Shown one piece after another: positions 1-64,000 of a stretch of 64,000 nucleotides of DNA. Position numbers and translations under genes: made by a program. The stretch is from Thermoanaerobaculia bacterium. GTDB lineage: Bacteria; Acidobacteriota; Thermoanaerobaculia; UBA5066. Numbering within the stretch: the stretch's first letter is position 1; the number at the start of each line of letters is the position of its first letter. The DNA is taken from NCBI GenBank assembly GCA_963719225.1, contig CAVRAY010000001.1:2496001-2560000 (forward strand), written 5' to 3'. A model generated the notes under the pieces. The model was not told the DNA's origin. It searched no databases and saw only the letters and a program-made list of their open reading frames with translations.

Positions 1-395
1 AGCCGGTACGCGACCATTAACCGAACGTGCGCCGCCTCGGCGGCATCGATCATCGCCCTGCAATCCTCCTCGGTCACGGCCATCGGCTTCTCGCACAGGA
101 CGTGAACCCCGTGCCGGGCGGCCGCGACGGCGTAATCGCGGTGAAGGTGATTCGGCAGCGCGATGTAGACGGCATCCACCTGCCCGCTCGTGAGCAGGCT
201 TTCGTATTCCTCGTAGGGCAGGAGCAGCGAGGCCCCGTATTTCCGGCCCAGCTTCCGCAGCTTTTTCGGATCGTCCGACACGAGGGCCGTCAGGACAGAG
301 TTTTGAGCGTGGCGGAATCCGGGCAGAACCGCGATCTGCGCGATATAGCCGAGGCCCACGACGGCCCATCGGACCTTTCCGTCTTCGGTGGTCAT
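1..395 (-). CDS. Gfo/Idh/MocA family oxidoreductase (N-terminal part; runs off the window)
   Basis: Manual translation from ATG 395: MTTEDGKVRWAVVGLGYIAQIAVLPGFRHAQ..., a Rossmann GxGxxA motif followed by 'HVLCEKPMA', typical of the family. Confidence 0.85.
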   Translation of the reverse strand, partial: MTTEDGKVRWAVVGLGYIAQIAVLPGFRHAQNSVLTALVSDDPKKLRKLGRKYGASLLLPYEEYESLLTSGQVDAVYIALPNHLHRDYAVAAARHGVHVLCEKPMAVTEEDCRAMIDAAEAAHVRLMVAYR

Positions 396-462
396 TTTTT
401 CACTCCCAGGCAGGTTGCGGAATCGTTCCGGATCAGGGCGCGAGGAACTCGCGACCAACGCG

Positions 463-798
463 CTAGCGCCTCCTCGCGAAATGCCCCACGAGAAGGCCAG
501 CGGCGAACGCGCCGACGGCGACGACGGCCGTGTTGTCATCCGCGTACGCGCTGACGCGCTCGCTGGCATGGGACAGGCGCCGCTTTCCGCGCTTCAGGTA
601 ATCCTGCGCGATGTCCCGTCCCGACGCCGCCGCTTCCTCGGCCGCGCCACGGACTTTCTGACCCAGATCCTTCGCGACATCCTTGCTCCGATCCACGGCG
701 CGATCGAAATCGCTCCTGAACTCACTGCCGATCTTCTGCGCTTCCCTCGCGGCCTTTCGGGCGTCCTGAACAGTCGGGGAATTGAGAATTCCTTCCAT
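463..798 (-). CDS. ElaB/YqjD/DUF883-like tail-anchored membrane protein
   Basis: Charged helical body plus C-terminal 'AVVAVGAFAAGLLVGHFARRR' anchor; GGAGG upstream of ATG 798. Confidence 0.7.
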   Translation of the reverse strand: MEGILNSPTVQDARKAAREAQKIGSEFRSDFDRAVDRSKDVAKDLGQKVRGAAEEAAASGRDIAQDYLKRGKRRLSHASERVSAYADDNTAVVAVGAFAAGLLVGHFARRR

Positions 799-852
799 GG
801 CGGACCTCCGGCGGAGACACCGCAAGATGCGGGCCATTTCCGCCGACAGACG

Positions 853-3800
853 CTATTGGAAGTACCCGCTCACGTCGAGGATCACGTGGGTCGTCCCGGA
901 GACCTGACCGCAGCGGATCTCGAGCGTCCCGTCTCCGAGCGCCGCGACGGTGTTGTCGGCCCTGGTCTGCTGGGCTCCGTAGCTGATCGTCGTGGCGAGA
1001 GGAACCGTCATCCCTTCGGCGAAGACGCTCAGGGTCCCCGGCGCCGTCGCGCCGGTGACCGTCACGTTGAGGAAGACGGCGCGCGCCGTCGACGGAATGC
1101 CGCAGCGGCCGGCGACGTCGAAGGCCCGGGTCGCGTTCGCGGCAAGTGGGGGTCCCCCGAGGGGACCGGCAGGGTTGCGCGTATCAAGCACGCGGCAGGG
1201 CGCAAGCGTATTGAAGCGGGTGGGCGGATTGACGCGGCCGATCCTGCTGCTCCTGAATTCCGTGAACCACAGGTTCCCGTCCGGGCCCTTGGCGATGACG
1301 TAGGGACCGCCGTCCACGGTCGGGATGAAGAACTCCGTGACGACGCCCGAGGGCGTGATGCGGCCGATCCGGTCCCCGTCGAACTCCGTGAACCACAGGT
1401 TCCCGTCCGAGCCGGGGCAGATACCGAAGAGCCGGCTCACGATCGGGAGGGGAAACTCCGTGATCGCGCCGGCCGTCGTGATGCGTCCGATCCTGTTTCC
1501 CGGATTCTCCGTGAACCACAGGTTCCCGTCCGGGCCCGCCGCGATCGCGCTCGAGTTGCTCATGTCCCCGGCGATCGGATGCTCCGTGATCGCCCCGGCC
1601 GTCGTGATGCGTCCGATCTTGTTGGCCTGCTCCGTGAACCACAGCGCTCCGTCGGGACCCGCCGCGATCCCGTAAGGACCGCTCGCCACCGTCGGCACCG
1701 GATACTCGGTGAAGACCCCGGCCGTCGTGACGCGCCCGATCTTGTTTGCGGAAGGCTCGGTGAACCACAGGGCGCCGTCGGGACCCGCGACGATCGACCG
1801 CACGCCGCTCGAAGTCGGCGGCAGGAAGCTTCGTCGCCACCCCCGCCGTCGTCACCCGCGTCACCCCGTTGAGCCCCGCGATCCAGAGGTTGCCGTCCGG
1901 CCCCGCCGCGATGCTGTCGGACTGGCCGACGGCGACCGGAAACGTCGTAATCGTCCCGGTCGTCGTGATCCGGCCGACCTTCCCGAGCCAGTCCGTGAAC
2001 CACACCGCCCCGTCCGGCCCAGCCACGATCCCCGCCGGCTGCCCCAGCGCGGGCAGCGGGTACTCCTTGTCGATCTGGAGGGAGGAAGGACTTCCGGCGG
2101 CGAGCTTTCCGATCCTGCTCGTCCTGAATTCCGTGAACCACAGGTTTCCGTCCGGGCCCCTGGCGATGACGTAGGGACCGCCGTCCACGGTCGGGATGAA
2201 GAACTCCGTGACGACGCCCGAGGGCGTGATGCGGCCGATCCGGTCCCCGTCGAACTCCGTGAACCACAGGTTCCCGTCCGAGCCGGGGCAGATACCGAAG
2301 AGCCGGCTCACGATCGGGAGGGGAAACTCCGTGATCGCGCCGGCCGTCGTGATGCGTCCGATCCTGTTTCCCGGATTCTCCGTGAACCACAGGTTCCCGT
2401 CCGGGCCCGCCGCGATCGCGCTCGAGTTGCTCATGTCCCCGGCGATCGGATGCTCCGTGATCGCCCCGGCCGTCGTGATGCGTCCGATCTTGTTGGCCTG
2501 CTCCGTGAACCACAGCGCTCCGTCGGGACCCGCCGCGATCCCGTAAGGACCGCTCGCCACCGTCGGCACCGGATACTCGGTGAAGACCCCGGCCGTCGTG
2601 ACGCGCCCGATCTTGTTTGCGGAAGGCTCGGTGAACCACAGGGCGCCGTCGGGACCCGCGACGATCGACCGCACGCCGCTCGAAGTCGGCGGCAGGAAGT
2701 TCGTCGCCACCCCCGCCGTCGTCACCCGCGTCACCCCGTTGAGCCCCGCGATCCAGAGGTTGCCGTCCGGCCCCGCCGCGATGCTGTCGGACTGGCCGAC
2801 GGCGACCGGAAACGTCGTAATCGTCCCGGTCGTCGTGATCCGGCCGACCTTCCCGAGCCAGTCCGTGAACCACACCGCCCCGTCCGGCCCAGCCACGATC
2901 CCCGCCGGCTGCCCCAGCGCGGGCAGCGGGTACTCCTTGTCGATCTGGAGGGAGGAAGGACTTCCGGCGGCGAGCTTTCCGATCCTGCTCGTCCTGAATT
3001 CCGTGAACCACAGGTTTCCGTCCGGGCCCCTGGCGATGACGTAGGGACCGCCGTCCACGGTCGGGATGAAGAACTCCGTGACGACGCCCGAGGGCGTGAT
3101 GCGGCCGATCCGGTCCCCGTCGAACTCCGTGAACCACAGGTTCCCGTCCGAGCCGGGGCAGATACCGAAGAGCCGGCTCACGATCGGGAGGGGAAACTCC
3201 GTGATCGCGCCGGCCGTCGTGATGCGTCCGATCCTGTTTCCCGGATTCTCCGTGAACCACAGGTTCCCGTCCGGGCCCGCCGCGATCGCGCTCGAGTTGC
3301 TCATGTCCCCGGCGATCGGATGCTCCGTGATCGTCCCGGCCGTCGTGATGCGTCCGATCTTGTTGGCCTGCTCCGTGAACCACAGCGCTCCGTCGGGACC
3401 CGCCGCGATCCCGTAAGGACCGCTCGCCACCGTCGGCACCGGATACTCGGTGAAGACCCCGGCCGTCGTGACGCGCCCGATCTTGTTTGCGGAAGGCTCG
3501 GTGAACCACAGGGCGCCGTCGGGACCCGCGACGATCGACCGCACGCCGCCCGAAGTCGGCGGCAGGAAGTTCGTCGCAACCCCCGCGGTCGTCACCCGCG
3601 TCACGCCGTTGAGCCCCGCGATCCAGAGGTTGCCGTCCGGTCCCGCCGCGATGCTGTCGGACTGGCCGACGGCGACCGGAAACGACGTGATCGTCCCGGT
3701 CGTCGTGATGCGGCCGACCTTCCCGAGCCAGTCCGTGAACCACACCGCCCCGTCCGGCCCTGCCACGATCCCCGCCGGCTGCCCCAGCGCGGGCAGCGGA

Positions 3801-3871
3801 TATTCGACCGGCTGCGCCCCGAGCGTGCCGGCGGCCAGCAATACCGCGGCTGCCAAAAAGTCCTTTGTCAC
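853..3871 (-). CDS. Secreted Vgb-like beta-propeller protein (three 7-bladed units plus a C-terminal domain), interrupted by a 1-nt insertion at ~1829
   Basis: Signal peptide (VTKDFLAAAVLLAAGTLGA), 21 GPDGxxWF-type blades, C-terminal PCRVLDTR...ILDVSGYFQ domain; ORFs 1184..3961 and 853..1803 join if the extra C at 1829 is removed. Confidence 0.8.
1238..3805. repeat. Near-identical tandem triplication of a ~870-bp unit
   Basis: Identical blocks recur at offsets of 871 and 870 bp (1238/2109/2979; shadow ORFs at 1325/2196/3066). Confidence 0.95.
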
Positions 3872-3888
3872 GCGCACTGTGTGCCTAC

Positions 3889-3975
3889 TGGTGCCGGAGG
3901 AGGGAGTCGAACCCTCACGGCCTTGTGGACCGGGGGATTTTGAGTCCCCTGCGTCTGCCATTCCGCCACTCCGGC
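3889..3975 (-). tRNA. tRNA-Leu (CAA)
   Basis: GCCGGAGTGGCGGAATGGCAGACGCAGGGGACTCAAAATCCCCC...GAGGGTTCGACTCCCTCCTCCGGCACCA: acceptor stem, CAA anticodon, long variable arm, TTCGA T-loop, encoded CCA. Confidence 0.97.
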
Positions 3976-3989
3976 GCGCCGGGGAGAGT

Positions 3990-4460
3990 CTACTGCCAGT
4001 CGAGCCGGACGTTGCGGTGGAGATGCGCGGCGGCGGAGCCCGCGATCGTGCCGAGCACGTTCCAGAATATGTCGTTCACGTCGGTCGCGCGCGTCGGCAG
4101 GAAGAGCTGGACCATCTCGATACCCACGCTGAACAGCGTCCCCGCGAGCAGGACTTCTCCGTGGTTGCGGAGGGAGGAGCGGCCGGGGCCGTCGAGGAAC
4201 TTCCACAGCAGGAAGGCCCATCCCGCGAACATCGCGAGATTCCCGACGAGCCCGACGATCGCGTAGAGAAACGCGTTCGACATGTACCCGCCGCGCCCGG
4301 CGCGTAGGACGAGGCGCTGGATGTCGTCGAACGGCGCGAGATTCGTGCGCACGGCTCCGCCCCCCTGCACGAGGAGCGTCACGGCGAGGAGGAGTCCCGA
4401 GTACGAGGCCAGAAGGACGCCTTGAACGCCCTTGCCTACGCGGATGGTGTGCGGAAGCAC
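3990..4460 (-). CDS. VanZ family membrane protein
   Basis: NLAPF...GNLAMF...SVGIEMVQLFLPTRATDVNDIFWNVLG motifs. Confidence 0.85.
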   Translation of the reverse strand: MLPHTIRVGKGVQGVLLASYSGLLLAVTLLVQGGGAVRTNLAPFDDIQRLVLRAGRGGYMSNAFLYAIVGLVGNLAMFAGWAFLLWKFLDGPGRSSLRNHGEVLLAGTLFSVGIEMVQLFLPTRATDVNDIFWNVLGTIAGSAAAHLHRNVRLDWQ

Positions 4461-4516
4461 GGCGGGAGATTACGCCGGGAGTCCGCCGCGCCGAAACGCT
4501 CTGAGAAAATGGCGGG

Positions 4517-6073
4517 ATGCGCGCGACTGGCTTCGGAGACCCGCCTCCGCGGCTGTCCCCGGGAGCCCTGCTTCTCCTCGCCGCCATCGCGGCTCTCGCG
4601 CGTGTCCACGTCCTCGTCGAACCCGACGGAATGGTCCTCGGCTGGCGGCAGGCCGACATGCTGAGCGTGGCCCGGAACTACTTCCGAAACGGCTTCCACC
4701 TCTTCTTCCCGCAAATCGACTGGGGCGGCGCCGGTCCCGGCTTCCTCGAGATGGAGCTGCCGATCGTGTCGTTCCTGACGGCGATTCTCTGGAAGCTGTT
4801 CGGTCCGCACGAGCTCCTGGCGGGCATGATCCCCGTCGTCTGCGGGATCGGAACGGTGGTCGTCCTGGCGCGACTCGTCACGCGGCTCGCCGGCCCGGCC
4901 GCCGGCTTCGCGGCGGGGCTCTTCGCGGCCGCGTCTCCCCTCTTCGCGTGGTACGGGACCACTTTTCAGGAAGAGGCCCCGATGCTGTTCGCGTCCGTCC
5001 TCGCGGTCGACGCGATGGAGCGCTGGGTCGAGACGGACTCCCTTCGGGACCTCGTTCTCGCGGGGCTCTTCACGAGTCTGGCCGTGCTCGTCAAGGCGAC
5101 CGCGCTTCTCATCGGCCTCCCTCTCCTCTACCTGTTCTGGGAAAAATGGCGTTGGAGTCTCCTCAAGCGGAGAACCTTCTGGATCTTCGGCACGCTCGTG
5201 GTGCTCGCGCCAGTTCTTTGGTATTGGCACGCGCACGGCCTCTACCTGAAATGGGGAAACACTTTCGGCGTTCTGTCGGGCGGATACGACAAGCTGGCGC
5301 GCCGCGACGTTCTTCTGTCGTCCAAGTTCTGGCTCCGCATCCCCGCACGCGCCTGTGTCTATCTCCTGACGCCCCTGGGGGCTCTTCTCTTCCTCGCCGG
5401 CGCGCGGCGGCGGACGCCGGGGGCTGCTCCGTTGCTGCTCCACGCATGGCTCGTCGCATTTCTCGTCTACGTCTTCGTCGTGGCGCGCGGGAATCAGGAA
5501 ATGGACTATTACCAGCTTCCCCTCCTGCCCGCGGCGGCGGCTTTCGCCGGAATCGGCCTTGCCGAAGCGGCCGGCCGTCTCGGGTCGTGGCCGCTACGGG
5601 GCGTTCTCGCCCTCCTTCTGACCGCCAACTTCGCGGCCGCGCGCCACGTCTACCTCGCCCGCGCGGCGCGCGAGATCGTGAGAGACGGGCGCGCCAATCG
5701 GGGCGTGGGACGTGCGGTGGCGCGCGCCACGGAGCCCGGGTCGCTTCTGATCGTCACGACGGGCTACGGCGGAAGCCGGAGGCCTGACGAGATCGACACG
5801 CCTCCGGAGGTTTTCTACCACGCGGATCGTCGCGGATGGTTCGTCTCGCTCCACTGGCTGACGCCCGGAGCCGTCACGGTTCGCCGCGAACAGGGAGCAC
5901 GCTATCTCGTGGTCCCCGGCGAAGCTCTCGCGGACTTTCGCGAATCCGAATCGGCCGGCGCGCTCTTCGCGCGGTATCCCCGGCGCGTCGACACGCCGGA
6001 TCTCCTCATTCTCGATCTCGACGTCGATCGAACGTTGACGGAGGGCGCAGGCCTCCGGACAATGCCTCCGTGA
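4517..6073 (+). CDS. ArnT/PMT-like (GT39/GT83) membrane glycosyltransferase
   Basis: WRQAD...ARNY N-terminal motif and many TM segments. Confidence 0.8.
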   Translation: MRATGFGDPPPRLSPGALLLLAAIAALARVHVLVEPDGMVLGWRQADMLSVARNYFRNGFHLFFPQIDWGGAGPGFLEMELPIVSFLTAILWKLFGPHELLAGMIPVVCGIGTVVVLARLVTRLAGPAAGFAAGLFAAASPLFAWYGTTFQEEAPMLFASVLAVDAMERWVETDSLRDLVLAGLFTSLAVLVKATALLIGLPLLYLFWEKWRWSLLKRRTFWIFGTLVVLAPVLWYWHAHGLYLKWGNTFGVLSGGYDKLARRDVLLSSKFWLRIPARACVYLLTPLGALLFLAGARRRTPGAAPLLLHAWLVAFLVYVFVVARGNQEMDYYQLPLLPAAAAFAGIGLAEAAGRLGSWPLRGVLALLLTANFAAARHVYLARAAREIVRDGRANRGVGRAVARATEPGSLLIVTTGYGGSRRPDEIDTPPEVFYHADRRGWFVSLHWLTPGAVTVRREQGARYLVVPGEALADFRESESAGALFARYPRRVDTPDLLILDLDVDRTLTEGAGLRTMPP

Positions 6074-7377
6074 CGCCCTCGCCGACCTCGCCGACGCGCA
6101 CCACGGCCGTGCCCGCGCACGAGGGCTTCTTCGTCTCGGAGTTCCTGGGCGAGACGGTGCGGGACGTGGCGCGGCACCCGGTCGGAAAGATCTCGGACTT
6201 CGCCGTCGCCACGACCACGCGCGCCCCGTTTCCGCGGGTCACGGGCCTCCTCATCCGCGACCGCTTCGAGACGTTCGTTCTGCCCTGGGAGGACGTCGCC
6301 ATTTTCCAGCGCGGCGCCGTGCGGACGCGGCTCGTGAGGGAGGACCTCCTGCACCGTCCCGCGGGGGAAGACGAGATCTTCCTCGCGCGCCACCTGCTCG
6401 ACAAGCAGATCGTGGACATCAACGGCGTGAAGGTCGTGCGCGTGAACGACCTCAAGCTGGACGTCCTGTCGGGCGATCTCGTCCTCACCGCCGCCGACGT
6501 GGGCGTGCGCGGCCTCATCAGGAGAGTCTTCGGCGCGGGTGTCACGCCGCGCGGGGGAAGGCTCTCCGACGCGTCTCTTCCGGCCCGGCTCATCCCGTGG
6601 GACTCGATGCAGCCGCTCCACGGGCGCCTCGAGCGCCTCGAGACCACGATGCCGCAGGAGAAGCTCCAGCGGCTCCATCCGGCCGATATCGCGGACATCC
6701 TGAGCCAGGTGTCCGGCACGGAGCGAACCGGGATCTTCCAGAAGCTGAAGGTCGAGACGGCCGCCGAGACGCTGCACGAGCTGGAGCCCGAGATGCAGGC
6801 GGAGATCATCGAGGACCTGCCCGAGAGGCGCGCTTCGGAGATCCTCGAGCAGATGCCGGCCGACGAGGCCGCGGACGTCCTCGGCGAGATCGAGGGCGAG
6901 CACGCCCGGGACCTCGTCCAGCTCATGGAAAAGGGCGCCGCCGAAGAGGTGACCGAGCTGCTCGTGCACGACGAGAACACGGCCGGAGGCCTCATGGGGA
7001 CGGACTTCGTCACGTTCCCGCCGACTCTCACCGTGCGCGAGACCCTCACGCGCCTGAGGCCCGTGGCCCGCGATGCCGAGGCGCTCTTCTACTTCTACGT
7101 CGTCGACGAGAAGGAGCGCGTCCTGGGCGCGCTCTCGGTGCGCGACATCCTCGCCGCCGACGACGACGCGTTTCTCGAGAGTGCCATGGTGGCCCCCGTG
7201 CGGACCGTCACGCCGGACGTCTCGGCCGACGAGGTCGCCGAGACGATGTCCAAGTACGACCTCCTCGCCCTGCCCGTGACGGATCCCGAAGGGGTCCTCG
7301 TCGGCATCATCACGATCGACGACGTCGTCGACCGGCTCCAGCCCCAGCCTCGCCGGCACCGGGGGAGGCTCAGGTGA
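6070..7377 (+). CDS. MgtE cytosolic-domain protein (PRC barrel, MgtE_N, tandem CBS; no TM domain)
   Basis: LHPADIAD, TAGGLM, KYDLLALPV, GIITIDD; GTG start overlaps upstream stop. Confidence 0.85.
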   Translation: MTPSPTSPTRTTAVPAHEGFFVSEFLGETVRDVARHPVGKISDFAVATTTRAPFPRVTGLLIRDRFETFVLPWEDVAIFQRGAVRTRLVREDLLHRPAGEDEIFLARHLLDKQIVDINGVKVVRVNDLKLDVLSGDLVLTAADVGVRGLIRRVFGAGVTPRGGRLSDASLPARLIPWDSMQPLHGRLERLETTMPQEKLQRLHPADIADILSQVSGTERTGIFQKLKVETAAETLHELEPEMQAEIIEDLPERRASEILEQMPADEAADVLGEIEGEHARDLVQLMEKGAAEEVTELLVHDENTAGGLMGTDFVTFPPTLTVRETLTRLRPVARDAEALFYFYVVDEKERVLGALSVRDILAADDDAFLESAMVAPVRTVTPDVSADEVAETMSKYDLLALPVTDPEGVLVGIITIDDVVDRLQPQPRRHRGRLR

Positions 7378-8666
7378 TCGCGCCAGCCGCCGAGACGCCC
7401 CCTTCGCGCCCCGACGTCCGCGACTGGAAGCGTCGCGCGACGCTCTTTCTCGCGATCCTCGGGCCCGGGATCATCACGGCGAACGTCGACAACGACGCGG
7501 GCGGCATCGCGACGTACTCCATCGCGGGCGCCCACTTCGGCTATTCGCTGCTCTGGACGCTCGTCCCCATCACGATCGCCCTCATCGTCGTGCAGGAGAT
7601 GTCCGCGCGCCTCGGCGCCATCACGGGGAAGGGCCTCGGCGAGCTCATCCGCGAGAACTACGGCCTCCGGGCGACGTTCTACCTGCTCGTCGCCCTCCTC
7701 GTGACGGATATCGGAAACACGGTCGCCGAATTCGCCGGCTGGGCGGCCGCGCTCGAGATCTTCGGGATCCCGCGCCTCGTCTCGGTGCCGGTCGGCGCGT
7801 TCGTCGTGTGGTGGATCGTCGTCAAAGGGAACTACAAGTCCGTCGAGAAGGTCTTCCTGATCGCCTGCACGGTCTACCTGACGTACATCGTCTCGGCGCT
7901 GTTCGCGAAACCCTCCTGGAAGGACGTCCTCAAGCAGACCTTCGAGCCGCGGATCGAGTCGAGCGCGGCGTGGATCCTGATGATCATCGGCCTCGTCGGG
8001 ACGACGATCGCGCCGTGGATGCAGTTCTATCTCCAGGCCTCGATCGTGGAGAAGCGAATCGGTCCCGAGGAATACAAGCTCTCGCGCTGGGACGTCATCC
8101 TCGGGTGCATCTTCGCGGCGGTGGTCGCGTTCTTCATCGTCGTCGCCTGCGGCGCGACGCTCTTCCCGCAGGGCATCCGCATCGAAGGCGCGGAGCAGGC
8201 CGCGATCGCCCTCGAGCCGCTCGCGGGGAAATGGGCGAAGGCGTTGTTCGCCTTCGGGCTGGCGAACGCGTCGCTCTTCGCGGCGTCCATCCTGCCGCTC
8301 GCGACGGCCTACTCCATCTGCGAGGGGCTCGGGTTCGAGGCCGGCGTGAACAAGACGTGGAGCGAGGCGCCCCAGTTCAACACGCTCTACACCGGAATGA
8401 TCGTGATCGGCGCCGGCGTCATCCTGATTCCCGGTATTCCCCTCTTCCCGGTCCTCTTCCTCTCGCAGGTGCTGAACGGGCTGCTCCTGCCGTTCGTCCT
8501 CGTCTTCATGTGCCTTCTCATCAACCGCGAGGACCTCATGGGCGAATACGTGAATGGGCGCGTCTGGAACTGGGTGGCGTGGGGGACGTGCCTCGTCATG
8601 ATCGGACTGACGCTCGTCCTCGTCGTCGCGACGCTCTGGCCCGGGCTGTTCCCGGCGAGCCCCTAG
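7374..8666 (+). CDS. NRAMP-related (NRMT-type) divalent metal/Mg2+ transporter
   Basis: GPGIITANVDNDAGGIATYS and GTTIAPWMQF motifs; GTGA coupling to the upstream gene. Confidence 0.88.
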   Translation: MIAPAAETPPSRPDVRDWKRRATLFLAILGPGIITANVDNDAGGIATYSIAGAHFGYSLLWTLVPITIALIVVQEMSARLGAITGKGLGELIRENYGLRATFYLLVALLVTDIGNTVAEFAGWAAALEIFGIPRLVSVPVGAFVVWWIVVKGNYKSVEKVFLIACTVYLTYIVSALFAKPSWKDVLKQTFEPRIESSAAWILMIIGLVGTTIAPWMQFYLQASIVEKRIGPEEYKLSRWDVILGCIFAAVVAFFIVVACGATLFPQGIRIEGAEQAAIALEPLAGKWAKALFAFGLANASLFAASILPLATAYSICEGLGFEAGVNKTWSEAPQFNTLYTGMIVIGAGVILIPGIPLFPVLFLSQVLNGLLLPFVLVFMCLLINREDLMGEYVNGRVWNWVAWGTCLVMIGLTLVLVVATLWPGLFPASP

Positions 8667-9995
8667 CAGGCTGCTGAAGAAAGGGCTCTTTTTCAAAGGA
8701 GCTTGAGCGGGAGAAGACACGTCAAGCTGAAAGAGGGGATTGCTTCGAGAGAGTGAGTCCGTGCTGCTCGCCTTTTTCGGCCCGCTTCGGTCGCACCGAG
8801 GGGCGCTTCAGGGGGAATCAGGCGGTCGAGGACTCCATTCGCGCCATTCGGACGAGGTTGTAGGCCGTCATCACGCTGAGGACGTGAGCCGCCACGCGGG
8901 CGAGTCCTCGGAAGCGCGTCTTGGCCAGGCCTCCGATGGTCTTACTCCAGCCGAAGATTTCTTCGACGCGCTTCCTGATTCGCTGGCTCACGGCGTAGCC
9001 CGCGTGTCTCGTCGTCCTTCGGTCGATGGCGCTGCGCCTGTTGGTGGTGTTCTGGGCCACGTGGGGCGTGACGCCTCTCTCTCGGAGCCTTTCGATGAAA
9101 TCCCTCGTGTCGTAGCCCTTGTCGCCGGCCAGCGTGATGCGCTTGTCCGAGCCCAGCTCGTCGACCATGCCCAGTGCGGCCGACCTCTCCCCGTAGCCGT
9201 CGGCCGTCGTTACGCGCGCCTTCACGCACAGTCCGTTTCTGTTCTCCATCAAGACGTGGCCGAGGTAGCACAGCTGCGAAGGCTGGCCGTCTCCCTTCTT
9301 GTAGAGCTTGGCGTCGGGATCGGTCGTCGAGGCGTGCGTGTCGTTGCGCCTCTTCTGGCCGCGAAAGTCGACATCGGCGTTGCGGCCGCCAGGAGCTGGC
9401 GGCTCATCGCCGCCCTTACCGTCCTTGTCCTTCCGGGGCTGGAAGCTCTTCAAGGAGGCGTTCGCTTCGATCAGCGTGCCGTCCACGGTGAAGTGCTCGT
9501 CCGAGAGAAGAAACTTCTTGCGGGCCTGTGCGACGACTTCCGAGAAGAACTCCTCGAAGACCTCGGCCTCCAACAGTCTCTGGCGGTTCTTCGAGAAGGT
9601 CGTCGGATCGAAGGCCGGTGCAAGCCCCGGCATGTCCAGGAACCAGCGGAAGAGAAAGTCGTACCCGAGCCGCTCGCAGAAGAGCCGCTCGCTTCTCACG
9701 CTGTACAGCGCGATGAGGATCTGCGCCTTGAGAAGCATCTCGGGCGGAATCGATGGACGCCCTCGCTCCGAGTACAGCCTGGCGAGCTTGGGCTCGAGAC
9801 GCCTGAGCGCTTCGTCTGCAAGCGCCTTCACCTTGCGGATCGGGTGGTCCCGCGGCACGAGCTCCTCGGGCGTCATCGTCACGACAAGATCGACCTGCTT
9901 TTCGTTGTCTCCACGCATGCACACCAAGGTGCAGCCGCATCGCGCAGCAGTCAATGCCTCGCCGCGATTTTCAGGAGCCCTTTTTCAGCAGCCTG
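8667..9995 (-). mobile_element. IS5-family insertion sequence (~1.33 kb) with CTAG target duplication
   Basis: Terminal IRs CAGGCTGCTGAAGAAAGGGCTC (8667-8688) and GAGCCCTTTTTCAGCAGCCTG (9975-9995); CTAG at 8663-8666 and 9996-9999. Confidence 0.93.
8818..9918 (-). CDS. IS5-family DDE transposase
   Basis: GRPSIPPE, RSER, VDGTLI, ADKGY-like (GDKGYD), RKRVEEIFG motifs; intact ORF. Confidence 0.93.
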   Translation of the reverse strand: MRGDNEKQVDLVVTMTPEELVPRDHPIRKVKALADEALRRLEPKLARLYSERGRPSIPPEMLLKAQILIALYSVRSERLFCERLGYDFLFRWFLDMPGLAPAFDPTTFSKNRQRLLEAEVFEEFFSEVVAQARKKFLLSDEHFTVDGTLIEANASLKSFQPRKDKDGKGGDEPPAPGGRNADVDFRGQKRRNDTHASTTDPDAKLYKKGDGQPSQLCYLGHVLMENRNGLCVKARVTTADGYGERSAALGMVDELGSDKRITLAGDKGYDTRDFIERLRERGVTPHVAQNTTNRRSAIDRRTTRHAGYAVSQRIRKRVEEIFGWSKTIGGLAKTRFRGLARVAAHVLSVMTAYNLVRMARMESSTA

Positions 9996-11047
9996 CTAGG
10001 CACGCCGGCGCCGCACAGGTAGACCGGGAATTCCTTCACGCCGTCGAGGCCGATCAGCTTTTCGATGTACGAGTCCTGGATCGCGGCCGTCTGAAAGGGC
10101 CCGAGCCCGCGCGCGGTCGCGAGCAGCGCGAACGTCTGGGCGAGGTGTCCCGCGTCCATCCACAGGACGCGATAGGCGCCCTCGAACCCGTACTTCCAGA
10201 GCGTTCGCGCGAAGACGGCGGTCATGATGCAGAGGAACGCGGCCTTACCGACCCAGCGCTGCCCGGATGCCGCCCGAACCGCCGCCTTCCTGAAGTCTCC
10301 CTTCTTGAGGAGGCGCAGAGCGCCGCCCTTCACGTCGAAGTGATAGAGCCCTTTCGGCAGCCCACTCACGTTCCAGACCAGGACGTAGCATTCGATGGGA
10401 TGGAGGGAGCCGGCCGACGGACTCGTCTTCGCCACGAGCTTTCCGAGCGGGCCACCGTCGATCCAGCCGGTCTGCCCCCAGGTGCCGAGTACGACCCGCG
10501 CGAGATCTTCGAACGCGACGCGGCGACGCGAGAACACGCGCACCGTTCGCCGAGCACGAAGAGTCTGCTCGAGGAGCGACACGGGAGGCCGCGATGTCAA
10601 CTTCCGCGCCTCTGTCCCGCGATAGCACTTGTACACAGATGGCGGTTTTCCCGCGGACAGGGTCTTCCGCAGCACGACGTCGACGGCTGGTCCTTCAGAC
10701 ACGTAGCGCACGTCGCGGCAGGCCGTGTGATAGAGGGCGGAGGCAAGGTTTCCGTTCCATTCCTTCAGGCGCGAGACGCGTCGCGCCGCCTCTTGGGGCG
10801 AAACGAGAAATCCCAGACGCCGGAGCTTCTCGATCGCCCAGGAGACGTCCGCCGGGGACATGCCGGGCAACAAGTGGCTCGCGTCCGCGATCCGAAGCGG
10901 ACTCCCGAACGAATCGAGAAGGCCCAGGATCGCAAGTGTGGTGGAAATGCTCCTTCGGCCCGAGAGATTCTCGATGAACAAGCGCCCGTCTCTCCAGGAA
11001 ACGAGGAGCTCCGGGTTGCGAACGAGCCTTATGGCTGGCTGCGACAA
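9971..11047 (-). CDS. SagB/ThcOx-family FMN-dependent dehydrogenase with N-terminal RRE-like domain
   Basis: RRTVRVF, KTSPSAGSLHP, WKY, DAGHLAQT nitroreductase-fold motifs; N-terminal ~85 aa reads as three strands then three helices. Confidence 0.85.
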   Translation of the reverse strand: MSQPAIRLVRNPELLVSWRDGRLFIENLSGRRSISTTLAILGLLDSFGSPLRIADASHLLPGMSPADVSWAIEKLRRLGFLVSPQEAARRVSRLKEWNGNLASALYHTACRDVRYVSEGPAVDVVLRKTLSAGKPPSVYKCYRGTEARKLTSRPPVSLLEQTLRARRTVRVFSRRRVAFEDLARVVLGTWGQTGWIDGGPLGKLVAKTSPSAGSLHPIECYVLVWNVSGLPKGLYHFDVKGGALRLLKKGDFRKAAVRAASGQRWVGKAAFLCIMTAVFARTLWKYGFEGAYRVLWMDAGHLAQTFALLATARGLGPFQTAAIQDSYIEKLIGLDGVKEFPVYLCGAGVPSRLLKKGS

Positions 11048-11051
11048 CCGG

Positions 11052-11297
11052 TCAGCACTGGGGATTGCTGGCCGACATGACGCTCCATATCATCATCTCC
11101 TGGGCTTCGATGTTGAGCGAGGTGAGCCCCTCCGGCAGTGGCGCGACCCTCAACTGCTTCCGAAGAAGGTCCTCAGATGCCTTGTCCCTCACTTGGACGA
11201 CGACGTACCTCGGATATTCTGGAAGGACTCTTCCGATGGCGGAGGCTCGGAAGGTTTTGGATCCGGGAACTCGCTTCACCTTCTTCGGGCTGGGCAT
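11052..11297 (-). CDS. 81-aa protein, candidate RiPP precursor
   Basis: Strong SD (GAGGAGGGAG) before ATG; stop 4 nt before the SagB-like gene; C-terminus WSVMSASNPQC. Confidence 0.6.
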   Translation of the reverse strand: MPSPKKVKRVPGSKTFRASAIGRVLPEYPRYVVVQVRDKASEDLLRKQLRVAPLPEGLTSLNIEAQEMMIWSVMSASNPQC

Positions 11298-11327
11298 GGT
11301 GCGCTCCCTCCTCGTTCGAAAGTGGCG

Positions 11328-13940
11328 TCAATCTAGCCCCCAGGCCAGGTGAAGTCCAGAGGAGGACCGGCCCTCGCTGAAAGCGCGCACGGTTCCATCT
11401 CCGTTCAGGGCTACGGAGAGAAGGCCCGTACCGGTGGACGGATCCAGGTTCGGGAGCACGTCGTCGGCGAGCTTCACCCCCGTCCGGGCGTCGAGCGTCC
11501 AGACATGCCGATCTCGGCTGACGGCGAGAATGCGGTCGCCCCTCTCGTTGAATCGCGCGTAGATGAATACCGTCGCCTCTCCGACCCCCAGGAGCCGCCT
11601 TCCCTCGCCCTTTCCGATCGGGTGGATGAACGGCGTGCTCCCGGGCGCACCGCCCAGGCAGACGAACTCCGTTCCCGCAGGGTTGGCTCGTGGGTTGTTG
11701 CAGTCCACGGCGCCGAGCCCGTGCGCCCCGCTTCCATCCGTGTTCATTGTCCAGATTTGCTTTTGACTCCCCTCCGAACGGACGAAGAGGAGTGTCGAGG
11801 GCCCGGCGAACGAAGGGGCCCAGTGACTCGCGGTCGAGCTCGTGAGCGCCTTCGGGCTTCCCGCTCCGGCAGGAATGAGGAGAAGCTGCAGGGGCGGCCG
11901 GCCGACTGTCGTTCCGGCTATCCAGCGGCCGTCCGGAGAGAACGTTCCTGGAAAGCCCTCGCCCCAGCGCATCGGTTCGCCTCCATCGACGTCCCGCGAC
12001 CAGATTCCAGTGGCCCTCGGCGTGGCGCCGCCTTCGTAAAAAAGGATCTTCTTTCCGTCCGGCGAGAGATCCGTCACGATCGAGAAGCCGAGAGACGAGA
12101 GCTCGCGCGCCGGCTCGGCGGCCCTCTGAAAGAGGAGAGCTCTGCGGTTCTCGTCCTCGAGGAGCAGGCACTTCTTTCCGTCACTCGAGAGCGATTGAAG
12201 GACGAAGAAACCTGGGAATCGATGCAGCGGGCGCAGCCGGCCGCCCGGGCTCACCGCGAAAAGGGTGCTGCTGTAAGCGCCCGAGACCGAAGCCGTGAGC
12301 CATATCTCCCCCGAGCGGGCATTCCAGTCGAGACCGAAGCACCGCTCGTAAGCCGGTGTCAGGGCTCGCGACGCGGAGCCGTCGAGATCGACGATCCGCA
12401 CCTCTCCTGCGTCGTCGAAACGCGACGGGTGATGGATGAAGGCCACCCGCTTGCCGTCGGGTGAGAGCCGGACGAAAGACATGGCTCCGGGCGTGCGGAA
12501 GATGACTTTCTCGGCCTGAGCCGCGGACACATCGCGGCGCTCCAGCACCCGTTCCGCGCCGAGGTCCCGTACCGCCACGAGGACTCGGCCTCCCTGTGAC
12601 CAGTCGGCCCAGCCCGCGTCGTTGAGGATCATCCGCGGCGTTCCTCCCAGGGCGGGCCACGCCGCCAACGTCCCGAGGAGGTTGATACCCGCCCGAGATG
12701 CCCCGACCAGCACGAGCACCTGGGAGCCGTCGTCCGAATACGCCATGGGAAGCTGCTCCCCGGACTCCAGGGGACGGTCCAGCCCCATGGCGTCGGGCAG
12801 GGCGAGATAGGTCCGTCGGGGACCTCCGTCCCATGAGGCCGTGTAGAGGAAGGAATCGGCGCCCGGCGTGAAGAGGCCACGCGAAACGACACCGTGGCGG
12901 AACGTCAACCGTCGGAACTCCGGCATCGGCGGTCGCCTCGGCCAGCCGAACCAGAGCACGGCGGCGAGCGCGGCGAGCGCGAGCAGAGCGGTACCCACGA
13001 GCCGGTTCCGCCGCCGTGCGGGAGCGCGTTGTTCTTCTCCTGACCCGGACGAGCGCAGCGACGGATCGCCCGCGTGCGCGCGCAGGTTCTGCAGGTCGCG
13101 CGCGAGGTCGCGCGTCGCCGCATAGCGCTCACGCTTGTCCTTCGCGAGACACCTCTCCACGATCCAGACGAGGGGCGGCGGGATCTCGGGCCGCATGACG
13201 GTGAGCGAGACCGGCTCGTCGCGCAGGATGGCCGAGATGGTGTCCGCGGCCGACGCGCGGGCGAAGGCGCGGCGGCCGGTCAGCATTTCGTAGAGCACGC
13301 AGCCCACGGCGAACTGGTCGGACGCCACGCCCGCGGCTTCCCCACGCGCCTGCTCCGGCGACATGTATCCCAGCGTCCCGACGAGCTCGCCGGGAGACGT
13401 GATCGTCAAGGTGGCCGAGTCCGGGGAGCCGTCTCCGGTCTGGTGCCTCAGCTTCGCGAGCCCGAAGTCGAGGATCTTCAGATGCCCGTCCGCCGTGACG
13501 ATGAGGTTCGAGGGCTTCAGGTCGCGGTGCACGATCCCGGCCTCGTGCGCCCGGGCAAGGCCGTCCGCGAGCGCGATCGCGAGCTCGAAGAACCTTCGAA
13601 GGGGAAGCCCGCCCTGCGGAATGATCTCGGAAAGAGTGCCTCCGTCGAGGAGCTCCATGGCGAGGAAGCGGACCGCATGGCCGTCCCGCGGGTCGGGCGC
13701 GTCCCCGACTTCGTAAACGACGACGATGTGAGGGTGATTCAGCGACGACGCCGCACGTGCTTCCGTCTCGAACCGCTGCAGCCTCTCGTCGCTGCCGGCT
13801 CCCTCCTCCGTGAGCACCTTCAGGGCCACTTCGCGGCCGAGACGCAGATCGCGCGCCCGATACACTTCTCCCATGCCGCCCGCGCCGAGAGTCGCGAGAA
13901 TCGTATAGGTGCCGAACGAGTCGCCGGGCGACAGGACCAA
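11328..13940 (-). CDS. Hanks-type Ser/Thr kinase with TM helix and TolB/WD40-like propeller
   Basis: LGAGGMGEV, VALK, HRDLKPSN, DFG, YMSPEQ; TM segment; repeated 'SPDG' blades. Start uncertain (TTG 13940). Confidence 0.9.
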   Translation of the reverse strand: MVLSPGDSFGTYTILATLGAGGMGEVYRARDLRLGREVALKVLTEEGAGSDERLQRFETEARAASSLNHPHIVVVYEVGDAPDPRDGHAVRFLAMELLDGGTLSEIIPQGGLPLRRFFELAIALADGLARAHEAGIVHRDLKPSNLIVTADGHLKILDFGLAKLRHQTGDGSPDSATLTITSPGELVGTLGYMSPEQARGEAAGVASDQFAVGCVLYEMLTGRRAFARASAADTISAILRDEPVSLTVMRPEIPPPLVWIVERCLAKDKRERYAATRDLARDLQNLRAHAGDPSLRSSGSGEEQRAPARRRNRLVGTALLALAALAAVLWFGWPRRPPMPEFRRLTFRHGVVSRGLFTPGADSFLYTASWDGGPRRTYLALPDAMGLDRPLESGEQLPMAYSDDGSQVLVLVGASRAGINLLGTLAAWPALGGTPRMILNDAGWADWSQGGRVLVAVRDLGAERVLERRDVSAAQAEKVIFRTPGAMSFVRLSPDGKRVAFIHHPSRFDDAGEVRIVDLDGSASRALTPAYERCFGLDWNARSGEIWLTASVSGAYSSTLFAVSPGGRLRPLHRFPGFFVLQSLSSDGKKCLLLEDENRRALLFQRAAEPARELSSLGFSIVTDLSPDGKKILFYEGGATPRATGIWSRDVDGGEPMRWGEGFPGTFSPDGRWIAGTTVGRPPLQLLLIPAGAGSPKALTSSTASHWAPSFAGPSTLLFVRSEGSQKQIWTMNTDGSGAHGLGAVDCNNPRANPAGTEFVCLGGAPGSTPFIHPIGKGEGRRLLGVGEATVFIYARFNERGDRILAVSRDRHVWTLDARTGVKLADDVLPNLDPSTGTGLLSVALNGDGTVRAFSEGRSSSGLHLAWGLD

Positions 13941-14098
13941 TCGGACCCCTTTTTCCGGTCGGTGGACGGACGCCGAGTCAGTATAGCGTCGGCCAGACGG
14001 GTACGCCCGTTGCTTGCCAACCTCGTGTGAAGGGTTTGCGTCTCCTTGCGGGAACACCCCGGTGTTCGGCTTCAAACTCCGTTCTGGCAGGAGGATCC

Positions 14099-14794
14099 AT
14101 GCGTCGATTTCTCGTTCTCGCCGTGTTCTCGGTCGCCTTTCTGATGCTCGCTTCGCCGGCCGTCGCTCAGGACCGCACGGGCACGTGGGAGATCTCGCCC
14201 TTCGCGGGCGGTTTCTTCGGTGGGCGGCTCTACGGGAATGGCCCGCAATTCCAGGCCGTCGGGGGGTCCTCGAATCAGAGTTACCTCCGCGAGGATGATG
14301 ACCTCGCGTATGGAGCGCGCCTCGCGTACAACGTGACGCGCCACTTCGAGTTCGAGGTCGACTGGACCTCCTCGCGGACCGACCTGCGCTTGCCCTACTC
14401 CGTCGTCGCCCCCGGCGGCGGCTTCGTCCGCAGGCCCAAGGTCGGGACCTTCCGGCAGAATATCTACGAGGCGAACGCCCTCTTCAATTTCGGGCGGCGG
14501 CACGTGGTCGGCTACATCGGTATCGGCGCAGGAGCCGCCGTTCTCAAGCGGGACGTCCCGGGAGTGAACCCGGAGGCGACCGGGCGCTTCACGGCCAACG
14601 TCTCGGCCGGAGGGAAGTTCTTTTTCGTACCGCGCGTCGGCCTCCGCATCGATGCCCGCTACCGGGCGATCAATCTGACGGACGATCGCGACGACTTCTC
14701 TTGCGACCACAACGGCTTCAGGGATTGCGACAACCGGCGCCGAAACTGGTCCTACAACAGCGAGGTCACCGGGGGGCTCGTCTTCGCCTTCTGA
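14099..14794 (+). CDS. Outer-membrane beta-barrel protein (OmpA/OmpW-like)
   Basis: Signal peptide, amphipathic strands, C-terminal Phe (GGLVFAF), AGGAGG SD. Confidence 0.8.
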   Translation: MRRFLVLAVFSVAFLMLASPAVAQDRTGTWEISPFAGGFFGGRLYGNGPQFQAVGGSSNQSYLREDDDLAYGARLAYNVTRHFEFEVDWTSSRTDLRLPYSVVAPGGGFVRRPKVGTFRQNIYEANALFNFGRRHVVGYIGIGAGAAVLKRDVPGVNPEATGRFTANVSAGGKFFFVPRVGLRIDARYRAINLTDDRDDFSCDHNGFRDCDNRRRNWSYNSEVTGGLVFAF

Positions 14795-14797
14795 CCT

Positions 14798-15247
14798 TCA
14801 GCCCGAAGAAGCGCGATCCTCCGGGGAGCCGATCTCGATCGAGCGCGACCCGTCGGACTCGACGCGTATGGCGACGCGCCAGGCACGCGAATCGGTGAGC
14901 GGGGGACGCGGCCATTCCACCGCGACGATCGCGCCTGGCCTCTCGTCCAAGCCGAGGTCGGCGATGGAGGTGCCCGGAAGGACGCGATAGAGGTCCCCGT
15001 GGACGAGGAGCGGCGGCCTGTCCGCCGGACCGTACTCGCGGACGAGCGCGAAGCTCGGGGAGGACACGTCCTCCGGATCGAGGCCGAGCCCCGCCGCGAT
15101 CCCCTTCACGAAAGCGGTCTTGCCGGCCCCGAGCTCTCCCTCGACGAGCACGAGGTCGCCGGAGCTGAGGCGAAGAGCGAGGCTCGCCCCGAGCCGCCGC
15201 GTCTCCTCCTCGCTCGAAGAGACGTTGAAAGATACGTGCGACGTCAC
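14798..15247 (-). CDS. tsaE: tRNA threonylcarbamoyladenosine biosynthesis ATPase TsaE
   Basis: GELGAGKT, SSPSF, HGDLYR, VEW motifs. Confidence 0.92.
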   Translation of the reverse strand: MTSHVSFNVSSSEEETRRLGASLALRLSSGDLVLVEGELGAGKTAFVKGIAAGLGLDPEDVSSPSFALVREYGPADRPPLLVHGDLYRVLPGTSIADLGLDERPGAIVAVEWPRPPLTDSRAWRVAIRVESDGSRSIEIGSPEDRASSG

Positions 15248-16752
15248 CCGCCGGCGCTCTCGTGCGCCTCGAAGAAGGCTTCGGGGAGCGCCTCGACGAC
15301 GTCGGACGCCGAGAGAGACTCCTCCCCTTTGACCTCCCGCACGAAGTCGCCCGAGATTCCATGGAGCCACGCGGCCGCGCAGGCGGCGTCGAAGGCGTCG
15401 AGCCCGCGCGCGAGACACGCTCCGACGATACCGGTGAGGACGTCCCCGGTTCCCCCCGAGGCGAGCGCGGGGTTCCCCGCGAGGACGGGCATGACCCGGC
15501 CCGCCGGCGAGGCCACGAGCGGCCGGAAACCCTTGAGGATGACGACCGACTTCGCCCGCGAGGCGATCTCGAGGGCGGCGGCTTCCCGATCAGCGTTGAC
15601 GCGTGCCGCGTCGATGCCGAGGAGACGCCCCGCCTCTCCGGCGTGCGGCGTGAGCACCGTGGGCGCGGCGCGCGCGGCGAAGTAAGCGGCCTCGCCGGCG
15701 AGGTTGAGGGCATCCGCGTCGAAGACCGCGGGGAGGCGTGCCGCCGCCGTGCGCTGGAGCAACGCACGCGCGGCCGCCGACGCGCCGAGCCCGGGCCCGA
15801 CCGCGAGAGCGTCGAAGCGCGCAACGTCCACGTCGTCGCCCGCGGTCGTCGTCTCCGGACTGAGGACGTGTACCAGCGCGCGGATCGAATCCGGCGTGAA
15901 GACGCTGACGAGGCCGGCTCCCGCCCTGTGGGCACCGCGCGCCGCGAGGGCGGGAGCTCCCGCCATGCCTTCGGACCCGCCCACGACGAGGAGTCGCCCG
16001 AACGTGCCCTTGTGCGCGGTGGCGTCGCGCCGCGGAAACAGCTTCGCGACGTCGGGAGCTCCGACCGCTTCCCCCGCGACTCCGCTCTCATCTTCGAGCG
16101 GCAGAAAGCCGATGCCCGCGATGCCGATCCGCCCGCAGAGAGACGCGGCGGGCAGGCGGACGTGACAGGGCTTCGGGTATCCGAACGTGACGGTGAGGTC
16201 CGCGCGCACGGAGGGGATCCACGGAAGCAGCTCGTCCGCGGAGAGGCCCGAGGGCACGTCCACCGCGACCACGAACGCCGTCGCGTCGGCGACCAGGCGA
16301 ACGGCGCGTGCCGGAAGCCCGTCCGGCGAGATCGGTCTCCTCAGGCCCGTGCCGAAGAGCGCGTCCACGACGAGCGTTGCCGTGCGCAGCGGCTCGAGAT
16401 CGGCTTCCTTCGTCACCTCGCGAATCGCCCCACCCGCCTTCTCGAGACGCTGGTGGGTCTTTCGGGCGTCCAGGCTCAGATGCGCGGGCGCTCCGAAGAG
16501 AAGCGTCTCCACGTTGCCGCCGACGTGGGCCGCGTGGAGGAGGCGCGCCGCCTCGAAGCCGTCCCCTCCGTTGTTGCCCGGACCCGCGAGCACGACGATC
16601 CGCGCGCCCCGCGACACCCGTCGCCCGACGACGCCCGCGATCTCCCTCACAAGCGCCGTCGCGGCCCGTTTCATGAGGACGAGCCCCGTCGTCCCGGCCT
16701 GGATGGTCCTCGAGTCGAGGGCGCGGGCGCCCTCCGAGGTGAGGACCCTCAC
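15244..16752 (-). CDS. nnr: Bifunctional NAD(P)H-hydrate epimerase/dehydratase (YjeF)
   Basis: GPGNNGGDG, VDALFGTG, HKGTFG, LTPHAGE, GGTGDVLTG. Confidence 0.92.
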   Translation of the reverse strand: MRVLTSEGARALDSRTIQAGTTGLVLMKRAATALVREIAGVVGRRVSRGARIVVLAGPGNNGGDGFEAARLLHAAHVGGNVETLLFGAPAHLSLDARKTHQRLEKAGGAIREVTKEADLEPLRTATLVVDALFGTGLRRPISPDGLPARAVRLVADATAFVVAVDVPSGLSADELLPWIPSVRADLTVTFGYPKPCHVRLPAASLCGRIGIAGIGFLPLEDESGVAGEAVGAPDVAKLFPRRDATAHKGTFGRLLVVGGSEGMAGAPALAARGAHRAGAGLVSVFTPDSIRALVHVLSPETTTAGDDVDVARFDALAVGPGLGASAAARALLQRTAAARLPAVFDADALNLAGEAAYFAARAAPTVLTPHAGEAGRLLGIDAARVNADREAAALEIASRAKSVVILKGFRPLVASPAGRVMPVLAGNPALASGGTGDVLTGIVGACLARGLDAFDAACAAAWLHGISGDFVREVKGEESLSASDVVEALPEAFFEAHESAGG

Positions 16753-17456
16753 CCGGCCCTCCGCCCGAGCAGCGCGAGGAGCGCACGGCGCGTCGCGGGA
16801 GCGAGGTCCGGGTCCGCCGCGAAGAGGGCCTCCACCCTGCCGAGATCGGTGATCTCGTCGACGTCGGGTACGGTCGAAAGAAGGCGGACGCTGTAACCCT
16901 TCGCCTCCGCCGGCCTCGTGCAATCGGCCAGCGCGTGTTCCGAAGACCACCTCACTCCGGCGGGAAAAACGACTGCCGGTTCCACGTTTCCGCGCATGCC
17001 GACGAGCGAAAACCCTCCATCCGGAGCCGGGGCGAACACGACGTCGTTTCCCTCGAGGGCGGCGAAGCCCTCGGCGAGATCTTCCGCGGTGAGGGTCGGG
17101 GAATCGCTTCCGGCGATCAGCACGTCGCGCCGGCCTTCGAGCCGCGCGCGCACGACGGCGCGCGCCAGACGTTCGCCGAGCGATCCATCGCCCTGCGGCA
17201 CGAGGTCCCACGGGGGGCGGAAAGTCCCGAGGAGATACGGACCCGCGTCGAACTCCGCGTGCGCGAGCACCGCGTCCCACTGCTCCGGCGACGTCAGCGA
17301 GGCGGCGAGGTCGGCCAGGAACGCCTCGTAGAGCGAGGTGGCGGCCGCGGCCCCGATCTCGCGGGCGAGGCGCGTCTTCACGCGTCCTCTCACGGGCTCG
17401 CGCGCGAACAGGACGAAGCGCTTGACGGGTGCGTTCACGGCCTGGCTGGGCCTCAC
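16749..17456 (-). CDS. DUF2064/TIGR04282-type glycosyltransferase-like protein
   Basis: FAREP...VKTRL, Q-G--LGERL, GSDSP, PAPDGG, DVDE. Confidence 0.8.
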   Translation of the reverse strand: MRPSQAVNAPVKRFVLFAREPVRGRVKTRLAREIGAAAATSLYEAFLADLAASLTSPEQWDAVLAHAEFDAGPYLLGTFRPPWDLVPQGDGSLGERLARAVVRARLEGRRDVLIAGSDSPTLTAEDLAEGFAALEGNDVVFAPAPDGGFSLVGMRGNVEPAVVFPAGVRWSSEHALADCTRPAEAKGYSVRLLSTVPDVDEITDLGRVEALFAADPDLAPATRRALLALLGRRAG

Positions 17457-19174
17457 TTCCTTGGCGGGGGCTCCTCGCCGGAGAAGGCCGACACGAAGAT
17501 GGACTTCTGGAGAAAGCTCGTGGAGTTCGTGATGTCGTCACGGACCGCGAGCGAAAGCTTCTGCCCGCCGGGAATCATGATGAGCTTCACGTCGTAGACG
17601 AAGTCCCTGCGGCCGAGAGCTTCGAATTTCTTCGCGTCGAGGTCGATCGGGACGGTTTGCGTCGTGAGCTCCGACTGCTTCCCCGCCGAGTCGATGACGA
17701 CGAAATAGAAGACGACGCGGCCGCGCACCTTGGAGCCCTCGGGCAGCATGGCGAGGCGGGAATACGGAATCCGGATGGTCACGGGGACGGCGAAGTTCTC
17801 GCGGTCGGCCGGAACGGGCTTGCCGACCTCCAGGCCCACGGCGAGGGGATTGTCGTCGCGGGGGAAGAAAAGGGCCGAGGTGACCGCCTCGCGCACCTTC
17901 GTTTCGATTCCCTTCTCGAGATAGCTGCGGCGCGCGCGGACGGTCAGGCCTTTCTTCTTGAGCTTGACCTCGACCTTGTGGGGCCGGTCGAGCCCGGAGC
18001 GCACGCTCCGGTAGCCGATCGAGTAGTACGACGTGTAGTCCTTCTCGATGTTCTTGAGGGCGATGGTGACGTCGTTCTTGTTCAGGATGGCCTCGCCGCC
18101 GGTCTCTTCGGCGATGAGGGTCAGCATGGACTGGAGGTTGTTTCGTTCGAGGAACGTGTCGATGCGCTGGCTTTGCGTGCGGTTTTCCGCCGAAATGTTC
18201 GAATCCACCGTGAGACCCTGCGCGTCGATCGTGTAGATCGTGACGCCCGAGGCGTTCGCCGCCTGCACCACGGAGAGGTACTTCGAGGTCCGGTCGAACT
18301 CGAAGAAGGACATGCTCTGGCCCGAGGTGTTGCGGTACTTGTCGGCGATGTACTGCCAAAGCTCCGCCCCCGGGGACTGCGGCAGGCCGTCGGAGACGTG
18401 GATGAGGATCTTGCGGCCCTCGACGCCGGCGAGCTGGTTGATCGTGGTCTTCATCGCGTCGATCGTGAAGGTCAGGTCGTTGTCGAGCGACTGGCAGAAC
18501 GACCGCACCCGGCCCGCCGCCTGATCCGCGGTCGTGGAGTCGTCGATGGCCTGGATCACCTCCCGCCGGTCGGAAAGGATCTGCTGGCCGAGCGCACTCT
18601 CGTCCTCGATCTGCTTGAGGACGTCCGACAGGTCGCGGCCGTCGTTCGTGAACTTCCTGCGGATCTTCAGCGACCGGTTCCAGGCGACGATCATGCCTTC
18701 GACGTTGTCCTTGACGTTCTCGCGGACGAAGACCTCGACGTTCCTCAGGACCCTGTTGCGGTTGAACGGCGCGAGGTGAAGGTTGTCCACGAAGATGACG
18801 ATGCGGGTCTTCGGGACCTTCTCGTGCACGGGAACGGACGCCGGAGCGGGAGACGGCGCGGCAGCGGCGGGCGGGGCCTCCTCGACGGGCAGGAGGAAGC
18901 GGCCCTGCTCAATCGGAGTGAAGTTCGTGATGAGCTGCTCGAGATTGTCTTCGACGACGACGAAGTCCTCTTTCTTCAGGCCCGTCACCCGGTTCCCCTT
19001 TCCGTCGGTCACGACGACGTCGAGGTTGGTCACGGTGATGCCCTCGCGGGCGACGAAGCCTCCCGCCGGCGTCTCGGGCTTGCTGGCGGGAACCTGGGAC
19101 ACGGCGGACGATCGGGCGAGCGCGACGACGAGCAGGAGCGTCGTCCGAGGAAAAGGAAAGGGACGAATCGACAT
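17453..19174 (-). CDS. Acidobacterial VWA-domain secreted protein
   Basis: Signal peptide, VVVTDGKGNRVTGLKKEDF, GRKILIHVSDG, AEETGG, YSIGY, VRARRSY. Confidence 0.82.
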   Translation of the reverse strand: MSIRPFPFPRTTLLLVVALARSSAVSQVPASKPETPAGGFVAREGITVTNLDVVVTDGKGNRVTGLKKEDFVVVEDNLEQLITNFTPIEQGRFLLPVEEAPPAAAAPSPAPASVPVHEKVPKTRIVIFVDNLHLAPFNRNRVLRNVEVFVRENVKDNVEGMIVAWNRSLKIRRKFTNDGRDLSDVLKQIEDESALGQQILSDRREVIQAIDDSTTADQAAGRVRSFCQSLDNDLTFTIDAMKTTINQLAGVEGRKILIHVSDGLPQSPGAELWQYIADKYRNTSGQSMSFFEFDRTSKYLSVVQAANASGVTIYTIDAQGLTVDSNISAENRTQSQRIDTFLERNNLQSMLTLIAEETGGEAILNKNDVTIALKNIEKDYTSYYSIGYRSVRSGLDRPHKVEVKLKKKGLTVRARRSYLEKGIETKVREAVTSALFFPRDDNPLAVGLEVGKPVPADRENFAVPVTIRIPYSRLAMLPEGSKVRGRVVFYFVVIDSAGKQSELTTQTVPIDLDAKKFEALGRRDFVYDVKLIMIPGGQKLSLAVRDDITNSTSFLQKSIFVSAFSGEEPPPRK

Positions 19175-19214
19175 GGCCGGATTGTACGGGTCACGCGGAT
19201 AGAATCCCGCCCCG

Positions 19215-19793
19215 ATGGCATTCCGCGTTCGCCGCCACCTGACGGCCGGGCTCCTCGTGCTCGTTCCTCTCGTCGTCACCGTGGTCGTCATCCGCTTCGT
19301 CTTCAACGTGATCGACGGATTCAGCCAGCCCGTCACCGAACGCCTCGTGGGCCGGACCGTTCCGGGACTGGGACTCATCCTCACGATCGCCGTCATCTGG
19401 CTGACAGGCCTCCTTTCCTCGAACCTCATCGGGAAGAAATTCCTTGAACTTTTCGGCCGCCTCTTGGAGAATCTCCCCCTCGTCAAGACGGTCTATACCG
19501 CTTCGAAGCAACTCGTCGAGGCTGTGTCGCCGGGCGGCCGGCGGGCCTTCCAGCGTGTCGTCCTCGTTGAATTTCCTCAGAAGGGAACTTTTGCGTTGGG
19601 ATTCGTGACAGGGAACGGGATCGGCTCACTGGACGCGAGCACGCTTTCGATCTACGTTCCGACGGCGCTCAACCCGACGAGCGGTTTCCTGATATTCGCG
19701 AAAGAAAGCGATATTCTCGACCCCCGCCTCACGGTTGAGGAGGGGATCAAGCTCGTCGTGTCGGGCGGGGTCGTGAGGCCGCTCGGGAACTAG
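19215..19793 (+). CDS. DUF502 membrane protein
   Basis: VVLVEFP, LGFVT, VPTALNPTSGF, VSGG. Confidence 0.85.
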   Translation: MAFRVRRHLTAGLLVLVPLVVTVVVIRFVFNVIDGFSQPVTERLVGRTVPGLGLILTIAVIWLTGLLSSNLIGKKFLELFGRLLENLPLVKTVYTASKQLVEAVSPGGRRAFQRVVLVEFPQKGTFALGFVTGNGIGSLDASTLSIYVPTALNPTSGFLIFAKESDILDPRLTVEEGIKLVVSGGVVRPLGN

Positions 19794-19868
19794 AAGCGCT
19801 TCGGGAGGGTCCAACGGAGCGGCCGGAGGACAGGCGGGCGGCGGGAGACCGAAAGGAGTGATCGGGCG

Positions 19869-20765
19869 ATGACGGGAAATCTCACCGGCAGGGGACGGAC
19901 GGTCCGGCGGATCGCCGCGACCGGCCTCGCCGTGCTGTCGCTCTCCGTCGCGGGTTGCGACAAGTTCAAGAGCAAGCAGCTCATCCGGGAGGGAAACGCC
20001 TATTTCAAGGAGCAGCTCTACGACGACGCCCTCAAGAAGTACGAAGCGGCCCAGGCTCTCGATCCGACCGAAGTCCGCCTCGACAAGTTCGTCGCGATGG
20101 GCTACATGGCGCTCTACAACCCCGGTTCCACGCACCCGAAGGACATCGAGGCGCTGAACCGGGCGATCGAGCACTTCAAGAAGTACCTGGCGGCAAAGCC
20201 CGACGACGACAAGGCCGCGCGGTTCCTCGTCACGACGTACATGAACGCCCAGAAGTACGACGAGGCGATCAAGTACTTCAAGGAGCTCGTCGACAAGCAC
20301 CCGCAGGACTCGCAGGCCGTCCAGACGATCGCGATGCTCTACGCGAAGCAGGGCGACTACGAGAACTCCATCCTCTGGCAGAAGAAGCGGGGGGAGCTCG
20401 AGCCGAACAACCCCGAGGTCTTCTACACGATGGGCGTCACGGCGTGGGACAAGTCCTACAACACCGTGGGCACGGACATCTCCCCCGACAATGGCCTCAC
20501 GCCCGAGAAGCGCAAGGAGATCCTGGATTTCGGCATGGCGCAGCTCGACCGGGCGCTCCAGCTCAATCCCGACTACTTCGAGGCCATGCTGTACAAGAAC
20601 CTGCTCAACCGGCAATACGTGCGCATCGAGTCGGACCCCGCCAAGGTCGCGGAACTGACCGCGAAGGCGAACGAGTGGCAGCAGAAGGCGCTCGAGATCA
20701 AGAAGAAGATCCAGGAAAAGCAGCGCGCCGAGCAGGCCAAGAAGAATCCGCTCGAGGCGATGTAG
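19869..20765 (+). CDS. TPR-repeat lipoprotein
   Basis: Lipobox VAGC and multiple TPR-like helical repeats. Confidence 0.8.
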   Translation: MTGNLTGRGRTVRRIAATGLAVLSLSVAGCDKFKSKQLIREGNAYFKEQLYDDALKKYEAAQALDPTEVRLDKFVAMGYMALYNPGSTHPKDIEALNRAIEHFKKYLAAKPDDDKAARFLVTTYMNAQKYDEAIKYFKELVDKHPQDSQAVQTIAMLYAKQGDYENSILWQKKRGELEPNNPEVFYTMGVTAWDKSYNTVGTDISPDNGLTPEKRKEILDFGMAQLDRALQLNPDYFEAMLYKNLLNRQYVRIESDPAKVAELTAKANEWQQKALEIKKKIQEKQRAEQAKKNPLEAM

Positions 20766-20783
20766 GGAGCCAGGAGACCACGC

Positions 20784-21514
20784 ATGTTCGAAGCCTCGCT
20801 CATCGAATCCGCGAAGCACAAGGGCAGCGCCCAGCGCTGGTACACGCTGCCCTTGTCGGTGATCATCCACGTGGTCGTGATCGGGACGGCGGTCGGGCTC
20901 TCGATGTGGTTCATCGAGGAGATTCCGGAGCCCCCGATCCCGGTTCAGTTCTACTCGCAGGCGGCCCCGCCGCCGCCCCCCCGCCGCCGCCGCCCAAGGC
21001 GGCCCCGGCGAAGCCGACCCAGAAAGTCGAACCCGTCAAGCCGACGCAGATGACCTCCCCGGTCGTCGTACCCGACACCTTGCCGGCGCCGACGAGCATT
21101 CCCGAGCCTGAAACGGGCGTGGAAGGCGGCGTGGAAGGCGGTGTCGAGGGCGGTGTCGCCGGCGGCGTCATGGGAGGCGTCCTCGGCGGCGTGAAGGGCG
21201 GAATGCTCGGCGGAACCGGTGAAGAGCCTCTCCGCGTCGGCGGCGAGGTCAAGGAGCCGATCGAGATCTCACGCGTGAAGCCGGCATACCCGGAGGCGGC
21301 GCGCAAGGCCCGCATGCAGGGCGTCTGCATCCTCGAGGCGATCATCACGAAATCGGGTGACGTCGAGTCCGTCCGCGTGCTCCGCGGCCTCAACCCGCTT
21401 CTCGACAACGCCGCCATCCGCGCGGTCCAGCAGTGGAAATACAAGCCGGCCACTTTCAACGGACGGCCGGTTCCGGTCTATCTGACGGTCACCGTCACCT
21501 TTACTCTCCAGTAA
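20784..21514 (+). CDS. tonB: Energy transducer TonB, frameshifted in a C7 tract at 20976-20982
   Basis: TM helix SVIIH in one frame; Pro-rich linker, GVEGG repeats and TonB_C (YPEAARKARMQG) in the next frame. Confidence 0.85.
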
Positions 21515-21575
21515 GGCGGCGCCGGCCACTCGAAATAGAATCGAAGAGTAAGAAACCTCAAGGAGGACATTTCAA

Positions 21576-22256
21576 ATGGATATGAGTCTGATGGGGCTGA
21601 TCAAGACGATGTCGTGGCCGGCGCTCTCGATCTTCGTCCTGCTCTGCCTGCTTTCGGTCTACTCGCTCGCCGTATCGGTCGAGCGGTGGATGACCTTCCA
21701 GAAGGCGAAGCAGCAGTCGGTCAAGTTCGCCCTCGAGGTCGGCCAGCTCCTGAAGCAGGACAAGCTCAGGGAGGCGATCGACCTCGCCAAGAAGTACAAG
21801 AACAGCCACGTCGCGAAATGCGTGTCCGCGGGGCTCCTGGAGTTCGCGTATGAGGCGCACGGCTCCTCAGCGCAGGGGCACGACACCGTGGCCGCCGCGG
21901 AGCGCGCGGTCGAGCGCGCGGCGATGATGACGACGGCCGAATTCAAGAAAGGCCTCGGCGGCCTCGCGACGATCGCGACGACGGCGCCGTTCATCGGCCT
22001 TCTCGGCACCGTCATCGGCATCATCAACGCCTTCCGCGGCATGGCGGCGTCCGGCGCCGGCGGCCTCGGGTCGGTGTCGGCCGGTATCGCGGAAGCTCTC
22101 GTCACGACGGCGCTCGGGCTCTTCGTCGCCATTCCGGCGGTGTGGCTCTACAACCTGTTCCTCAACAAGATCGAGCGCTTCCAGGTCGAGATGTCGAACT
22201 CGTCCTCCGAGCTCATCGATTACTTCATGAAGCGCCAGACGGCGAAGGCCGCTTGA
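21576..22256 (+). CDS. exbB: MotA/TolQ/ExbB proton channel
   Basis: APFIGLLGTV, GIAEALVTTALGL. Confidence 0.9.
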   Translation: MDMSLMGLIKTMSWPALSIFVLLCLLSVYSLAVSVERWMTFQKAKQQSVKFALEVGQLLKQDKLREAIDLAKKYKNSHVAKCVSAGLLEFAYEAHGSSAQGHDTVAAAERAVERAAMMTTAEFKKGLGGLATIATTAPFIGLLGTVIGIINAFRGMAASGAGGLGSVSAGIAEALVTTALGLFVAIPAVWLYNLFLNKIERFQVEMSNSSSELIDYFMKRQTAKAA

Positions 22257-22284
22257 TCGGGATCCGGTAGCGAGGAGTTCAGCC

Positions 22285-22704
22285 ATGGGCATGGAACAGT
22301 ACGGCGGCCGTCAGAGCATGAAGAGCGACATCAACGTGACGCCGCTCGTCGACGTGTGCCTCGTCCTCCTCATCATCTTCATGGTCGTGACGCCGATGCT
22401 CCAGAAGGGCAAGCCCGTGATGCTCCCTCAGACGGATCGGCCCGACAAGAAACCCGAGTCCGACAAGGAGCTCATCGTCTCCGTGCAGTCGGACAAGACC
22501 ATCTTCATCGACACGAAGTGGTTTCCACCGAAGGATTTCGAGGCGAAGATGAAGGAGCTCGGCGAGCGCTCGGCGAACAAGGACATCCTCGTCAAGGCCG
22601 ACCGCACGCTGAACTTCGGCGAGGTCAAGAACGTCATGAGAATGATCAAGGACGGCGGGTTCGAGCGCGTCGGTCTCATCACCGAGAAGAAACCGGACAA
22701 GTAA
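22285..22704 (+). CDS. exbD: ExbD/TolR biopolymer transporter
   Basis: INVTPLVDVCLVLLIIFMV. Confidence 0.9.
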   Translation: MGMEQYGGRQSMKSDINVTPLVDVCLVLLIIFMVVTPMLQKGKPVMLPQTDRPDKKPESDKELIVSVQSDKTIFIDTKWFPPKDFEAKMKELGERSANKDILVKADRTLNFGEVKNVMRMIKDGGFERVGLITEKKPDK

Positions 22705-22716
22705 GGAGTCAAGCCC

Positions 22717-23166
22717 ATGAGCATGGACATCGGGGGCGGCGACGGACCCAGGTCGGAGATCAACGTCACTCCGCTCGTGGACGTCGTCCTCGTCCTTCTC
22801 ATCATTTTCATGGTCGTCCAGCCGCTGCTCCAGCGCGGTTACGACGTGCAGGTCCCTCCGAACGCGCCCGCAACGCCGCCGAACACCCCGCCGCCGACGG
22901 ACCAGATCATCGTGTCGCTCACGGCGAACAAGGAGTACTACCTGAACAAGGAGAAGGTCGACCCGGCGAACATCGCCATTCGCCTTCAGGAAGTCCTGCG
23001 GAACCGCAGTTCGAAGATCGTCTTCTTCTCCGCCGAGGATTCGGTCAAGTACGACGACGCGATGAAGCTCATGGACATCGTGAGAAACAGCGGGAGCGGC
23101 GACAAGAAGGTGAACATCGGCATCGTCATGGACTGGGTCAACCCGGCGGCCTCGTCGACACCGTGA
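22717..23166 (+). CDS. exbD: ExbD/TolR biopolymer transporter (second paralogue)
   Basis: INVTPLVDVVLVLLIIFMV. Confidence 0.9.
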   Translation: MSMDIGGGDGPRSEINVTPLVDVVLVLLIIFMVVQPLLQRGYDVQVPPNAPATPPNTPPPTDQIIVSLTANKEYYLNKEKVDPANIAIRLQEVLRNRSSKIVFFSAEDSVKYDDAMKLMDIVRNSGSGDKKVNIGIVMDWVNPAASSTP

Positions 23167-23260
23167 CCGCCGCGCCACGCAGACGACGTTTTCCGCCCAC
23201 GTCCCCGGCCACCACCGGGGACGTCGTGCGTTTGTCGATGAAGAGAAAGGATCTCAACTG

Positions 23261-25696
<2,436 letters not shown>

Positions 25697-25706
25697 GGAG
25701 GACCCC

Positions 25707-27116
25707 ATGGGCACGATGACGAAGTCGGGCTCGACGCAGCCGGCGTTCCCGAAGACGCTTCCGAGGAGGCTCGGCCTCTTCGACGCGACGACGATCGTCG
25801 CGGGCTCGATGATCGGCTCGGGCATCTTCATCACCTCGGCGGACATCGCGCGGCAGGTCAAGAGCGCGAGCCTTCTCCTCCTCGTCTGGGTCTTCACGGC
25901 GCTCGTCACGGTGGCGGGCGCCTGGAGCTACGGGAAGCTCGCCATGGCGTTCCCCAAGGCCGGAGGCCAGTACGTCTACCTGCGCGAGGCGTGGGGCGAC
26001 ATGGGCGGCTTCCTCTACGGCTGGGCGGCCCTGCTCGTCATCCAGACGGGAACGATCGCGGCGGTGGCCGTCGCCTTCGCGAAATATCTCGGCGTGCTCA
26101 TCCCCGCTATCTCGAGCAAACACGTCTTCTTCAAGGCGGCCTACCTGAGCATCACGCCGCTGGAGATCATCGCGATTTTCCTCGTCGCGCTCCTGACCTG
26201 GTGGAACACGACGAGCGTCCAGAACGGTGCGCGGCTCCAGAACGTCTTCACGGCAGCCAAGGTTCTGTCCCTCGTCGGCCTCCTGTCGGTGTGCTTCATC
26301 GCCGGCAGCAACCTCGCGGGCGTCTCCTGGGCGCTTCCGGCCGCGGGGGATCTCAAGATTCCCCTCATCTGGGCCTTCGCCGTCGCCACGGTCGGCTCTC
26401 TCTTCTCGGCCGATGCGTGGAACAACGTCACGTTCCTCGGCGAGGAGGTACGCGACGCCGAAACGAACGTCCCGAAGGCTCTCGTCTACGGAACCGGGCT
26501 CGTGACGCTCCTTTACGTTCTCGCGAACGTGGGATACCTGAGCGCCCTCCCTCTCTCCGGCATCGCGTCGGCTCCCGAAGACCGCGTCGCCACGGCGGCC
26601 ATCGGCGCCGTCTCCGGCACCGCGGAGGTCGGTACGCCGTCTCTCATCATGGCGTGCGTGATCCTCGTCTCGACGTTCGGTTGCCTCAACGGCCTCATCC
26701 TGTCGGGCGCGCGCGTTCTCTACGCCATGTCTCGCGACGGCCTCTTCCTGCCGGCCTTCGGCGAAGTGGCGCCGAAGACGATGATTCCGGTCAATGCGCT
26801 CGTGGCGCAGTTCCTTTGGTCTGCGCTCCTGTGCCTCTCCGGGAAGTACGGCGACCTCCTGGACTACGTGATTCCGACGGTCCTGATGTTCTACATCGCG
26901 ACGATCGTCGGACGATGGAAGCTCGCCCGGACGAACCCCGCCCTCGCGCCGCGCTCTCTCGGGGACCGCGTCATTCCGGTCCTCTACGTCATCGCGACGG
27001 TTTACGTAACGATTGCCCTCGTGATCTTCAAGCCCACGTTCACCGTGCGGGGTCTCGTCCTCGTGGCGCTCGGCGTCCCGGCGTTCTTCCTGTTCCGGAG
27101 GAAGCGGCCGGTCTGA
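25707..27116 (+). CDS. APC-family amino acid permease
   Basis: GSMIGSGIF, AGGQYVYLREA; ~12 TMs. Confidence 0.9.
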   Translation: MGTMTKSGSTQPAFPKTLPRRLGLFDATTIVAGSMIGSGIFITSADIARQVKSASLLLLVWVFTALVTVAGAWSYGKLAMAFPKAGGQYVYLREAWGDMGGFLYGWAALLVIQTGTIAAVAVAFAKYLGVLIPAISSKHVFFKAAYLSITPLEIIAIFLVALLTWWNTTSVQNGARLQNVFTAAKVLSLVGLLSVCFIAGSNLAGVSWALPAAGDLKIPLIWAFAVATVGSLFSADAWNNVTFLGEEVRDAETNVPKALVYGTGLVTLLYVLANVGYLSALPLSGIASAPEDRVATAAIGAVSGTAEVGTPSLIMACVILVSTFGCLNGLILSGARVLYAMSRDGLFLPAFGEVAPKTMIPVNALVAQFLWSALLCLSGKYGDLLDYVIPTVLMFYIATIVGRWKLARTNPALAPRSLGDRVIPVLYVIATVYVTIALVIFKPTFTVRGLVLVALGVPAFFLFRRKRPV

Positions 27117-28355
27117 CTAGACGAGGAGCGCGAACACCTCGTTCGAAAGCAGCACGCCCTTGCGCGTGAGGCGGACACAGCCGGGATGTTTTTCGAGTAA
27201 TCCGGCGAAGATCGCGTCCTCCATCCGCTGCGCAGCCGCGTCGGGCAGCGTTCTGCAAATCTCTTCGAAGGTGGAAGAGGGGACGCCACCAGACAGTCGC
27301 AGGCCCAGCATCAAGCCTTCTTTCCTTCTAAGAACATCCCCGTCGTTCTCTTCGGACGTCGCGACGGGCGAGACGCCCGCCCGGGTTCGCTTCAGGTATT
27401 CCGCGAGCATTCCCGTGTTCGCGAACCGAGTAATTCCATCGAAGGAATGGGCACCGACACCGAAGCCCAGGACGGGCACGAGCGTCCAGTACTTCAGGTT
27501 GTGGCGGCTTTCGAAGCCGGGCTTCGCCCAGTTGGAGAGCTCGTAGCGCGGCAGGCCTGCCGCCGTCAGGCGCTCGTCCACGGCTTCCCACCGGTCTGCC
27601 ATCTCGTCGTCACTGGCAAAGAGCTCCGGGTGCTCTTTCTTCAGGGTCACGAGCCTCGGCGCCTTTTCGATCTCGAGGAGATAGACAGAGAGGTGGGTCA
27701 CCTCCGCTTCGATAAGCCCGTCGACGCTCGCGAGAAGCGTCTCCCGCGTCTGTCCCGGAATCCCGATCATCAGGTCCGCCGAGACGTTTCCGAAAATGTG
27801 TGCTGCGTCTGCCACCGCGCGACGCGCGGCCACGGCGTCGTGCCGCCTCTCGAGAGGCAGCAGCTCGGAATCCACGAGCGACTGGACGCCGATGGAAAGG
27901 CGGTTGATGCCCAGAGAGAGAAGATCAGACAGCTTTTCGGAGTCGAGGTCGTCGGGGTTGGCCTCCGCGGTGATTTCGACGTTCGAAGAGAGACCGAAGA
28001 TTTCTTCGAGTGTCCCGAGCAGTCGGCCGAGCTGAGCCGCTTCGACGTACGAAGGAGTGCCCCCTCCGAAGTAGACGGAATCGAACCCGAGGAGCCCGCC
28101 CGAAGCCGCAGGGGTCCTCGAGAGAACCGCCCCCTCCGACCCTTCTAAGAAATCTCTCTCTTCGGGCCTTCCTCCTCTTGTCTCGCCCGCCCTCGAGCGA
28201 ATCTCCCTCTCTACCCCTTCAAAGAAATCTCTCTCTTGTTCTCTTCCCTCGAGCGCCACGAAGGAGCAGTACGTGCAGCGGTGCTCGCAGAAGGGCACGT
28301 GGACGTACGCGCCGGGAGCGGACGTGGCGCCGCGCGGGAGGCCGCCTTCGCTCAC
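27117..28355 (-). CDS. hemW: Radical SAM heme chaperone HemW
   Basis: YVHVPFCEHRCTYC, YFGGGTPS, YELSNW...SRHNLKYW; contains an apparent ~25-aa insertion. Confidence 0.9.
   Translation of the reverse strand: MSEGGLPRGATSAPGAYVHVPFCEHRCTYCSFVALEGREQERDFFEGVEREIRSRAGETRGGRPEERDFLEGSEGAVLSRTPAASGGLLGFDSVYFGGGTPSYVEAAQLGRLLGTLEEIFGLSSNVEITAEANPDDLDSEKLSDLLSLGINRLSIGVQSLVDSELLPLERRHDAVAARRAVADAAHIFGNVSADLMIGIPGQTRETLLASVDGLIEAEVTHLSVYLLEIEKAPRLVTLKKEHPELFASDDEMADRWEAVDERLTAAGLPRYELSNWAKPGFESRHNLKYWTLVPVLGFGVGAHSFDGITRFANTGMLAEYLKRTRAGVSPVATSEENDGDVLRRKEGLMLGLRLSGGVPSSTFEEICRTLPDAAAQRMEDAIFAGLLEKHPGCVRLTRKGVLLSNEVFALLV
27324..28226. repeat. CCTTCTAAGAA motif cluster 1 (in hemW)
   Basis: Exact copies at 27324-27334 and 28141-28151; variant CCTTCAAAGAAATCTC at 28216. 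Confidence 0.7.
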
Positions 28356-29026
28356 GCGCCTTCGGTCAGGAGGCCGCGCAGGCGCTCGTCCCGCGCGCCC
28401 CGAGCTTCGACGGCCTCGCGCGTTTCGCCGAGCCGCGCCGCCAGGAGGCGCTCGACGTACTTTCCGAGGACGTCGACCTCGAGGTTCACGCGGTCGCCGG
28501 GCTTCTTCGTGCCGAGCGTGGTGGCGGAAAAAGTGTGCGGGATGACGGCGATGTCGAAGGAGCTTTCTCCGAGAGCGGCGACGGTGAGCGAGACCCCATC
28601 GACCGCGATCGAGCCCTTCTCGACCGCGTAGCGCGCGAGGGAGGGCGGGAGCGAGAACCGGAAGGTCCATGAGTCTCCCGACCTCTCGATCGCGAGCACG
28701 TCGGCCGTCCCGTCCACGTGCCCGGCGACGATGTGGCCGCCCAGGCGGTCGCCCGCCGCCAGGGCGCGCTCCAGGTTCACGCCCGCGCCCGGGGCCAGAT
28801 CTCCGAGAGCCGAGCGCTGCAGCGTCTCGGGCGAGACGTCGAAGGAGAGAGCCTGGGACCGCGCCGCCGGAGCGACGACCGTCAGGCAGACGCCGGAGAC
28901 CGCGATGCTCTCCCCGACGGCCACGTCGGCGAATGCCGGCGGACGCTCGACCTCGAGCAGACCCCCTGCCGTGCCTGCGCGAAGCGACACGACGCGGGCG
29001 ACGGCGGACACGAGACCGGTGAACAT
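28352..29026 (-). CDS. ribE: Riboflavin synthase (alpha chain)
   Basis: MFTGLV N-terminus, GVCLTV, GGHIVAGHVD. Confidence 0.95.
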   Translation of the reverse strand: MFTGLVSAVARVVSLRAGTAGGLLEVERPPAFADVAVGESIAVSGVCLTVVAPAARSQALSFDVSPETLQRSALGDLAPGAGVNLERALAAGDRLGGHIVAGHVDGTADVLAIERSGDSWTFRFSLPPSLARYAVEKGSIAVDGVSLTVAALGESSFDIAVIPHTFSATTLGTKKPGDRVNLEVDVLGKYVERLLAARLGETREAVEARGARDERLRGLLTEGA

Positions 29027-29035
29027 CCCGCGATC

Positions 29036-30160
29036 CTACCCGACGGCGTAGCCCGGGAGGATTCGCGCCGACAGGCGGACGTCGGCTCCGATTCGCACGG
29101 CGTCGAGATCGGCGAGGCGGCAGGCGTTTCCAAGAGAGCTCGCCCCCTCGCCCTCCAGCGGCGAGCGGGCCCCGGAGCCGCCCACGAGGAGCGGCGCGAC
29201 GTAGGACGTCACGCGGTCGACGAGACCCGCCTTCAGGAACGACGCGGCCGTCACCCCCCCGCCTTCGACGAGCAACGAGCGCACTTCGAGGGCATGGAGC
29301 GCTCCGAGGAGAGCCCGAAGGTCCACGCCGTCTGCCGCAGGCTTCGAGAAGACCTGCACGCCCCGCTCCAGGAACGGCGCGAGGCGCGGATCGCCGGCCG
29401 GCACCGCGGTGACGAGCCAGACTTCGCCCCCCGCCGCGGAGAACACCCGCGCGGTGGCCGGCACGCGGAGCGCTCCGTCGAGCACGAGCCTTCGATGTGG
29501 CGTGATCGCCGAAGACAGAGCGAGCCGGCGGGTCAGGAGAGGATCGTCCGCGAGGATCGTCTGCGCGCCCACGAGAATCGCGTCGCTCTCTTCGCGCAGG
29601 CGCAAGGCGTCCTCGCGGGCAGCCTCGCCGGTAATCCACTTCGAATCGCCGCTCCGCGTCGCGGTCCGTCCGTCCAGAGACGCCGCCCATTTCAGGTGAA
29701 CGAAGGAACGGCGGGCGCGGATGGCCTTGAGGAACGACTCGTTCAGCGTCTCGGCTTCCTCCGCGAACACTCCGACGAGCACGTCCACGCCGCGCTCCTT
29801 GAGACGGCGGATTCCGCGCCCGGCGGTCCGCGGATCGGGGTCCTCGATCGAGCAGACGACGCGCGAGACGCCCGCCGCGAGCAACGCCTCGGTGCAGGGG
29901 GCCGTACGGCCGAAATGAGAGCAGGGCTCGAGGTTCACGAGCAGCGTCGCGCCCTTCGCGCGGGCGCCGGCGGCCGCGAGCGCGATGGCCTCGGCATGCG
30001 GGCCGCCGGCGCGCTCGTGAGCGCCCTCTCCGACCACTCTCCCTTGCGCGTCGACGAGGACGGCTCCGACGCGCGGATTCGGAGACGTCGAAAAGCGCCC
30101 GCGCTCGGCGAGCTCGAAGACGCGCTTCCAGAGGACGTCGAGAGGCGCGGGGTCAACCAT
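29036..30160 (-). CDS. ribD: Riboflavin deaminase/reductase RibD
   Basis: PNPRVG, HAE, LEPCSH..PC, ASLDG, VEGG. Confidence 0.95.
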   Translation of the reverse strand: MVDPAPLDVLWKRVFELAERGRFSTSPNPRVGAVLVDAQGRVVGEGAHERAGGPHAEAIALAAAGARAKGATLLVNLEPCSHFGRTAPCTEALLAAGVSRVVCSIEDPDPRTAGRGIRRLKERGVDVLVGVFAEEAETLNESFLKAIRARRSFVHLKWAASLDGRTATRSGDSKWITGEAAREDALRLREESDAILVGAQTILADDPLLTRRLALSSAITPHRRLVLDGALRVPATARVFSAAGGEVWLVTAVPAGDPRLAPFLERGVQVFSKPAADGVDLRALLGALHALEVRSLLVEGGGVTAASFLKAGLVDRVTSYVAPLLVGGSGARSPLEGEGASSLGNACRLADLDAVRIGADVRLSARILPGYAVG

Positions 30161-31085
30161 CCACGAGCGCCTCGGCGAACGCCGCCGGATCGAAGTCGAG
30201 AAGGTCGTCGGTCGTCTCGCCCACGCCCACGTAACGGACCGGCAGGGCGAGCTCGCGCACGATCGCCAGGATCACCCCGCCCTTGGCCGTCCCGTCCATC
30301 TTCGTGAGCACGAGGCCCGTGACGCCCGCGGACTTCGTGAACTCGCGGGCCTGGGCGATGCCGTTCATTCCCGTCACCGCATCGAGGACGAGAAGGACTT
30401 CGTGGGGAGCTCCCGGGATGCTCCGCGCGGCGATGCGGCGGATCTTCCCGAGCTCCTCCATGAGGTTGTGCTTCGTATGGAGGCGACCGGCGGTGTCCAC
30501 GAGAAGCAGATCGGCTTTGCGCGAGAGCGCGATCGCGCACGCGTCGTGGACGACGGCGGCCGGATCGGCACCCGCCTTGTGCTTCACGAGGGGAACGTTC
30601 AGCCGGGAAGCCCAAACCTCGAGCTGCTCCGCCGCCGCGGCGCGGAACGTGTCCGCCGCGGCGAGGACGACTGACTTTTCCGCAGCCACGGCACGGGCCG
30701 CGAGCTTGGCCGCCGTCGTGGTCTTGCCCGTCCCGTTCACGCCGACGAGGAGGACCACGTGGGGAGAACCGGGCGCGAGGGCGGGGCCCGTGACGGTGAG
30801 CCTGCGTGCGACCTCGGCCTTGAGAACGCGGCTGACGACGTCTTTTTCGGAGGCGTCGCGCCGTCCGGCCTCGGACCTCACGGCCGCGACGAGCTCCTCC
30901 GCGGTCTGAGGACCCACGTCGGCCGCGAGGAGGCCCTCCTCGAGCGCTTCGAGCGCCGCGGGATCCGGCTCGAACGTGGAGCGGATCGCGCCACCCACCT
31001 TCGCGATCAGCTCCGTGTGGGTCATGAACAGCCCGCGTTTCAGGCGGGCGAACACGGAGGACGAATCGCGATCGCCGTTCGGCAT
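30153..31085 (-). CDS. ftsY: SRP receptor FtsY
   Basis: GVNGTGKTTT, DTFRAAA, DTAGRL, TKMDGTAKGG. Confidence 0.96.
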   Translation of the reverse strand: MPNGDRDSSSVFARLKRGLFMTHTELIAKVGGAIRSTFEPDPAALEALEEGLLAADVGPQTAEELVAAVRSEAGRRDASEKDVVSRVLKAEVARRLTVTGPALAPGSPHVVLLVGVNGTGKTTTAAKLAARAVAAEKSVVLAAADTFRAAAAEQLEVWASRLNVPLVKHKAGADPAAVVHDACAIALSRKADLLLVDTAGRLHTKHNLMEELGKIRRIAARSIPGAPHEVLLVLDAVTGMNGIAQAREFTKSAGVTGLVLTKMDGTAKGGVILAIVRELALPVRYVGVGETTDDLLDFDPAAFAEALVDG

Positions 31086-31132
31086 CGACTTCGAGACTAG
31101 TCAATATGGAACGACCGGTCCAGTTCGCGAAG

Positions 31133-31543
31133 TCAGTCCGCGAACAGCAGCTTGCAGCCGCCGAGCGCTGCGCCGCCCGCGATGACGACGGCGGCCAGGA
31201 CGAGAGCCGCGCGGCCCAGCGGCGAGGACCGCGCCCAGAGGCGCCGCCCCGCCGCGACGGCGTTTCGGAGCTTCGGCTCGAGCCAGTCGAGGACGCGCGC
31301 GACGATCAGAAACTCACGCGCCAGGAGTCCCAACCCCAGTGCGACCACCAGCATGCCGGGACCCGGAGCCGGCAGCAGGATGATCCCGGCGACGACGATC
31401 GCGAAGGCGATGACGATGGAGACGACCTTTCGCAAGGGGCTGCGACCCTCCTGCTGGCTGCGGTAGGTGCGCTCGAAGCGGTCGCCCGGCTTCGCGTTCT
31501 CGAGAAGCCTCCATCTCCTGCGGGCCTGTTTGAACATTTTCAT
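31133..31543 (-). CDS. PGPGW-family small membrane protein
   Basis: LLPAPGPG...GLGLLAREF. Confidence 0.7.
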   Translation of the reverse strand: MKMFKQARRRWRLLENAKPGDRFERTYRSQQEGRSPLRKVVSIVIAFAIVVAGIILLPAPGPGMLVVALGLGLLAREFLIVARVLDWLEPKLRNAVAAGRRLWARSSPLGRAALVLAAVVIAGGAALGGCKLLFAD

Positions 31544-31618
31544 CGCGTCGAGTGTCTCTCCGTCCAGACGAAATCCATCGTCCCGGGCCTTGCACGTCTC
31601 GTTCCACCCCTGGAAGAG

Positions 31619-31969
31619 CTACGAAATCTCGGACACGAGCCGCGCGCGGGCCTCGTCGAGCCGGGGACGGGCGGCATGTGGCTCGCCGCCTTCGTCGAAG
31701 ACGACGAGGACGAAATACCCCGCCTTCACGTGAGTCGTGAGAATCCGCCGGTTCGCGAACCGGAAAGAGAGGTCGGAGACTTCACCGAGCCCCGAGCGTT
31801 CCGCGGCACGGCGCAGCTCCCCCAGCCATACGGACTGGTACGCGCCCAGGACCTCCGTCGCGCTCTCGTCGCCGACTCTTGCGATGATCTCGCCCTGCGG
31901 GTCGATGAACGCCGCGCCCAGGGCGCCCGGAGCGTCGAGGAGGCCTTCGAGCGCGTCAGAGAATCTCAT
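31619..31969 (-). CDS. Roadblock/LC7 (MglB-like) domain protein
   Basis: ~116 aa, 'PGALGAAFIDPQGEII' start, YFVLVV strand and C-terminal helix. Confidence 0.7.
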   Translation of the reverse strand: MRFSDALEGLLDAPGALGAAFIDPQGEIIARVGDESATEVLGAYQSVWLGELRRAAERSGLGEVSDLSFRFANRRILTTHVKAGYFVLVVFDEGGEPHAARPRLDEARARLVSEIS

Positions 31970-32769
31970 CTTTCGATCTCCGGCGTCGCGGGCTCGTTCG
32001 AAAGGAAGCGGCGCGCGCGCCGCCCCTCTTCGCTCTCGGGGGCGGCGTTGACCGTGCGCTGCATGTAGCGGACCGCGAGGTCGCGCCGGCCGCTCGACAG
32101 GAGGCAGAGCGCGGCCTGGTAGTTCGCGACCGTGTCGCGAGGTTCGTTCTTCAGCACGGAGAGGAAGTCCTCGAGCGCGCCCTTCAGGTCGTCGAGCTTC
32201 ATGCGCGCGAGGCCTCGTTCACGATAGGCGCGGTCGTTGTCGGGCGAATCGGCGAGGGCGAGGGAGAATTCGCGTTCCGCATCGCGCCAGGCTTCGCGTC
32301 TCCGGTGCAACAGCCCGAGGTTGTAATGCGCGTTCGCCTTCTCCGGCGAGGGAGGGCCGTCGAGGACGGCCTGAAAGTCGACCTCCGAGTCCTCGAAGTG
32401 GCCCGCCTCCATGTGGGCGACGCCCCGGTTGTTTCGCGCCTCGACGAACGCGGCGTCGAGGCGAAGCGAGTCCGAAAACGCCTTGAGGGCGCCGGGGTAG
32501 TCCTTCTTGAAGAGCAGCGCGAGGCCGAGCGCGTTCGGGACGCGCGGATCGCGCGGCGAGCTCGTGCGGGCCCGGAGGAGGATCTGGATGGCCTCGTCGG
32601 CTCGGCCCTCCCGCAGCATGGAGAGTCCGCTCCGGTAGTCGACCAGGTCGGCGAGACCAGGGTTTTCCTTCGGGGGCGCCGAGGCGCTGCCGCATCCCGT
32701 GAGGACGGCCGAGAGCGCGACGAGCACCGCCGCGGCGGGGCACGCGGCCGGGAGGCTCCGCGTCCTCAC
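31966..32769 (-). CDS. TPR lipoprotein (PilF/Tgl-like)
   Basis: Lipobox LTGC; TPRs with NALG, ARNNRG, AHYNLG. Confidence 0.72.
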   Translation of the reverse strand: MRTRSLPAACPAAAVLVALSAVLTGCGSASAPPKENPGLADLVDYRSGLSMLREGRADEAIQILLRARTSSPRDPRVPNALGLALLFKKDYPGALKAFSDSLRLDAAFVEARNNRGVAHMEAGHFEDSEVDFQAVLDGPPSPEKANAHYNLGLLHRRREAWRDAEREFSLALADSPDNDRAYRERGLARMKLDDLKGALEDFLSVLKNEPRDTVANYQAALCLLSSGRRDLAVRYMQRTVNAAPESEEGRRARRFLSNEPATPEIER

Positions 32770-34499
32770 GCAGAGGCCTTCAGCGGAACCTCTTCCCCGA
32801 GGAACTCGAAGTCGCCGGAATTCCACGCCTTGTCGAGTGCGGCGATGACCGCCGGGTCGAACGATTTTCCCGCGAAGGAGATGATCTGCGTGATGACGTA
32901 GGTGAGCGGCATGGCTTTCTGGTACGGGCGCGTCGTCGTCATGGCGTCGAAGGTGTCCGCCACGGCCACGACGCGAGCGACGAGCGGAATGCCTTCGCCC
33001 TTCAGACCGTCCGGGTAGCCCCCGCCAGCCCATTTCTCGTGATGGTGCTTGATTCCCGGAATGACGTCCTTGAGCTGAGGAATCTGACCCATGATGAGCG
33101 CGCCCTTGGCCGGGTGCGTCTTCATGATCTCGAATTCCTCGCTCGTGAGGGCGGTCGGCTTCCTCAGGATGCGGTCGTCGATGCCGATCTTGCCGACGTC
33201 GTGGAGCAGCGCCGAGAGCCGCACGACACGCACTTCCTCGGGAGACAGATCCATGTGGCGCGCGAGGACGACCGCATAGCGGGCGACCCGCTCCGAATGA
33301 CCGCGCGTATATGGATCCTTGGCGTCGATCGCGGCCGCGAGCGTGCGCACGGAATTGATGAACAGCTCCTGGTTCTCTTTCGCCGCCCTCTTGAGCCGAT
33401 CCACAGATTTTTCGATCGAGTCGGACATGGAGTTGAATGTCTCGGAGAGCTCCGCGAGCTCGCGCACGCCGCGGACCTCGACGCGCTGCTTGAAGTTCCC
33501 TTCCGCGATCGACCGCACCTTCTCGACCATCTCGACGAGCGGGTGCGCGAGCAGGCGCGCGGCGACGAGAGCGACGAGCCCGGCGAAGAACAGAGAGAAA
33601 ACCGCGAGGAGGGAAGAGGCCTTCTGCATCTGCGCAACCGATGCGTAGGCCGCCGCCTCGTCCTTCTCCACGATGACGCCCCAGTCCGGGGTCGGGATCG
33701 TCGCGAGCGTGCCGAGAACGCGACGCGCGGTCTTGCCCTCGCCCCGCATGTACGACTTCGTGATCCGGACCGGATGCGCGATGAACTCACTGACGAGGTC
33801 GAGGTGGTGCACGTCCCTCGAACGGAAAGCCGAGGCGTCGCTCGACAGGATGAGCGTGCCCGACCGGTCGACGATATAGGCGAGGACGACGCCGCTCTGC
33901 CCCGCGTCGTCGAGCTTCGCCTTGATGAACTTGAGAGACAACAACGCCTCGACCACGCCGATCGGCTGCTGGCCCTCCGCCGGCCGGACGGGCACGGCGA
34001 GAACGAGCGCGCCATCCGGAAGCGACTTGGGAAAGATCGGGTCGGCCACGTACGAATCGCCGCGCATCGCGGCGTTGTAGGCCTGGCTGAGCGGGCGCTC
34101 CACGTCCGGGTCGAGAGTCGCGGTATCGGCCGCGGAGGCGACGCCGTCGCGGTCGAGGGCGCGCAGCACGGGGAAGCTGGACTCGGCATCGGCGTACTCG
34201 CGCAGGAGCTGCTTTTTCGAGAGATAGAAGAACGGGTCGGTGGACATCGAGCTCGCGAGCCGGATGCCGTCCGCGATCTTCTTGAGCTGCGATTGGGCGT
34301 TCGTGATGTACGTGTCGAAGCTGTCGGCGAGGGTCACCGAGCTGTTCTTCAGGTATTTTTTCTCGGCCGTTTCGAGAGCGTCCCGGTTGATGCGGATGAG
34401 GTTGAAATGCAGGAGGGCGAGGGGGACGATCGAGACGAGGACCAGCGCGACGAGCAGAGCCGTCACGATCCTCAGGCGGGGAAGCCGGGCAACACCCAT
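32766..34499 (-). CDS. Cache-HAMP-HD-GYP cyclic-dinucleotide phosphodiesterase
   Basis: Two TMs, HAMP, KDPYTRGHSERV, LHDVGKI, HHEKWAGGGYPDGL. Confidence 0.9.
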   Translation of the reverse strand: MGVARLPRLRIVTALLVALVLVSIVPLALLHFNLIRINRDALETAEKKYLKNSSVTLADSFDTYITNAQSQLKKIADGIRLASSMSTDPFFYLSKKQLLREYADAESSFPVLRALDRDGVASAADTATLDPDVERPLSQAYNAAMRGDSYVADPIFPKSLPDGALVLAVPVRPAEGQQPIGVVEALLSLKFIKAKLDDAGQSGVVLAYIVDRSGTLILSSDASAFRSRDVHHLDLVSEFIAHPVRITKSYMRGEGKTARRVLGTLATIPTPDWGVIVEKDEAAAYASVAQMQKASSLLAVFSLFFAGLVALVAARLLAHPLVEMVEKVRSIAEGNFKQRVEVRGVRELAELSETFNSMSDSIEKSVDRLKRAAKENQELFINSVRTLAAAIDAKDPYTRGHSERVARYAVVLARHMDLSPEEVRVVRLSALLHDVGKIGIDDRILRKPTALTSEEFEIMKTHPAKGALIMGQIPQLKDVIPGIKHHHEKWAGGGYPDGLKGEGIPLVARVVAVADTFDAMTTTRPYQKAMPLTYVITQIISFAGKSFDPAVIAALDKAWNSGDFEFLGEEVPLKASA

Positions 34500-35614
34500 C
34501 CGACCCTATTGTACCCCGCAAGAACGCTCTCGAAGGCCTCCACGAGCTCCGCCGCCTCGACGCGCACGAGCGCGGTTTCGCCGGGGCGGGCGAGGACCAC
34601 GGCCTTGTGGCCGCGGCGGTCGGATTTCTTGTCGGCCCGAAGGAGCGCGCCGACTCCGCGCACCGCGGAAGTGGAAGGGCACGGCGGCTGGACGAGCCGG
34701 ACGACGCGGCCAGCGAGCGCCTCGGCCGTGCCCCGGGGAAGCCGCGCTCTCTTCACCGATACGTGAAGCGCCGCGAGCAGCCCCCAGGCGACGGCTTCCC
34801 CGTGCTCGAGGCGGTGTCCCGAGGCCGTTTCGAGAGCGTGGCCCACCGTGTGTCCGAGGTTCAGGGCGGCCCTCTCCCCCGTTCTCTCGAAGGGATCGCG
34901 TGACACGGCGCGCGCCTTCACGCGCAGGGACCGGAGCACGGCCTCGGTGACGGCCGCCGGCTCTCGGGCGGAAAGGGGGACCTCGAGGCGCGCCATCGCC
35001 CGATGGAAATCCGCGTCGAGCATCGACGTCTTGACGGCCTCCGCCAGACCGGACCGATACGCGCGGAGCGGCAGCGTCTCGAGCGTGGACGTATCGACGA
35101 CGACGAGACGAGCCGGATGGAACGCGCCCGCGAGATTCTTTCCCGAGGGAAGGTCCACGGCGGTCTTGCCGCCGAGGGCGCTGTCGGAGGCCGCGAGAAG
35201 AGTCGTCGGCGCCTGGACGACAGGCACGCCGCGCAGCGCGAGAGCGGCCGCGAAGCCCGCCACGTCACCCACGGTTCCACCTCCCAACGCGACGACGCCC
35301 CCGTCCCGCCGAAGGCCGCGCCGGACGAGCTGCTCGAGGAGCCGGCCGAGGACGGACCAGGTCTTGGCGGCTTCGCCGTCCGGGACGAAGAGGGGTTTCG
35401 GATCGAGGACCCCCTCAATGCCTCCAGCTGACAGCTTCGGGCCATGGAGATTGAAGATCTTCTTAGAAGTAATGAGGAACCAGCGGCCCGGCGCAATACG
35501 GCGGAGGCGCGCGCCGAGCGAAGCCAGCGCGCCGGACCCGACGACGACGTCGGTCCGGACGCCGGCCGCAACAAACGAAAACGAGGAGAGATGACGGCCC
35601 TTCCCCAACCACAC
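34472..35614 (-). CDS. aroB: 3-dehydroquinate synthase
   Basis: GEAAK, GGGTVGD, PTTLLA, GGKT, LNLGHTVGHALE, HGEAV; start uncertain. Confidence 0.93.
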   Translation of the reverse strand: MWLGKGRHLSSFSFVAAGVRTDVVVGSGALASLGARLRRIAPGRWFLITSKKIFNLHGPKLSAGGIEGVLDPKPLFVPDGEAAKTWSVLGRLLEQLVRRGLRRDGGVVALGGGTVGDVAGFAAALALRGVPVVQAPTTLLAASDSALGGKTAVDLPSGKNLAGAFHPARLVVVDTSTLETLPLRAYRSGLAEAVKTSMLDADFHRAMARLEVPLSAREPAAVTEAVLRSLRVKARAVSRDPFERTGERAALNLGHTVGHALETASGHRLEHGEAVAWGLLAALHVSVKRARLPRGTAEALAGRVVRLVQPPCPSTSAVRGVGALLRADKKSDRRGHKAVVLARPGETALVRVEAAELVEAFESVLAGYNRVGWVLPGFPA

Positions 35615-35648
35615 GCCCTTCCCCTCTCCCCCTTCTAAGAAAATCTTC
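35459..35648. repeat. CCTTCTAAGAA motif cluster 2 (aroB 5' region and aroB-aspS gap)
   Basis: CTTCTTAGAAG at 35459-35469; CCTTCTAAGAAAATCTTC at 35631-35648 in a polypyrimidine tract. Confidence 0.7.
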
Positions 35649-35685
35649 TCTTCTCTTTTCTTTTCCTAGACAAGAAATATTCTCT

Positions 35686-37449
35686 TCAGCCCTCGGCCTT
35701 CGGCGGTTTCGCGAGCGCGATGTGGAGCTCGGCGAGCTGCTCGGACGACACGGGATTCGGGCACTGGGTCATGAGATCCGTCCCCGAAGCGGTCTTCGGG
35801 AAGGCGATCACGTCGCGAATCGAGGACGAGCCCGTCAGGATCATGAGCATGCGATCGAGCCCGAGCGCGATCCCGCCATGGGGCGGTGCGCCGAAACGGA
35901 AGGCGTCGAGGAGGAATCCGAACTTGGAGCGTGCCTCCTCCGGGCTAATTCCGAGCGCGGTGAAAACGCGCGACTGCACGTCGGGCCGGTGGATCCGGAT
36001 GGACCCGCCGCCCAGCTCCATGCCGTTCAGAACGACGTCGTACGCGCGCGCCTTCACGCGGCCGGGCTCGCTCTCGAGATACGGCAGGTCCTCCTCGCGC
36101 GGCGACGTGAACGGGTGATGCATCGCGTACCAGCGGGCGTCTTCCTCGTGCCATTCCAGAAGCGGGAAGCCGGTCACCCAGAGGAACTCGTAGCGTCCTT
36201 CGGGGACGAGCTTCTCCTCGCGCGCGATCTGGACGCGGAGCGCGCCGAGGAAGTCATTGACGGACTTCTTCGTACCGGCGGCAATGAGGAGGAGGTCGCC
36301 GGAACGCCCGCCCAGCGCGGCACCGATCTTCTCGACCGCTCCGTCGCTGAAGATTTTCTTGGAATTGGAATTCCAGGCCTCCTCTTCCGCGAGCTTGACC
36401 CAGATGAACCACTCGGCGCCGCTCGCCCGCGCGGCCTTTTCGAGGTCATCCAGCCGCTTGCGGGAAAAAGACGCGCCGCCGGGCACGCACAGTCCTTTGG
36501 CCGTATCCATTTTCGAAGGAAAAACAAGCAAACCCTCGCCGAGGCTTTTCAATTCGAGATCGAAGCGGGTGTCCGGCCGGTCGATGCCGTAGCGCTCCAT
36601 CGCCTCGTCGTACGTCATTCTCTTGAACGGGGCCTCGCACGGGATCCCCCACGCCGGGAATACCTTCGCGAAGAGCTTCTCGACGAGCGCGAAGACGGCC
36701 TCCTCGCTCGGGAACGACATCTCGATGTCCACCTGAGTGAACTCGGGCTGGCGGTCGGCCCTCAGGTCCTCGTCGCGGAAGCAGCGTGCGATCTGGTAGT
36801 AGCGCTCCATCCCCGAGACCATCAGGAGCTGCTTGAAGAGCTGCGGCGACTGCGGGAGAGCGTAGAACTCGCCCTCGTGGACGCGCGACGGGACGAGGAA
36901 GTCGCGCGCGCCCTCGGGGGTCGACTTCGTGAGGATGGGCGTCTCCACGTCGAGGAACCCCTCGGCGTGCATCACTTCCCGGATCGCCATCGTCACCGCG
37001 CTGCGCGTCATGAACTTCTTCGTCATTTCGGGGCGCCTGAGGTCGAGATAGCGGTGCGTGAGGCGCAGATCCTCCGACGCCTTGATGCCGTCCTCGATCG
37101 GAAATGGCGGGGTGTCGGCCCGATTCAGGATGGAAAGCGCCGTCGCGCGGAGCTCGATCTCGCCGGTCGGAAGGTCGCGATTGACGCTCGGCCCCTCCCT
37201 CTCGACGACCGCGCCGGTCACGTCGAGGACGAACTCGTTGCGAAGCTCCTTGGCCTTCTCGAGGAGATCGGCTTGAGGCACGAACCGCGCGTCGAACACG
37301 ACCTGGGCGATGCCGGAGCGGTCGCGCAGGTCGATGAACACGAGCTCGCCGTGGTCGCGTCGCCGGTTCACCCAGCCCTGCAGGCGAACCGTCCGCCCGA
37401 CGTCGTTCTTGCGGAGAGTTCCGGCGGGGGTGCGTTCCGGAGAGGACAT
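35686..37449 (-). CDS. aspS: Aspartate-tRNA ligase
   Basis: RRDHG..FIDLRD, TPEGARDF, LPQSPQLFKQ, FRDEDLRADRQPEF, PPHGGIALGLDR. Confidence 0.97.
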   Translation of the reverse strand: MSSPERTPAGTLRKNDVGRTVRLQGWVNRRRDHGELVFIDLRDRSGIAQVVFDARFVPQADLLEKAKELRNEFVLDVTGAVVEREGPSVNRDLPTGEIELRATALSILNRADTPPFPIEDGIKASEDLRLTHRYLDLRRPEMTKKFMTRSAVTMAIREVMHAEGFLDVETPILTKSTPEGARDFLVPSRVHEGEFYALPQSPQLFKQLLMVSGMERYYQIARCFRDEDLRADRQPEFTQVDIEMSFPSEEAVFALVEKLFAKVFPAWGIPCEAPFKRMTYDEAMERYGIDRPDTRFDLELKSLGEGLLVFPSKMDTAKGLCVPGGASFSRKRLDDLEKAARASGAEWFIWVKLAEEEAWNSNSKKIFSDGAVEKIGAALGGRSGDLLLIAAGTKKSVNDFLGALRVQIAREEKLVPEGRYEFLWVTGFPLLEWHEEDARWYAMHHPFTSPREEDLPYLESEPGRVKARAYDVVLNGMELGGGSIRIHRPDVQSRVFTALGISPEEARSKFGFLLDAFRFGAPPHGGIALGLDRMLMILTGSSSIRDVIAFPKTASGTDLMTQCPNPVSSEQLAELHIALAKPPKAEG

Positions 37450-37460
37450 CGTGGCGGATC

Positions 37461-38723
37461 TTACAGACGCGCGCGGAGGACGGCCGCGAGGCCGAGCCGC
37501 GGCAGCGACTCCTGCGTGCGCCGCGCGAGATCCTTGACGTTCACGACTTCCGCCTCGCGCTCCTTCTGCCCGACGAGAACCGCGAGAGTGGCCCCGATCT
37601 TCTCCGCCACCCTGAGGCCGTGACCGGGCCCCTTCGCGGCCGTGACGAGATCGACGGGAATTCCCTCCTGGCGGAGCGCGCGGGCGAGCGCCATGGATTC
37701 CTCGACGTCGGCGCGCTCGAGAGGAATCACCGCGAGGCGCCTCGTCCCCTCGATCGCCTCCTTGCGGAATTCCGCAGGAAGGACGTCGACCAGACGGTCC
37801 TCGCCGATGGCGAACCCGATTCCTGCGGTCTTCGGTCCCCCGAGATCGGAAACGAGCCTGTCGTAGCGCCCGCCGCCGAGGATCGCATCCTGCGCTCCGA
37901 GGCCGGCGGCCGTCACCTCGAAGACCGTGCGGGTGTAGTAGTCCAGGCCGCGGACCAGAAGAGGATCGATTCGATACGGGATCTTCGCCGCGTCGAGAAA
38001 GCCGAGAAGCATCGTGTGGTGTTCGGAGGATTCCTTCGAAAGGTAATCGACCATGCGCGGCAGCGAGGGGTCGGCGAGCCATTCCGCGAGGCGCGGGTTC
38101 TTCGAATCGAGGATCCGGAGCGGGTTTTCCGCGAGGCGCCGCCTGTCGTCGTCATCCAGCGATTTCTCCTTCGAAGAAAACCAGGCGCGCAGCGCCTGGA
38201 TGAATTCCGGTCTCTCGGCGTCAGTCCCCACGGAATTGAGCGAAACGGAAAGTCCCGTGAACCCGAGCCGCCCGAGGAAGTCGAAGAGCATGACGAGCAG
38301 CTCGGCGTCCGTCGCGGCGTCCGCGGGGCCGAGCACCTCCGCGCCGATCTGCCGGAACTCGCGGTAGCGGCCCTTCTGCGGGCGCTCGTAGCGGAACTGC
38401 GGCCCGACGTAGTAGAGCTTCCAGGGCCTCCCGGCCTGGGCGAGCGCGTGCTCGACGTAGGCCCGCGCGACCCCGGCCGTGTTCTCGGGACGCATCGTCA
38501 CGGAGCGCCCGCCGCGGTCGGTGAACGTGTACATCTCCTTGTGGACGATGTCGGTCGCCTCGCCGACGCTCCTGACGAAGAGCTCGGTGGACTCAAGCGT
38601 CGGCGTCCGGATCTCGTCGAACCCGTAGAGCGCGAAAACCGCGTGCGCGGCGGCTTCGACGCGGTTCCAGACACGCGTCTCGGGCGGGAGGAGGTCCCGC
38701 GTCCCCTTGACGCTCGCGATCAT
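37461..38723 (-). CDS. hisS: Histidine-tRNA ligase
   Basis: KGTRD, RPENTA, FRYERPQKGRYREF, RGLDYY, GGGRYD. Confidence 0.97.
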   Translation of the reverse strand: MIASVKGTRDLLPPETRVWNRVEAAAHAVFALYGFDEIRTPTLESTELFVRSVGEATDIVHKEMYTFTDRGGRSVTMRPENTAGVARAYVEHALAQAGRPWKLYYVGPQFRYERPQKGRYREFRQIGAEVLGPADAATDAELLVMLFDFLGRLGFTGLSVSLNSVGTDAERPEFIQALRAWFSSKEKSLDDDDRRRLAENPLRILDSKNPRLAEWLADPSLPRMVDYLSKESSEHHTMLLGFLDAAKIPYRIDPLLVRGLDYYTRTVFEVTAAGLGAQDAILGGGRYDRLVSDLGGPKTAGIGFAIGEDRLVDVLPAEFRKEAIEGTRRLAVIPLERADVEESMALARALRQEGIPVDLVTAAKGPGHGLRVAEKIGATLAVLVGQKEREAEVVNVKDLARRTQESLPRLGLAAVLRARL

Positions 38724-38748
38724 CGTGGGCCCTCGCGGGCCGCCGGCG

Positions 38749-39306
38749 TCACGCGCGGCGAAGGGCCGCGTTCACGTCCGCCAGGCCCTTCGCCTCGTTG
38801 CCGAGGTATTCGGTCTTGTACTCGAGGTAGTTCTTCCAATACGTCCTGAGGCCCTCGACCTCGTCCGGGGTGAGGTCGCGCCTGTACTTCGCGGGATTCC
38901 CCGCCCAGAGCGTGGCCGGCGGGATCACCGTCCCGTTCAGGACGACCGAGCCGGCCGCGACGAGGGCGCTGGCGCCGACATCGGCGTTGTCGAGAACGGT
39001 CGCGTTCATGCCGATGAGGGCGCCCCGGTGGACGGTGCAGGCATGCACGACGGCGTTGTGACCGACCGTGACCTCCTCCTCGAGCGTGAGAGGCCCGATC
39101 CGGCTCGTGACGTGGAGCGAGCAGTTGTCCTGCACGTTCGAGCGGGCGCCGATTCGAATCGAGCAGCAGTCGCCGCGAACGACCGCCGAATACCAGATCG
39201 ACACGTCGTCGGCGAGGACCACGTCCCCGATGACCGCCGCCGTCTCCGCGACGAAGACTCCCGAGCCGAGCCGGGGCGCGAGGCCGCGGTAAGAACGAAT
39301 CGTCAT
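38749..39306 (-). CDS. Gamma carbonic anhydrase family protein (YrdA/PaaY-like)
   Basis: Hexapeptide repeats, RGD, NVQD..H, TVGH..VH. Confidence 0.9.
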   Translation of the reverse strand: MTIRSYRGLAPRLGSGVFVAETAAVIGDVVLADDVSIWYSAVVRGDCCSIRIGARSNVQDNCSLHVTSRIGPLTLEEEVTVGHNAVVHACTVHRGALIGMNATVLDNADVGASALVAAGSVVLNGTVIPPATLWAGNPAKYRRDLTPDEVEGLRTYWKNYLEYKTEYLGNEAKGLADVNAALRRA

Positions 39307-39420
39307 CCAAATCGAACGATATCAAAGCGTCGACGCGACTGAATCGTCCCCCTGCACAGCACCTTGTGCGAGGCGGAAAAACCCGAGCAATAACGCCGCT
39401 TCAAGGGCTTTTTTCGACCG

Positions 39421-39471
39421 CAATACACAGGCTTTTCCACAGATAAGTTGAAATGTCTCAACTTCTTGATT
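39421..39471. promoter_or_regulatory. DnaA box plus IHF-consensus site in an AT-rich intergenic gap
   Basis: TTTTCCACA (39433-39441) matches TTWTNCACA; CAACTTCTTGATT (39459-39471) matches YAANNNNTTGATW. Confidence 0.45.
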
Positions 39472-39546
39472 GTCAGCGATTTGGAATGGATGGGACGGCG
39501 AAATACTGGGGTTTCTTCGCACGCCTCTTACAAACGAGAATCAGGG

Positions 39547-41340
39547 TCAGGCGGATCGACCGGAGGGCCGCGCCCTCGAGCTGCTTTTCCCGAAAGCCGA
39601 GAGCAGCTGGCGCGCCTGGGCGCGTGCCGGCTCCCCCACGGACGCGCCCGCGAGGAGCGCCGCGACGGCCTCCATCCGGCCGGTCCCGTCGAGGGCCTCC
39701 ACGCGCGTCCGCGTCCGGCCTTTCGAAGCCTCCTTCGAGACCGAGAAATGCCACTCGCCGGCTGCGGCGACCTGCGCGAGATGCGTGACGACGAGGACCT
39801 GCTCTTTCGCCGCCAGACCCCGCAGCTTCCGCCCGACGGCCTCTGCCGTCGCGCCCGACACGCCCGCGTCCACCTCGTCGAAGACGAAGGTCCGAACCGG
39901 ACTGCCGCGCCGCCGGGCCGCCGGCTCGTCCTCCCGGAGCAGCTCCTCGGCGCCCAGCGCCGCGGCGAGTGCGAGCTGGACGCGAGAGAGCTCTCCGCCC
40001 GACGCGATCTTCTGGAGCGGACGCGCCGGCTCCCCCGGGTTCGGCGCGAAGGCGAAGCCCACCACGTCGATGCCATGCGCCCCGAAGGAGACGCGGCTGC
40101 CGCCGGCCGCGAAGCGGCTCGATTCCTCTTCCCGGCGCGCGACGGAGACCGAAAACGACGACTTCAGGAACGCGAGGTCGCGCAGGTGCGCCTCCACGGC
40201 CCGGCCGAGGCGCGGCGCGGCCGCCTCGCGCGCGGCGGAGAGCTCGAGCGCGGCGCGGCGAAAGGCGGAAAAGGCCTTTTCCGACGTCCCCTCCGCCTTC
40301 TTGACGGCGCCCTCGAGATCGCGAAGCTCGTCGCGCTCGTTGGCGAGGGACGCGCGCTTCTCGAGCACGTCGGAGAGCGTCGCGCCGTACTTCCGCTTCA
40401 GCTTCGCGAGAGCGTCGAGCCGCTCGGCCACGAACGCGGCCCGGGCGGGATCGGCCTCGAGGCTCCCGAGGTCGCGGGACGTCTCGAAGGCGACCTCCTT
40501 GAGTCGTTCGATCGCCTCGGCGAGGGTTGCGCTTCGGGTGGCGTAGGAAGAAGAGAATTCTTCGAGTGAATGAAGAGCGGAACGCGCCGCGGCGGCGGCC
40601 CTCAAGGCGCCCCGCTCGTCGTCCTCCAGAGCCGCGGACGCTTCCGCGAGAAGCTTTCCGATCCGCTCGACGCTCGCCAGTCTCTTCCTTTCAGAAGAAA
40701 TCTCCTCGTCTTCCCCCTCTTTCGGTCCGACCCCGTCGATCTCGCCGATCTGGAAATCGAGCAGCTCGAGCCTTTGAACGCGGTCCCTGGCCGCCTCGTG
40801 AAGGCGGGCGAGGTCGCGCTCGGCGCCGACGAACTCGCGGAAGAGCGCCGCCGTCGCCGCCGCCTTCTCCCCGAGACCCGCGAAGCGGTCGAGGAGCTCG
40901 CGAGGCGCATCGGGATCGAGGAGGTCGCGCGCCTCCGCCTGTCCGTAGAGGACGAGGAGATGCGGCGCGATCTCCTGCAGGGTCTTCAGGGCCGTGGGAG
41001 AGCCGTTCACGAGGAGCCGGCTCTTGCCGCCCGCGGCGACTTCTCGGCGCACGACGACTTCGAACGGGCCCGAGCCGCCTTCCTCGAGGAGGCCCGCGTC
41101 GGCGAGCGTACGCCTCGCCTCGGCGTCGTCGCAGTCGAACGCGCCCTCGACGACGAGCCGCTCGGCCCCCGCGCGGACGAGAGCGGGGTCCGCCCGTCCT
41201 CCCGCGAGGAGCATCACGGCGTCGACGACGAGGGACTTGCCGGCGCCCGTCTCTCCCGTCAGGACGGTGAGGCCTTCACCGAACGCCACCTCGACGTCCT
41301 CGAGGACGGCGAGGTCGCGGACACGGAGAGACGTCAACAT
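39547..41340 (-). CDS. recN: DNA repair protein RecN
   Basis: TGETGAGKS, SGGELSR, FDEVDAG, VTHLAQVAA. Confidence 0.95.
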   Translation of the reverse strand: MLTSLRVRDLAVLEDVEVAFGEGLTVLTGETGAGKSLVVDAVMLLAGGRADPALVRAGAERLVVEGAFDCDDAEARRTLADAGLLEEGGSGPFEVVVRREVAAGGKSRLLVNGSPTALKTLQEIAPHLLVLYGQAEARDLLDPDAPRELLDRFAGLGEKAAATAALFREFVGAERDLARLHEAARDRVQRLELLDFQIGEIDGVGPKEGEDEEISSERKRLASVERIGKLLAEASAALEDDERGALRAAAAARSALHSLEEFSSSYATRSATLAEAIERLKEVAFETSRDLGSLEADPARAAFVAERLDALAKLKRKYGATLSDVLEKRASLANERDELRDLEGAVKKAEGTSEKAFSAFRRAALELSAAREAAAPRLGRAVEAHLRDLAFLKSSFSVSVARREEESSRFAAGGSRVSFGAHGIDVVGFAFAPNPGEPARPLQKIASGGELSRVQLALAAALGAEELLREDEPAARRRGSPVRTFVFDEVDAGVSGATAEAVGRKLRGLAAKEQVLVVTHLAQVAAAGEWHFSVSKEASKGRTRTRVEALDGTGRMEAVAALLAGASVGEPARAQARQLLSAFGKSSSRARPSGRSA

Positions 41341-41347
41341 GAAAGAG

Positions 41348-42856
41348 CTAACGCGACCCTTTCTTCGTCTCCTCCAGTCGATCCCTCAGCCAGCGCAGCG
41401 TGAGACCGAGGCCGAACGAAGTCGCGCCGACGGGATAGCCGGCGTGGTCGCGGTCGTAATAGGCCGTGCCGGCGATGTCGAGGTGCGCCCACGGTCTCTT
41501 CGCGTCGACGAACTCCTTGAGGAACATCGCCCCGTTGATCGAGCCTCCCCACCTTCCGCCCGTGTTCTTCATGTCGGCCCAGTCCGAACGGATGTTCTCG
41601 CGGTACTCCTCCCACATCGGGAGGCGCCAGAGGCGCTCGTCCGTCCGATCCCCCGCCCTCACGAGCGACCTCGCGAGGGCGTCGTCCTCGGTGAACACGA
41701 TCGCCGCTTCGAGCCCGAGCGCCACGAGAGCCGCGCCCGTGAGCGTCGCGTAATCCAGGATGACCGCGGGCTTCCATTCGGCCGCGTAGTCGAGGGCATC
41801 CGCGAGAATCACGCGTCCCTCGGCGTCGGTGTTGTCGATCTCGGCCGTCTTGCCGCTGCGGAAACGCACGATGTCGCCCGGCTTGTACGAGGACCCCGAA
41901 GGCAGGTTCTCGGTGAGCGCCGCGATCCCGACGAGGTTGACGCGGAGGCCGAGGTCCGCGGCGGCGAGGACGGTGCCCATCGCCGTCGCCGCGCCCATCA
42001 TGTCCCACTTCATGTCGCCCATCTTCTCCGCGGGCTTGATCGAGATCCCGCCGGAATCAAACGTGACTCCCTTTCCGACGAGCGCCACGGGCGCCTCGCT
42101 CTTTCGGCCGCCCGAGTATTCGAGGACGACCACGCGCGGCTCCTCGGCGGATCCCCGGTTGACGGCGAGAAGGCCGCCCATCCTCTCCTTCCGGATCGCC
42201 TTCTTGTCCAGGACCGTCACCTTCACGCCGCGGGCCTTCGCTTCCTTCCGGACGCGCTCCGCGAAATCGCGCGGGAGCATGTCGTTCGACGGGGTGTTGC
42301 CGAGGTCGCGCACGAGGCGGGCGACGCGCGCGACGTCGCGTGCCTCCTCGACCTCGCGGGCCTCGACGCCGGCGAGCGCGCCACGGGACTGGACGGCGAT
42401 CGCGGCGAGCGTGACCTTTTCGGCGTCGGCCGACTTGTAGACGGGAAATCCGTAGTCGGCGAGGAAAAGCGAGCGCAGAAGAAACTCGCGCGTCTCTTTC
42501 GCATCCATCCGTTTGAGCGTGAGCGGGAAATCCAGGATCGCCGAGGTCTCGCCGCTCCGGTTCAGAGTCTTCGCGGCGGTCCGAAGCAGGCCGCGCGCCT
42601 TGCGCGGCGAGACCTCCGTCTCCTTGCCGGCGCCAAAGACGTAGAGACGCGTCGCTCCGCCTCCTTTTCCGAACGGCAGCGTGAAGAACGCGCCGTCCGC
42701 GGCGGGCGCCGCGGGTGCCGCCGCGGCAACCAGGTCGCGCAGGTCGGCGGGAAGCGACGCGAGCGCCTCCTTCCTCGTGCTGCCGGCGGCGAAGACGACG
42801 TGGGCGTCGGCACGCGGAACACGCGCCTTGACGCCTTGAATCGAGATTTTGAGCAA
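41348..42856 (-). CDS. pepA: Leucyl aminopeptidase (M17)
   Basis: VGKGVTFDSGG, MKWDM, NTDAEGR, HLDIAG. Confidence 0.95.
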   Translation of the reverse strand: MLKISIQGVKARVPRADAHVVFAAGSTRKEALASLPADLRDLVAAAAPAAPAADGAFFTLPFGKGGGATRLYVFGAGKETEVSPRKARGLLRTAAKTLNRSGETSAILDFPLTLKRMDAKETREFLLRSLFLADYGFPVYKSADAEKVTLAAIAVQSRGALAGVEAREVEEARDVARVARLVRDLGNTPSNDMLPRDFAERVRKEAKARGVKVTVLDKKAIRKERMGGLLAVNRGSAEEPRVVVLEYSGGRKSEAPVALVGKGVTFDSGGISIKPAEKMGDMKWDMMGAATAMGTVLAAADLGLRVNLVGIAALTENLPSGSSYKPGDIVRFRSGKTAEIDNTDAEGRVILADALDYAAEWKPAVILDYATLTGAALVALGLEAAIVFTEDDALARSLVRAGDRTDERLWRLPMWEEYRENIRSDWADMKNTGGRWGGSINGAMFLKEFVDAKRPWAHLDIAGTAYYDRDHAGYPVGATSFGLGLTLRWLRDRLEETKKGSR

Positions 42857-42930
42857 GAGAACCTCCGATTTGGCATGAAGCCGGAAAGAGACTGAAGTCT
42901 AGCGCGCCGTCCGGCCCTTAGAATCGGGCC

Positions 42931-43827
42931 ATGCCCGAAGCCGTTCTCGAAACCCTCGTCCCGGGTCTGCCGCCTCCACGCCGCGGCAAGGTGCGCGACA
43001 TCTACGATCTGAAAGACCGCGTTCTCCTCGTCGCCACCGACCGCATTTCCGCCTTCGATGCCGTCCTGACGCCGGGAATTCCCGACAAAGGGAAGATCCT
43101 GACCGGTCTCTCGAATTTCTGGTTTCGGATGTTCAAGGACGTCGTCCCGAACCATCTCCTCGAGACGGATGCCGCGCGCTTCCCGGAGCCCCTCGCGTCT
43201 TCGCGGGAGCTCCTCGCGGGGCGTTCCGTGCTCGCGAGGAAATGCCGCGTCGTGCCCTTCGAGTGCGTGGCGCGCGGATTCCTCGCCGGGTCGGGCTGGA
43301 AGGATTACGTCAGGACGGGCTCCGTCTGCGGCCAGCGCCTGCCGCCGGGCCTCCGTGAGGCGGACCGCCTCCCGGAGCCGATCTTCACGCCGGCGACGAA
43401 GGCCGAGACCGGACACGACGAGAACGTCCCCTACGGCGCCGTCGCGGCCGCCGTGGGAGCGGCCCTCGCCGGCCGGCTCCGGGACCTCACGTTGACGCTC
43501 TACCGCGGAGCCGCGGCCTACGCGGAGCCGCGGGGCATTCTCGTCGCGGACACGAAGTTCGAGTTCGGCCTCGACGAGACGGGCGAGGTCGTCTGGATCG
43601 ACGAGGCGCTGACGCCCGACTCCTCCCGCTTCTGGCCCAAGGACACCTGGAGAAGCGGTAGCTCGCCGCCCTCGTACGACAAGCAGTTCGTGCGCGACTT
43701 CCTCGAGAGGATCGGCTGGAACAAGACGCCGCCGGCGCCCCTGCTGCCTGCCGAGGTCGTCGCGGGCACGCGGGCACGCTACGTCGAGGCATTCGAGAAG
43801 CTGACGGGAACGAGGTTCGAGAGCTAG
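42931..43827 (+). CDS. purC: SAICAR synthase
   Basis: GKVRDIY, TDRISAFD, DTKFEFG, DEALTPDSSR, DKQ. Confidence 0.96.
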   Translation: MPEAVLETLVPGLPPPRRGKVRDIYDLKDRVLLVATDRISAFDAVLTPGIPDKGKILTGLSNFWFRMFKDVVPNHLLETDAARFPEPLASSRELLAGRSVLARKCRVVPFECVARGFLAGSGWKDYVRTGSVCGQRLPPGLREADRLPEPIFTPATKAETGHDENVPYGAVAAAVGAALAGRLRDLTLTLYRGAAAYAEPRGILVADTKFEFGLDETGEVVWIDEALTPDSSRFWPKDTWRSGSSPPSYDKQFVRDFLERIGWNKTPPAPLLPAEVVAGTRARYVEAFEKLTGTRFES

Positions 43828-43838
43828 CTGGCGGGGAC

Positions 43839-44360
43839 TTACTGGGCGACGGGCTCGTCGGCGAAGTCCTCGGGCTTGGCGTCGTCTTCCGGCGGAGCCT
43901 TCGCGAGCTCCTTCTTGACCATTTCCTGGTGGGCGATCTCCTCCTGGAGGAGCTCTTCGAACAGCTTCTTCACTTGAGGAGCGAGCGGCAGTTTCAGGGC
44001 CTTGTCGAAGTAGTCGTACGCCTTGACTTCGGCGTCCATCGCCACCTTCAGAGCCTCGCGGAGCGTCATGAAGTCGTGCACGGTCTCGTAGCCGGGCGCC
44101 TCGACGTCCCAGAGGAGCGAGCGGTCCACGCGGCGGGCCGTCCTTCCGAAGAGCTTCGTCCGCTGCGTGAGGAGGTCGGCGCCATGCTTGGCCTCGGCCT
44201 TCGCCATGAAGTGGAAGAAGGACGCCGCTTCCTCGGTCCGGTGCTCGCGCATCACGGCCGTCAGCTCTTCGTAGCGCTCCATCGCTTCCTGCTCGATGAG
44301 GATGGCGAGATCGAGCGCGTCCATGAGATCGAGCTTCGTCAGGTCCAGCTGCTTCGTCAT
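43839..44360 (-). CDS. Ferritin-like/rubrerythrin family protein
   Basis: Two E...ExxH diiron motifs (EAKH, EEIAH). Confidence 0.85.
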   Translation of the reverse strand: MTKQLDLTKLDLMDALDLAILIEQEAMERYEELTAVMREHRTEEAASFFHFMAKAEAKHGADLLTQRTKLFGRTARRVDRSLLWDVEAPGYETVHDFMTLREALKVAMDAEVKAYDYFDKALKLPLAPQVKKLFEELLQEEIAHQEMVKKELAKAPPEDDAKPEDFADEPVAQ

Positions 44361-44516
44361 CGGCGTCTCCCGCGCGACACGTTCACATGCGGCGCCCCCG
44401 CGCGGCCATGATGCAACCGGATCAGCGGCGAAACCCGCCCCGGGCGGCCGGTCTGAAGGGCTTCTTCAGCACGGGTCTGTCGAACCTGAGCCGAGTAATC
44501 CCGATAGAATGCGGAG

Positions 44517-44771
44517 ATGGATGCATCCGGCATCGCTGCTTTCATCGATCGCGACTGGTCGCTCCTGAGAAACGAAAAAGAGCGTTATTGGGCGGAGAGG
44601 CTCGCGGGGGCGGATGCGGAGCAGTGCCTGGAGATTGGGGAAGGTCTCCGCCAGGAAGTTCTCGCCGTGCATCCCGACTGGCCGTCGCCAGCCGAACGCC
44701 TGGAAGATCTGAAGGCCCACGAGGCTCTTTGCGAGCTGATGCTGCGTGCCACAAAGAACCGCTCCGGCTGA
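44517..44771 (+). CDS. Small helical protein, putative antitoxin
   Basis: 84 aa; overlaps the downstream NTase gene; TAGAAT 6 nt before ATG. Confidence 0.55.
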   Translation: MDASGIAAFIDRDWSLLRNEKERYWAERLAGADAEQCLEIGEGLRQEVLAVHPDWPSPAERLEDLKAHEALCELMLRATKNRSG

Positions 44772-45324
44772 GCTGCTCGCGGACCTCGGCGGCGTTCTGC
44801 GCGGCTGGGGAAACCGGTGGTACGTCTTCGGAGCGCAGGCCGTCCTGATCTGGGGCCGGCCTCGAATGACGGCAGACGTGGACGTGACGGTCGTTCTCGT
44901 TCCTCCCGACACAGGGCGCTTCGTCAAAGAGATGCAGTCAACCGGATTCGAGCTCCGAGTGCGGGATGTCGATGACTTCGTGAGGCGAACGCACGTTCTC
45001 CCGTTCGTTCACACCAGGACCGGGATGCCCCTGGATGTCGTTCTGGCCGCATCCGGCCTCGAGCAGGAGTTTCTCAACAGGGCCCGCCAGGCGCGGATCG
45101 GTGATTTGGAGATCCCGGTGATCAGTCCGGAGGACCTCGTCATTGCGAAGATCCTCGCGGGTCGCCCCCAAGATCTCCAGGATATCGCCGGCGTCCTCGC
45201 CCGGCAGAAGAAGAGCCTCGACCTGGAACGGATCCGAAATACCCTGAAATCTCTCGAAAGCGCGCTCGCTCAAAGCGACCTCGTTCCCGCTTTCGAACGG
45301 CTCCTGGCGGCTCAGCGGCCCTGA
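44746..45324 (+). CDS. Nucleotidyltransferase (DUF6036/AbiEii-like), putative toxin
   Basis: FGAQA...RMTADVD Pol-beta motif; EDLVIAK..AGRPQDLQD. Confidence 0.75.
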   Translation: MPQRTAPAELLADLGGVLRGWGNRWYVFGAQAVLIWGRPRMTADVDVTVVLVPPDTGRFVKEMQSTGFELRVRDVDDFVRRTHVLPFVHTRTGMPLDVVLAASGLEQEFLNRARQARIGDLEIPVISPEDLVIAKILAGRPQDLQDIAGVLARQKKSLDLERIRNTLKSLESALAQSDLVPAFERLLAAQRP

Positions 45325-45335
45325 ACCACGCGGAC

Positions 45336-46694
45336 TCAGGTCTTCTCGAGCAGCTCCTCGACGCTCCGGAGGGGCGTGACGGAGAGATCGGGAAACGCCG
45401 CCGCCTCCGCCGCGTTTCCGGCGGGCAGGAGCGCCGTCTTGAACCCGAGCGAGAGCGCCTCCTTCAGCCTCAGGGCCGCGTCGGACACGGCCCGCACCTC
45501 GCCGAGGAGGCCCACCTCGCCGAAGACCGCGGTCAATGCCGGCAGCGCCCTCCCGCGGAAGCTGCCCGCGACGGCGGAGCAGACGGCGAGGTCGGCGGCG
45601 GGCTCGGCACTCTCGGCGCCGCCCGCGACGTTCAGGAACACGTCCTGCGAGGACAGGGACAGTCCGCCGCTCTTCTCGAGAACCGCGAGGAGGAGTGCGA
45701 GGCGCGTGCCGTCGAAGCCGATCGCGGTGCGGCGCGGGCTTCCGAACTTCGCCTCGACGGTGAGGGCCTGGACCTCGAGGAGCATCGGCCGCGTCCCCTC
45801 GACGCCCGCGAGCACGACCGAGCCGGGACGTCCTCCTGCCCCGCTCCCGAGATAGAGCGCGGACGGGTTCGCGACCTCGACGAGGCCGGCGCCCGTCATC
45901 TCGAAGAGCCCGAGCTCGTGTACCGGGCCGAACCGGTTCTTGAGGGCGCGCACGACGCGGTGGGCGTGAAAGCGCTCGCCTTCGAACGACAGGACCGCGT
46001 CCACGAGGTGCTCGAGCGTCTTCGGGCCGGCAAGCGTCCCGTCCTTCGTGACGTGGCCGATGAGGAAGACGGGCACGCCCGTCGTCTTCGCGAGGGCCAG
46101 CAGGCGTCCCGCGCAGGCACGCACCTGCGTGACCGAGCCCGGGGCCGCGGGGGCGTCCGCCGACGCGATCGTCTGGATCGAATCCACGACGATCGCTCCG
46201 AACGTCGCGGCCTTCGCAGCTTCGAGGATCGCCTCGAGCGAGGTTTCGGGAAGGAGGAAGAGTGCCGGCGCGGAGGCGCCGAGGCGGTCGGCGCGCATCC
46301 GGACCTGCCGCGCGGACTCCTCGGCGCTGACGTAGAGGACCGGCCCGACGCGTTCCGCGAGGCGAGCCGCGACCTGCAGGAGGAGCGTCGACTTGCCGAT
46401 GCCCGGCTCTCCACCCACGAGAACGACCGAGCCCGGGACGAGACCGCCGCCGAGCACGCGGTCCATGTCCGCGATGCCCGTGGGAATACGCGGGACCGCC
46501 GCTGCCGCGACGTCGGACAGCCGGATGGGCGCCGAGCCGGACGACGGGGCCGCTGCGCCGCGCGATGGCGCCTCGGCGGCGCGTTCCTCCGCGAGCGTGC
46601 CCCAGGCGCCGCATTCAGGGCACCGGCCCAGCCACTGCGGACTCTGGGCCCCGCAGGCGGTGCACGAGAAGACCGTCGTGGCTTTTCGGGCCAC
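45336..46694 (-). CDS. radA: DNA repair protein RadA/Sms
   Basis: C4 zinc finger, GGEPGIGKST, KNRFG, Lon-like C-terminus. Confidence 0.96.
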   Translation of the reverse strand: MARKATTVFSCTACGAQSPQWLGRCPECGAWGTLAEERAAEAPSRGAAAPSSGSAPIRLSDVAAAAVPRIPTGIADMDRVLGGGLVPGSVVLVGGEPGIGKSTLLLQVAARLAERVGPVLYVSAEESARQVRMRADRLGASAPALFLLPETSLEAILEAAKAATFGAIVVDSIQTIASADAPAAPGSVTQVRACAGRLLALAKTTGVPVFLIGHVTKDGTLAGPKTLEHLVDAVLSFEGERFHAHRVVRALKNRFGPVHELGLFEMTGAGLVEVANPSALYLGSGAGGRPGSVVLAGVEGTRPMLLEVQALTVEAKFGSPRRTAIGFDGTRLALLLAVLEKSGGLSLSSQDVFLNVAGGAESAEPAADLAVCSAVAGSFRGRALPALTAVFGEVGLLGEVRAVSDAALRLKEALSLGFKTALLPAGNAAEAAAFPDLSVTPLRSVEELLEKT

Positions 46695-46696
46695 GG

Positions 46697-48139
46697 CTAC
46701 TTCGTCGGGATCGGAATGCTGCCGAGCAGGGCCTTCAGGTCCTCGTCCTTCCAGCGGATGCCGCCGCCGAGGAACGGTGACCGCAGGCCGGGATTCAGGA
46801 GGTCGTCGACGCCGCCCGTCACGTAGAGGTTCGGGCTCGCGTTCCAGCGGGCGAAGAGCTTGAGATGCCCGTTCAGGTCCGGCCTCGTGAAATCCCAGAT
46901 CTCGCCCGCGACCCGGTACCTGTCGCCCTTGAACGTCTGCTCGACCGCGGCGCCGCCGCGCGACTCGATGATCCCGGCGCGCAGGATCGTGTTGTTCAGC
47001 TTGTAGCCGAGCTGAGCCGACAGGACGAACTGGTCGATGTACCGCTGCCCCGTCGTATCGATCGTCTGTCTGCTGCCGTCGGGAAACGTGACCGTCGTGG
47101 ACTCGAGAATGTCCTCGCGCTTGCCGTGGGGAAGCGCCCCGATCTCGAGCCGGTAGAACTTTCCCTCCCGCGGGATCGCGTCGAGGGTGAAATAGTATTT
47201 TTCCTCGTGGTTGCGCGACGCGTATTCCGTGCGGAATCCGATGTCGAGCTGCAGCCGGTTGATGCGCCCGAGAGTCCCCGAGAGCTGCTCGACGCCCTCC
47301 TTGACCGACTTGAGCGCGTCGTTGATGTTCTTGTGCGTCTCGTCGTCGTTCAGGAGCTTTCCGAGCGTGCCCTGCCCCGTGTCGATCTTGCCCGTGATGG
47401 AGTTCAGCGTGTCGGCGGTCGTCTTGAGCTTCGCCGTGATGTCGTCCGCGTTCGAGACCGCCGCCTTCACGCCCGCCCTGTTCTCGTCGAGCATCTTGTC
47501 GACCCGCGCGGTGGTCTCGAGAAGCTGCTGCGACAGTAGCTTCAGGTTCGCGACGATGGCGTCGACGTTCCCGCGGTTCGCGTCGGCGAGCTCGCGCAGG
47601 GACTCGGCGAGGCGCCCGAGGTTATCGACGATCCGGTTCAACCTCTCCTCGCCCCGTTGCCCGCCCATGGAGTTCGCGAGCGCGCTCGAGACCTCCTTGA
47701 GGTCCTTGCCGATGTCGGTGGCCATCTTCGTGAGGTCGTCGAAGCCGCTGCCCGACACCCCCTCGAGAAGCACTCCGTTCGGGAGGCGGGGCGCGTTCGT
47801 GTCGCCGGGATTGAGCTCGACGTACTTGTCGCCGAGGAGCCCGAGGGCCCGGATCTGGGCGCTCGCGCCCTGATGCAGCTCGACGCCCTTGTCGAGCTCG
47901 AGGTGAACGACCGCGGTCCCGTCGGGCCGCAGCGAGATCTTGTCCACCTTGCCGACGCGCACCCCGGCGAGACGCACCGCGGACTTGTCGTCGAGGCCCG
48001 CGACATCCTTGAAGTGCGCGTCCGCCGTGTTCGTGCGCTTCTTCTTCCCGAAGTGGATGTCCTCGATCTTCATGATGAGGATCCCGAGAGCCACGAGGAC
48101 GGCGACGAAGAACGCCCCGATTTTCGCGGTGGTCGTCAT
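46697..48139 (-). CDS. mlaD: MlaD/MCE family protein with long helical and C-terminal beta region
   Basis: N-terminal TM, VRLAGVRVGKV, GLLGDKYVEL. Confidence 0.88.
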   Translation of the reverse strand: MTTTAKIGAFFVAVLVALGILIMKIEDIHFGKKKRTNTADAHFKDVAGLDDKSAVRLAGVRVGKVDKISLRPDGTAVVHLELDKGVELHQGASAQIRALGLLGDKYVELNPGDTNAPRLPNGVLLEGVSGSGFDDLTKMATDIGKDLKEVSSALANSMGGQRGEERLNRIVDNLGRLAESLRELADANRGNVDAIVANLKLLSQQLLETTARVDKMLDENRAGVKAAVSNADDITAKLKTTADTLNSITGKIDTGQGTLGKLLNDDETHKNINDALKSVKEGVEQLSGTLGRINRLQLDIGFRTEYASRNHEEKYYFTLDAIPREGKFYRLEIGALPHGKREDILESTTVTFPDGSRQTIDTTGQRYIDQFVLSAQLGYKLNNTILRAGIIESRGGAAVEQTFKGDRYRVAGEIWDFTRPDLNGHLKLFARWNASPNLYVTGGVDDLLNPGLRSPFLGGGIRWKDEDLKALLGSIPIPTK

Positions 48140-48149
48140 GGCGCGCCCA

Positions 48150-48977
48150 TCATACGTGCGCCTCACCGGTTTTTTCCGGGTGCCCCTTTTCCGTGCGCCG
48201 CTCGGGCTCGGCCTCGGGCGGCGCGAGCTCGCTGTTGCCGGTCACGAAGGCGGCGACGCGCTTGTCCTTCGATTGCTCGAACTCTTTCGGGGTCATTTCG
48301 ACGTAGATTTTGCCTCCCGAGAGGAGACCCACGCGGTCCGCGATCGCGAACGCGACCTTGAGGTCGTGCGTGATCGTGATCGCCGCCGGCTTGAGCCGCT
48401 TGCGCATCTCCTCGATGACTTTCACGACGACGTCCGTCGTGACGGGATCGAGGCCGGTCGTGGGCTCGTCGAAGAGGAGGTTCTCGGGCTGGAGGGCGAT
48501 CGCGCGCGCGAAGCCCACGCGGCGCTTCATCCCGCCGGAAAGCTCGGAAGGGCGCTTTTCCTCGATACCGGGCAAGCGCACGAGCTCGAGGCATTCCGCC
48601 ACCCGGTCGGCGATCTCCTTCTTCGACTTCTTCGTGTGTCGCGTGAGCGGAAACGCGATGTTCTCGCCGACGCTCATCGAGTCGAAGAGCGCGCCTTCCT
48701 GGAACGACATGCCGAACTTGCGGCGCAGCTCGTCGCGCTCGCGAGGGCGAGCGGCCCACAGGTCCACCCCTTCGAGCTCGACCGTCCCGGAATCGGGTTT
48801 CAGGAGGCCGATGACGTGCTTCAAAAGGACGCTCTTGCCGATCCCCGATTGTCCGAGGAGGACGAGCGATTCGCCTTTCTTGACCTCGAGGTCGAGACCG
48901 ATGAGGACCTTCTTATCGCCGAAGCTCTTCGAGACGCCTTTGAGGCGAATCGCGGGCGCCGAGGGGGTCGCGCTCAA
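48150..48977 (-). CDS. mlaF: MlaF-like ABC ATPase
   Basis: GQSGIGKS, LSGGMKRRV, FDEPTTGLDP. Confidence 0.9.
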   Translation of the reverse strand: MSATPSAPAIRLKGVSKSFGDKKVLIGLDLEVKKGESLVLLGQSGIGKSVLLKHVIGLLKPDSGTVELEGVDLWAARPRERDELRRKFGMSFQEGALFDSMSVGENIAFPLTRHTKKSKKEIADRVAECLELVRLPGIEEKRPSELSGGMKRRVGFARAIALQPENLLFDEPTTGLDPVTTDVVVKVIEEMRKRLKPAAITITHDLKVAFAIADRVGLLSGGKIYVEMTPKEFEQSKDKRVAAFVTGNSELAPPEAEPERRTEKGHPEKTGEAHV

Positions 48978-49744
48978 AACAGCACCTTCGTCAGGAAGAA
49001 GTCGGCGATGAGAATCGAAAGGGAGCCCATGACGACGGCGGTCGTCGTGGACCGGCCCACGCCTTCCGCGCCGCCCTTCGTGTCGAAGCCGCACTGGCAG
49101 CCCACGAGCGCCAGGAGGAGCCCGAAGACCGCCGACTTGATGAGGCCCGACGTCAGGTCGTCCATGTCGAGGAACTGAAACGTGTTGTTGATGTAGATCA
49201 CCGGGTTCGCACCGAGGTACGTCACGGCCACGAGGTAGCCGCCCATGATGCCGATCGCATCCCCGAGGACGACGAGCATCGGCAGCACGATGATCGCCGC
49301 GAGGACCCGCGGGACGAACAGGTAATGCACCGGATCGGTGGCGAGCGCGACGAGCGCGTCGATCTGCTCGGTCACGCGCATCGAGCCGAGCTCGGCGGCC
49401 ATCGCGCTGCCCGCGCGCCCCGTCACCATGAGGCCTGTCAGCACGGGGCCGAGCTCGCGCAGCATCGAAAGCGCGACGACCGACCCGATGTAGCCCTCGG
49501 CATGGAAGCGCTGGAACCCCTTGAACGTCTGGAGCGCCAGGACGCCGCCCGTGAAGAACGCGGTCAGGAGCACGACGGGTACGGAGTCGACGCCCACGCG
49601 CACGACCTGCTTGGCCGTCGCGGAGGGCGTCCACGGGGGCGTCACGAGGCCGCGCAGGGTCATTCCGAGCAGCTCGAAGAAGCGCCCGACTCCCTGCAGG
49701 ACGCTCAGGACTCCGCGCCCGAGGAACTCGAGCACAGAGTTCAC
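48974..49744 (-). CDS. mlaE: MlaE ABC permease
   Basis: RELGPVLTGL..GRAGSAMAAELGSMRVTEQIDAL. Confidence 0.93.
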   Translation of the reverse strand: MNSVLEFLGRGVLSVLQGVGRFFELLGMTLRGLVTPPWTPSATAKQVVRVGVDSVPVVLLTAFFTGGVLALQTFKGFQRFHAEGYIGSVVALSMLRELGPVLTGLMVTGRAGSAMAAELGSMRVTEQIDALVALATDPVHYLFVPRVLAAIIVLPMLVVLGDAIGIMGGYLVAVTYLGANPVIYINNTFQFLDMDDLTSGLIKSAVFGLLLALVGCQCGFDTKGGAEGVGRSTTTAVVMGSLSILIADFFLTKVLF

Positions 49745-50958
49745 AGGAACTTCGTCTCCCGTGCCACGATCCGGCCTCCGGACCGGATGATACGTGGCAC
49801 GCGCGGCCCGACGCCGCAGAGGATCTCCCAGGAAACGGTTCCCGCCGTCGCCGCGACCTCGTCGACGCCGAGCCGCACGTCTCCCTGACGGCCGAAGAAG
49901 ACGACCTCGGCTCCCCTCGTGGGACGGGCATCGAGGTCCGTGGCGTCCACGGCCGTGAGGTCCATCGAGACGCGCCCGGCGATCGGGCAGCGCCGGCCCC
50001 CGATCAGGACGTGCCCGCGCCCGGAGAGGTGGCGCGGCACGCCGTCCGCGAAGCCGGCCGGCACGATCGCGAGCGTCGTCGTCCGCCCCGCGACGAACGT
50101 CCCGCCGTAGCCCACGCGCGTCCCGGGCGGGACGGTCTTCACCTGGTCGACGACGGAGACGAAGGACATCACGTCGGAAAGAGAATCATTTGCTTCGGAG
50201 GGGAGACCGGGGATACCAGGGACATGAGCGTAGAGAGCAAGGCCAGGGCGGACGTGGGTAGGTTCGAAGAGGACCTGCTTAGAAGGTGAATTGACCAGAC
50301 GCGAGAACGTCGCCGCGCTGTTGTCCACGTGGATCATGGACGGCCGGTGACTCGCCGCGCGAATTGCCTTCAGACCTTCTAAGAAAACCCCGGTCTGCGC
50401 CTCGGTTTGTGCGCCGCCGGGATCGTCCGCCGAAGCGAAGTTCTGAAATACACCTTCTAAGAGAAGGCGCCCTTTCATCGAGTCGAGAAGGTCGAGGACC
50501 CGCGGCAGGTCCGCCGGAAGCACTCCCAGCCGCGTCATCCCCGTGTCGAGCTTCAGATGTACCGGCAACGGCGAGGGGGATTGCCCCCTCCCCTTTTCCC
50601 CTTCTAAGAAAATCTTCATCTCTTCCGCTTGCTCGACCGAATGAACGTTGGCCGTGAGGCCACCCGAGACGAGGGCGCCGAGCTGATCTCTTCCGATCCA
50701 GCCCATGACGAGGATGGGCTGCGCCACGCCCGCCCGGCGCAGCTCGAGGCCTTCCTCGACGACCGCGACCGCGAAGATCGGCGCGCCTTCCTCGGCGAGG
50801 CGGCGCGCAACGTGCCCGGCGCCGTGGCCGTATGCGTCCGCCTTGACGACCGGCATCAGGGCACAGCTTTTCGGCAGCGCGCGCGCGAGGACCCGGTAGT
50901 TCGACGCCAGCGCGTCGAGATCGATGACGGCGTGCGTGGGGCGGAGGGAAGAGATCAG
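49741..50958 (-). CDS. alr: Alanine racemase
   Basis: PVVKADAYGHG, HLKLDTGMTRLG, VRPG, GRVSMD; probable CTG start overlapping the dnaB stop. Confidence 0.93.
   Translation of the reverse strand: MISSLRPTHAVIDLDALASNYRVLARALPKSCALMPVVKADAYGHGAGHVARRLAEEGAPIFAVAVVEEGLELRRAGVAQPILVMGWIGRDQLGALVSGGLTANVHSVEQAEEMKIFLEGEKGRGQSPSPLPVHLKLDTGMTRLGVLPADLPRVLDLLDSMKGRLLLEGVFQNFASADDPGGAQTEAQTGVFLEGLKAIRAASHRPSMIHVDNSAATFSRLVNSPSKQVLFEPTHVRPGLALYAHVPGIPGLPSEANDSLSDVMSFVSVVDQVKTVPPGTRVGYGGTFVAGRTTTLAIVPAGFADGVPRHLSGRGHVLIGGRRCPIAGRVSMDLTAVDATDLDARPTRGAEVVFFGRQGDVRLGVDEVAATAGTVSWEILCGVGPRVPRIIRSGGRIVARETKFL
50277..50617. repeat. CCTTCTAAG motif cluster 3 (four copies in alr)
   Basis: 50277-50286 (reverse), 50375-50385, 50453-50462, 50600-50617. 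Confidence 0.75.
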
Positions 50959-52310
50959 AGCCCGGGGCCTTCGCTGATCATCGCGAGGTCCGAGAAGCGC
51001 GTGTACTCGCCCGACCAGCCGAGCGTGAAACGGTCGGTCGGGCCGTTGCGCTGCTTGGCGATGATCACGTCGCAGATGTTCTTTTTCTCCGTGTCCGGGT
51101 CGTAATACTCGGGCCGCGACAGGAAGAGGACGACGTCGGCATCCTGCTCGATGGCGCCCGACTCGCGGAGGTCCGAGAGGACAGGCTCCTTTTCGGAGCC
51201 GCGCTGTTCGGTGCGCCGCGAAAGCTGCGAGAGCGCGATGACGGGGACATCGAGCTCCTTGGCGAGAGCCTTGAGGCCTCGCGAGAAGGCGCTGACCTCC
51301 TGCGTGCGGTTCTCCACCTTGCCGCGGGAGCCCATGATCTGGAGGTAATCCACGAAAAGCGCGTCGAGGCCGTGCCTCTGCTTGAGCTGGAGCGCCCGCG
51401 CCCGCATCTCGAGAAGCGTCGCGGCCGGAGAGTCGTCCACGAAGAGCTGCGCTTCGCGCATCTGCTGCGTCGAGAAGAAGAGCGCTTTCTTCTCCTCCTT
51501 CGAGAGACGGCCCTCGCGCAGGCGCTGCAGGTTCACCCGCGACTCGGCACACTGAATGCGGAAGCCGAGCTGCTGCGCGGACATCTCGAGCGAGAAGAAA
51601 CCGACGACGAACTTCTGGTGGATCGTCAGGTAGGACGCGATGTTCAGGGCGAACGCCGTCTTCCCCATGCCCGGCCGGGCCGCGACGACGATCAGGTCGG
51701 TCTTCTGGAAGCCCTGTGTCAGGGCGTTCAGCCGCGTGAAGCCCGTGGGCAGCCCCGTCAGCATCGTGCCGCGCCCGTGGATCTTCTGGATCTCCTCCTC
51801 GTTCCTCTCCGCGATGCGCGAGAGCTTCACGAAGCCGCCCTTGATGGAGCCCTTCGCGATCTCGACGAGGTCGCGCTGCGCGTTCTCGAGGACGGTCTCG
51901 GCATCGGGGGCCGTCACGGCGTCGCGGATCGCGCGGCGGGACTGGAAGATGACGAGCCGCCGGAGGGAAGACTCGCGCACGAGGCGCGCGTAGCTCTCGA
52001 CGTTCTCGACGTCCGGCACGCGGTCCACGAGCGACGAGAGGACCGCCGCGCCGCCCGCCCGCTCGAGCCGCCCGGTCTTCTCGAGCTCGCTCTGCACCGT
52101 GACGAGGTCCACGCCCTCGCGCCGGTCCGCGAGCGCGAGGCACGACTCGTAGACGAGCCGGTGCGCCTCGCTCGCGAAGTCCTCCGGCACCAGGAATTCC
52201 ATGACGCGCGACAGCAGGGAGCCGTCGATCAGGATCGCCCCCAGAAGGCTGCGCTCGGCGTCGGGCCGCGCGGGAAGAACCTCGGAATCGACGGGGGCGA
52301 GGGTGGACAT
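50955..52310 (-). CDS. dnaB: Replicative DNA helicase
   Basis: AARPGMGKT, FSLEM, VDYLQ, SQLSR, DLRESGAIEQDAD, KQRNGP. Confidence 0.97.
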   Translation of the reverse strand: MSTLAPVDSEVLPARPDAERSLLGAILIDGSLLSRVMEFLVPEDFASEAHRLVYESCLALADRREGVDLVTVQSELEKTGRLERAGGAAVLSSLVDRVPDVENVESYARLVRESSLRRLVIFQSRRAIRDAVTAPDAETVLENAQRDLVEIAKGSIKGGFVKLSRIAERNEEEIQKIHGRGTMLTGLPTGFTRLNALTQGFQKTDLIVVAARPGMGKTAFALNIASYLTIHQKFVVGFFSLEMSAQQLGFRIQCAESRVNLQRLREGRLSKEEKKALFFSTQQMREAQLFVDDSPAATLLEMRARALQLKQRHGLDALFVDYLQIMGSRGKVENRTQEVSAFSRGLKALAKELDVPVIALSQLSRRTEQRGSEKEPVLSDLRESGAIEQDADVVLFLSRPEYYDPDTEKKNICDVIIAKQRNGPTDRFTLGWSGEYTRFSDLAMISEGPGL

Positions 52311-52394
52311 CGGGGGCGCCTGTTTTATCTCAGTTCAGGTCCCTCGCGCGAGAGGGTTGGTGCTACGTCGGCGGATCCTGGCGCCACATCCAGG

Positions 52395-53270
52395 TCAGCG
52401 CGGAGAAAGATCCAGCGGAGTGCGGCCGGCCTCGTCCCGGCGCTTCGAGGCCGCGGCGACCATCCGGCTCCAGTTTTTCTCGTCGAGCCGGCAGGCCCCG
52501 ATGCGCTTTCGGCCTTCCGGCGGGCCGTGGTAGTCCGAGCCGGCCGACTTCAGGAGGCCTTCCCGTTCGGCGAGCTGCCCGAACGCATTCTCTTTTTGCC
52601 CGTCCTGGTCGGAATGGATGACCTCGAGCCCGTCGAGTCCCGCGGCGACGCCGAGCGTAACCACCGTTTCCGGGTCGCGGTACCAGATCGGATGCGCGAT
52701 GACCGAGAGACCTCCGGCCTTGCGGATGGCGGCGATCGCCTCTTCGAGAGTCCACTTGGGCTTGGGCACGTAGGCCGGCTTGCCGCGCACGAGGAAGCGC
52801 TCGAAGGCCTCGTCGAGGGACTTCACGTAGCCCTTCGCGACCATGGCGCGCGCGATGTGCGGGCGGCCGAAGGCGCCGTCCGCGACGACGGCGCGGATCT
52901 CGGCCATGTCGAGCGGCATCCCGAGGGCGCCGAGCTTCTCCACCATCGCCTCACCGCGCGTGTCCCGCTCCTGGCGGAACACCGCCAGACGGGCCTCGAG
53001 CTCGGGCTCTTCCGGATCGAGAAAAAGGCCGAGGACGTGGACGTCGTCGCCGTTGCAGCGCGTCGAGAGCTCGCTGGCGGTCACGGTGACGAGGCCCGTA
53101 CCCCTCGCGGCGGCCTCGAACTCGGGCAGACCGTGAACGGCGTCGTGATCCGAGAGCGCGAGCACGGAAAGGCCCGCCTCGACGCCCCGGGCCACGAGCT
53201 GCGCCGGAGGCTCGAGGCCGTCCGAGAACGTGGAGTGGCAGTGCAGATCGGCGCCTCGGAACTCGGCCAT
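52395..53270 (-). CDS. PHP-domain phosphoesterase (YciV/TrpH-like)
   Basis: DLHCHS..SDG, SDHD, GRPHIA, AHP, GSDYHG. Confidence 0.9.
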   Translation of the reverse strand: MAEFRGADLHCHSTFSDGLEPPAQLVARGVEAGLSVLALSDHDAVHGLPEFEAAARGTGLVTVTASELSTRCNGDDVHVLGLFLDPEEPELEARLAVFRQERDTRGEAMVEKLGALGMPLDMAEIRAVVADGAFGRPHIARAMVAKGYVKSLDEAFERFLVRGKPAYVPKPKWTLEEAIAAIRKAGGLSVIAHPIWYRDPETVVTLGVAAGLDGLEVIHSDQDGQKENAFGQLAEREGLLKSAGSDYHGPPEGRKRIGACRLDEKNWSRMVAAASKRRDEAGRTPLDLSPR

Positions 53271-53310
53271 CCGAGGATGGTAGCAGCGGGGCTCCTGTAA
53301 CCTCGCCGCC

Positions 53311-55017
53311 GTGAGACCACGCCGTTCCGTCTTCGCCGCGTCTCTCCTCGCGGCCGGCCTTTTCGCGGCTGCCTGCTCGATTCGCGAGCGCGCGCACACG
53401 GCCGCCGAGCGCGTCTCGCCGGATCCCGGGGTATCCGTCTGCGTGCTCTTCTTCGACGGTCTCTCGGACGAGGCCTTCTCGCGGCTCGTCCTCGAAGGCG
53501 CGCTGCCGAACATCACGGCCCGCATCGTGGACCGCGGCCTGAGGGTCCAGACGGCCGTGGCTTCGGTTCCGAGCGAGACCTACCCCAACCTCGCCTCCCT
53601 CGAGACGGGCCTCCTTCCCGGTCATCACGGGATTCCCGCGAACATCTGGCTCGACCGGAGGCTCCACGTCCGCGAAGCGCACACGAACATCCTGGGCGTC
53701 TTCTCTTCGACCGACTACCTCGCGCCCGAGGCGCGAACGCTCTTCGAGCGGCTTTCGGACGACACCGTCGCCATCACCGCGCCGATCGCCCGCGGCGCCA
53801 CCATCCACGCGCGGAACCGGATCTCGCTCGTCGCCTCGTACGCCCGCAACGACTGGGCGTTCCTGGACCGCAAGACGCTCGACGACGTCGGCGACGCGTA
53901 CTCCGGCGCCGCCGCGGCGAAGCGCGTGCCGCGTCTCGTCTGGGCGCACTTCGTCGGCACGGACGAGGTCGCCCACGTGAGCGGGCCCGAGAGCAAGGAG
54001 TTCCGGGCGGAGATGGTCGAGATCGATCGCGCCTTCGGGCGCCTCCTGCGCCGCCTCGGGCGGCGCCACCTCGACGAGAGGGTCCTGTTCGTCCTCGTCA
54101 GCGACCACGGGAACCGCTCCTACGGGACGTTCGTCGACGCGAACGAGCTCGTGAACCGCGCTCTCCTGGCGAACCCCACGGAGGCGGACTGCAGCGACGG
54201 GCGCTGCGTCCTCGTCCCGGCCACGCGGAAAGAGAAGGCCTACGACGTGGGCGACGCCATGATCGCCGTCGGCGCCTACCGGGGCGTCATGATCTGGCTC
54301 CCCGCGAACCGGCTGCCCGAGGAGGTGCCGAGCGCGTTCAGCGCCCCGCGGCGCAGGAGGAAACCGCGCCCGCCGAGCAGCGCACCGCTGAAGACGCCGG
54401 AAACGTCGCTTTTTGCCGCGACGCTCGCGCGCGCGACCGAGGTCAGGCTCGTCGTCGCGCGCGGCGCCCTTCCCGGAACGGTCGCTCTCTACGGTCCCGC
54501 CGGACGGGCCGAGATCGTGCGCGAGGACCGCGAAGGCCTCGAGGCGCTCTATCTCTACCGAGTCCTGGAGGGAGAGGACCCCCTCGGCTACTCCAAATCC
54601 GCTGCCGCGCCGCTCGTCGGCGCGGCTCACGAGGCCGACGAATGGCTCGAGGGAACGGCGGAGACGGAGTATCCCGATCTCGTCGTCCAGCTTCCGGAGT
54701 TCTTCGACTCGCCGCGCTCCCCCGACGTCTTCGTGTCTCCGAAGAACGGATATGGCTTCACGAAGGGCTACGTCGCGGGCCACGGCTCGCTCTCGAGGAG
54801 CGAGACGGTCGTTCCGTTCCTGTTCGCGGGCCCCGGCGTGTCTCCCGGCATCCTCCGCGCGGCGCGGACGGTCGACCTCGCGCCCACGATCCTGTCCTAC
54901 CTCGGTCTCGCTTACGACCCGGACGAGATGGACGGCGAGGACCTCGAGATCGCGCCGCACGGCGTTCCCCCGGCGGCGCCCATCCTCGCCACACCCTCCG
55001 GCGAAGGCGACGACTGA
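53311..55017 (+). CDS. Alkaline phosphatase superfamily (NPP/phosphodiesterase) lipoprotein
   Basis: Lipobox AAAC; FDG, PSETYPN, DEVAH, SDHG, GHG, DLAPT. Confidence 0.85.
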   Translation: MRPRRSVFAASLLAAGLFAAACSIRERAHTAAERVSPDPGVSVCVLFFDGLSDEAFSRLVLEGALPNITARIVDRGLRVQTAVASVPSETYPNLASLETGLLPGHHGIPANIWLDRRLHVREAHTNILGVFSSTDYLAPEARTLFERLSDDTVAITAPIARGATIHARNRISLVASYARNDWAFLDRKTLDDVGDAYSGAAAAKRVPRLVWAHFVGTDEVAHVSGPESKEFRAEMVEIDRAFGRLLRRLGRRHLDERVLFVLVSDHGNRSYGTFVDANELVNRALLANPTEADCSDGRCVLVPATRKEKAYDVGDAMIAVGAYRGVMIWLPANRLPEEVPSAFSAPRRRRKPRPPSSAPLKTPETSLFAATLARATEVRLVVARGALPGTVALYGPAGRAEIVREDREGLEALYLYRVLEGEDPLGYSKSAAAPLVGAAHEADEWLEGTAETEYPDLVVQLPEFFDSPRSPDVFVSPKNGYGFTKGYVAGHGSLSRSETVVPFLFAGPGVSPGILRAARTVDLAPTILSYLGLAYDPDEMDGEDLEIAPHGVPPAAPILATPSGEGDD

Positions 55018-55022
55018 TGCCT

Positions 55023-55958
55023 CTAAGGCACCGGCACCAAGGGCGAGTCGAACTTGACCGTCCGAGCGCAATCGTACGACCAGTGTCGCTTGGCCACGGT
55101 CTCCACGATCCTCCGTCCTTTCTCCCCCGGAGGCTTGTCGAACCTCACCACCGATCCGATGAAATCCATCGACAGGGAGACTCGCTGTCCAACGACCAAA
55201 TCACCCTCCAGGCCCGGTCGGTCTGCACCGATGTATTGGTCGCCTGTCAGCGGGCCGCCCACGTATTCGTCGCGTTCCGCCCCCAATCGATAGTAGCCGT
55301 TCTCGCGATGTCCATAAAAACGGTCTCCGACTGGATCCACGATGCCGTCCTCTTTCCAGAACCTTTGCAAGCCAGGCGGCAGTCCGGGTACGGGAAAGGC
55401 CGTCGGCGGAACCTGGTGCGATGCTCCGGTCGGAGTCCAGGTTTCGCCGCTCCATGCGCCCTCACGAATGAAAGCGCTTCCCCGGATCTCCTGACGATAT
55501 TCGTACAGCGAGGGATCCGGCAGCTTCGGATTCAGCTTGAGATCGATCGTGAAATAAGCCGCCATCTCGAACCTGCCGCGACGGGTGGGATGCGGACGCA
55601 TCTCCATTGGAAGAACGGTCGTGTGCAGGAATCGGACGAGGGGCGGGATGGCGGGCATGTAGATGACGCCCGGCTTGGCGCCCGGAAAGCGATAATTCTT
55701 GCCGTCGAGCGTAACGGCGGTGCACCCGCAGTTCCGTTCCAGGTAGAAGTTGACCACTTCGGGAATCGTCGTCTTGTAGTTAAACCGGATAAGGTCGAGC
55801 GCCGCCATTCCGCAGGCCGTGGCCACCGATTCCCAGTTCCAGTCGTTCCCGTGCTTGTCCTTGCCCCCGACGTAGAGCGGAACTCCCCCAGGCGGCACAT
55901 AGGACTGTCCGACGTCGGGAATCTTGGCCTCGGCCGGTGTCTGGATCTTCACGGCCAT
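55023..55958 (-). CDS. Hypothetical protein, atypical codon usage
   Basis: 311-aa ORF with GGGGAGG SD; visibly lower GC3 than neighbours. Confidence 0.7.
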   Translation of the reverse strand: MAVKIQTPAEAKIPDVGQSYVPPGGVPLYVGGKDKHGNDWNWESVATACGMAALDLIRFNYKTTIPEVVNFYLERNCGCTAVTLDGKNYRFPGAKPGVIYMPAIPPLVRFLHTTVLPMEMRPHPTRRGRFEMAAYFTIDLKLNPKLPDPSLYEYRQEIRGSAFIREGAWSGETWTPTGASHQVPPTAFPVPGLPPGLQRFWKEDGIVDPVGDRFYGHRENGYYRLGAERDEYVGGPLTGDQYIGADRPGLEGDLVVGQRVSLSMDFIGSVVRFDKPPGEKGRRIVETVAKRHWSYDCARTVKFDSPLVPVP

Positions 55959-56024
55959 ACGAGCCTCCCCCGCGATCCCGCGTATTTTGCGCCTCGAGGG
56001 TGCTGTGTTTGTTGCTGCACGCGG

Positions 56025-57479
56025 CTAGCGCGGGACGCGCCGGACGCGCACCGTGTTCGTCGCGCCCGCAGCCGGGGCGGCCCCCGAGATCTCGACGACG
56101 ACGGCTCCGGCAAGGCCCGGCAGGCGCGACAGGACGGCGTCGCCGGTGCGGATCATGGCCTCGACGCTGCGCGCCAGAGGAACCCGAAAGGACGTGACGT
56201 CCCTGAGAAGGGTGAGCTTCTGCCGGACCGTTTCATGTGCGGTGAACGCGAGAACCGGAATGGAGAGCGGGTTTTTCGACACGAGGCGCGCCGTCCTCCC
56301 GGACTCCGTGTAGACGACCATGGCGGCCGCACGCGCTTCGCGTGCCATCTCCGCGGCCGTACGCGCCACGACGGAGGAAAAATCTCCGCGCGCGGGAGGA
56401 GGCGGCGCGATCCCTGGAGACGCCCCGCCTTCCGGCACCTCGGCGGCGCGCGCGATCTCGGCCATCGCCTCGACGGCCTCGACCGGCCAGAGCCCGACGG
56501 CCGTCTCCCCGGAGAGCATCACGGCGTCCGCGCCGTCGTGCACGGCGCCGGCGACGTCCGACACCTCGGCGCGCGTCGGCGTCGGATTCTCGATCATCGA
56601 CTCGAGCATCTGGGTGGCGACGATGACGGGCACGGCGTGGCGCCGGCCCGCCGCGAGGATCTCCCGCTGGGCGCGGGGGACACTCGCGAGGCCGATCTCG
56701 ACGCCGAGGTCGCCGCGGGCGACCATGAGCGCGTCGGAAGCCGCGGCGAGCTCGTCGAGCGCGGCGAGGGCCTCCTTTCGTTCGATCTTGGAGATGATCC
56801 ACGGGCGACGCTCGGGGGCGACGCGCGCGACGAGCCGACGGAGCTGTCCGATGTGAGCCGCGCTCCGCACGAACGAAAGACCCACGAAGTCCACCCCGGC
56901 CGTGAGGCCCTCCGCGAGGTCCCTCCGGTCTTTTCCCGTCAAAGCGGGAGCCGACAGCGCCGAATTGGGGAAGTTCACGCCTGCACCGCTCTTCACGCGG
57001 CCGCCCACCTCCACGGTCGCGAGAAGCGAGCGCTTCGTGCGCTTCCGGACCCGCAGGCGGATCCGCCCGTCGTCGAGCCGCACGTCCGCGCCCGGTCCGA
57101 CGTCGGCGAGGAGGGCCGGATACGTCACCGCGAGGCGCACGGCGAAACCCGACCCGCCGTCGGAACCGACGCCCGGAAAGAGCTCGACGGTGCGTCCTTT
57201 CGAAAGCGTCGCGGTGCCTTTGGACAGGGTGCCGACGCGGATCTTCGGTCCGCCGAGGTCGAGGAGGACGCCCGTGGGAGACCCCCGCATCCGGGAGACC
57301 CGACGGACGAGCGCCACCCGGCGCGTGATTTCTCCCGGGCGGCAATGCGCGCCGTTCAGGCGCACCACGTCCACGCCCGCGTCGAGGAGCGCCGCGAGCG
57401 CCCCGGTCTTCTCCGCGTTCGAGGCGATCGTCGCGACGATGCGCGTCGCCCGCCCCCGGGCCCGCTTTTCGTGTGCCAT
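56025..57479 (-). CDS. pyk: Pyruvate kinase
   Basis: DLGGPKIR, SKIE, MVARGDLG, ATQMLESM, MLSGETA. Confidence 0.94.
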   Translation of the reverse strand: MAHEKRARGRATRIVATIASNAEKTGALAALLDAGVDVVRLNGAHCRPGEITRRVALVRRVSRMRGSPTGVLLDLGGPKIRVGTLSKGTATLSKGRTVELFPGVGSDGGSGFAVRLAVTYPALLADVGPGADVRLDDGRIRLRVRKRTKRSLLATVEVGGRVKSGAGVNFPNSALSAPALTGKDRRDLAEGLTAGVDFVGLSFVRSAAHIGQLRRLVARVAPERRPWIISKIERKEALAALDELAAASDALMVARGDLGVEIGLASVPRAQREILAAGRRHAVPVIVATQMLESMIENPTPTRAEVSDVAGAVHDGADAVMLSGETAVGLWPVEAVEAMAEIARAAEVPEGGASPGIAPPPPARGDFSSVVARTAAEMAREARAAAMVVYTESGRTARLVSKNPLSIPVLAFTAHETVRQKLTLLRDVTSFRVPLARSVEAMIRTGDAVLSRLPGLAGAVVVEISGAAPAAGATNTVRVRRVPR

Positions 57480-57510
57480 CCGCACCCGCCTTCCCCCGTA
57501 TGATGCCCGC

Positions 57511-58137
57511 ATGAGCGATTTCCCCTCCCCGTCTTCCCATGCCGCCATCCTCGAAAACGGCGATCTTCCCGACCCCCGCGTCGACCAGATCGCCGGCCAC
57601 GTGAAGGAGATCATCCGCATCCTCGGGCTCTGCCCCGACCGGGATGCGAACCTCATCAATACCGACCGGCGTGTCGCCCGGATGTATCTCGACATCTTCT
57701 CCGGGCTCGACGAGGGCACCCGGCCGAAGCTCACGACCTTCCCGAACGAAGAGCACTACACGTCGATGGTCATGGAGAAGCAGATCCCCTTCTATTCCAT
57801 GTGCGCCCACCACTTCGTGCCGTTCTACGGGCACGGCCACATCGCCTACATCCCGAACGACACGATCGTCGGCCTGTCGAAGCTGCCGCGGCTCCTGGAG
57901 TTCTACGCGCGGCGTCCGCAGGTCCAGGAGCGGCTCACCGAGCAGGTCGCGGCCGTCCTCGAGGAGGAGCTGAGGCCTCAGGGGGTCATGGTGGTCATCG
58001 AGGCCCGGCATCTCTGCGTCGAGATGCGCGGTGTCAAGAAGCCCGGCGCCGTGACCGTCACGTCGGCGATCCGGGGGATCTTCCTGCAGAAGGCGGTCCG
58101 CGAAGAGTTTCTGGACCTCCTCAGACGTCCGGCCTGA
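57511..58137 (+). CDS. folE: GTP cyclohydrolase I
   Basis: SMCAHHFVPF, GLSKL, QVQERLT, HLCVEMRG. Confidence 0.95.
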   Translation: MSDFPSPSSHAAILENGDLPDPRVDQIAGHVKEIIRILGLCPDRDANLINTDRRVARMYLDIFSGLDEGTRPKLTTFPNEEHYTSMVMEKQIPFYSMCAHHFVPFYGHGHIAYIPNDTIVGLSKLPRLLEFYARRPQVQERLTEQVAAVLEEELRPQGVMVVIEARHLCVEMRGVKKPGAVTVTSAIRGIFLQKAVREEFLDLLRRPA

Positions 58138-58184
58138 AGAACCTTCCTCTCGCTCGGGCGTCTCACGTTCCGAGGAGGACCTCC

Positions 58185-59075
58185 ATGAGCCGTGCCGCCG
58201 CCGTTCCCGCGCTTCTCGCCGCCCTCGTTCTGTCCCTCCCCGCTGCCGCCGAGCGCACCGTCACGATCGAAGGGAACGACGGGTCGGGCTGTTCGGGCGT
58301 CCACATGCACTTCGGCGACCGGACCACGGCCCGGGGCGAGGAGACGATCACGCTCTCGCGCCGGGACGCGAAGGGGCTCGTTCTCGAGGGCTCGCGGAAC
58401 GGGGGTATCACCGTCCGCGGCGCCGACGTGGGCGAGTTCAAGGTCACGGCATGCACCGCCGCGGCGGGCGACGACGACGCTTCCGCCCGCGCCGTCCTCT
58501 CGAAGGTCGTCCTCCGCTCGTCGGGCGGCCGCGTCACGATCGATGGCCCCGCCGGCGAACACTGGACGGGATTCCTGATCGTGACGGCCCCGAAAGACGC
58601 AGACTTCTCGGTCGATGCCTCGAACGGCCCCGTCTCGTTGACCGGACTCTCGGGCACTCTCACCGTGAGCACGGAGAATGGGCCGGTTTCGCTTTCGAAC
58701 CTGACGGGCTCTGCCGACGTCGAAGCCGCGAACGGCCCCGTCTCGTTGAAAGGCTCCTCTGGTGACGTGAAGATCCACGCCGTGAACGGCCCCCTCACGA
58801 TCGCCCTCACGGGGACGCGGTGGGAAGGCAAGGGACTCGACGCCACCGCGAAGAACGGCCCGCTCACCCTGAAAGTGCCGGACGGATTCGCTTCGGGCGT
58901 GAGGGTCGAGACCTCCTCGCACTCCCCCTTTACCTGCCGGGGTGCTGCCTGCGAAAGCGCGCGGCGCCAGGACGGAAACCGCACGCGGCTCTTCGAGATC
59001 GGGAACGAGAACGCGACCGTGAGGATCTCGACGGCGAACGGCCCCGTCTCGATCGTCAGCGCGAACCGCTCCTGA
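58185..59075 (+). CDS. DUF4097-like beta-strand-repeat secreted protein
   Basis: Signal peptide; repeated xxNGPV/L units. Confidence 0.8.
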   Translation: MSRAAAVPALLAALVLSLPAAAERTVTIEGNDGSGCSGVHMHFGDRTTARGEETITLSRRDAKGLVLEGSRNGGITVRGADVGEFKVTACTAAAGDDDASARAVLSKVVLRSSGGRVTIDGPAGEHWTGFLIVTAPKDADFSVDASNGPVSLTGLSGTLTVSTENGPVSLSNLTGSADVEAANGPVSLKGSSGDVKIHAVNGPLTIALTGTRWEGKGLDATAKNGPLTLKVPDGFASGVRVETSSHSPFTCRGAACESARRQDGNRTRLFEIGNENATVRISTANGPVSIVSANRS

Positions 59076-59817
59076 GCCTGACGGCCGCCTCGAGGCCTCG
59101 GAGGGTCCGCACCCCGTGCCAGCAGAAGTCGTCGCCCGACACGAGGACGACGCGCGCCGTGGCGGGCAGCCGCTCGCGCCAGAACGCGGCGTCGCGCTCG
59201 CGGAAGCGGTAGGGCTCGTCGGGGAGGATCAGGACGTCCGGACGCGCAGCCACGATCGCATCCACGTCCGTCACCGGATAGTCAGACCCTTCGCCGTTTA
59301 TTTCTTCGAATGAGGAAGAGCCGCCGACTCGGCGAAGCAAATCCGCGATGTACGTGCGGGGGCCGACGGTCATCCAGGGGTCCTTCCAGATCAGATAGAC
59401 GTACCGAAAGCGCGGCGCCGACGCACCGCGCAGGCCCGCCTCGACGCGCTCCAGAGCCGCCTCCACCTTCGTAGAAATCTCTTCCGATTCTTCTCTCTTA
59501 CCCGTCAGCGCACCGAAGTGCCGCAGGAGGCTCGGGACCTCCGCGACGGTCCTCGGGTGCGAGACGTCCACCCGGATCTCTCTTTTGAGCTGATCGATGT
59601 CTTCAGCCCTGTTTTCCTCCCCATTACAGAAGACGAGATCGGGCCTGGCCGCACGGATCGCCGCGAGGTCGGGGTTCTTCGTGCCTCCGACCCGCGGGAG
59701 GCCTTTGAGCGCCTCGCGCGGGTGGATGCAGTAGCGCGTGACGCCGGCGAGGCTCTCGGCGAGGCCCATCGCGACGAGGCTCTCCGTGATCGACGGGCAG
59801 AGCGAGACGATGCGCAC
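59056..59817 (-). CDS. Helical-backbone metal receptor (BtuF-like), no signal peptide
   Basis: RIVSLCPSITE, GVTRYCIHP, VGGTKNP, EEN. Confidence 0.85.
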   Translation of the reverse strand: MRIVSLCPSITESLVAMGLAESLAGVTRYCIHPREALKGLPRVGGTKNPDLAAIRAARPDLVFCNGEENRAEDIDQLKREIRVDVSHPRTVAEVPSLLRHFGALTGKREESEEISTKVEAALERVEAGLRGASAPRFRYVYLIWKDPWMTVGPRTYIADLLRRVGGSSSFEEINGEGSDYPVTDVDAIVAARPDVLILPDEPYRFRERDAAFWRERLPATARVVLVSGDDFCWHGVRTLRGLEAAVRLRSGSR

Positions 59818-59923
59818 ACCGCGATTCTTCCATGCGCGCCCGCGCCGCGTTAAGATCGCATCTCATCTTGCCGCGGGCCCGCCAGGGCCGAGGATGGGTC
59901 GCGGCCCCGGAGGAAAAACAAGC

Positions 59924-61825
59924 ATGTCGAGCGTTCTCACCGAGACCACGTCCCGCGGCGGCGCGTCCGAAGAGGTCGTGGCCAACGACTTCTCGCTCCA
60001 GGTCGCCACGGCCAACGGGTCGGGCTCGCAGACGGCGAACACCGTCCTGATGCGGTCCATCTTCCGCATGGGCGTCCCCGTCTCCGGGAAGAACCTCTTC
60101 CCCTCGAACATCCAGGGACTCCCCACCTGGTTCACGATCCGGGCGAACAAGGACGGCTACATCGCGCGCAAGCGCGATCTCGACGTGCTCGTCTGCATGA
60201 ACCCCGAGACGGCGGAAGAGGACGTGCGCGACGTGCGTTCGGGCGCCTACGTCGTCTACGAGAAGAAGCTCGGGCTCGAGAACCCCGGAAAGAGGCGCGA
60301 CGACGTCACGTACTACGCGGTCCCGTTCTCGGAGCTCGTCGTCAAGATCACCTCCGCGCCCGAGCACGCGAAGCTCCGCAAGCTCATCGTGAACATGATC
60401 TACGTGGGCGTCGTGGCCGATCTCATGGGGATCGACCCCGCGGAGATCGACAAGGCCATCGCGAAGCAGCTCAAGGGCAAGCCGAAGGCCGTGGACCTCA
60501 ACGTGAACGCCGTCAAGGTGGGGCTCGAGTACGCCGCGCAAAGCTTCCCGGCCAAGATCCCGTTCCGCGTCGAGCGCATGAACGCGACGGAAGGCAAAGT
60601 CATCGTCGAGGGCAACACGGCTTCCGCGCTCGGCTGCGTCTTCGGTGGCGCCACCGTTTGCGCGTGGTACCCCATCACGCCGTCGTCGTCCCTCTGCGAG
60701 TCCTTCATCGACTTCGCGGACCACCTGCGCGTCGATCCCGTCACGAAGAAGAAGAACGTGGCCGTCATCCAGGCCGAGGACGAGATCGCCTCGATCGGGA
60801 TGGTGCTCGGCGCCGGCTGGGCGGGCGCGCGGTCGTTCACGTCCACGTCCGGTCCTGGCATCTCGCTCATGTCGGAGTACATCGGGCTCGGCTACTACGC
60901 CGAGATCCCCGCGGTCATCTTCGACATTCAGCGCACCGGCCCTTCCACCGGCCTCCCGACGCGCACGATGCAGGGGGACATTCTCCTCTGCTACTTCAGC
61001 TCGCACGGCGACTCGAAGCACCCGCTGCTCTTCCCCGCGTCGCCCGAAGAGTGCTTCACGATGGCCCAGCAGGCTTTCGACCTCGCCGAGCAGCTCCAGA
61101 CGCCCGTGTTCGTCATGTCGGACCTCGACCTCGGAATGAACAACTGGATGGCGGACCCGTTCCCGTATCCGACGGAGCCCTTCCGCCGCGGCAAGGTGCT
61201 CGACGCTGCCGGCATCGAGAAGGTGAAGGAGTCCTGGGGACGGTACAAGGACGTGGACGGCGACGGCATCCCCTACCGGACCCTCCCCGGCACCCCGAGC
61301 GCGTACGCCGCGTACTTCACGCGAGGCTCCGGACACGACGAAAGGGCTCAGTACTCGGAGAAGCCGCAGGACTACGTCAACAACGTGAACCGCCTCCTGA
61401 AGAAGTTCGAGACGGCGCGCACGATGGTGCCGAAGCCCGAGTTTCAGGAGCGCCCGGGCGCGCGCGCGGGTCTCCTCGCCTACGGCACGTCGCACTACGG
61501 CACGACCGAGGCGCGCGACAAGCTCGCGTCGGACTTCGGCATCCCGCTCGACTACTGCCGCCTCCGGTCCCTGCCGCTCGCGGCCGAGACGGTGAACTGG
61601 CTCAGGCTCCACGACCGGATCTACGTCGTGGAGCAGAACCGCGACGGGCAGCTCGTCACGATCCTCCGGGACGAGCTCCCCGAGCTCGCGACGCGTTTCG
61701 TCTCCATCCGGCAATACAACGGGCTTCCCCTCGACGCGACGACGGTGGTCGACGGAGTCCTGAACGACGCTCCCGCGTCCCGGTCCGGGCGCTCGGACGC
61801 GAACAAGGGAGGGCTCGACGCATGA
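59924..61825 (+). CDS. korA: 2-oxoacid:ferredoxin oxidoreductase alpha subunit
   Basis: YPITPSS, QAEDEIA, TSGPG, QRTGPSTGLPT. Confidence 0.93.
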   Translation: MSSVLTETTSRGGASEEVVANDFSLQVATANGSGSQTANTVLMRSIFRMGVPVSGKNLFPSNIQGLPTWFTIRANKDGYIARKRDLDVLVCMNPETAEEDVRDVRSGAYVVYEKKLGLENPGKRRDDVTYYAVPFSELVVKITSAPEHAKLRKLIVNMIYVGVVADLMGIDPAEIDKAIAKQLKGKPKAVDLNVNAVKVGLEYAAQSFPAKIPFRVERMNATEGKVIVEGNTASALGCVFGGATVCAWYPITPSSSLCESFIDFADHLRVDPVTKKKNVAVIQAEDEIASIGMVLGAGWAGARSFTSTSGPGISLMSEYIGLGYYAEIPAVIFDIQRTGPSTGLPTRTMQGDILLCYFSSHGDSKHPLLFPASPEECFTMAQQAFDLAEQLQTPVFVMSDLDLGMNNWMADPFPYPTEPFRRGKVLDAAGIEKVKESWGRYKDVDGDGIPYRTLPGTPSAYAAYFTRGSGHDERAQYSEKPQDYVNNVNRLLKKFETARTMVPKPEFQERPGARAGLLAYGTSHYGTTEARDKLASDFGIPLDYCRLRSLPLAAETVNWLRLHDRIYVVEQNRDGQLVTILRDELPELATRFVSIRQYNGLPLDATTVVDGVLNDAPASRSGRSDANKGGLDA

Positions 61826-62877
61826 GCGCCACACCGAACGCCCCGGCCGCCTCGCCGGCCCCGAAGACGAACCGCCTCGGCCTTCCGAAGGCCGACTACG
61901 AGGGCGCGAAGTCGACGCTCTGCCTCGGCTGCGGCCACGACGTCATCACGAAGCAGATCATCAACGCGTTCTACGCGATGGGGGTCGAGCCGCACAAGGT
62001 CGCGAAGTTCTCGGGAATCGGGTGCTCCTCGAAGACGCCGGCCTACTTCCTGAATCGCGCGTGGGGCTTCAACGGCGTGCACGGCCGCATGCCTTCCGCC
62101 GCCACGGGCGCGCTCGTCGCGGATCCGACGCTCCACGGCATCGGCATCTCGGGTGACGGCGACACGGCCTCGATCGGGATCGGCCAGTTCGTCCACCTCG
62201 TGAGGCGCAACCTGCCGCTCGTCTACATCATCGAGGACAACGGCGTCTACGGCCTGACGAAGGGCCAGTTCTCCGCGACGGCGGACCTCGGCGCGAAGCA
62301 GAAGGGCGGCGCGATCAACGACTTCATCCCGATCGACTGCTGCTCGCTCGCGATCGAGCTGGGCGGCACGTTCGTGGCGCGCTCGTTCTCGGGCGACATG
62401 AAGCAGCTCCAGACGATCCTCGAGGCCGCGATCGCCCACAAGGGCACCTCGGTCATCGACGTCATCTCGCCGTGCGTGACCTTCAACGACCACGAGGGTT
62501 CCACCAAGAGCTACAAGTACTCCAAGGAGCACGAGACGCCCGTCCACGAGATCGGCTTCGTGCCGTTCTTCGAGGAGACGCTCGCGGAAATTCCGGCCGG
62601 CGACACGAAGGACGTGGCGTTCCCCGACGGCAGCCGGCTCAGGTTCCGGGGGGTCGGCCGCGACTACGACCCCACCGACAAGGAACAGGCGCTCAAGGCG
62701 ATCCACGAGAGCCACGCCAAAGAGGAGATCCTGACCGGGATCCTCTACGTCGACCCGTCCAAGAAAGACCTCGCGGCGCTCCTCGGATCCACGGGCGAGC
62801 CCCTCACGAACCTGCCGCTCGACGCGCTCCGGCCGTCCCGCCAGGCGCTGGACGAGATCATGGAGTCGCTCCGTTAG
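61822..62877 (+). CDS. korB: 2-oxoacid:ferredoxin oxidoreductase beta subunit
   Basis: CLGCGH, SGIGCSS, HGR, GDGD...N TPP motif, YGLTKGQ. Confidence 0.93.
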   Translation: MSATPNAPAASPAPKTNRLGLPKADYEGAKSTLCLGCGHDVITKQIINAFYAMGVEPHKVAKFSGIGCSSKTPAYFLNRAWGFNGVHGRMPSAATGALVADPTLHGIGISGDGDTASIGIGQFVHLVRRNLPLVYIIEDNGVYGLTKGQFSATADLGAKQKGGAINDFIPIDCCSLAIELGGTFVARSFSGDMKQLQTILEAAIAHKGTSVIDVISPCVTFNDHEGSTKSYKYSKEHETPVHEIGFVPFFEETLAEIPAGDTKDVAFPDGSRLRFRGVGRDYDPTDKEQALKAIHESHAKEEILTGILYVDPSKKDLAALLGSTGEPLTNLPLDALRPSRQALDEIMESLR

Positions 62878-62897
62878 GAAGCCCCGGGATCGACACT

Positions 62898-64000
62898 CTA
62901 TTTCTTTTCTCCCTTCTCGTTCTTCTTGTCGTCCTTGTCCTTCTTCTCCTTCTCGGGTCCTTGACCCTTGAGAGGATCGGGCCCCGAGGGCGCCACGCGG
63001 CGCGGAGCCCGGCTGAGTTCCCGGCCTTCGGGCTGGGGTGCCCGCTCGGGCTGAGGCGCCGGACGCTGCTCGACCTGAGGCGGGCGGGCCTGTTCGACGG
63101 CTCGCGGTGCCGGGCGAACCTGCTCGACCTGAGGCGGGCGGGCCTGTTCGGCCCTTCTTGGCGCGGCCTCCGCTGCGGGGGTCGGGCGGGCCGGAGGGGA
63201 AATCACGACCGGCCGGCCGGGCTCGTTCTCCAGCCTGCGTCCGGGAGGAACCTGTTGGGCGGCCGGCGTCGGCTGCGGGGGCGGCGTCGGCCTCGAGATC
63301 GCCGTCGTCACGGCGCCCGGCGCCACGCGCATCGGGGGCACGTTCTCGCGAGAGCCGGACGGGTGCGAAATGAGGGGTGTCTGCGGGGATGCGAGCGTTC
63401 GGCCGGTGGACCGAATGGGATCGGGCGGCGGCGCGCCGACCGCTTCCCGCCGCGGCGAGAGCTCCACGTGCCCGCTCTCGCGGGAGACCGGACGAATCGG
63501 GACCGCCGCGCGCGCGCCCTGTGGCGACTGCGTGGCAAGCGTGGCCGAAGCGGAGGGAGTCATGGGGGCGCCGCGGTTCGCGCGAATCGCATTGAGCTTC
63601 TCGGTAAAAACGGCAGGCGCCGGGGGCGGCGCGAGGCGCACGGCGACAGGCCGCTCCGCCACGCGTTGCTGCGGCCTGGCACCGGCACGGTCCGCCATCG
63701 GCCGGATCGACTGGACCGTCGGAAGAACCGGGAGCGGCCCGGCCAGCACCGGCTGCTGTGCGATCTGTCGAACCACTCTGGCGTCACGCACGATGGCCGC
63801 ACGCGCGGGTTGCGCGCCCACGAAGGCCTCGCGGCTCACCACCGTGATGTACGGCCGGTTCGCGTAGGTCACGTTCCGGGCCACCGGGATCGGCGCCTGC
63901 ACTCGCGCCCGCGCTCCCCACCACGGGACGAGGGGATCGCGAGGTCCGAGCGGGAACCAGCCGACGAAGCCTCCGCCGCCGACGGTGAGCGACGCCGACC
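62898..64000 (-). CDS. DUF6600-like protein, C-terminal Pro/Arg-rich part (5' end outside the window)
   Basis: VGWFPLGPRDPLVPWW motif at the window edge followed by a long low-complexity tail. Confidence 0.65.
   Translation of the reverse strand, partial: SASLTVGGGGFVGWFPLGPRDPLVPWWGARARVQAPIPVARNVTYANRPYITVVSREAFVGAQPARAAIVRDARVVRQIAQQPVLAGPLPVLPTVQSIRPMADRAGARPQQRVAERPVAVRLAPPPAPAVFTEKLNAIRANRGAPMTPSASATLATQSPQGARAAVPIRPVSRESGHVELSPRREAVGAPPPDPIRSTGRTLASPQTPLISHPSGSRENVPPMRVAPGAVTTAISRPTPPPQPTPAAQQVPPGRRLENEPGRPVVISPPARPTPAAEAAPRRAEQARPPQVEQVRPAPRAVEQARPPQVEQRPAPQPERAPQPEGRELSRAPRRVAPSGPDPLKGQGPEKEKKDKDDKKNEKGEKK

Follow-up and report, generated by a model that had tools for sequence, protein, structure and literature searches.

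Arms in the window

The window, by which we mean the whole 64-kb stretch of Thermoanaerobaculia DNA analysed here, contains eight copies of CTTCTAAG on either strand, where 0.37 are expected and none of 100 shuffles reaches eight. A first-pass annotation had reported these copies; their coordinates and strands, their rarity (about 0.5 expected by its own estimate) and the 18-nt identity between the copies at 35631 and 50600 were all borne out on re-inspection. The repeated unit is not the palindromic core CTTCT-W-AGAAG proposed there, which fits only one of the eight copies (35459) and has 24 matches genome-wide, but an asymmetric, polar arm of about 30 bp, in which the core CYTTCNAAGAAA is flanked on both sides by pyrimidine tracts of the same strand. 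What had been described as tight clusters are divergent pairs of such arms, a geometry absent from that annotation, as are the exchange hot spots described below.

All host genes lie on the minus strand. In the 3' part of hemW (27117–28355) a divergent pair at 27250–27350 consists of arms 27266 (−) and 27329 (+), 63 bp apart, and this spacing is identical in nine relatives. The 5' part (28130–28245) carries two tandem plus-strand arms, 28146 and 28221, the former inside an in-frame insertion that is missing from 14 aligned orthologues; hemW of G006 has a separate tandem insertion of its own. The 5' end of aroB (34472–35614) and the aspS–aroB gap share a pair at 35445–35665, with arms 35465 (−) and 35636 (+) 171 bp apart. 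Within aspS (35686–37449), the minus-strand arm 36361 adjoins an 86-bp foreign-looking block (36256–36341; together 36256–36375), and the partner arm seen in relatives falls below the cut-off in the window genome. A mosaic patch of about 270 bp in hisS (37461–38723) occupies 37955–38225, between arms 38037 (−) and 38173 (+), and recN (39547–41340) holds a pair at 40545–40715, with arms 40563 (−) and 40694 (+) 131 bp apart.

The alr gene (49741–51000, start codon not fixed) contains a cluster at 50262–50625, made up of arms 50281 (−), 50380 (+), 50458 (+) and 50605 (+). The outer arms are located in loops that are lengthened in this genus only, and the middle arm is reversed in orientation between species. 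The length of these two Alr loops is constant inside each of the motif-less groups (5 and 7 orthologues) but ranges over 21–32 and 16–32 residues in 18 genus members. The last pair (59290–59490) lies in a gene for a TroA/BtuF-like periplasmic binding protein (59056–59817), with arms 59307 (−) and 59471 (+) 164 bp apart. The names hemW, aspS, hisS, recN and alr pass NCBIfam cut-offs, whereas those of aroB and the BtuF-like gene are the best or near-best matches but stay below them (aroB being a best match). Among the degenerate copies listed in the first-pass annotation, 27266 (−), 28221 (+), 36361 (−), 38173 (+), 40694 (+) and 59471 (+) score as arms and 27996 falls below the cut-off; the partner arms 38037 (−), 40563 (−) and 59307 (−) had been overlooked, as had one weak solo arm, 8746 (−), at 8732–8765 (minus strand), which scores 20 and may be a chance match.

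Geometry of the pairs

Genome-wide there are 230 exact copies and 622 degenerate ones, the latter against 35 in a reversed control. Arm pairs within 300 bp are divergent in 181 cases and convergent in 9, with a spacing mode of 70–79 bp and most divergent spacings between 60 and 250 bp; of 304 adjacent arm pairs in −/+ order, 269 are no more than 350 bp apart, as against 14 of 304 in +/− order. A single gene contains both arms in 101 of 159 pairs. The spacers are unstructured, with no hairpin on folding (z −0.02), and are unrelated to one another, a search for a spacer repeat family yielding nothing beyond orthologues and kinase paralogues. Pair spacing shows no helical phasing (p 0.56–0.75), and core identity, examined for arm–arm pairing or template switching, is 0.834 within pairs and 0.836 in permuted ones. 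A motif search of the central spacer returned GC-rich words only.

Constraint at the level of DNA

Called genes contain 439 of the 622 sites, in all six frames and about equally in sense (221) and antisense (218) orientation; the other 183 lie outside called genes or at gene edges. Shuffling of synonymous codons leaves 6.25 sites where 135 are observed, an approximately 20-fold excess. The proposal of a DNA-level constraint independent of frame and strand is thus upheld, and the enrichment persists under a codon-preserving null. A bias towards essential genes is not seen, as 309 called genes of many kinds bear a site.

Within genes the arms arise in place on host DNA. Point changes suffice to derive them from the ancestral peptides, and their orientation is inverted in place; the spacers are host coding DNA that can be aligned with motif-less orthologues. 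Within about 100–200 bp of sites, synonymous GC is lowered, indels occur and the phylogenetic signal is discordant. In the motif-less genomes G075 and G076, the protein positions corresponding to sites are intrinsically more variable (amino-acid difference 0.19 vs 0.13; 142 columns).

Exchange of patches between species

A few hundred bases around the pairs are swapped between species. Values of rho below 0.35 are found in 13 of 16 analysis windows at sites and in 3 of 185 in site-free genes, a difference that persists when divergence is matched. The pair patches conflict with the species tree, and the remainder of the same gene conforms to it. With the arm columns masked (±22), five of eight patches reject a species clade (p < 0.005), as against none of 12 flank controls; under wider masking (±36) and with longer windows, only aspS stayed at p < 0.05. 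The patch tree of recN rejects the species clades, and the btuF patch and both hemW patches reject none in these tests. In hisS, two alleles of about 270 bp are scattered over species clades: the sister species G001 and G013 differ, and the alleles, including a 9-bp indel, are common across clades. The concordant/discordant ratio is 0.81 in spacers and 1.35 far away, and a three-genome test gave strong discordance in just 3 of 15 pair-centred windows.

Divergent blocks are located at arms in 30 of 73 cases (null mean 3.5, maximum 10), and tract ends differ by up to about 100 bp outside the arms. The 86-bp block of aspS is the sole difference from a contig that is 97–98% identical on both sides. 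Over 87 sites, 51 are conserved in both G003 and G013, and at 12 G003 carries a motif-less allele opposite an arm in G000 and G013.

Taxonomic range and candidate readers

Of 80 genera searched, two have the motif. It is present in 28 of 28 other assemblies of the genus, with 15–113 pairs each, and in 42 metagenome stretches. Contigs from sequencing runs are mixtures of relatives, with no strand-switch joints among those listed. Part of contig C2 is chimeric. The only match to a pair among viral contigs lies in a phage tail gene and is judged to be chance. A literature search, supplements aside, found no description of the motif.

Genes for ComEC and ComEA-type proteins are present in the motif clade and also in motif-less genera, and ComEC was rejected as a reader of the arms on its occurrence in a motif-less genus. 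G000 encodes a two-domain ComEA (C1:1007226–1007921), which has a long linker and is predicted to carry a signal peptide. Of 36 relatives belonging to the two motif genera, 28 have this form, as against 2 of 26 others. Five of 28 genus genomes gave no match to it, two of these being 99% complete, and it is present in two motif-less genomes. ComEA is generally not known to be sequence-specific; the two-domain form is put forward as a speculative candidate for the reader. Further candidates are a single ComEA (C2:230425–230838) and a neighbouring pilin-like protein. In USS/DUS systems the motif raises DNA uptake through a specific receptor, ComP or the PilQ complex; a search with the ComP_DUS profile (PF16732) gave zero matches, controls included. 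MCM (weak AAA+ matches only) and tyrosine recombinases (no discriminating profile) were also rejected.

A putative two-armed uptake signal

Our tentative reading, which we hold at somewhat short of even confidence and which draws on sequence comparison, is that the motif constitutes one arm of a signal with two arms, that pairs sit on exchanged patches, and that the signal may serve uptake or processing in transformation and spread by molecular drive. A DNA receptor would bind both arms, made parallel by a spacer bent in a U-turn; such binding would explain the orientation rule and the minimum spacing of about 60 bp. Short environmental fragments bearing a pair would enter and recombine more frequently, and stronger arms could thereby spread even where they bring in rare codons, alter amino acids or lengthen loops; errors in end processing would account for the indels, for arms in tandem and for the occasional ectopic cassette. 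The motif-less G003 alleles are not obviously predicted by molecular drive, and the uptake reading does not account for the higher density of sites in the terminus half.

The closest parallels are the USS of Pasteurellaceae and the DUS of Neisseriaceae, which are likewise short, clade-restricted motifs with hundreds of copies on both strands and in all frames. They share with the present motif a core whose flanks are weaker, an inflation of the peptides that the motif encodes, placement at permissive protein positions and a link to recombination (PMC2817400, PMC2397512), and distortion of the proteome and origin by recombination have been described for them (PMC2817400; PMC2397512). The present sites, too, exceed codon use on both strands and in all frames, are restricted to a clade with competence genes, and are associated with recombined segments, more weakly under wider masking. 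Unlike in USS/DUS, where a single copy suffices and close inverted pairs are gene-end terminators, most sites here are divergent pairs 60–250 bp apart; close inverted USS/DUS pairs (≤21 bp) act as terminators, and pairs add no uptake (PMC7811141, PMC2397512). The sequence also differs, the density is lower and uneven along the chromosome, and the patches measure about 0.1–0.4 kb, compared with 1–7 kb in the USS/DUS systems, transformation tracts being kilobases long (PMC7811141).

Sequence-specific uptake signals in the literature surveyed belong to two families of host-associated Proteobacteria. If the uptake reading is correct, a third, two-armed signal exists in soil and sediment Acidobacteriota, and motif-driven gene flow has evolved again with a different geometry; the spacing and orientation rule, together with a named candidate protein, makes the question of drive versus selection testable. 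Whatever the reader, the pairs predict mosaic regions in core genes (tRNA synthetases, recN, alr), which bears on marker-gene trees and species boundaries, and short-patch targeting, if real, might provide a DNA-delivery tool. A stronger version is possible but carries considerable doubt: paired outward-facing arms would define several hundred core-gene cassettes that a two-headed receptor or processing enzyme moves between species, and the genome would have built-in, self-propagating recombination hot spots that remodel housekeeping proteins loop by loop and occasionally reach new loci.

Alternative explanations

Sites for a chromosome-organising protein had been proposed at the outset, and the distribution between origin and terminus makes this possible. 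Up to 1.25 Mb from dif there are about 15–27 sites per 100 kb, and 6–13 farther away, a density about 2–3 times higher near dif; the excess in the terminus half is 2–4-fold in every codon-score class. Two pairs flank dif itself, and a second parAB operon adjoins it. In this alternative, a cytoplasmic protein would bridge arms into small loops, organising or segregating the terminus half, with arms maintained by natural selection, as the 51 conserved sites might suggest; mosaic patches would reflect imports selected for better sites, or fragility of bound sites. The sites known as parS, Noc boxes, matS and KOPS/AIMS are frame-independent and unevenly distributed between origin and terminus, as here, and the TTC...GAA half-sites are similar to TTTC/GAAA, the halves that make up parS and Noc boxes. 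Unlike those, the present sites have no self-contained palindrome and no replichore polarity (292 leading and 284 lagging on C1), number hundreds of pairs, and lack a matching protein among those sought; a canonical parS-type site is present separately, at parA. The second, dif-side ParB is found in all 10 family genera, motif-less ones included, a profile search found no histone fold, HU/IHF is found everywhere, and there is a single FtsK, with no discriminating FtsK/TraB profile. The absence of helical phasing and the wide range of pair counts within the genus also argue against an organiser, which would not directly predict the exchange of patches with its local loss of phylogenetic signal, or the ectopic cassette described below. 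The density gradient is without independent replicate, as that of G019, a rearranged or misassembled genome, tracks orthologous segments. We regard an organiser as doubtful.

Unlikely, in our estimate, is a selfish exchange cassette, in which a nuclease, Chi-like helicase-nuclease or recombinase would cut or stop outside the arms and arm–spacer–arm units would be copied to homologous, and rarely to unrelated, loci with host DNA carried along. A 144-column cassette at the 3' end of nth (C1:947482), also in G001, has an approximately 80% copy at C1:1963214, whose flanks are unrelated to the nth locus and which is missing from G003. Other intergenic pairs occur or are missing as whole units, indels are about 20 times background in spacers and tails, and tandem duplication of arms recurs. 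Yet this is the one clear ectopic case among 250 pairs, spacer-level matches being no higher than in control segments (31 of 250); there is no spacer family, and tract ends vary. Chi sites of RecBCD/AddAB are polar, intragenic, clade-specific and recombination-associated, as are the arms, and by Chi geometry the divergent orientation could protect both ends of a linear fragment. Unlike Chi, the arms are paired and longer and have no replication-direction skew. As for a writer, reverse transcriptase of retron or DGR type (PF00078) occurs in only 2 of 24 genus relatives plus G000, and Y1 transposase has no match in G000 (97% complete), with four of the five genomes searched matching, one motif-less. 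Nearly all GIY-YIG matches are UvrC-sized frames, with no genus-wide Ssn, the small GIY-YIG nuclease that goes with the NTS hairpin motif; of the small ones, an 83-aa match comes from the portion of C2 that is chimeric and a 79-aa frame from G057. A RecT profile search found none.

An origin in decayed MITE-, REPIN- or RPE-like elements inserted in genes is largely refuted and very improbable. The inverted arms, dispersed copies and some in-frame insertions near arms, together with the one ectopic copy, are reminiscent of REP/REPIN-RAYT, Rickettsia palindromic elements and Neisseria NTS/dRS3. The NTS/Ssn system of Neisseria also modulates transformation (PMC11893778). Unlike REP/REPIN and NTS/dRS3, the present pairs have no conserved spacer, hairpin, Y1 transposase (in G000) or genus-wide Ssn; there is no arm covariation, the 63–250 bp spacers align with ancestral coding sequence, and the arms are reachable by point changes and flip in place. 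The tiny inserting repeat of the first-pass annotation is therefore mostly wrong, with the tandem arm duplications and the one moved cassette as the part that stands. Explanations by a preference for certain peptides, by chance or by artefacts of assembly, for which the partly chimeric C2 and the tolerance of helices for FLEG-like peptides could be cited, are refuted by the excess over the codon shuffle, the recurrence across genus assemblies and metagenomes, and the non-genic or gene-edge sites.

A resemblance to the 3' end of 16S rRNA is judged to be coincidence, because the sites ignore gene direction.

Divergent pairs as the unit of the motif

The eight copies of CTTCTAAG listed by the first-pass annotation all stand in the window at the positions it gave (0.37 expected), and the whole source genome (G000) contains 230 exact copies; homopolymers aside, almost every one of the most over-represented 12-mers derives from the motif. 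The window spans G000:C1:2496001-2560000. A weight matrix with a core filter finds 622 sites in G000 versus 35 in the reversed genome, and a looser filter 840 versus 183. By our own, unvalidated gene caller (3974 genes), 439 of the 622 sites fall in coding sequence; they occupy all six frames, 221 of them sense and 218 antisense. The same annotation proposed a constraint at the level of DNA, which is borne out by shuffling synonymous codons within genes: 135 copies are observed, versus a mean of 6.25 and a maximum of 14 in 20 shuffles. The peptides FLEG, PSKK and FEEI are over-represented in G000, and TTA, which makes up 267 of the 151,677 leucine codons, is yet used in about 50 of the 145 FLE(G/R) tripeptides.

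Each copy, or arm, is polar, comprising a pyrimidine run, C(A/C)C, the core YTTCNAAGAAA and a pyrimidine tail of 20–35 bases, all on the same strand. The unit is the divergent pair, two arms in minus-then-plus order around a spacer. Among neighbours within 300 bp, 181 are minus-then-plus, 9 plus-then-minus and 46 direct, and clusters are ordered -+, --+ or -++. With paralogues removed, pair spacing rises at ~60 bp, peaks at 70–79 bp (3.6 per bp; 44% of these pairs are intergenic), shows a minor bump at 128–141 bp and stands at 0.17 per bp beyond 200 bp, with no 10.5-bp phasing in this set. Strong solo arms exist besides the pairs.

Distribution and turnover among relatives

The pair pattern is present in all 28 other genomes of the genus (15–113 matches each), in 7 of 8 genomes of the sister genus (0–18 matches) and in 0 of 26 other family members. 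Across the class, 14 of 201 genomes have it, and these belong to 2 of 80 genera, kin not being independent. The zero-count outgroups include two unpublished genomes, G025 and G030, and no conclusion rests on those alone; the Alr set from other families likewise includes a G025 sequence (L024). The nearest named relatives of Alr are Thermoanaerobaculia/Acidobacteriota records.

The window pairs are orthologous in the 18 genus relatives sampled, and of the 87 G000 sites that could be tested, 51 persist in G003 and G013 alike. In Alr, few changes turned the ancestral peptides LLLEG and TFEE into arms, and the orientation of one arm differs between species while its divergent partner is kept. Two Alr loops range over 21–32 and 16–32 residues in 18 genus members, but are of constant length inside either of the motif-less groups, which comprise 5 and 7 orthologues. 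Tandem duplication of arms is seen repeatedly. Between G000 and G003, indels reach 0.11–0.14 per base in spacers and tails versus 0.006 otherwise, and first- and second-position divergence is 2–3 times background; GC at four-fold sites drops from 0.90 to ~0.80 within ~100 bp of sites. Because the same positions also differ more in the motif-less G075 and G076 (0.19 versus 0.13, but gap-free, over 142 columns), part of this variability is intrinsic permissiveness.

Probable exchange patches at pairs

The pairs very probably mark hot spots of exchange between species. The species signal was followed in alignments of 28 window genes from up to 16 genus genomes, with sites defined independently and leave-one-gene-out distances. 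It is lost in windows no more than 60 columns from a site, which are not independent: mean rho is 0.25 (13 of 16 below 0.35), versus 0.70 in site-free genes (3 of 185 below 0.35). The species signal is back over 200–300 columns, and the gap persists in divergence-matched classes. In hisS there are two ~270-bp alleles, distinguished by a 9-bp indel in addition to dozens of diagnostic changes; the first is carried by G000, G017, G008, G013, G021 and the outgroup, the second by 11 genomes from all three clades, with sister species split between them.

With arms masked by 22 columns, a species clade is rejected (p<0.005) by 5 of 8 patches, picked by site position after an earlier analysis, and by 0 of 12 same-gene flanks, those of alr overlapping; the btuF and hemW patches give no rejection. 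With 36-column masking and longer windows, aspS alone stayed below 0.05. Within spacers and as far as 100 columns outside, discordance is 0.54, versus 0.38–0.39 far away, and the concordant/discordant ratio is 0.81 in spacers versus 1.35 far away (253 kb aligned, G000, G003 and G013), strong discordance occurring in just 3 of 15 pair windows of this three-genome alignment. The 329 genes examined hold 73 internal divergent blocks, of which 30 are no more than 40 bp from an arm (null mean 3.5, maximum 10 of 1000); among 83 site clusters, 31 overlap such a block. A putative alaS, named from its sequence (G000:C1:2438000-2440200), carries five arms along with three divergent blocks. A public contig from one study, 97–98% identical on both sides, differs over window positions 36256–36341, adjoining the aspS arm.

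Mechanism and alternatives

The motif could well be an uptake or processing signal spread by drive. Its rare-codon and protein cost, its hundreds of copies and the exchanged patches are most simply explained if it promotes transmission of its DNA; DNA bearing it would be passed on more often. Such promotion is the model for the uptake sequences DUS and USS in the accounts consulted (PMC2817400; PMC2397512). The pair rule suggests simultaneous reading of two sites, and a U-turn in the DNA would bring the divergent arms parallel. According to PMC7811141, Haemophilus uptake is thought to begin at a kink, USS pairs bring no gain and tracts are several kilobases long; on the latter two points, the paired motif is not of the Haemophilus USS family. 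By the defining test of single-site action it does not fit DUS/USS, and nonetheless works most like an uptake sequence. By their defining tests it is not Chi, REPIN or Ssn either. In the portions of the literature consulted, PMC11893778 included, no description of the paired motif was found, and a new exchange system is a possibility we hold doubtful.

Among the candidates tried as reader, the protein that would recognise the arms, only a ComEA-type protein with two HhH domains (G000:C1:1007226-1007921, L314) roughly tracks the motif, being present in 23 of 28 genomes of the genus, in 5 of 8 from the sister genus and in 2 of 26 others. It has a long, variable linker of ~60 residues and an N-terminus that by eye resembles a signal peptide; its gene carries one arm inside that linker and another just upstream. 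The motif-less G065 has a version with a very short linker, and many relatives occur in public protein sets. Since five motif-bearing genomes lack it, it is just a lead. The single-domain comEA, next to a pilin-like gene, likewise has a pair just upstream.

That the arms are chromosome-organising sites, as the first-pass annotation had suggested, is unlikely, and by the defining test they are not parS-type sites. The uneven distribution such a role implies is nevertheless seen in G000: 15–27 sites per 100 kb lie within 1.25 Mb of dif and 6–13 beyond, a difference that persists within codon-score classes. Leading/lagging bias of sites is absent in G000. The dif-like site, presumed from its consensus, lies at C1:2,037,584, close to the skew maximum at 2.095 Mb, with two motif pairs flanking it, and immediately downstream of a second parA-parB operon (G000:C1:2037560-2039524, L166) found family-wide (55 of 62 relatives); dnaA is on C2.

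Less probable again is an enzyme that moves cassettes by acting on pairs. One entire cassette, at the 3' end of nth and present in G001 too, is matched by a ~80% copy that lies between unrelated genes at a distance of 1 Mb; this ectopic copy, absent from G003, is the sole clear case among 250 pairs. That the pairs are relics of an element is very improbable: arms are no more similar within pairs than between random arms, and spacers show no folding and no sequence family.

Other features of the genome and window

From ~620 kb, C2 probably belongs to another organism, and the join is probably a chimeric one with a relative: C2:~620000-871796 is an inverted duplicate, 75–85% identical, of C2:1-200 kb, and housekeeping genes occur there in a second copy. 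In the related assembly G019, a synteny break at C2:~700000, either a large inversion or a misassembly, leaves dnaA only ~0.75 Mb from terminus-region genes. Repeats of ~60–70 bp at G000:C1:2197000-2211000 and ~1103000-1113000 may be integron attC sites. Among them are 4–5 copies of an element that we take to be IS110/IS1111-like, each carrying one solo arm that lies ~68 bp in from the element's downstream end. At window positions 1200–3800, a gene has ~126-bp internal repeats in three near-identical ~870-bp blocks, which could reflect either a beta-propeller repeat or a duplication in the assembly. At G000:C1:905528, the 3' end of the 16S rRNA and the beginning of the spacer are similar to a motif variant across ~10 bases, probably by coincidence. 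In an array of Ser/Thr kinase paralogues (G000:C1:2293000-2320000), many members carry a 91-bp pair together with a run of serines encoded by the arm tail.
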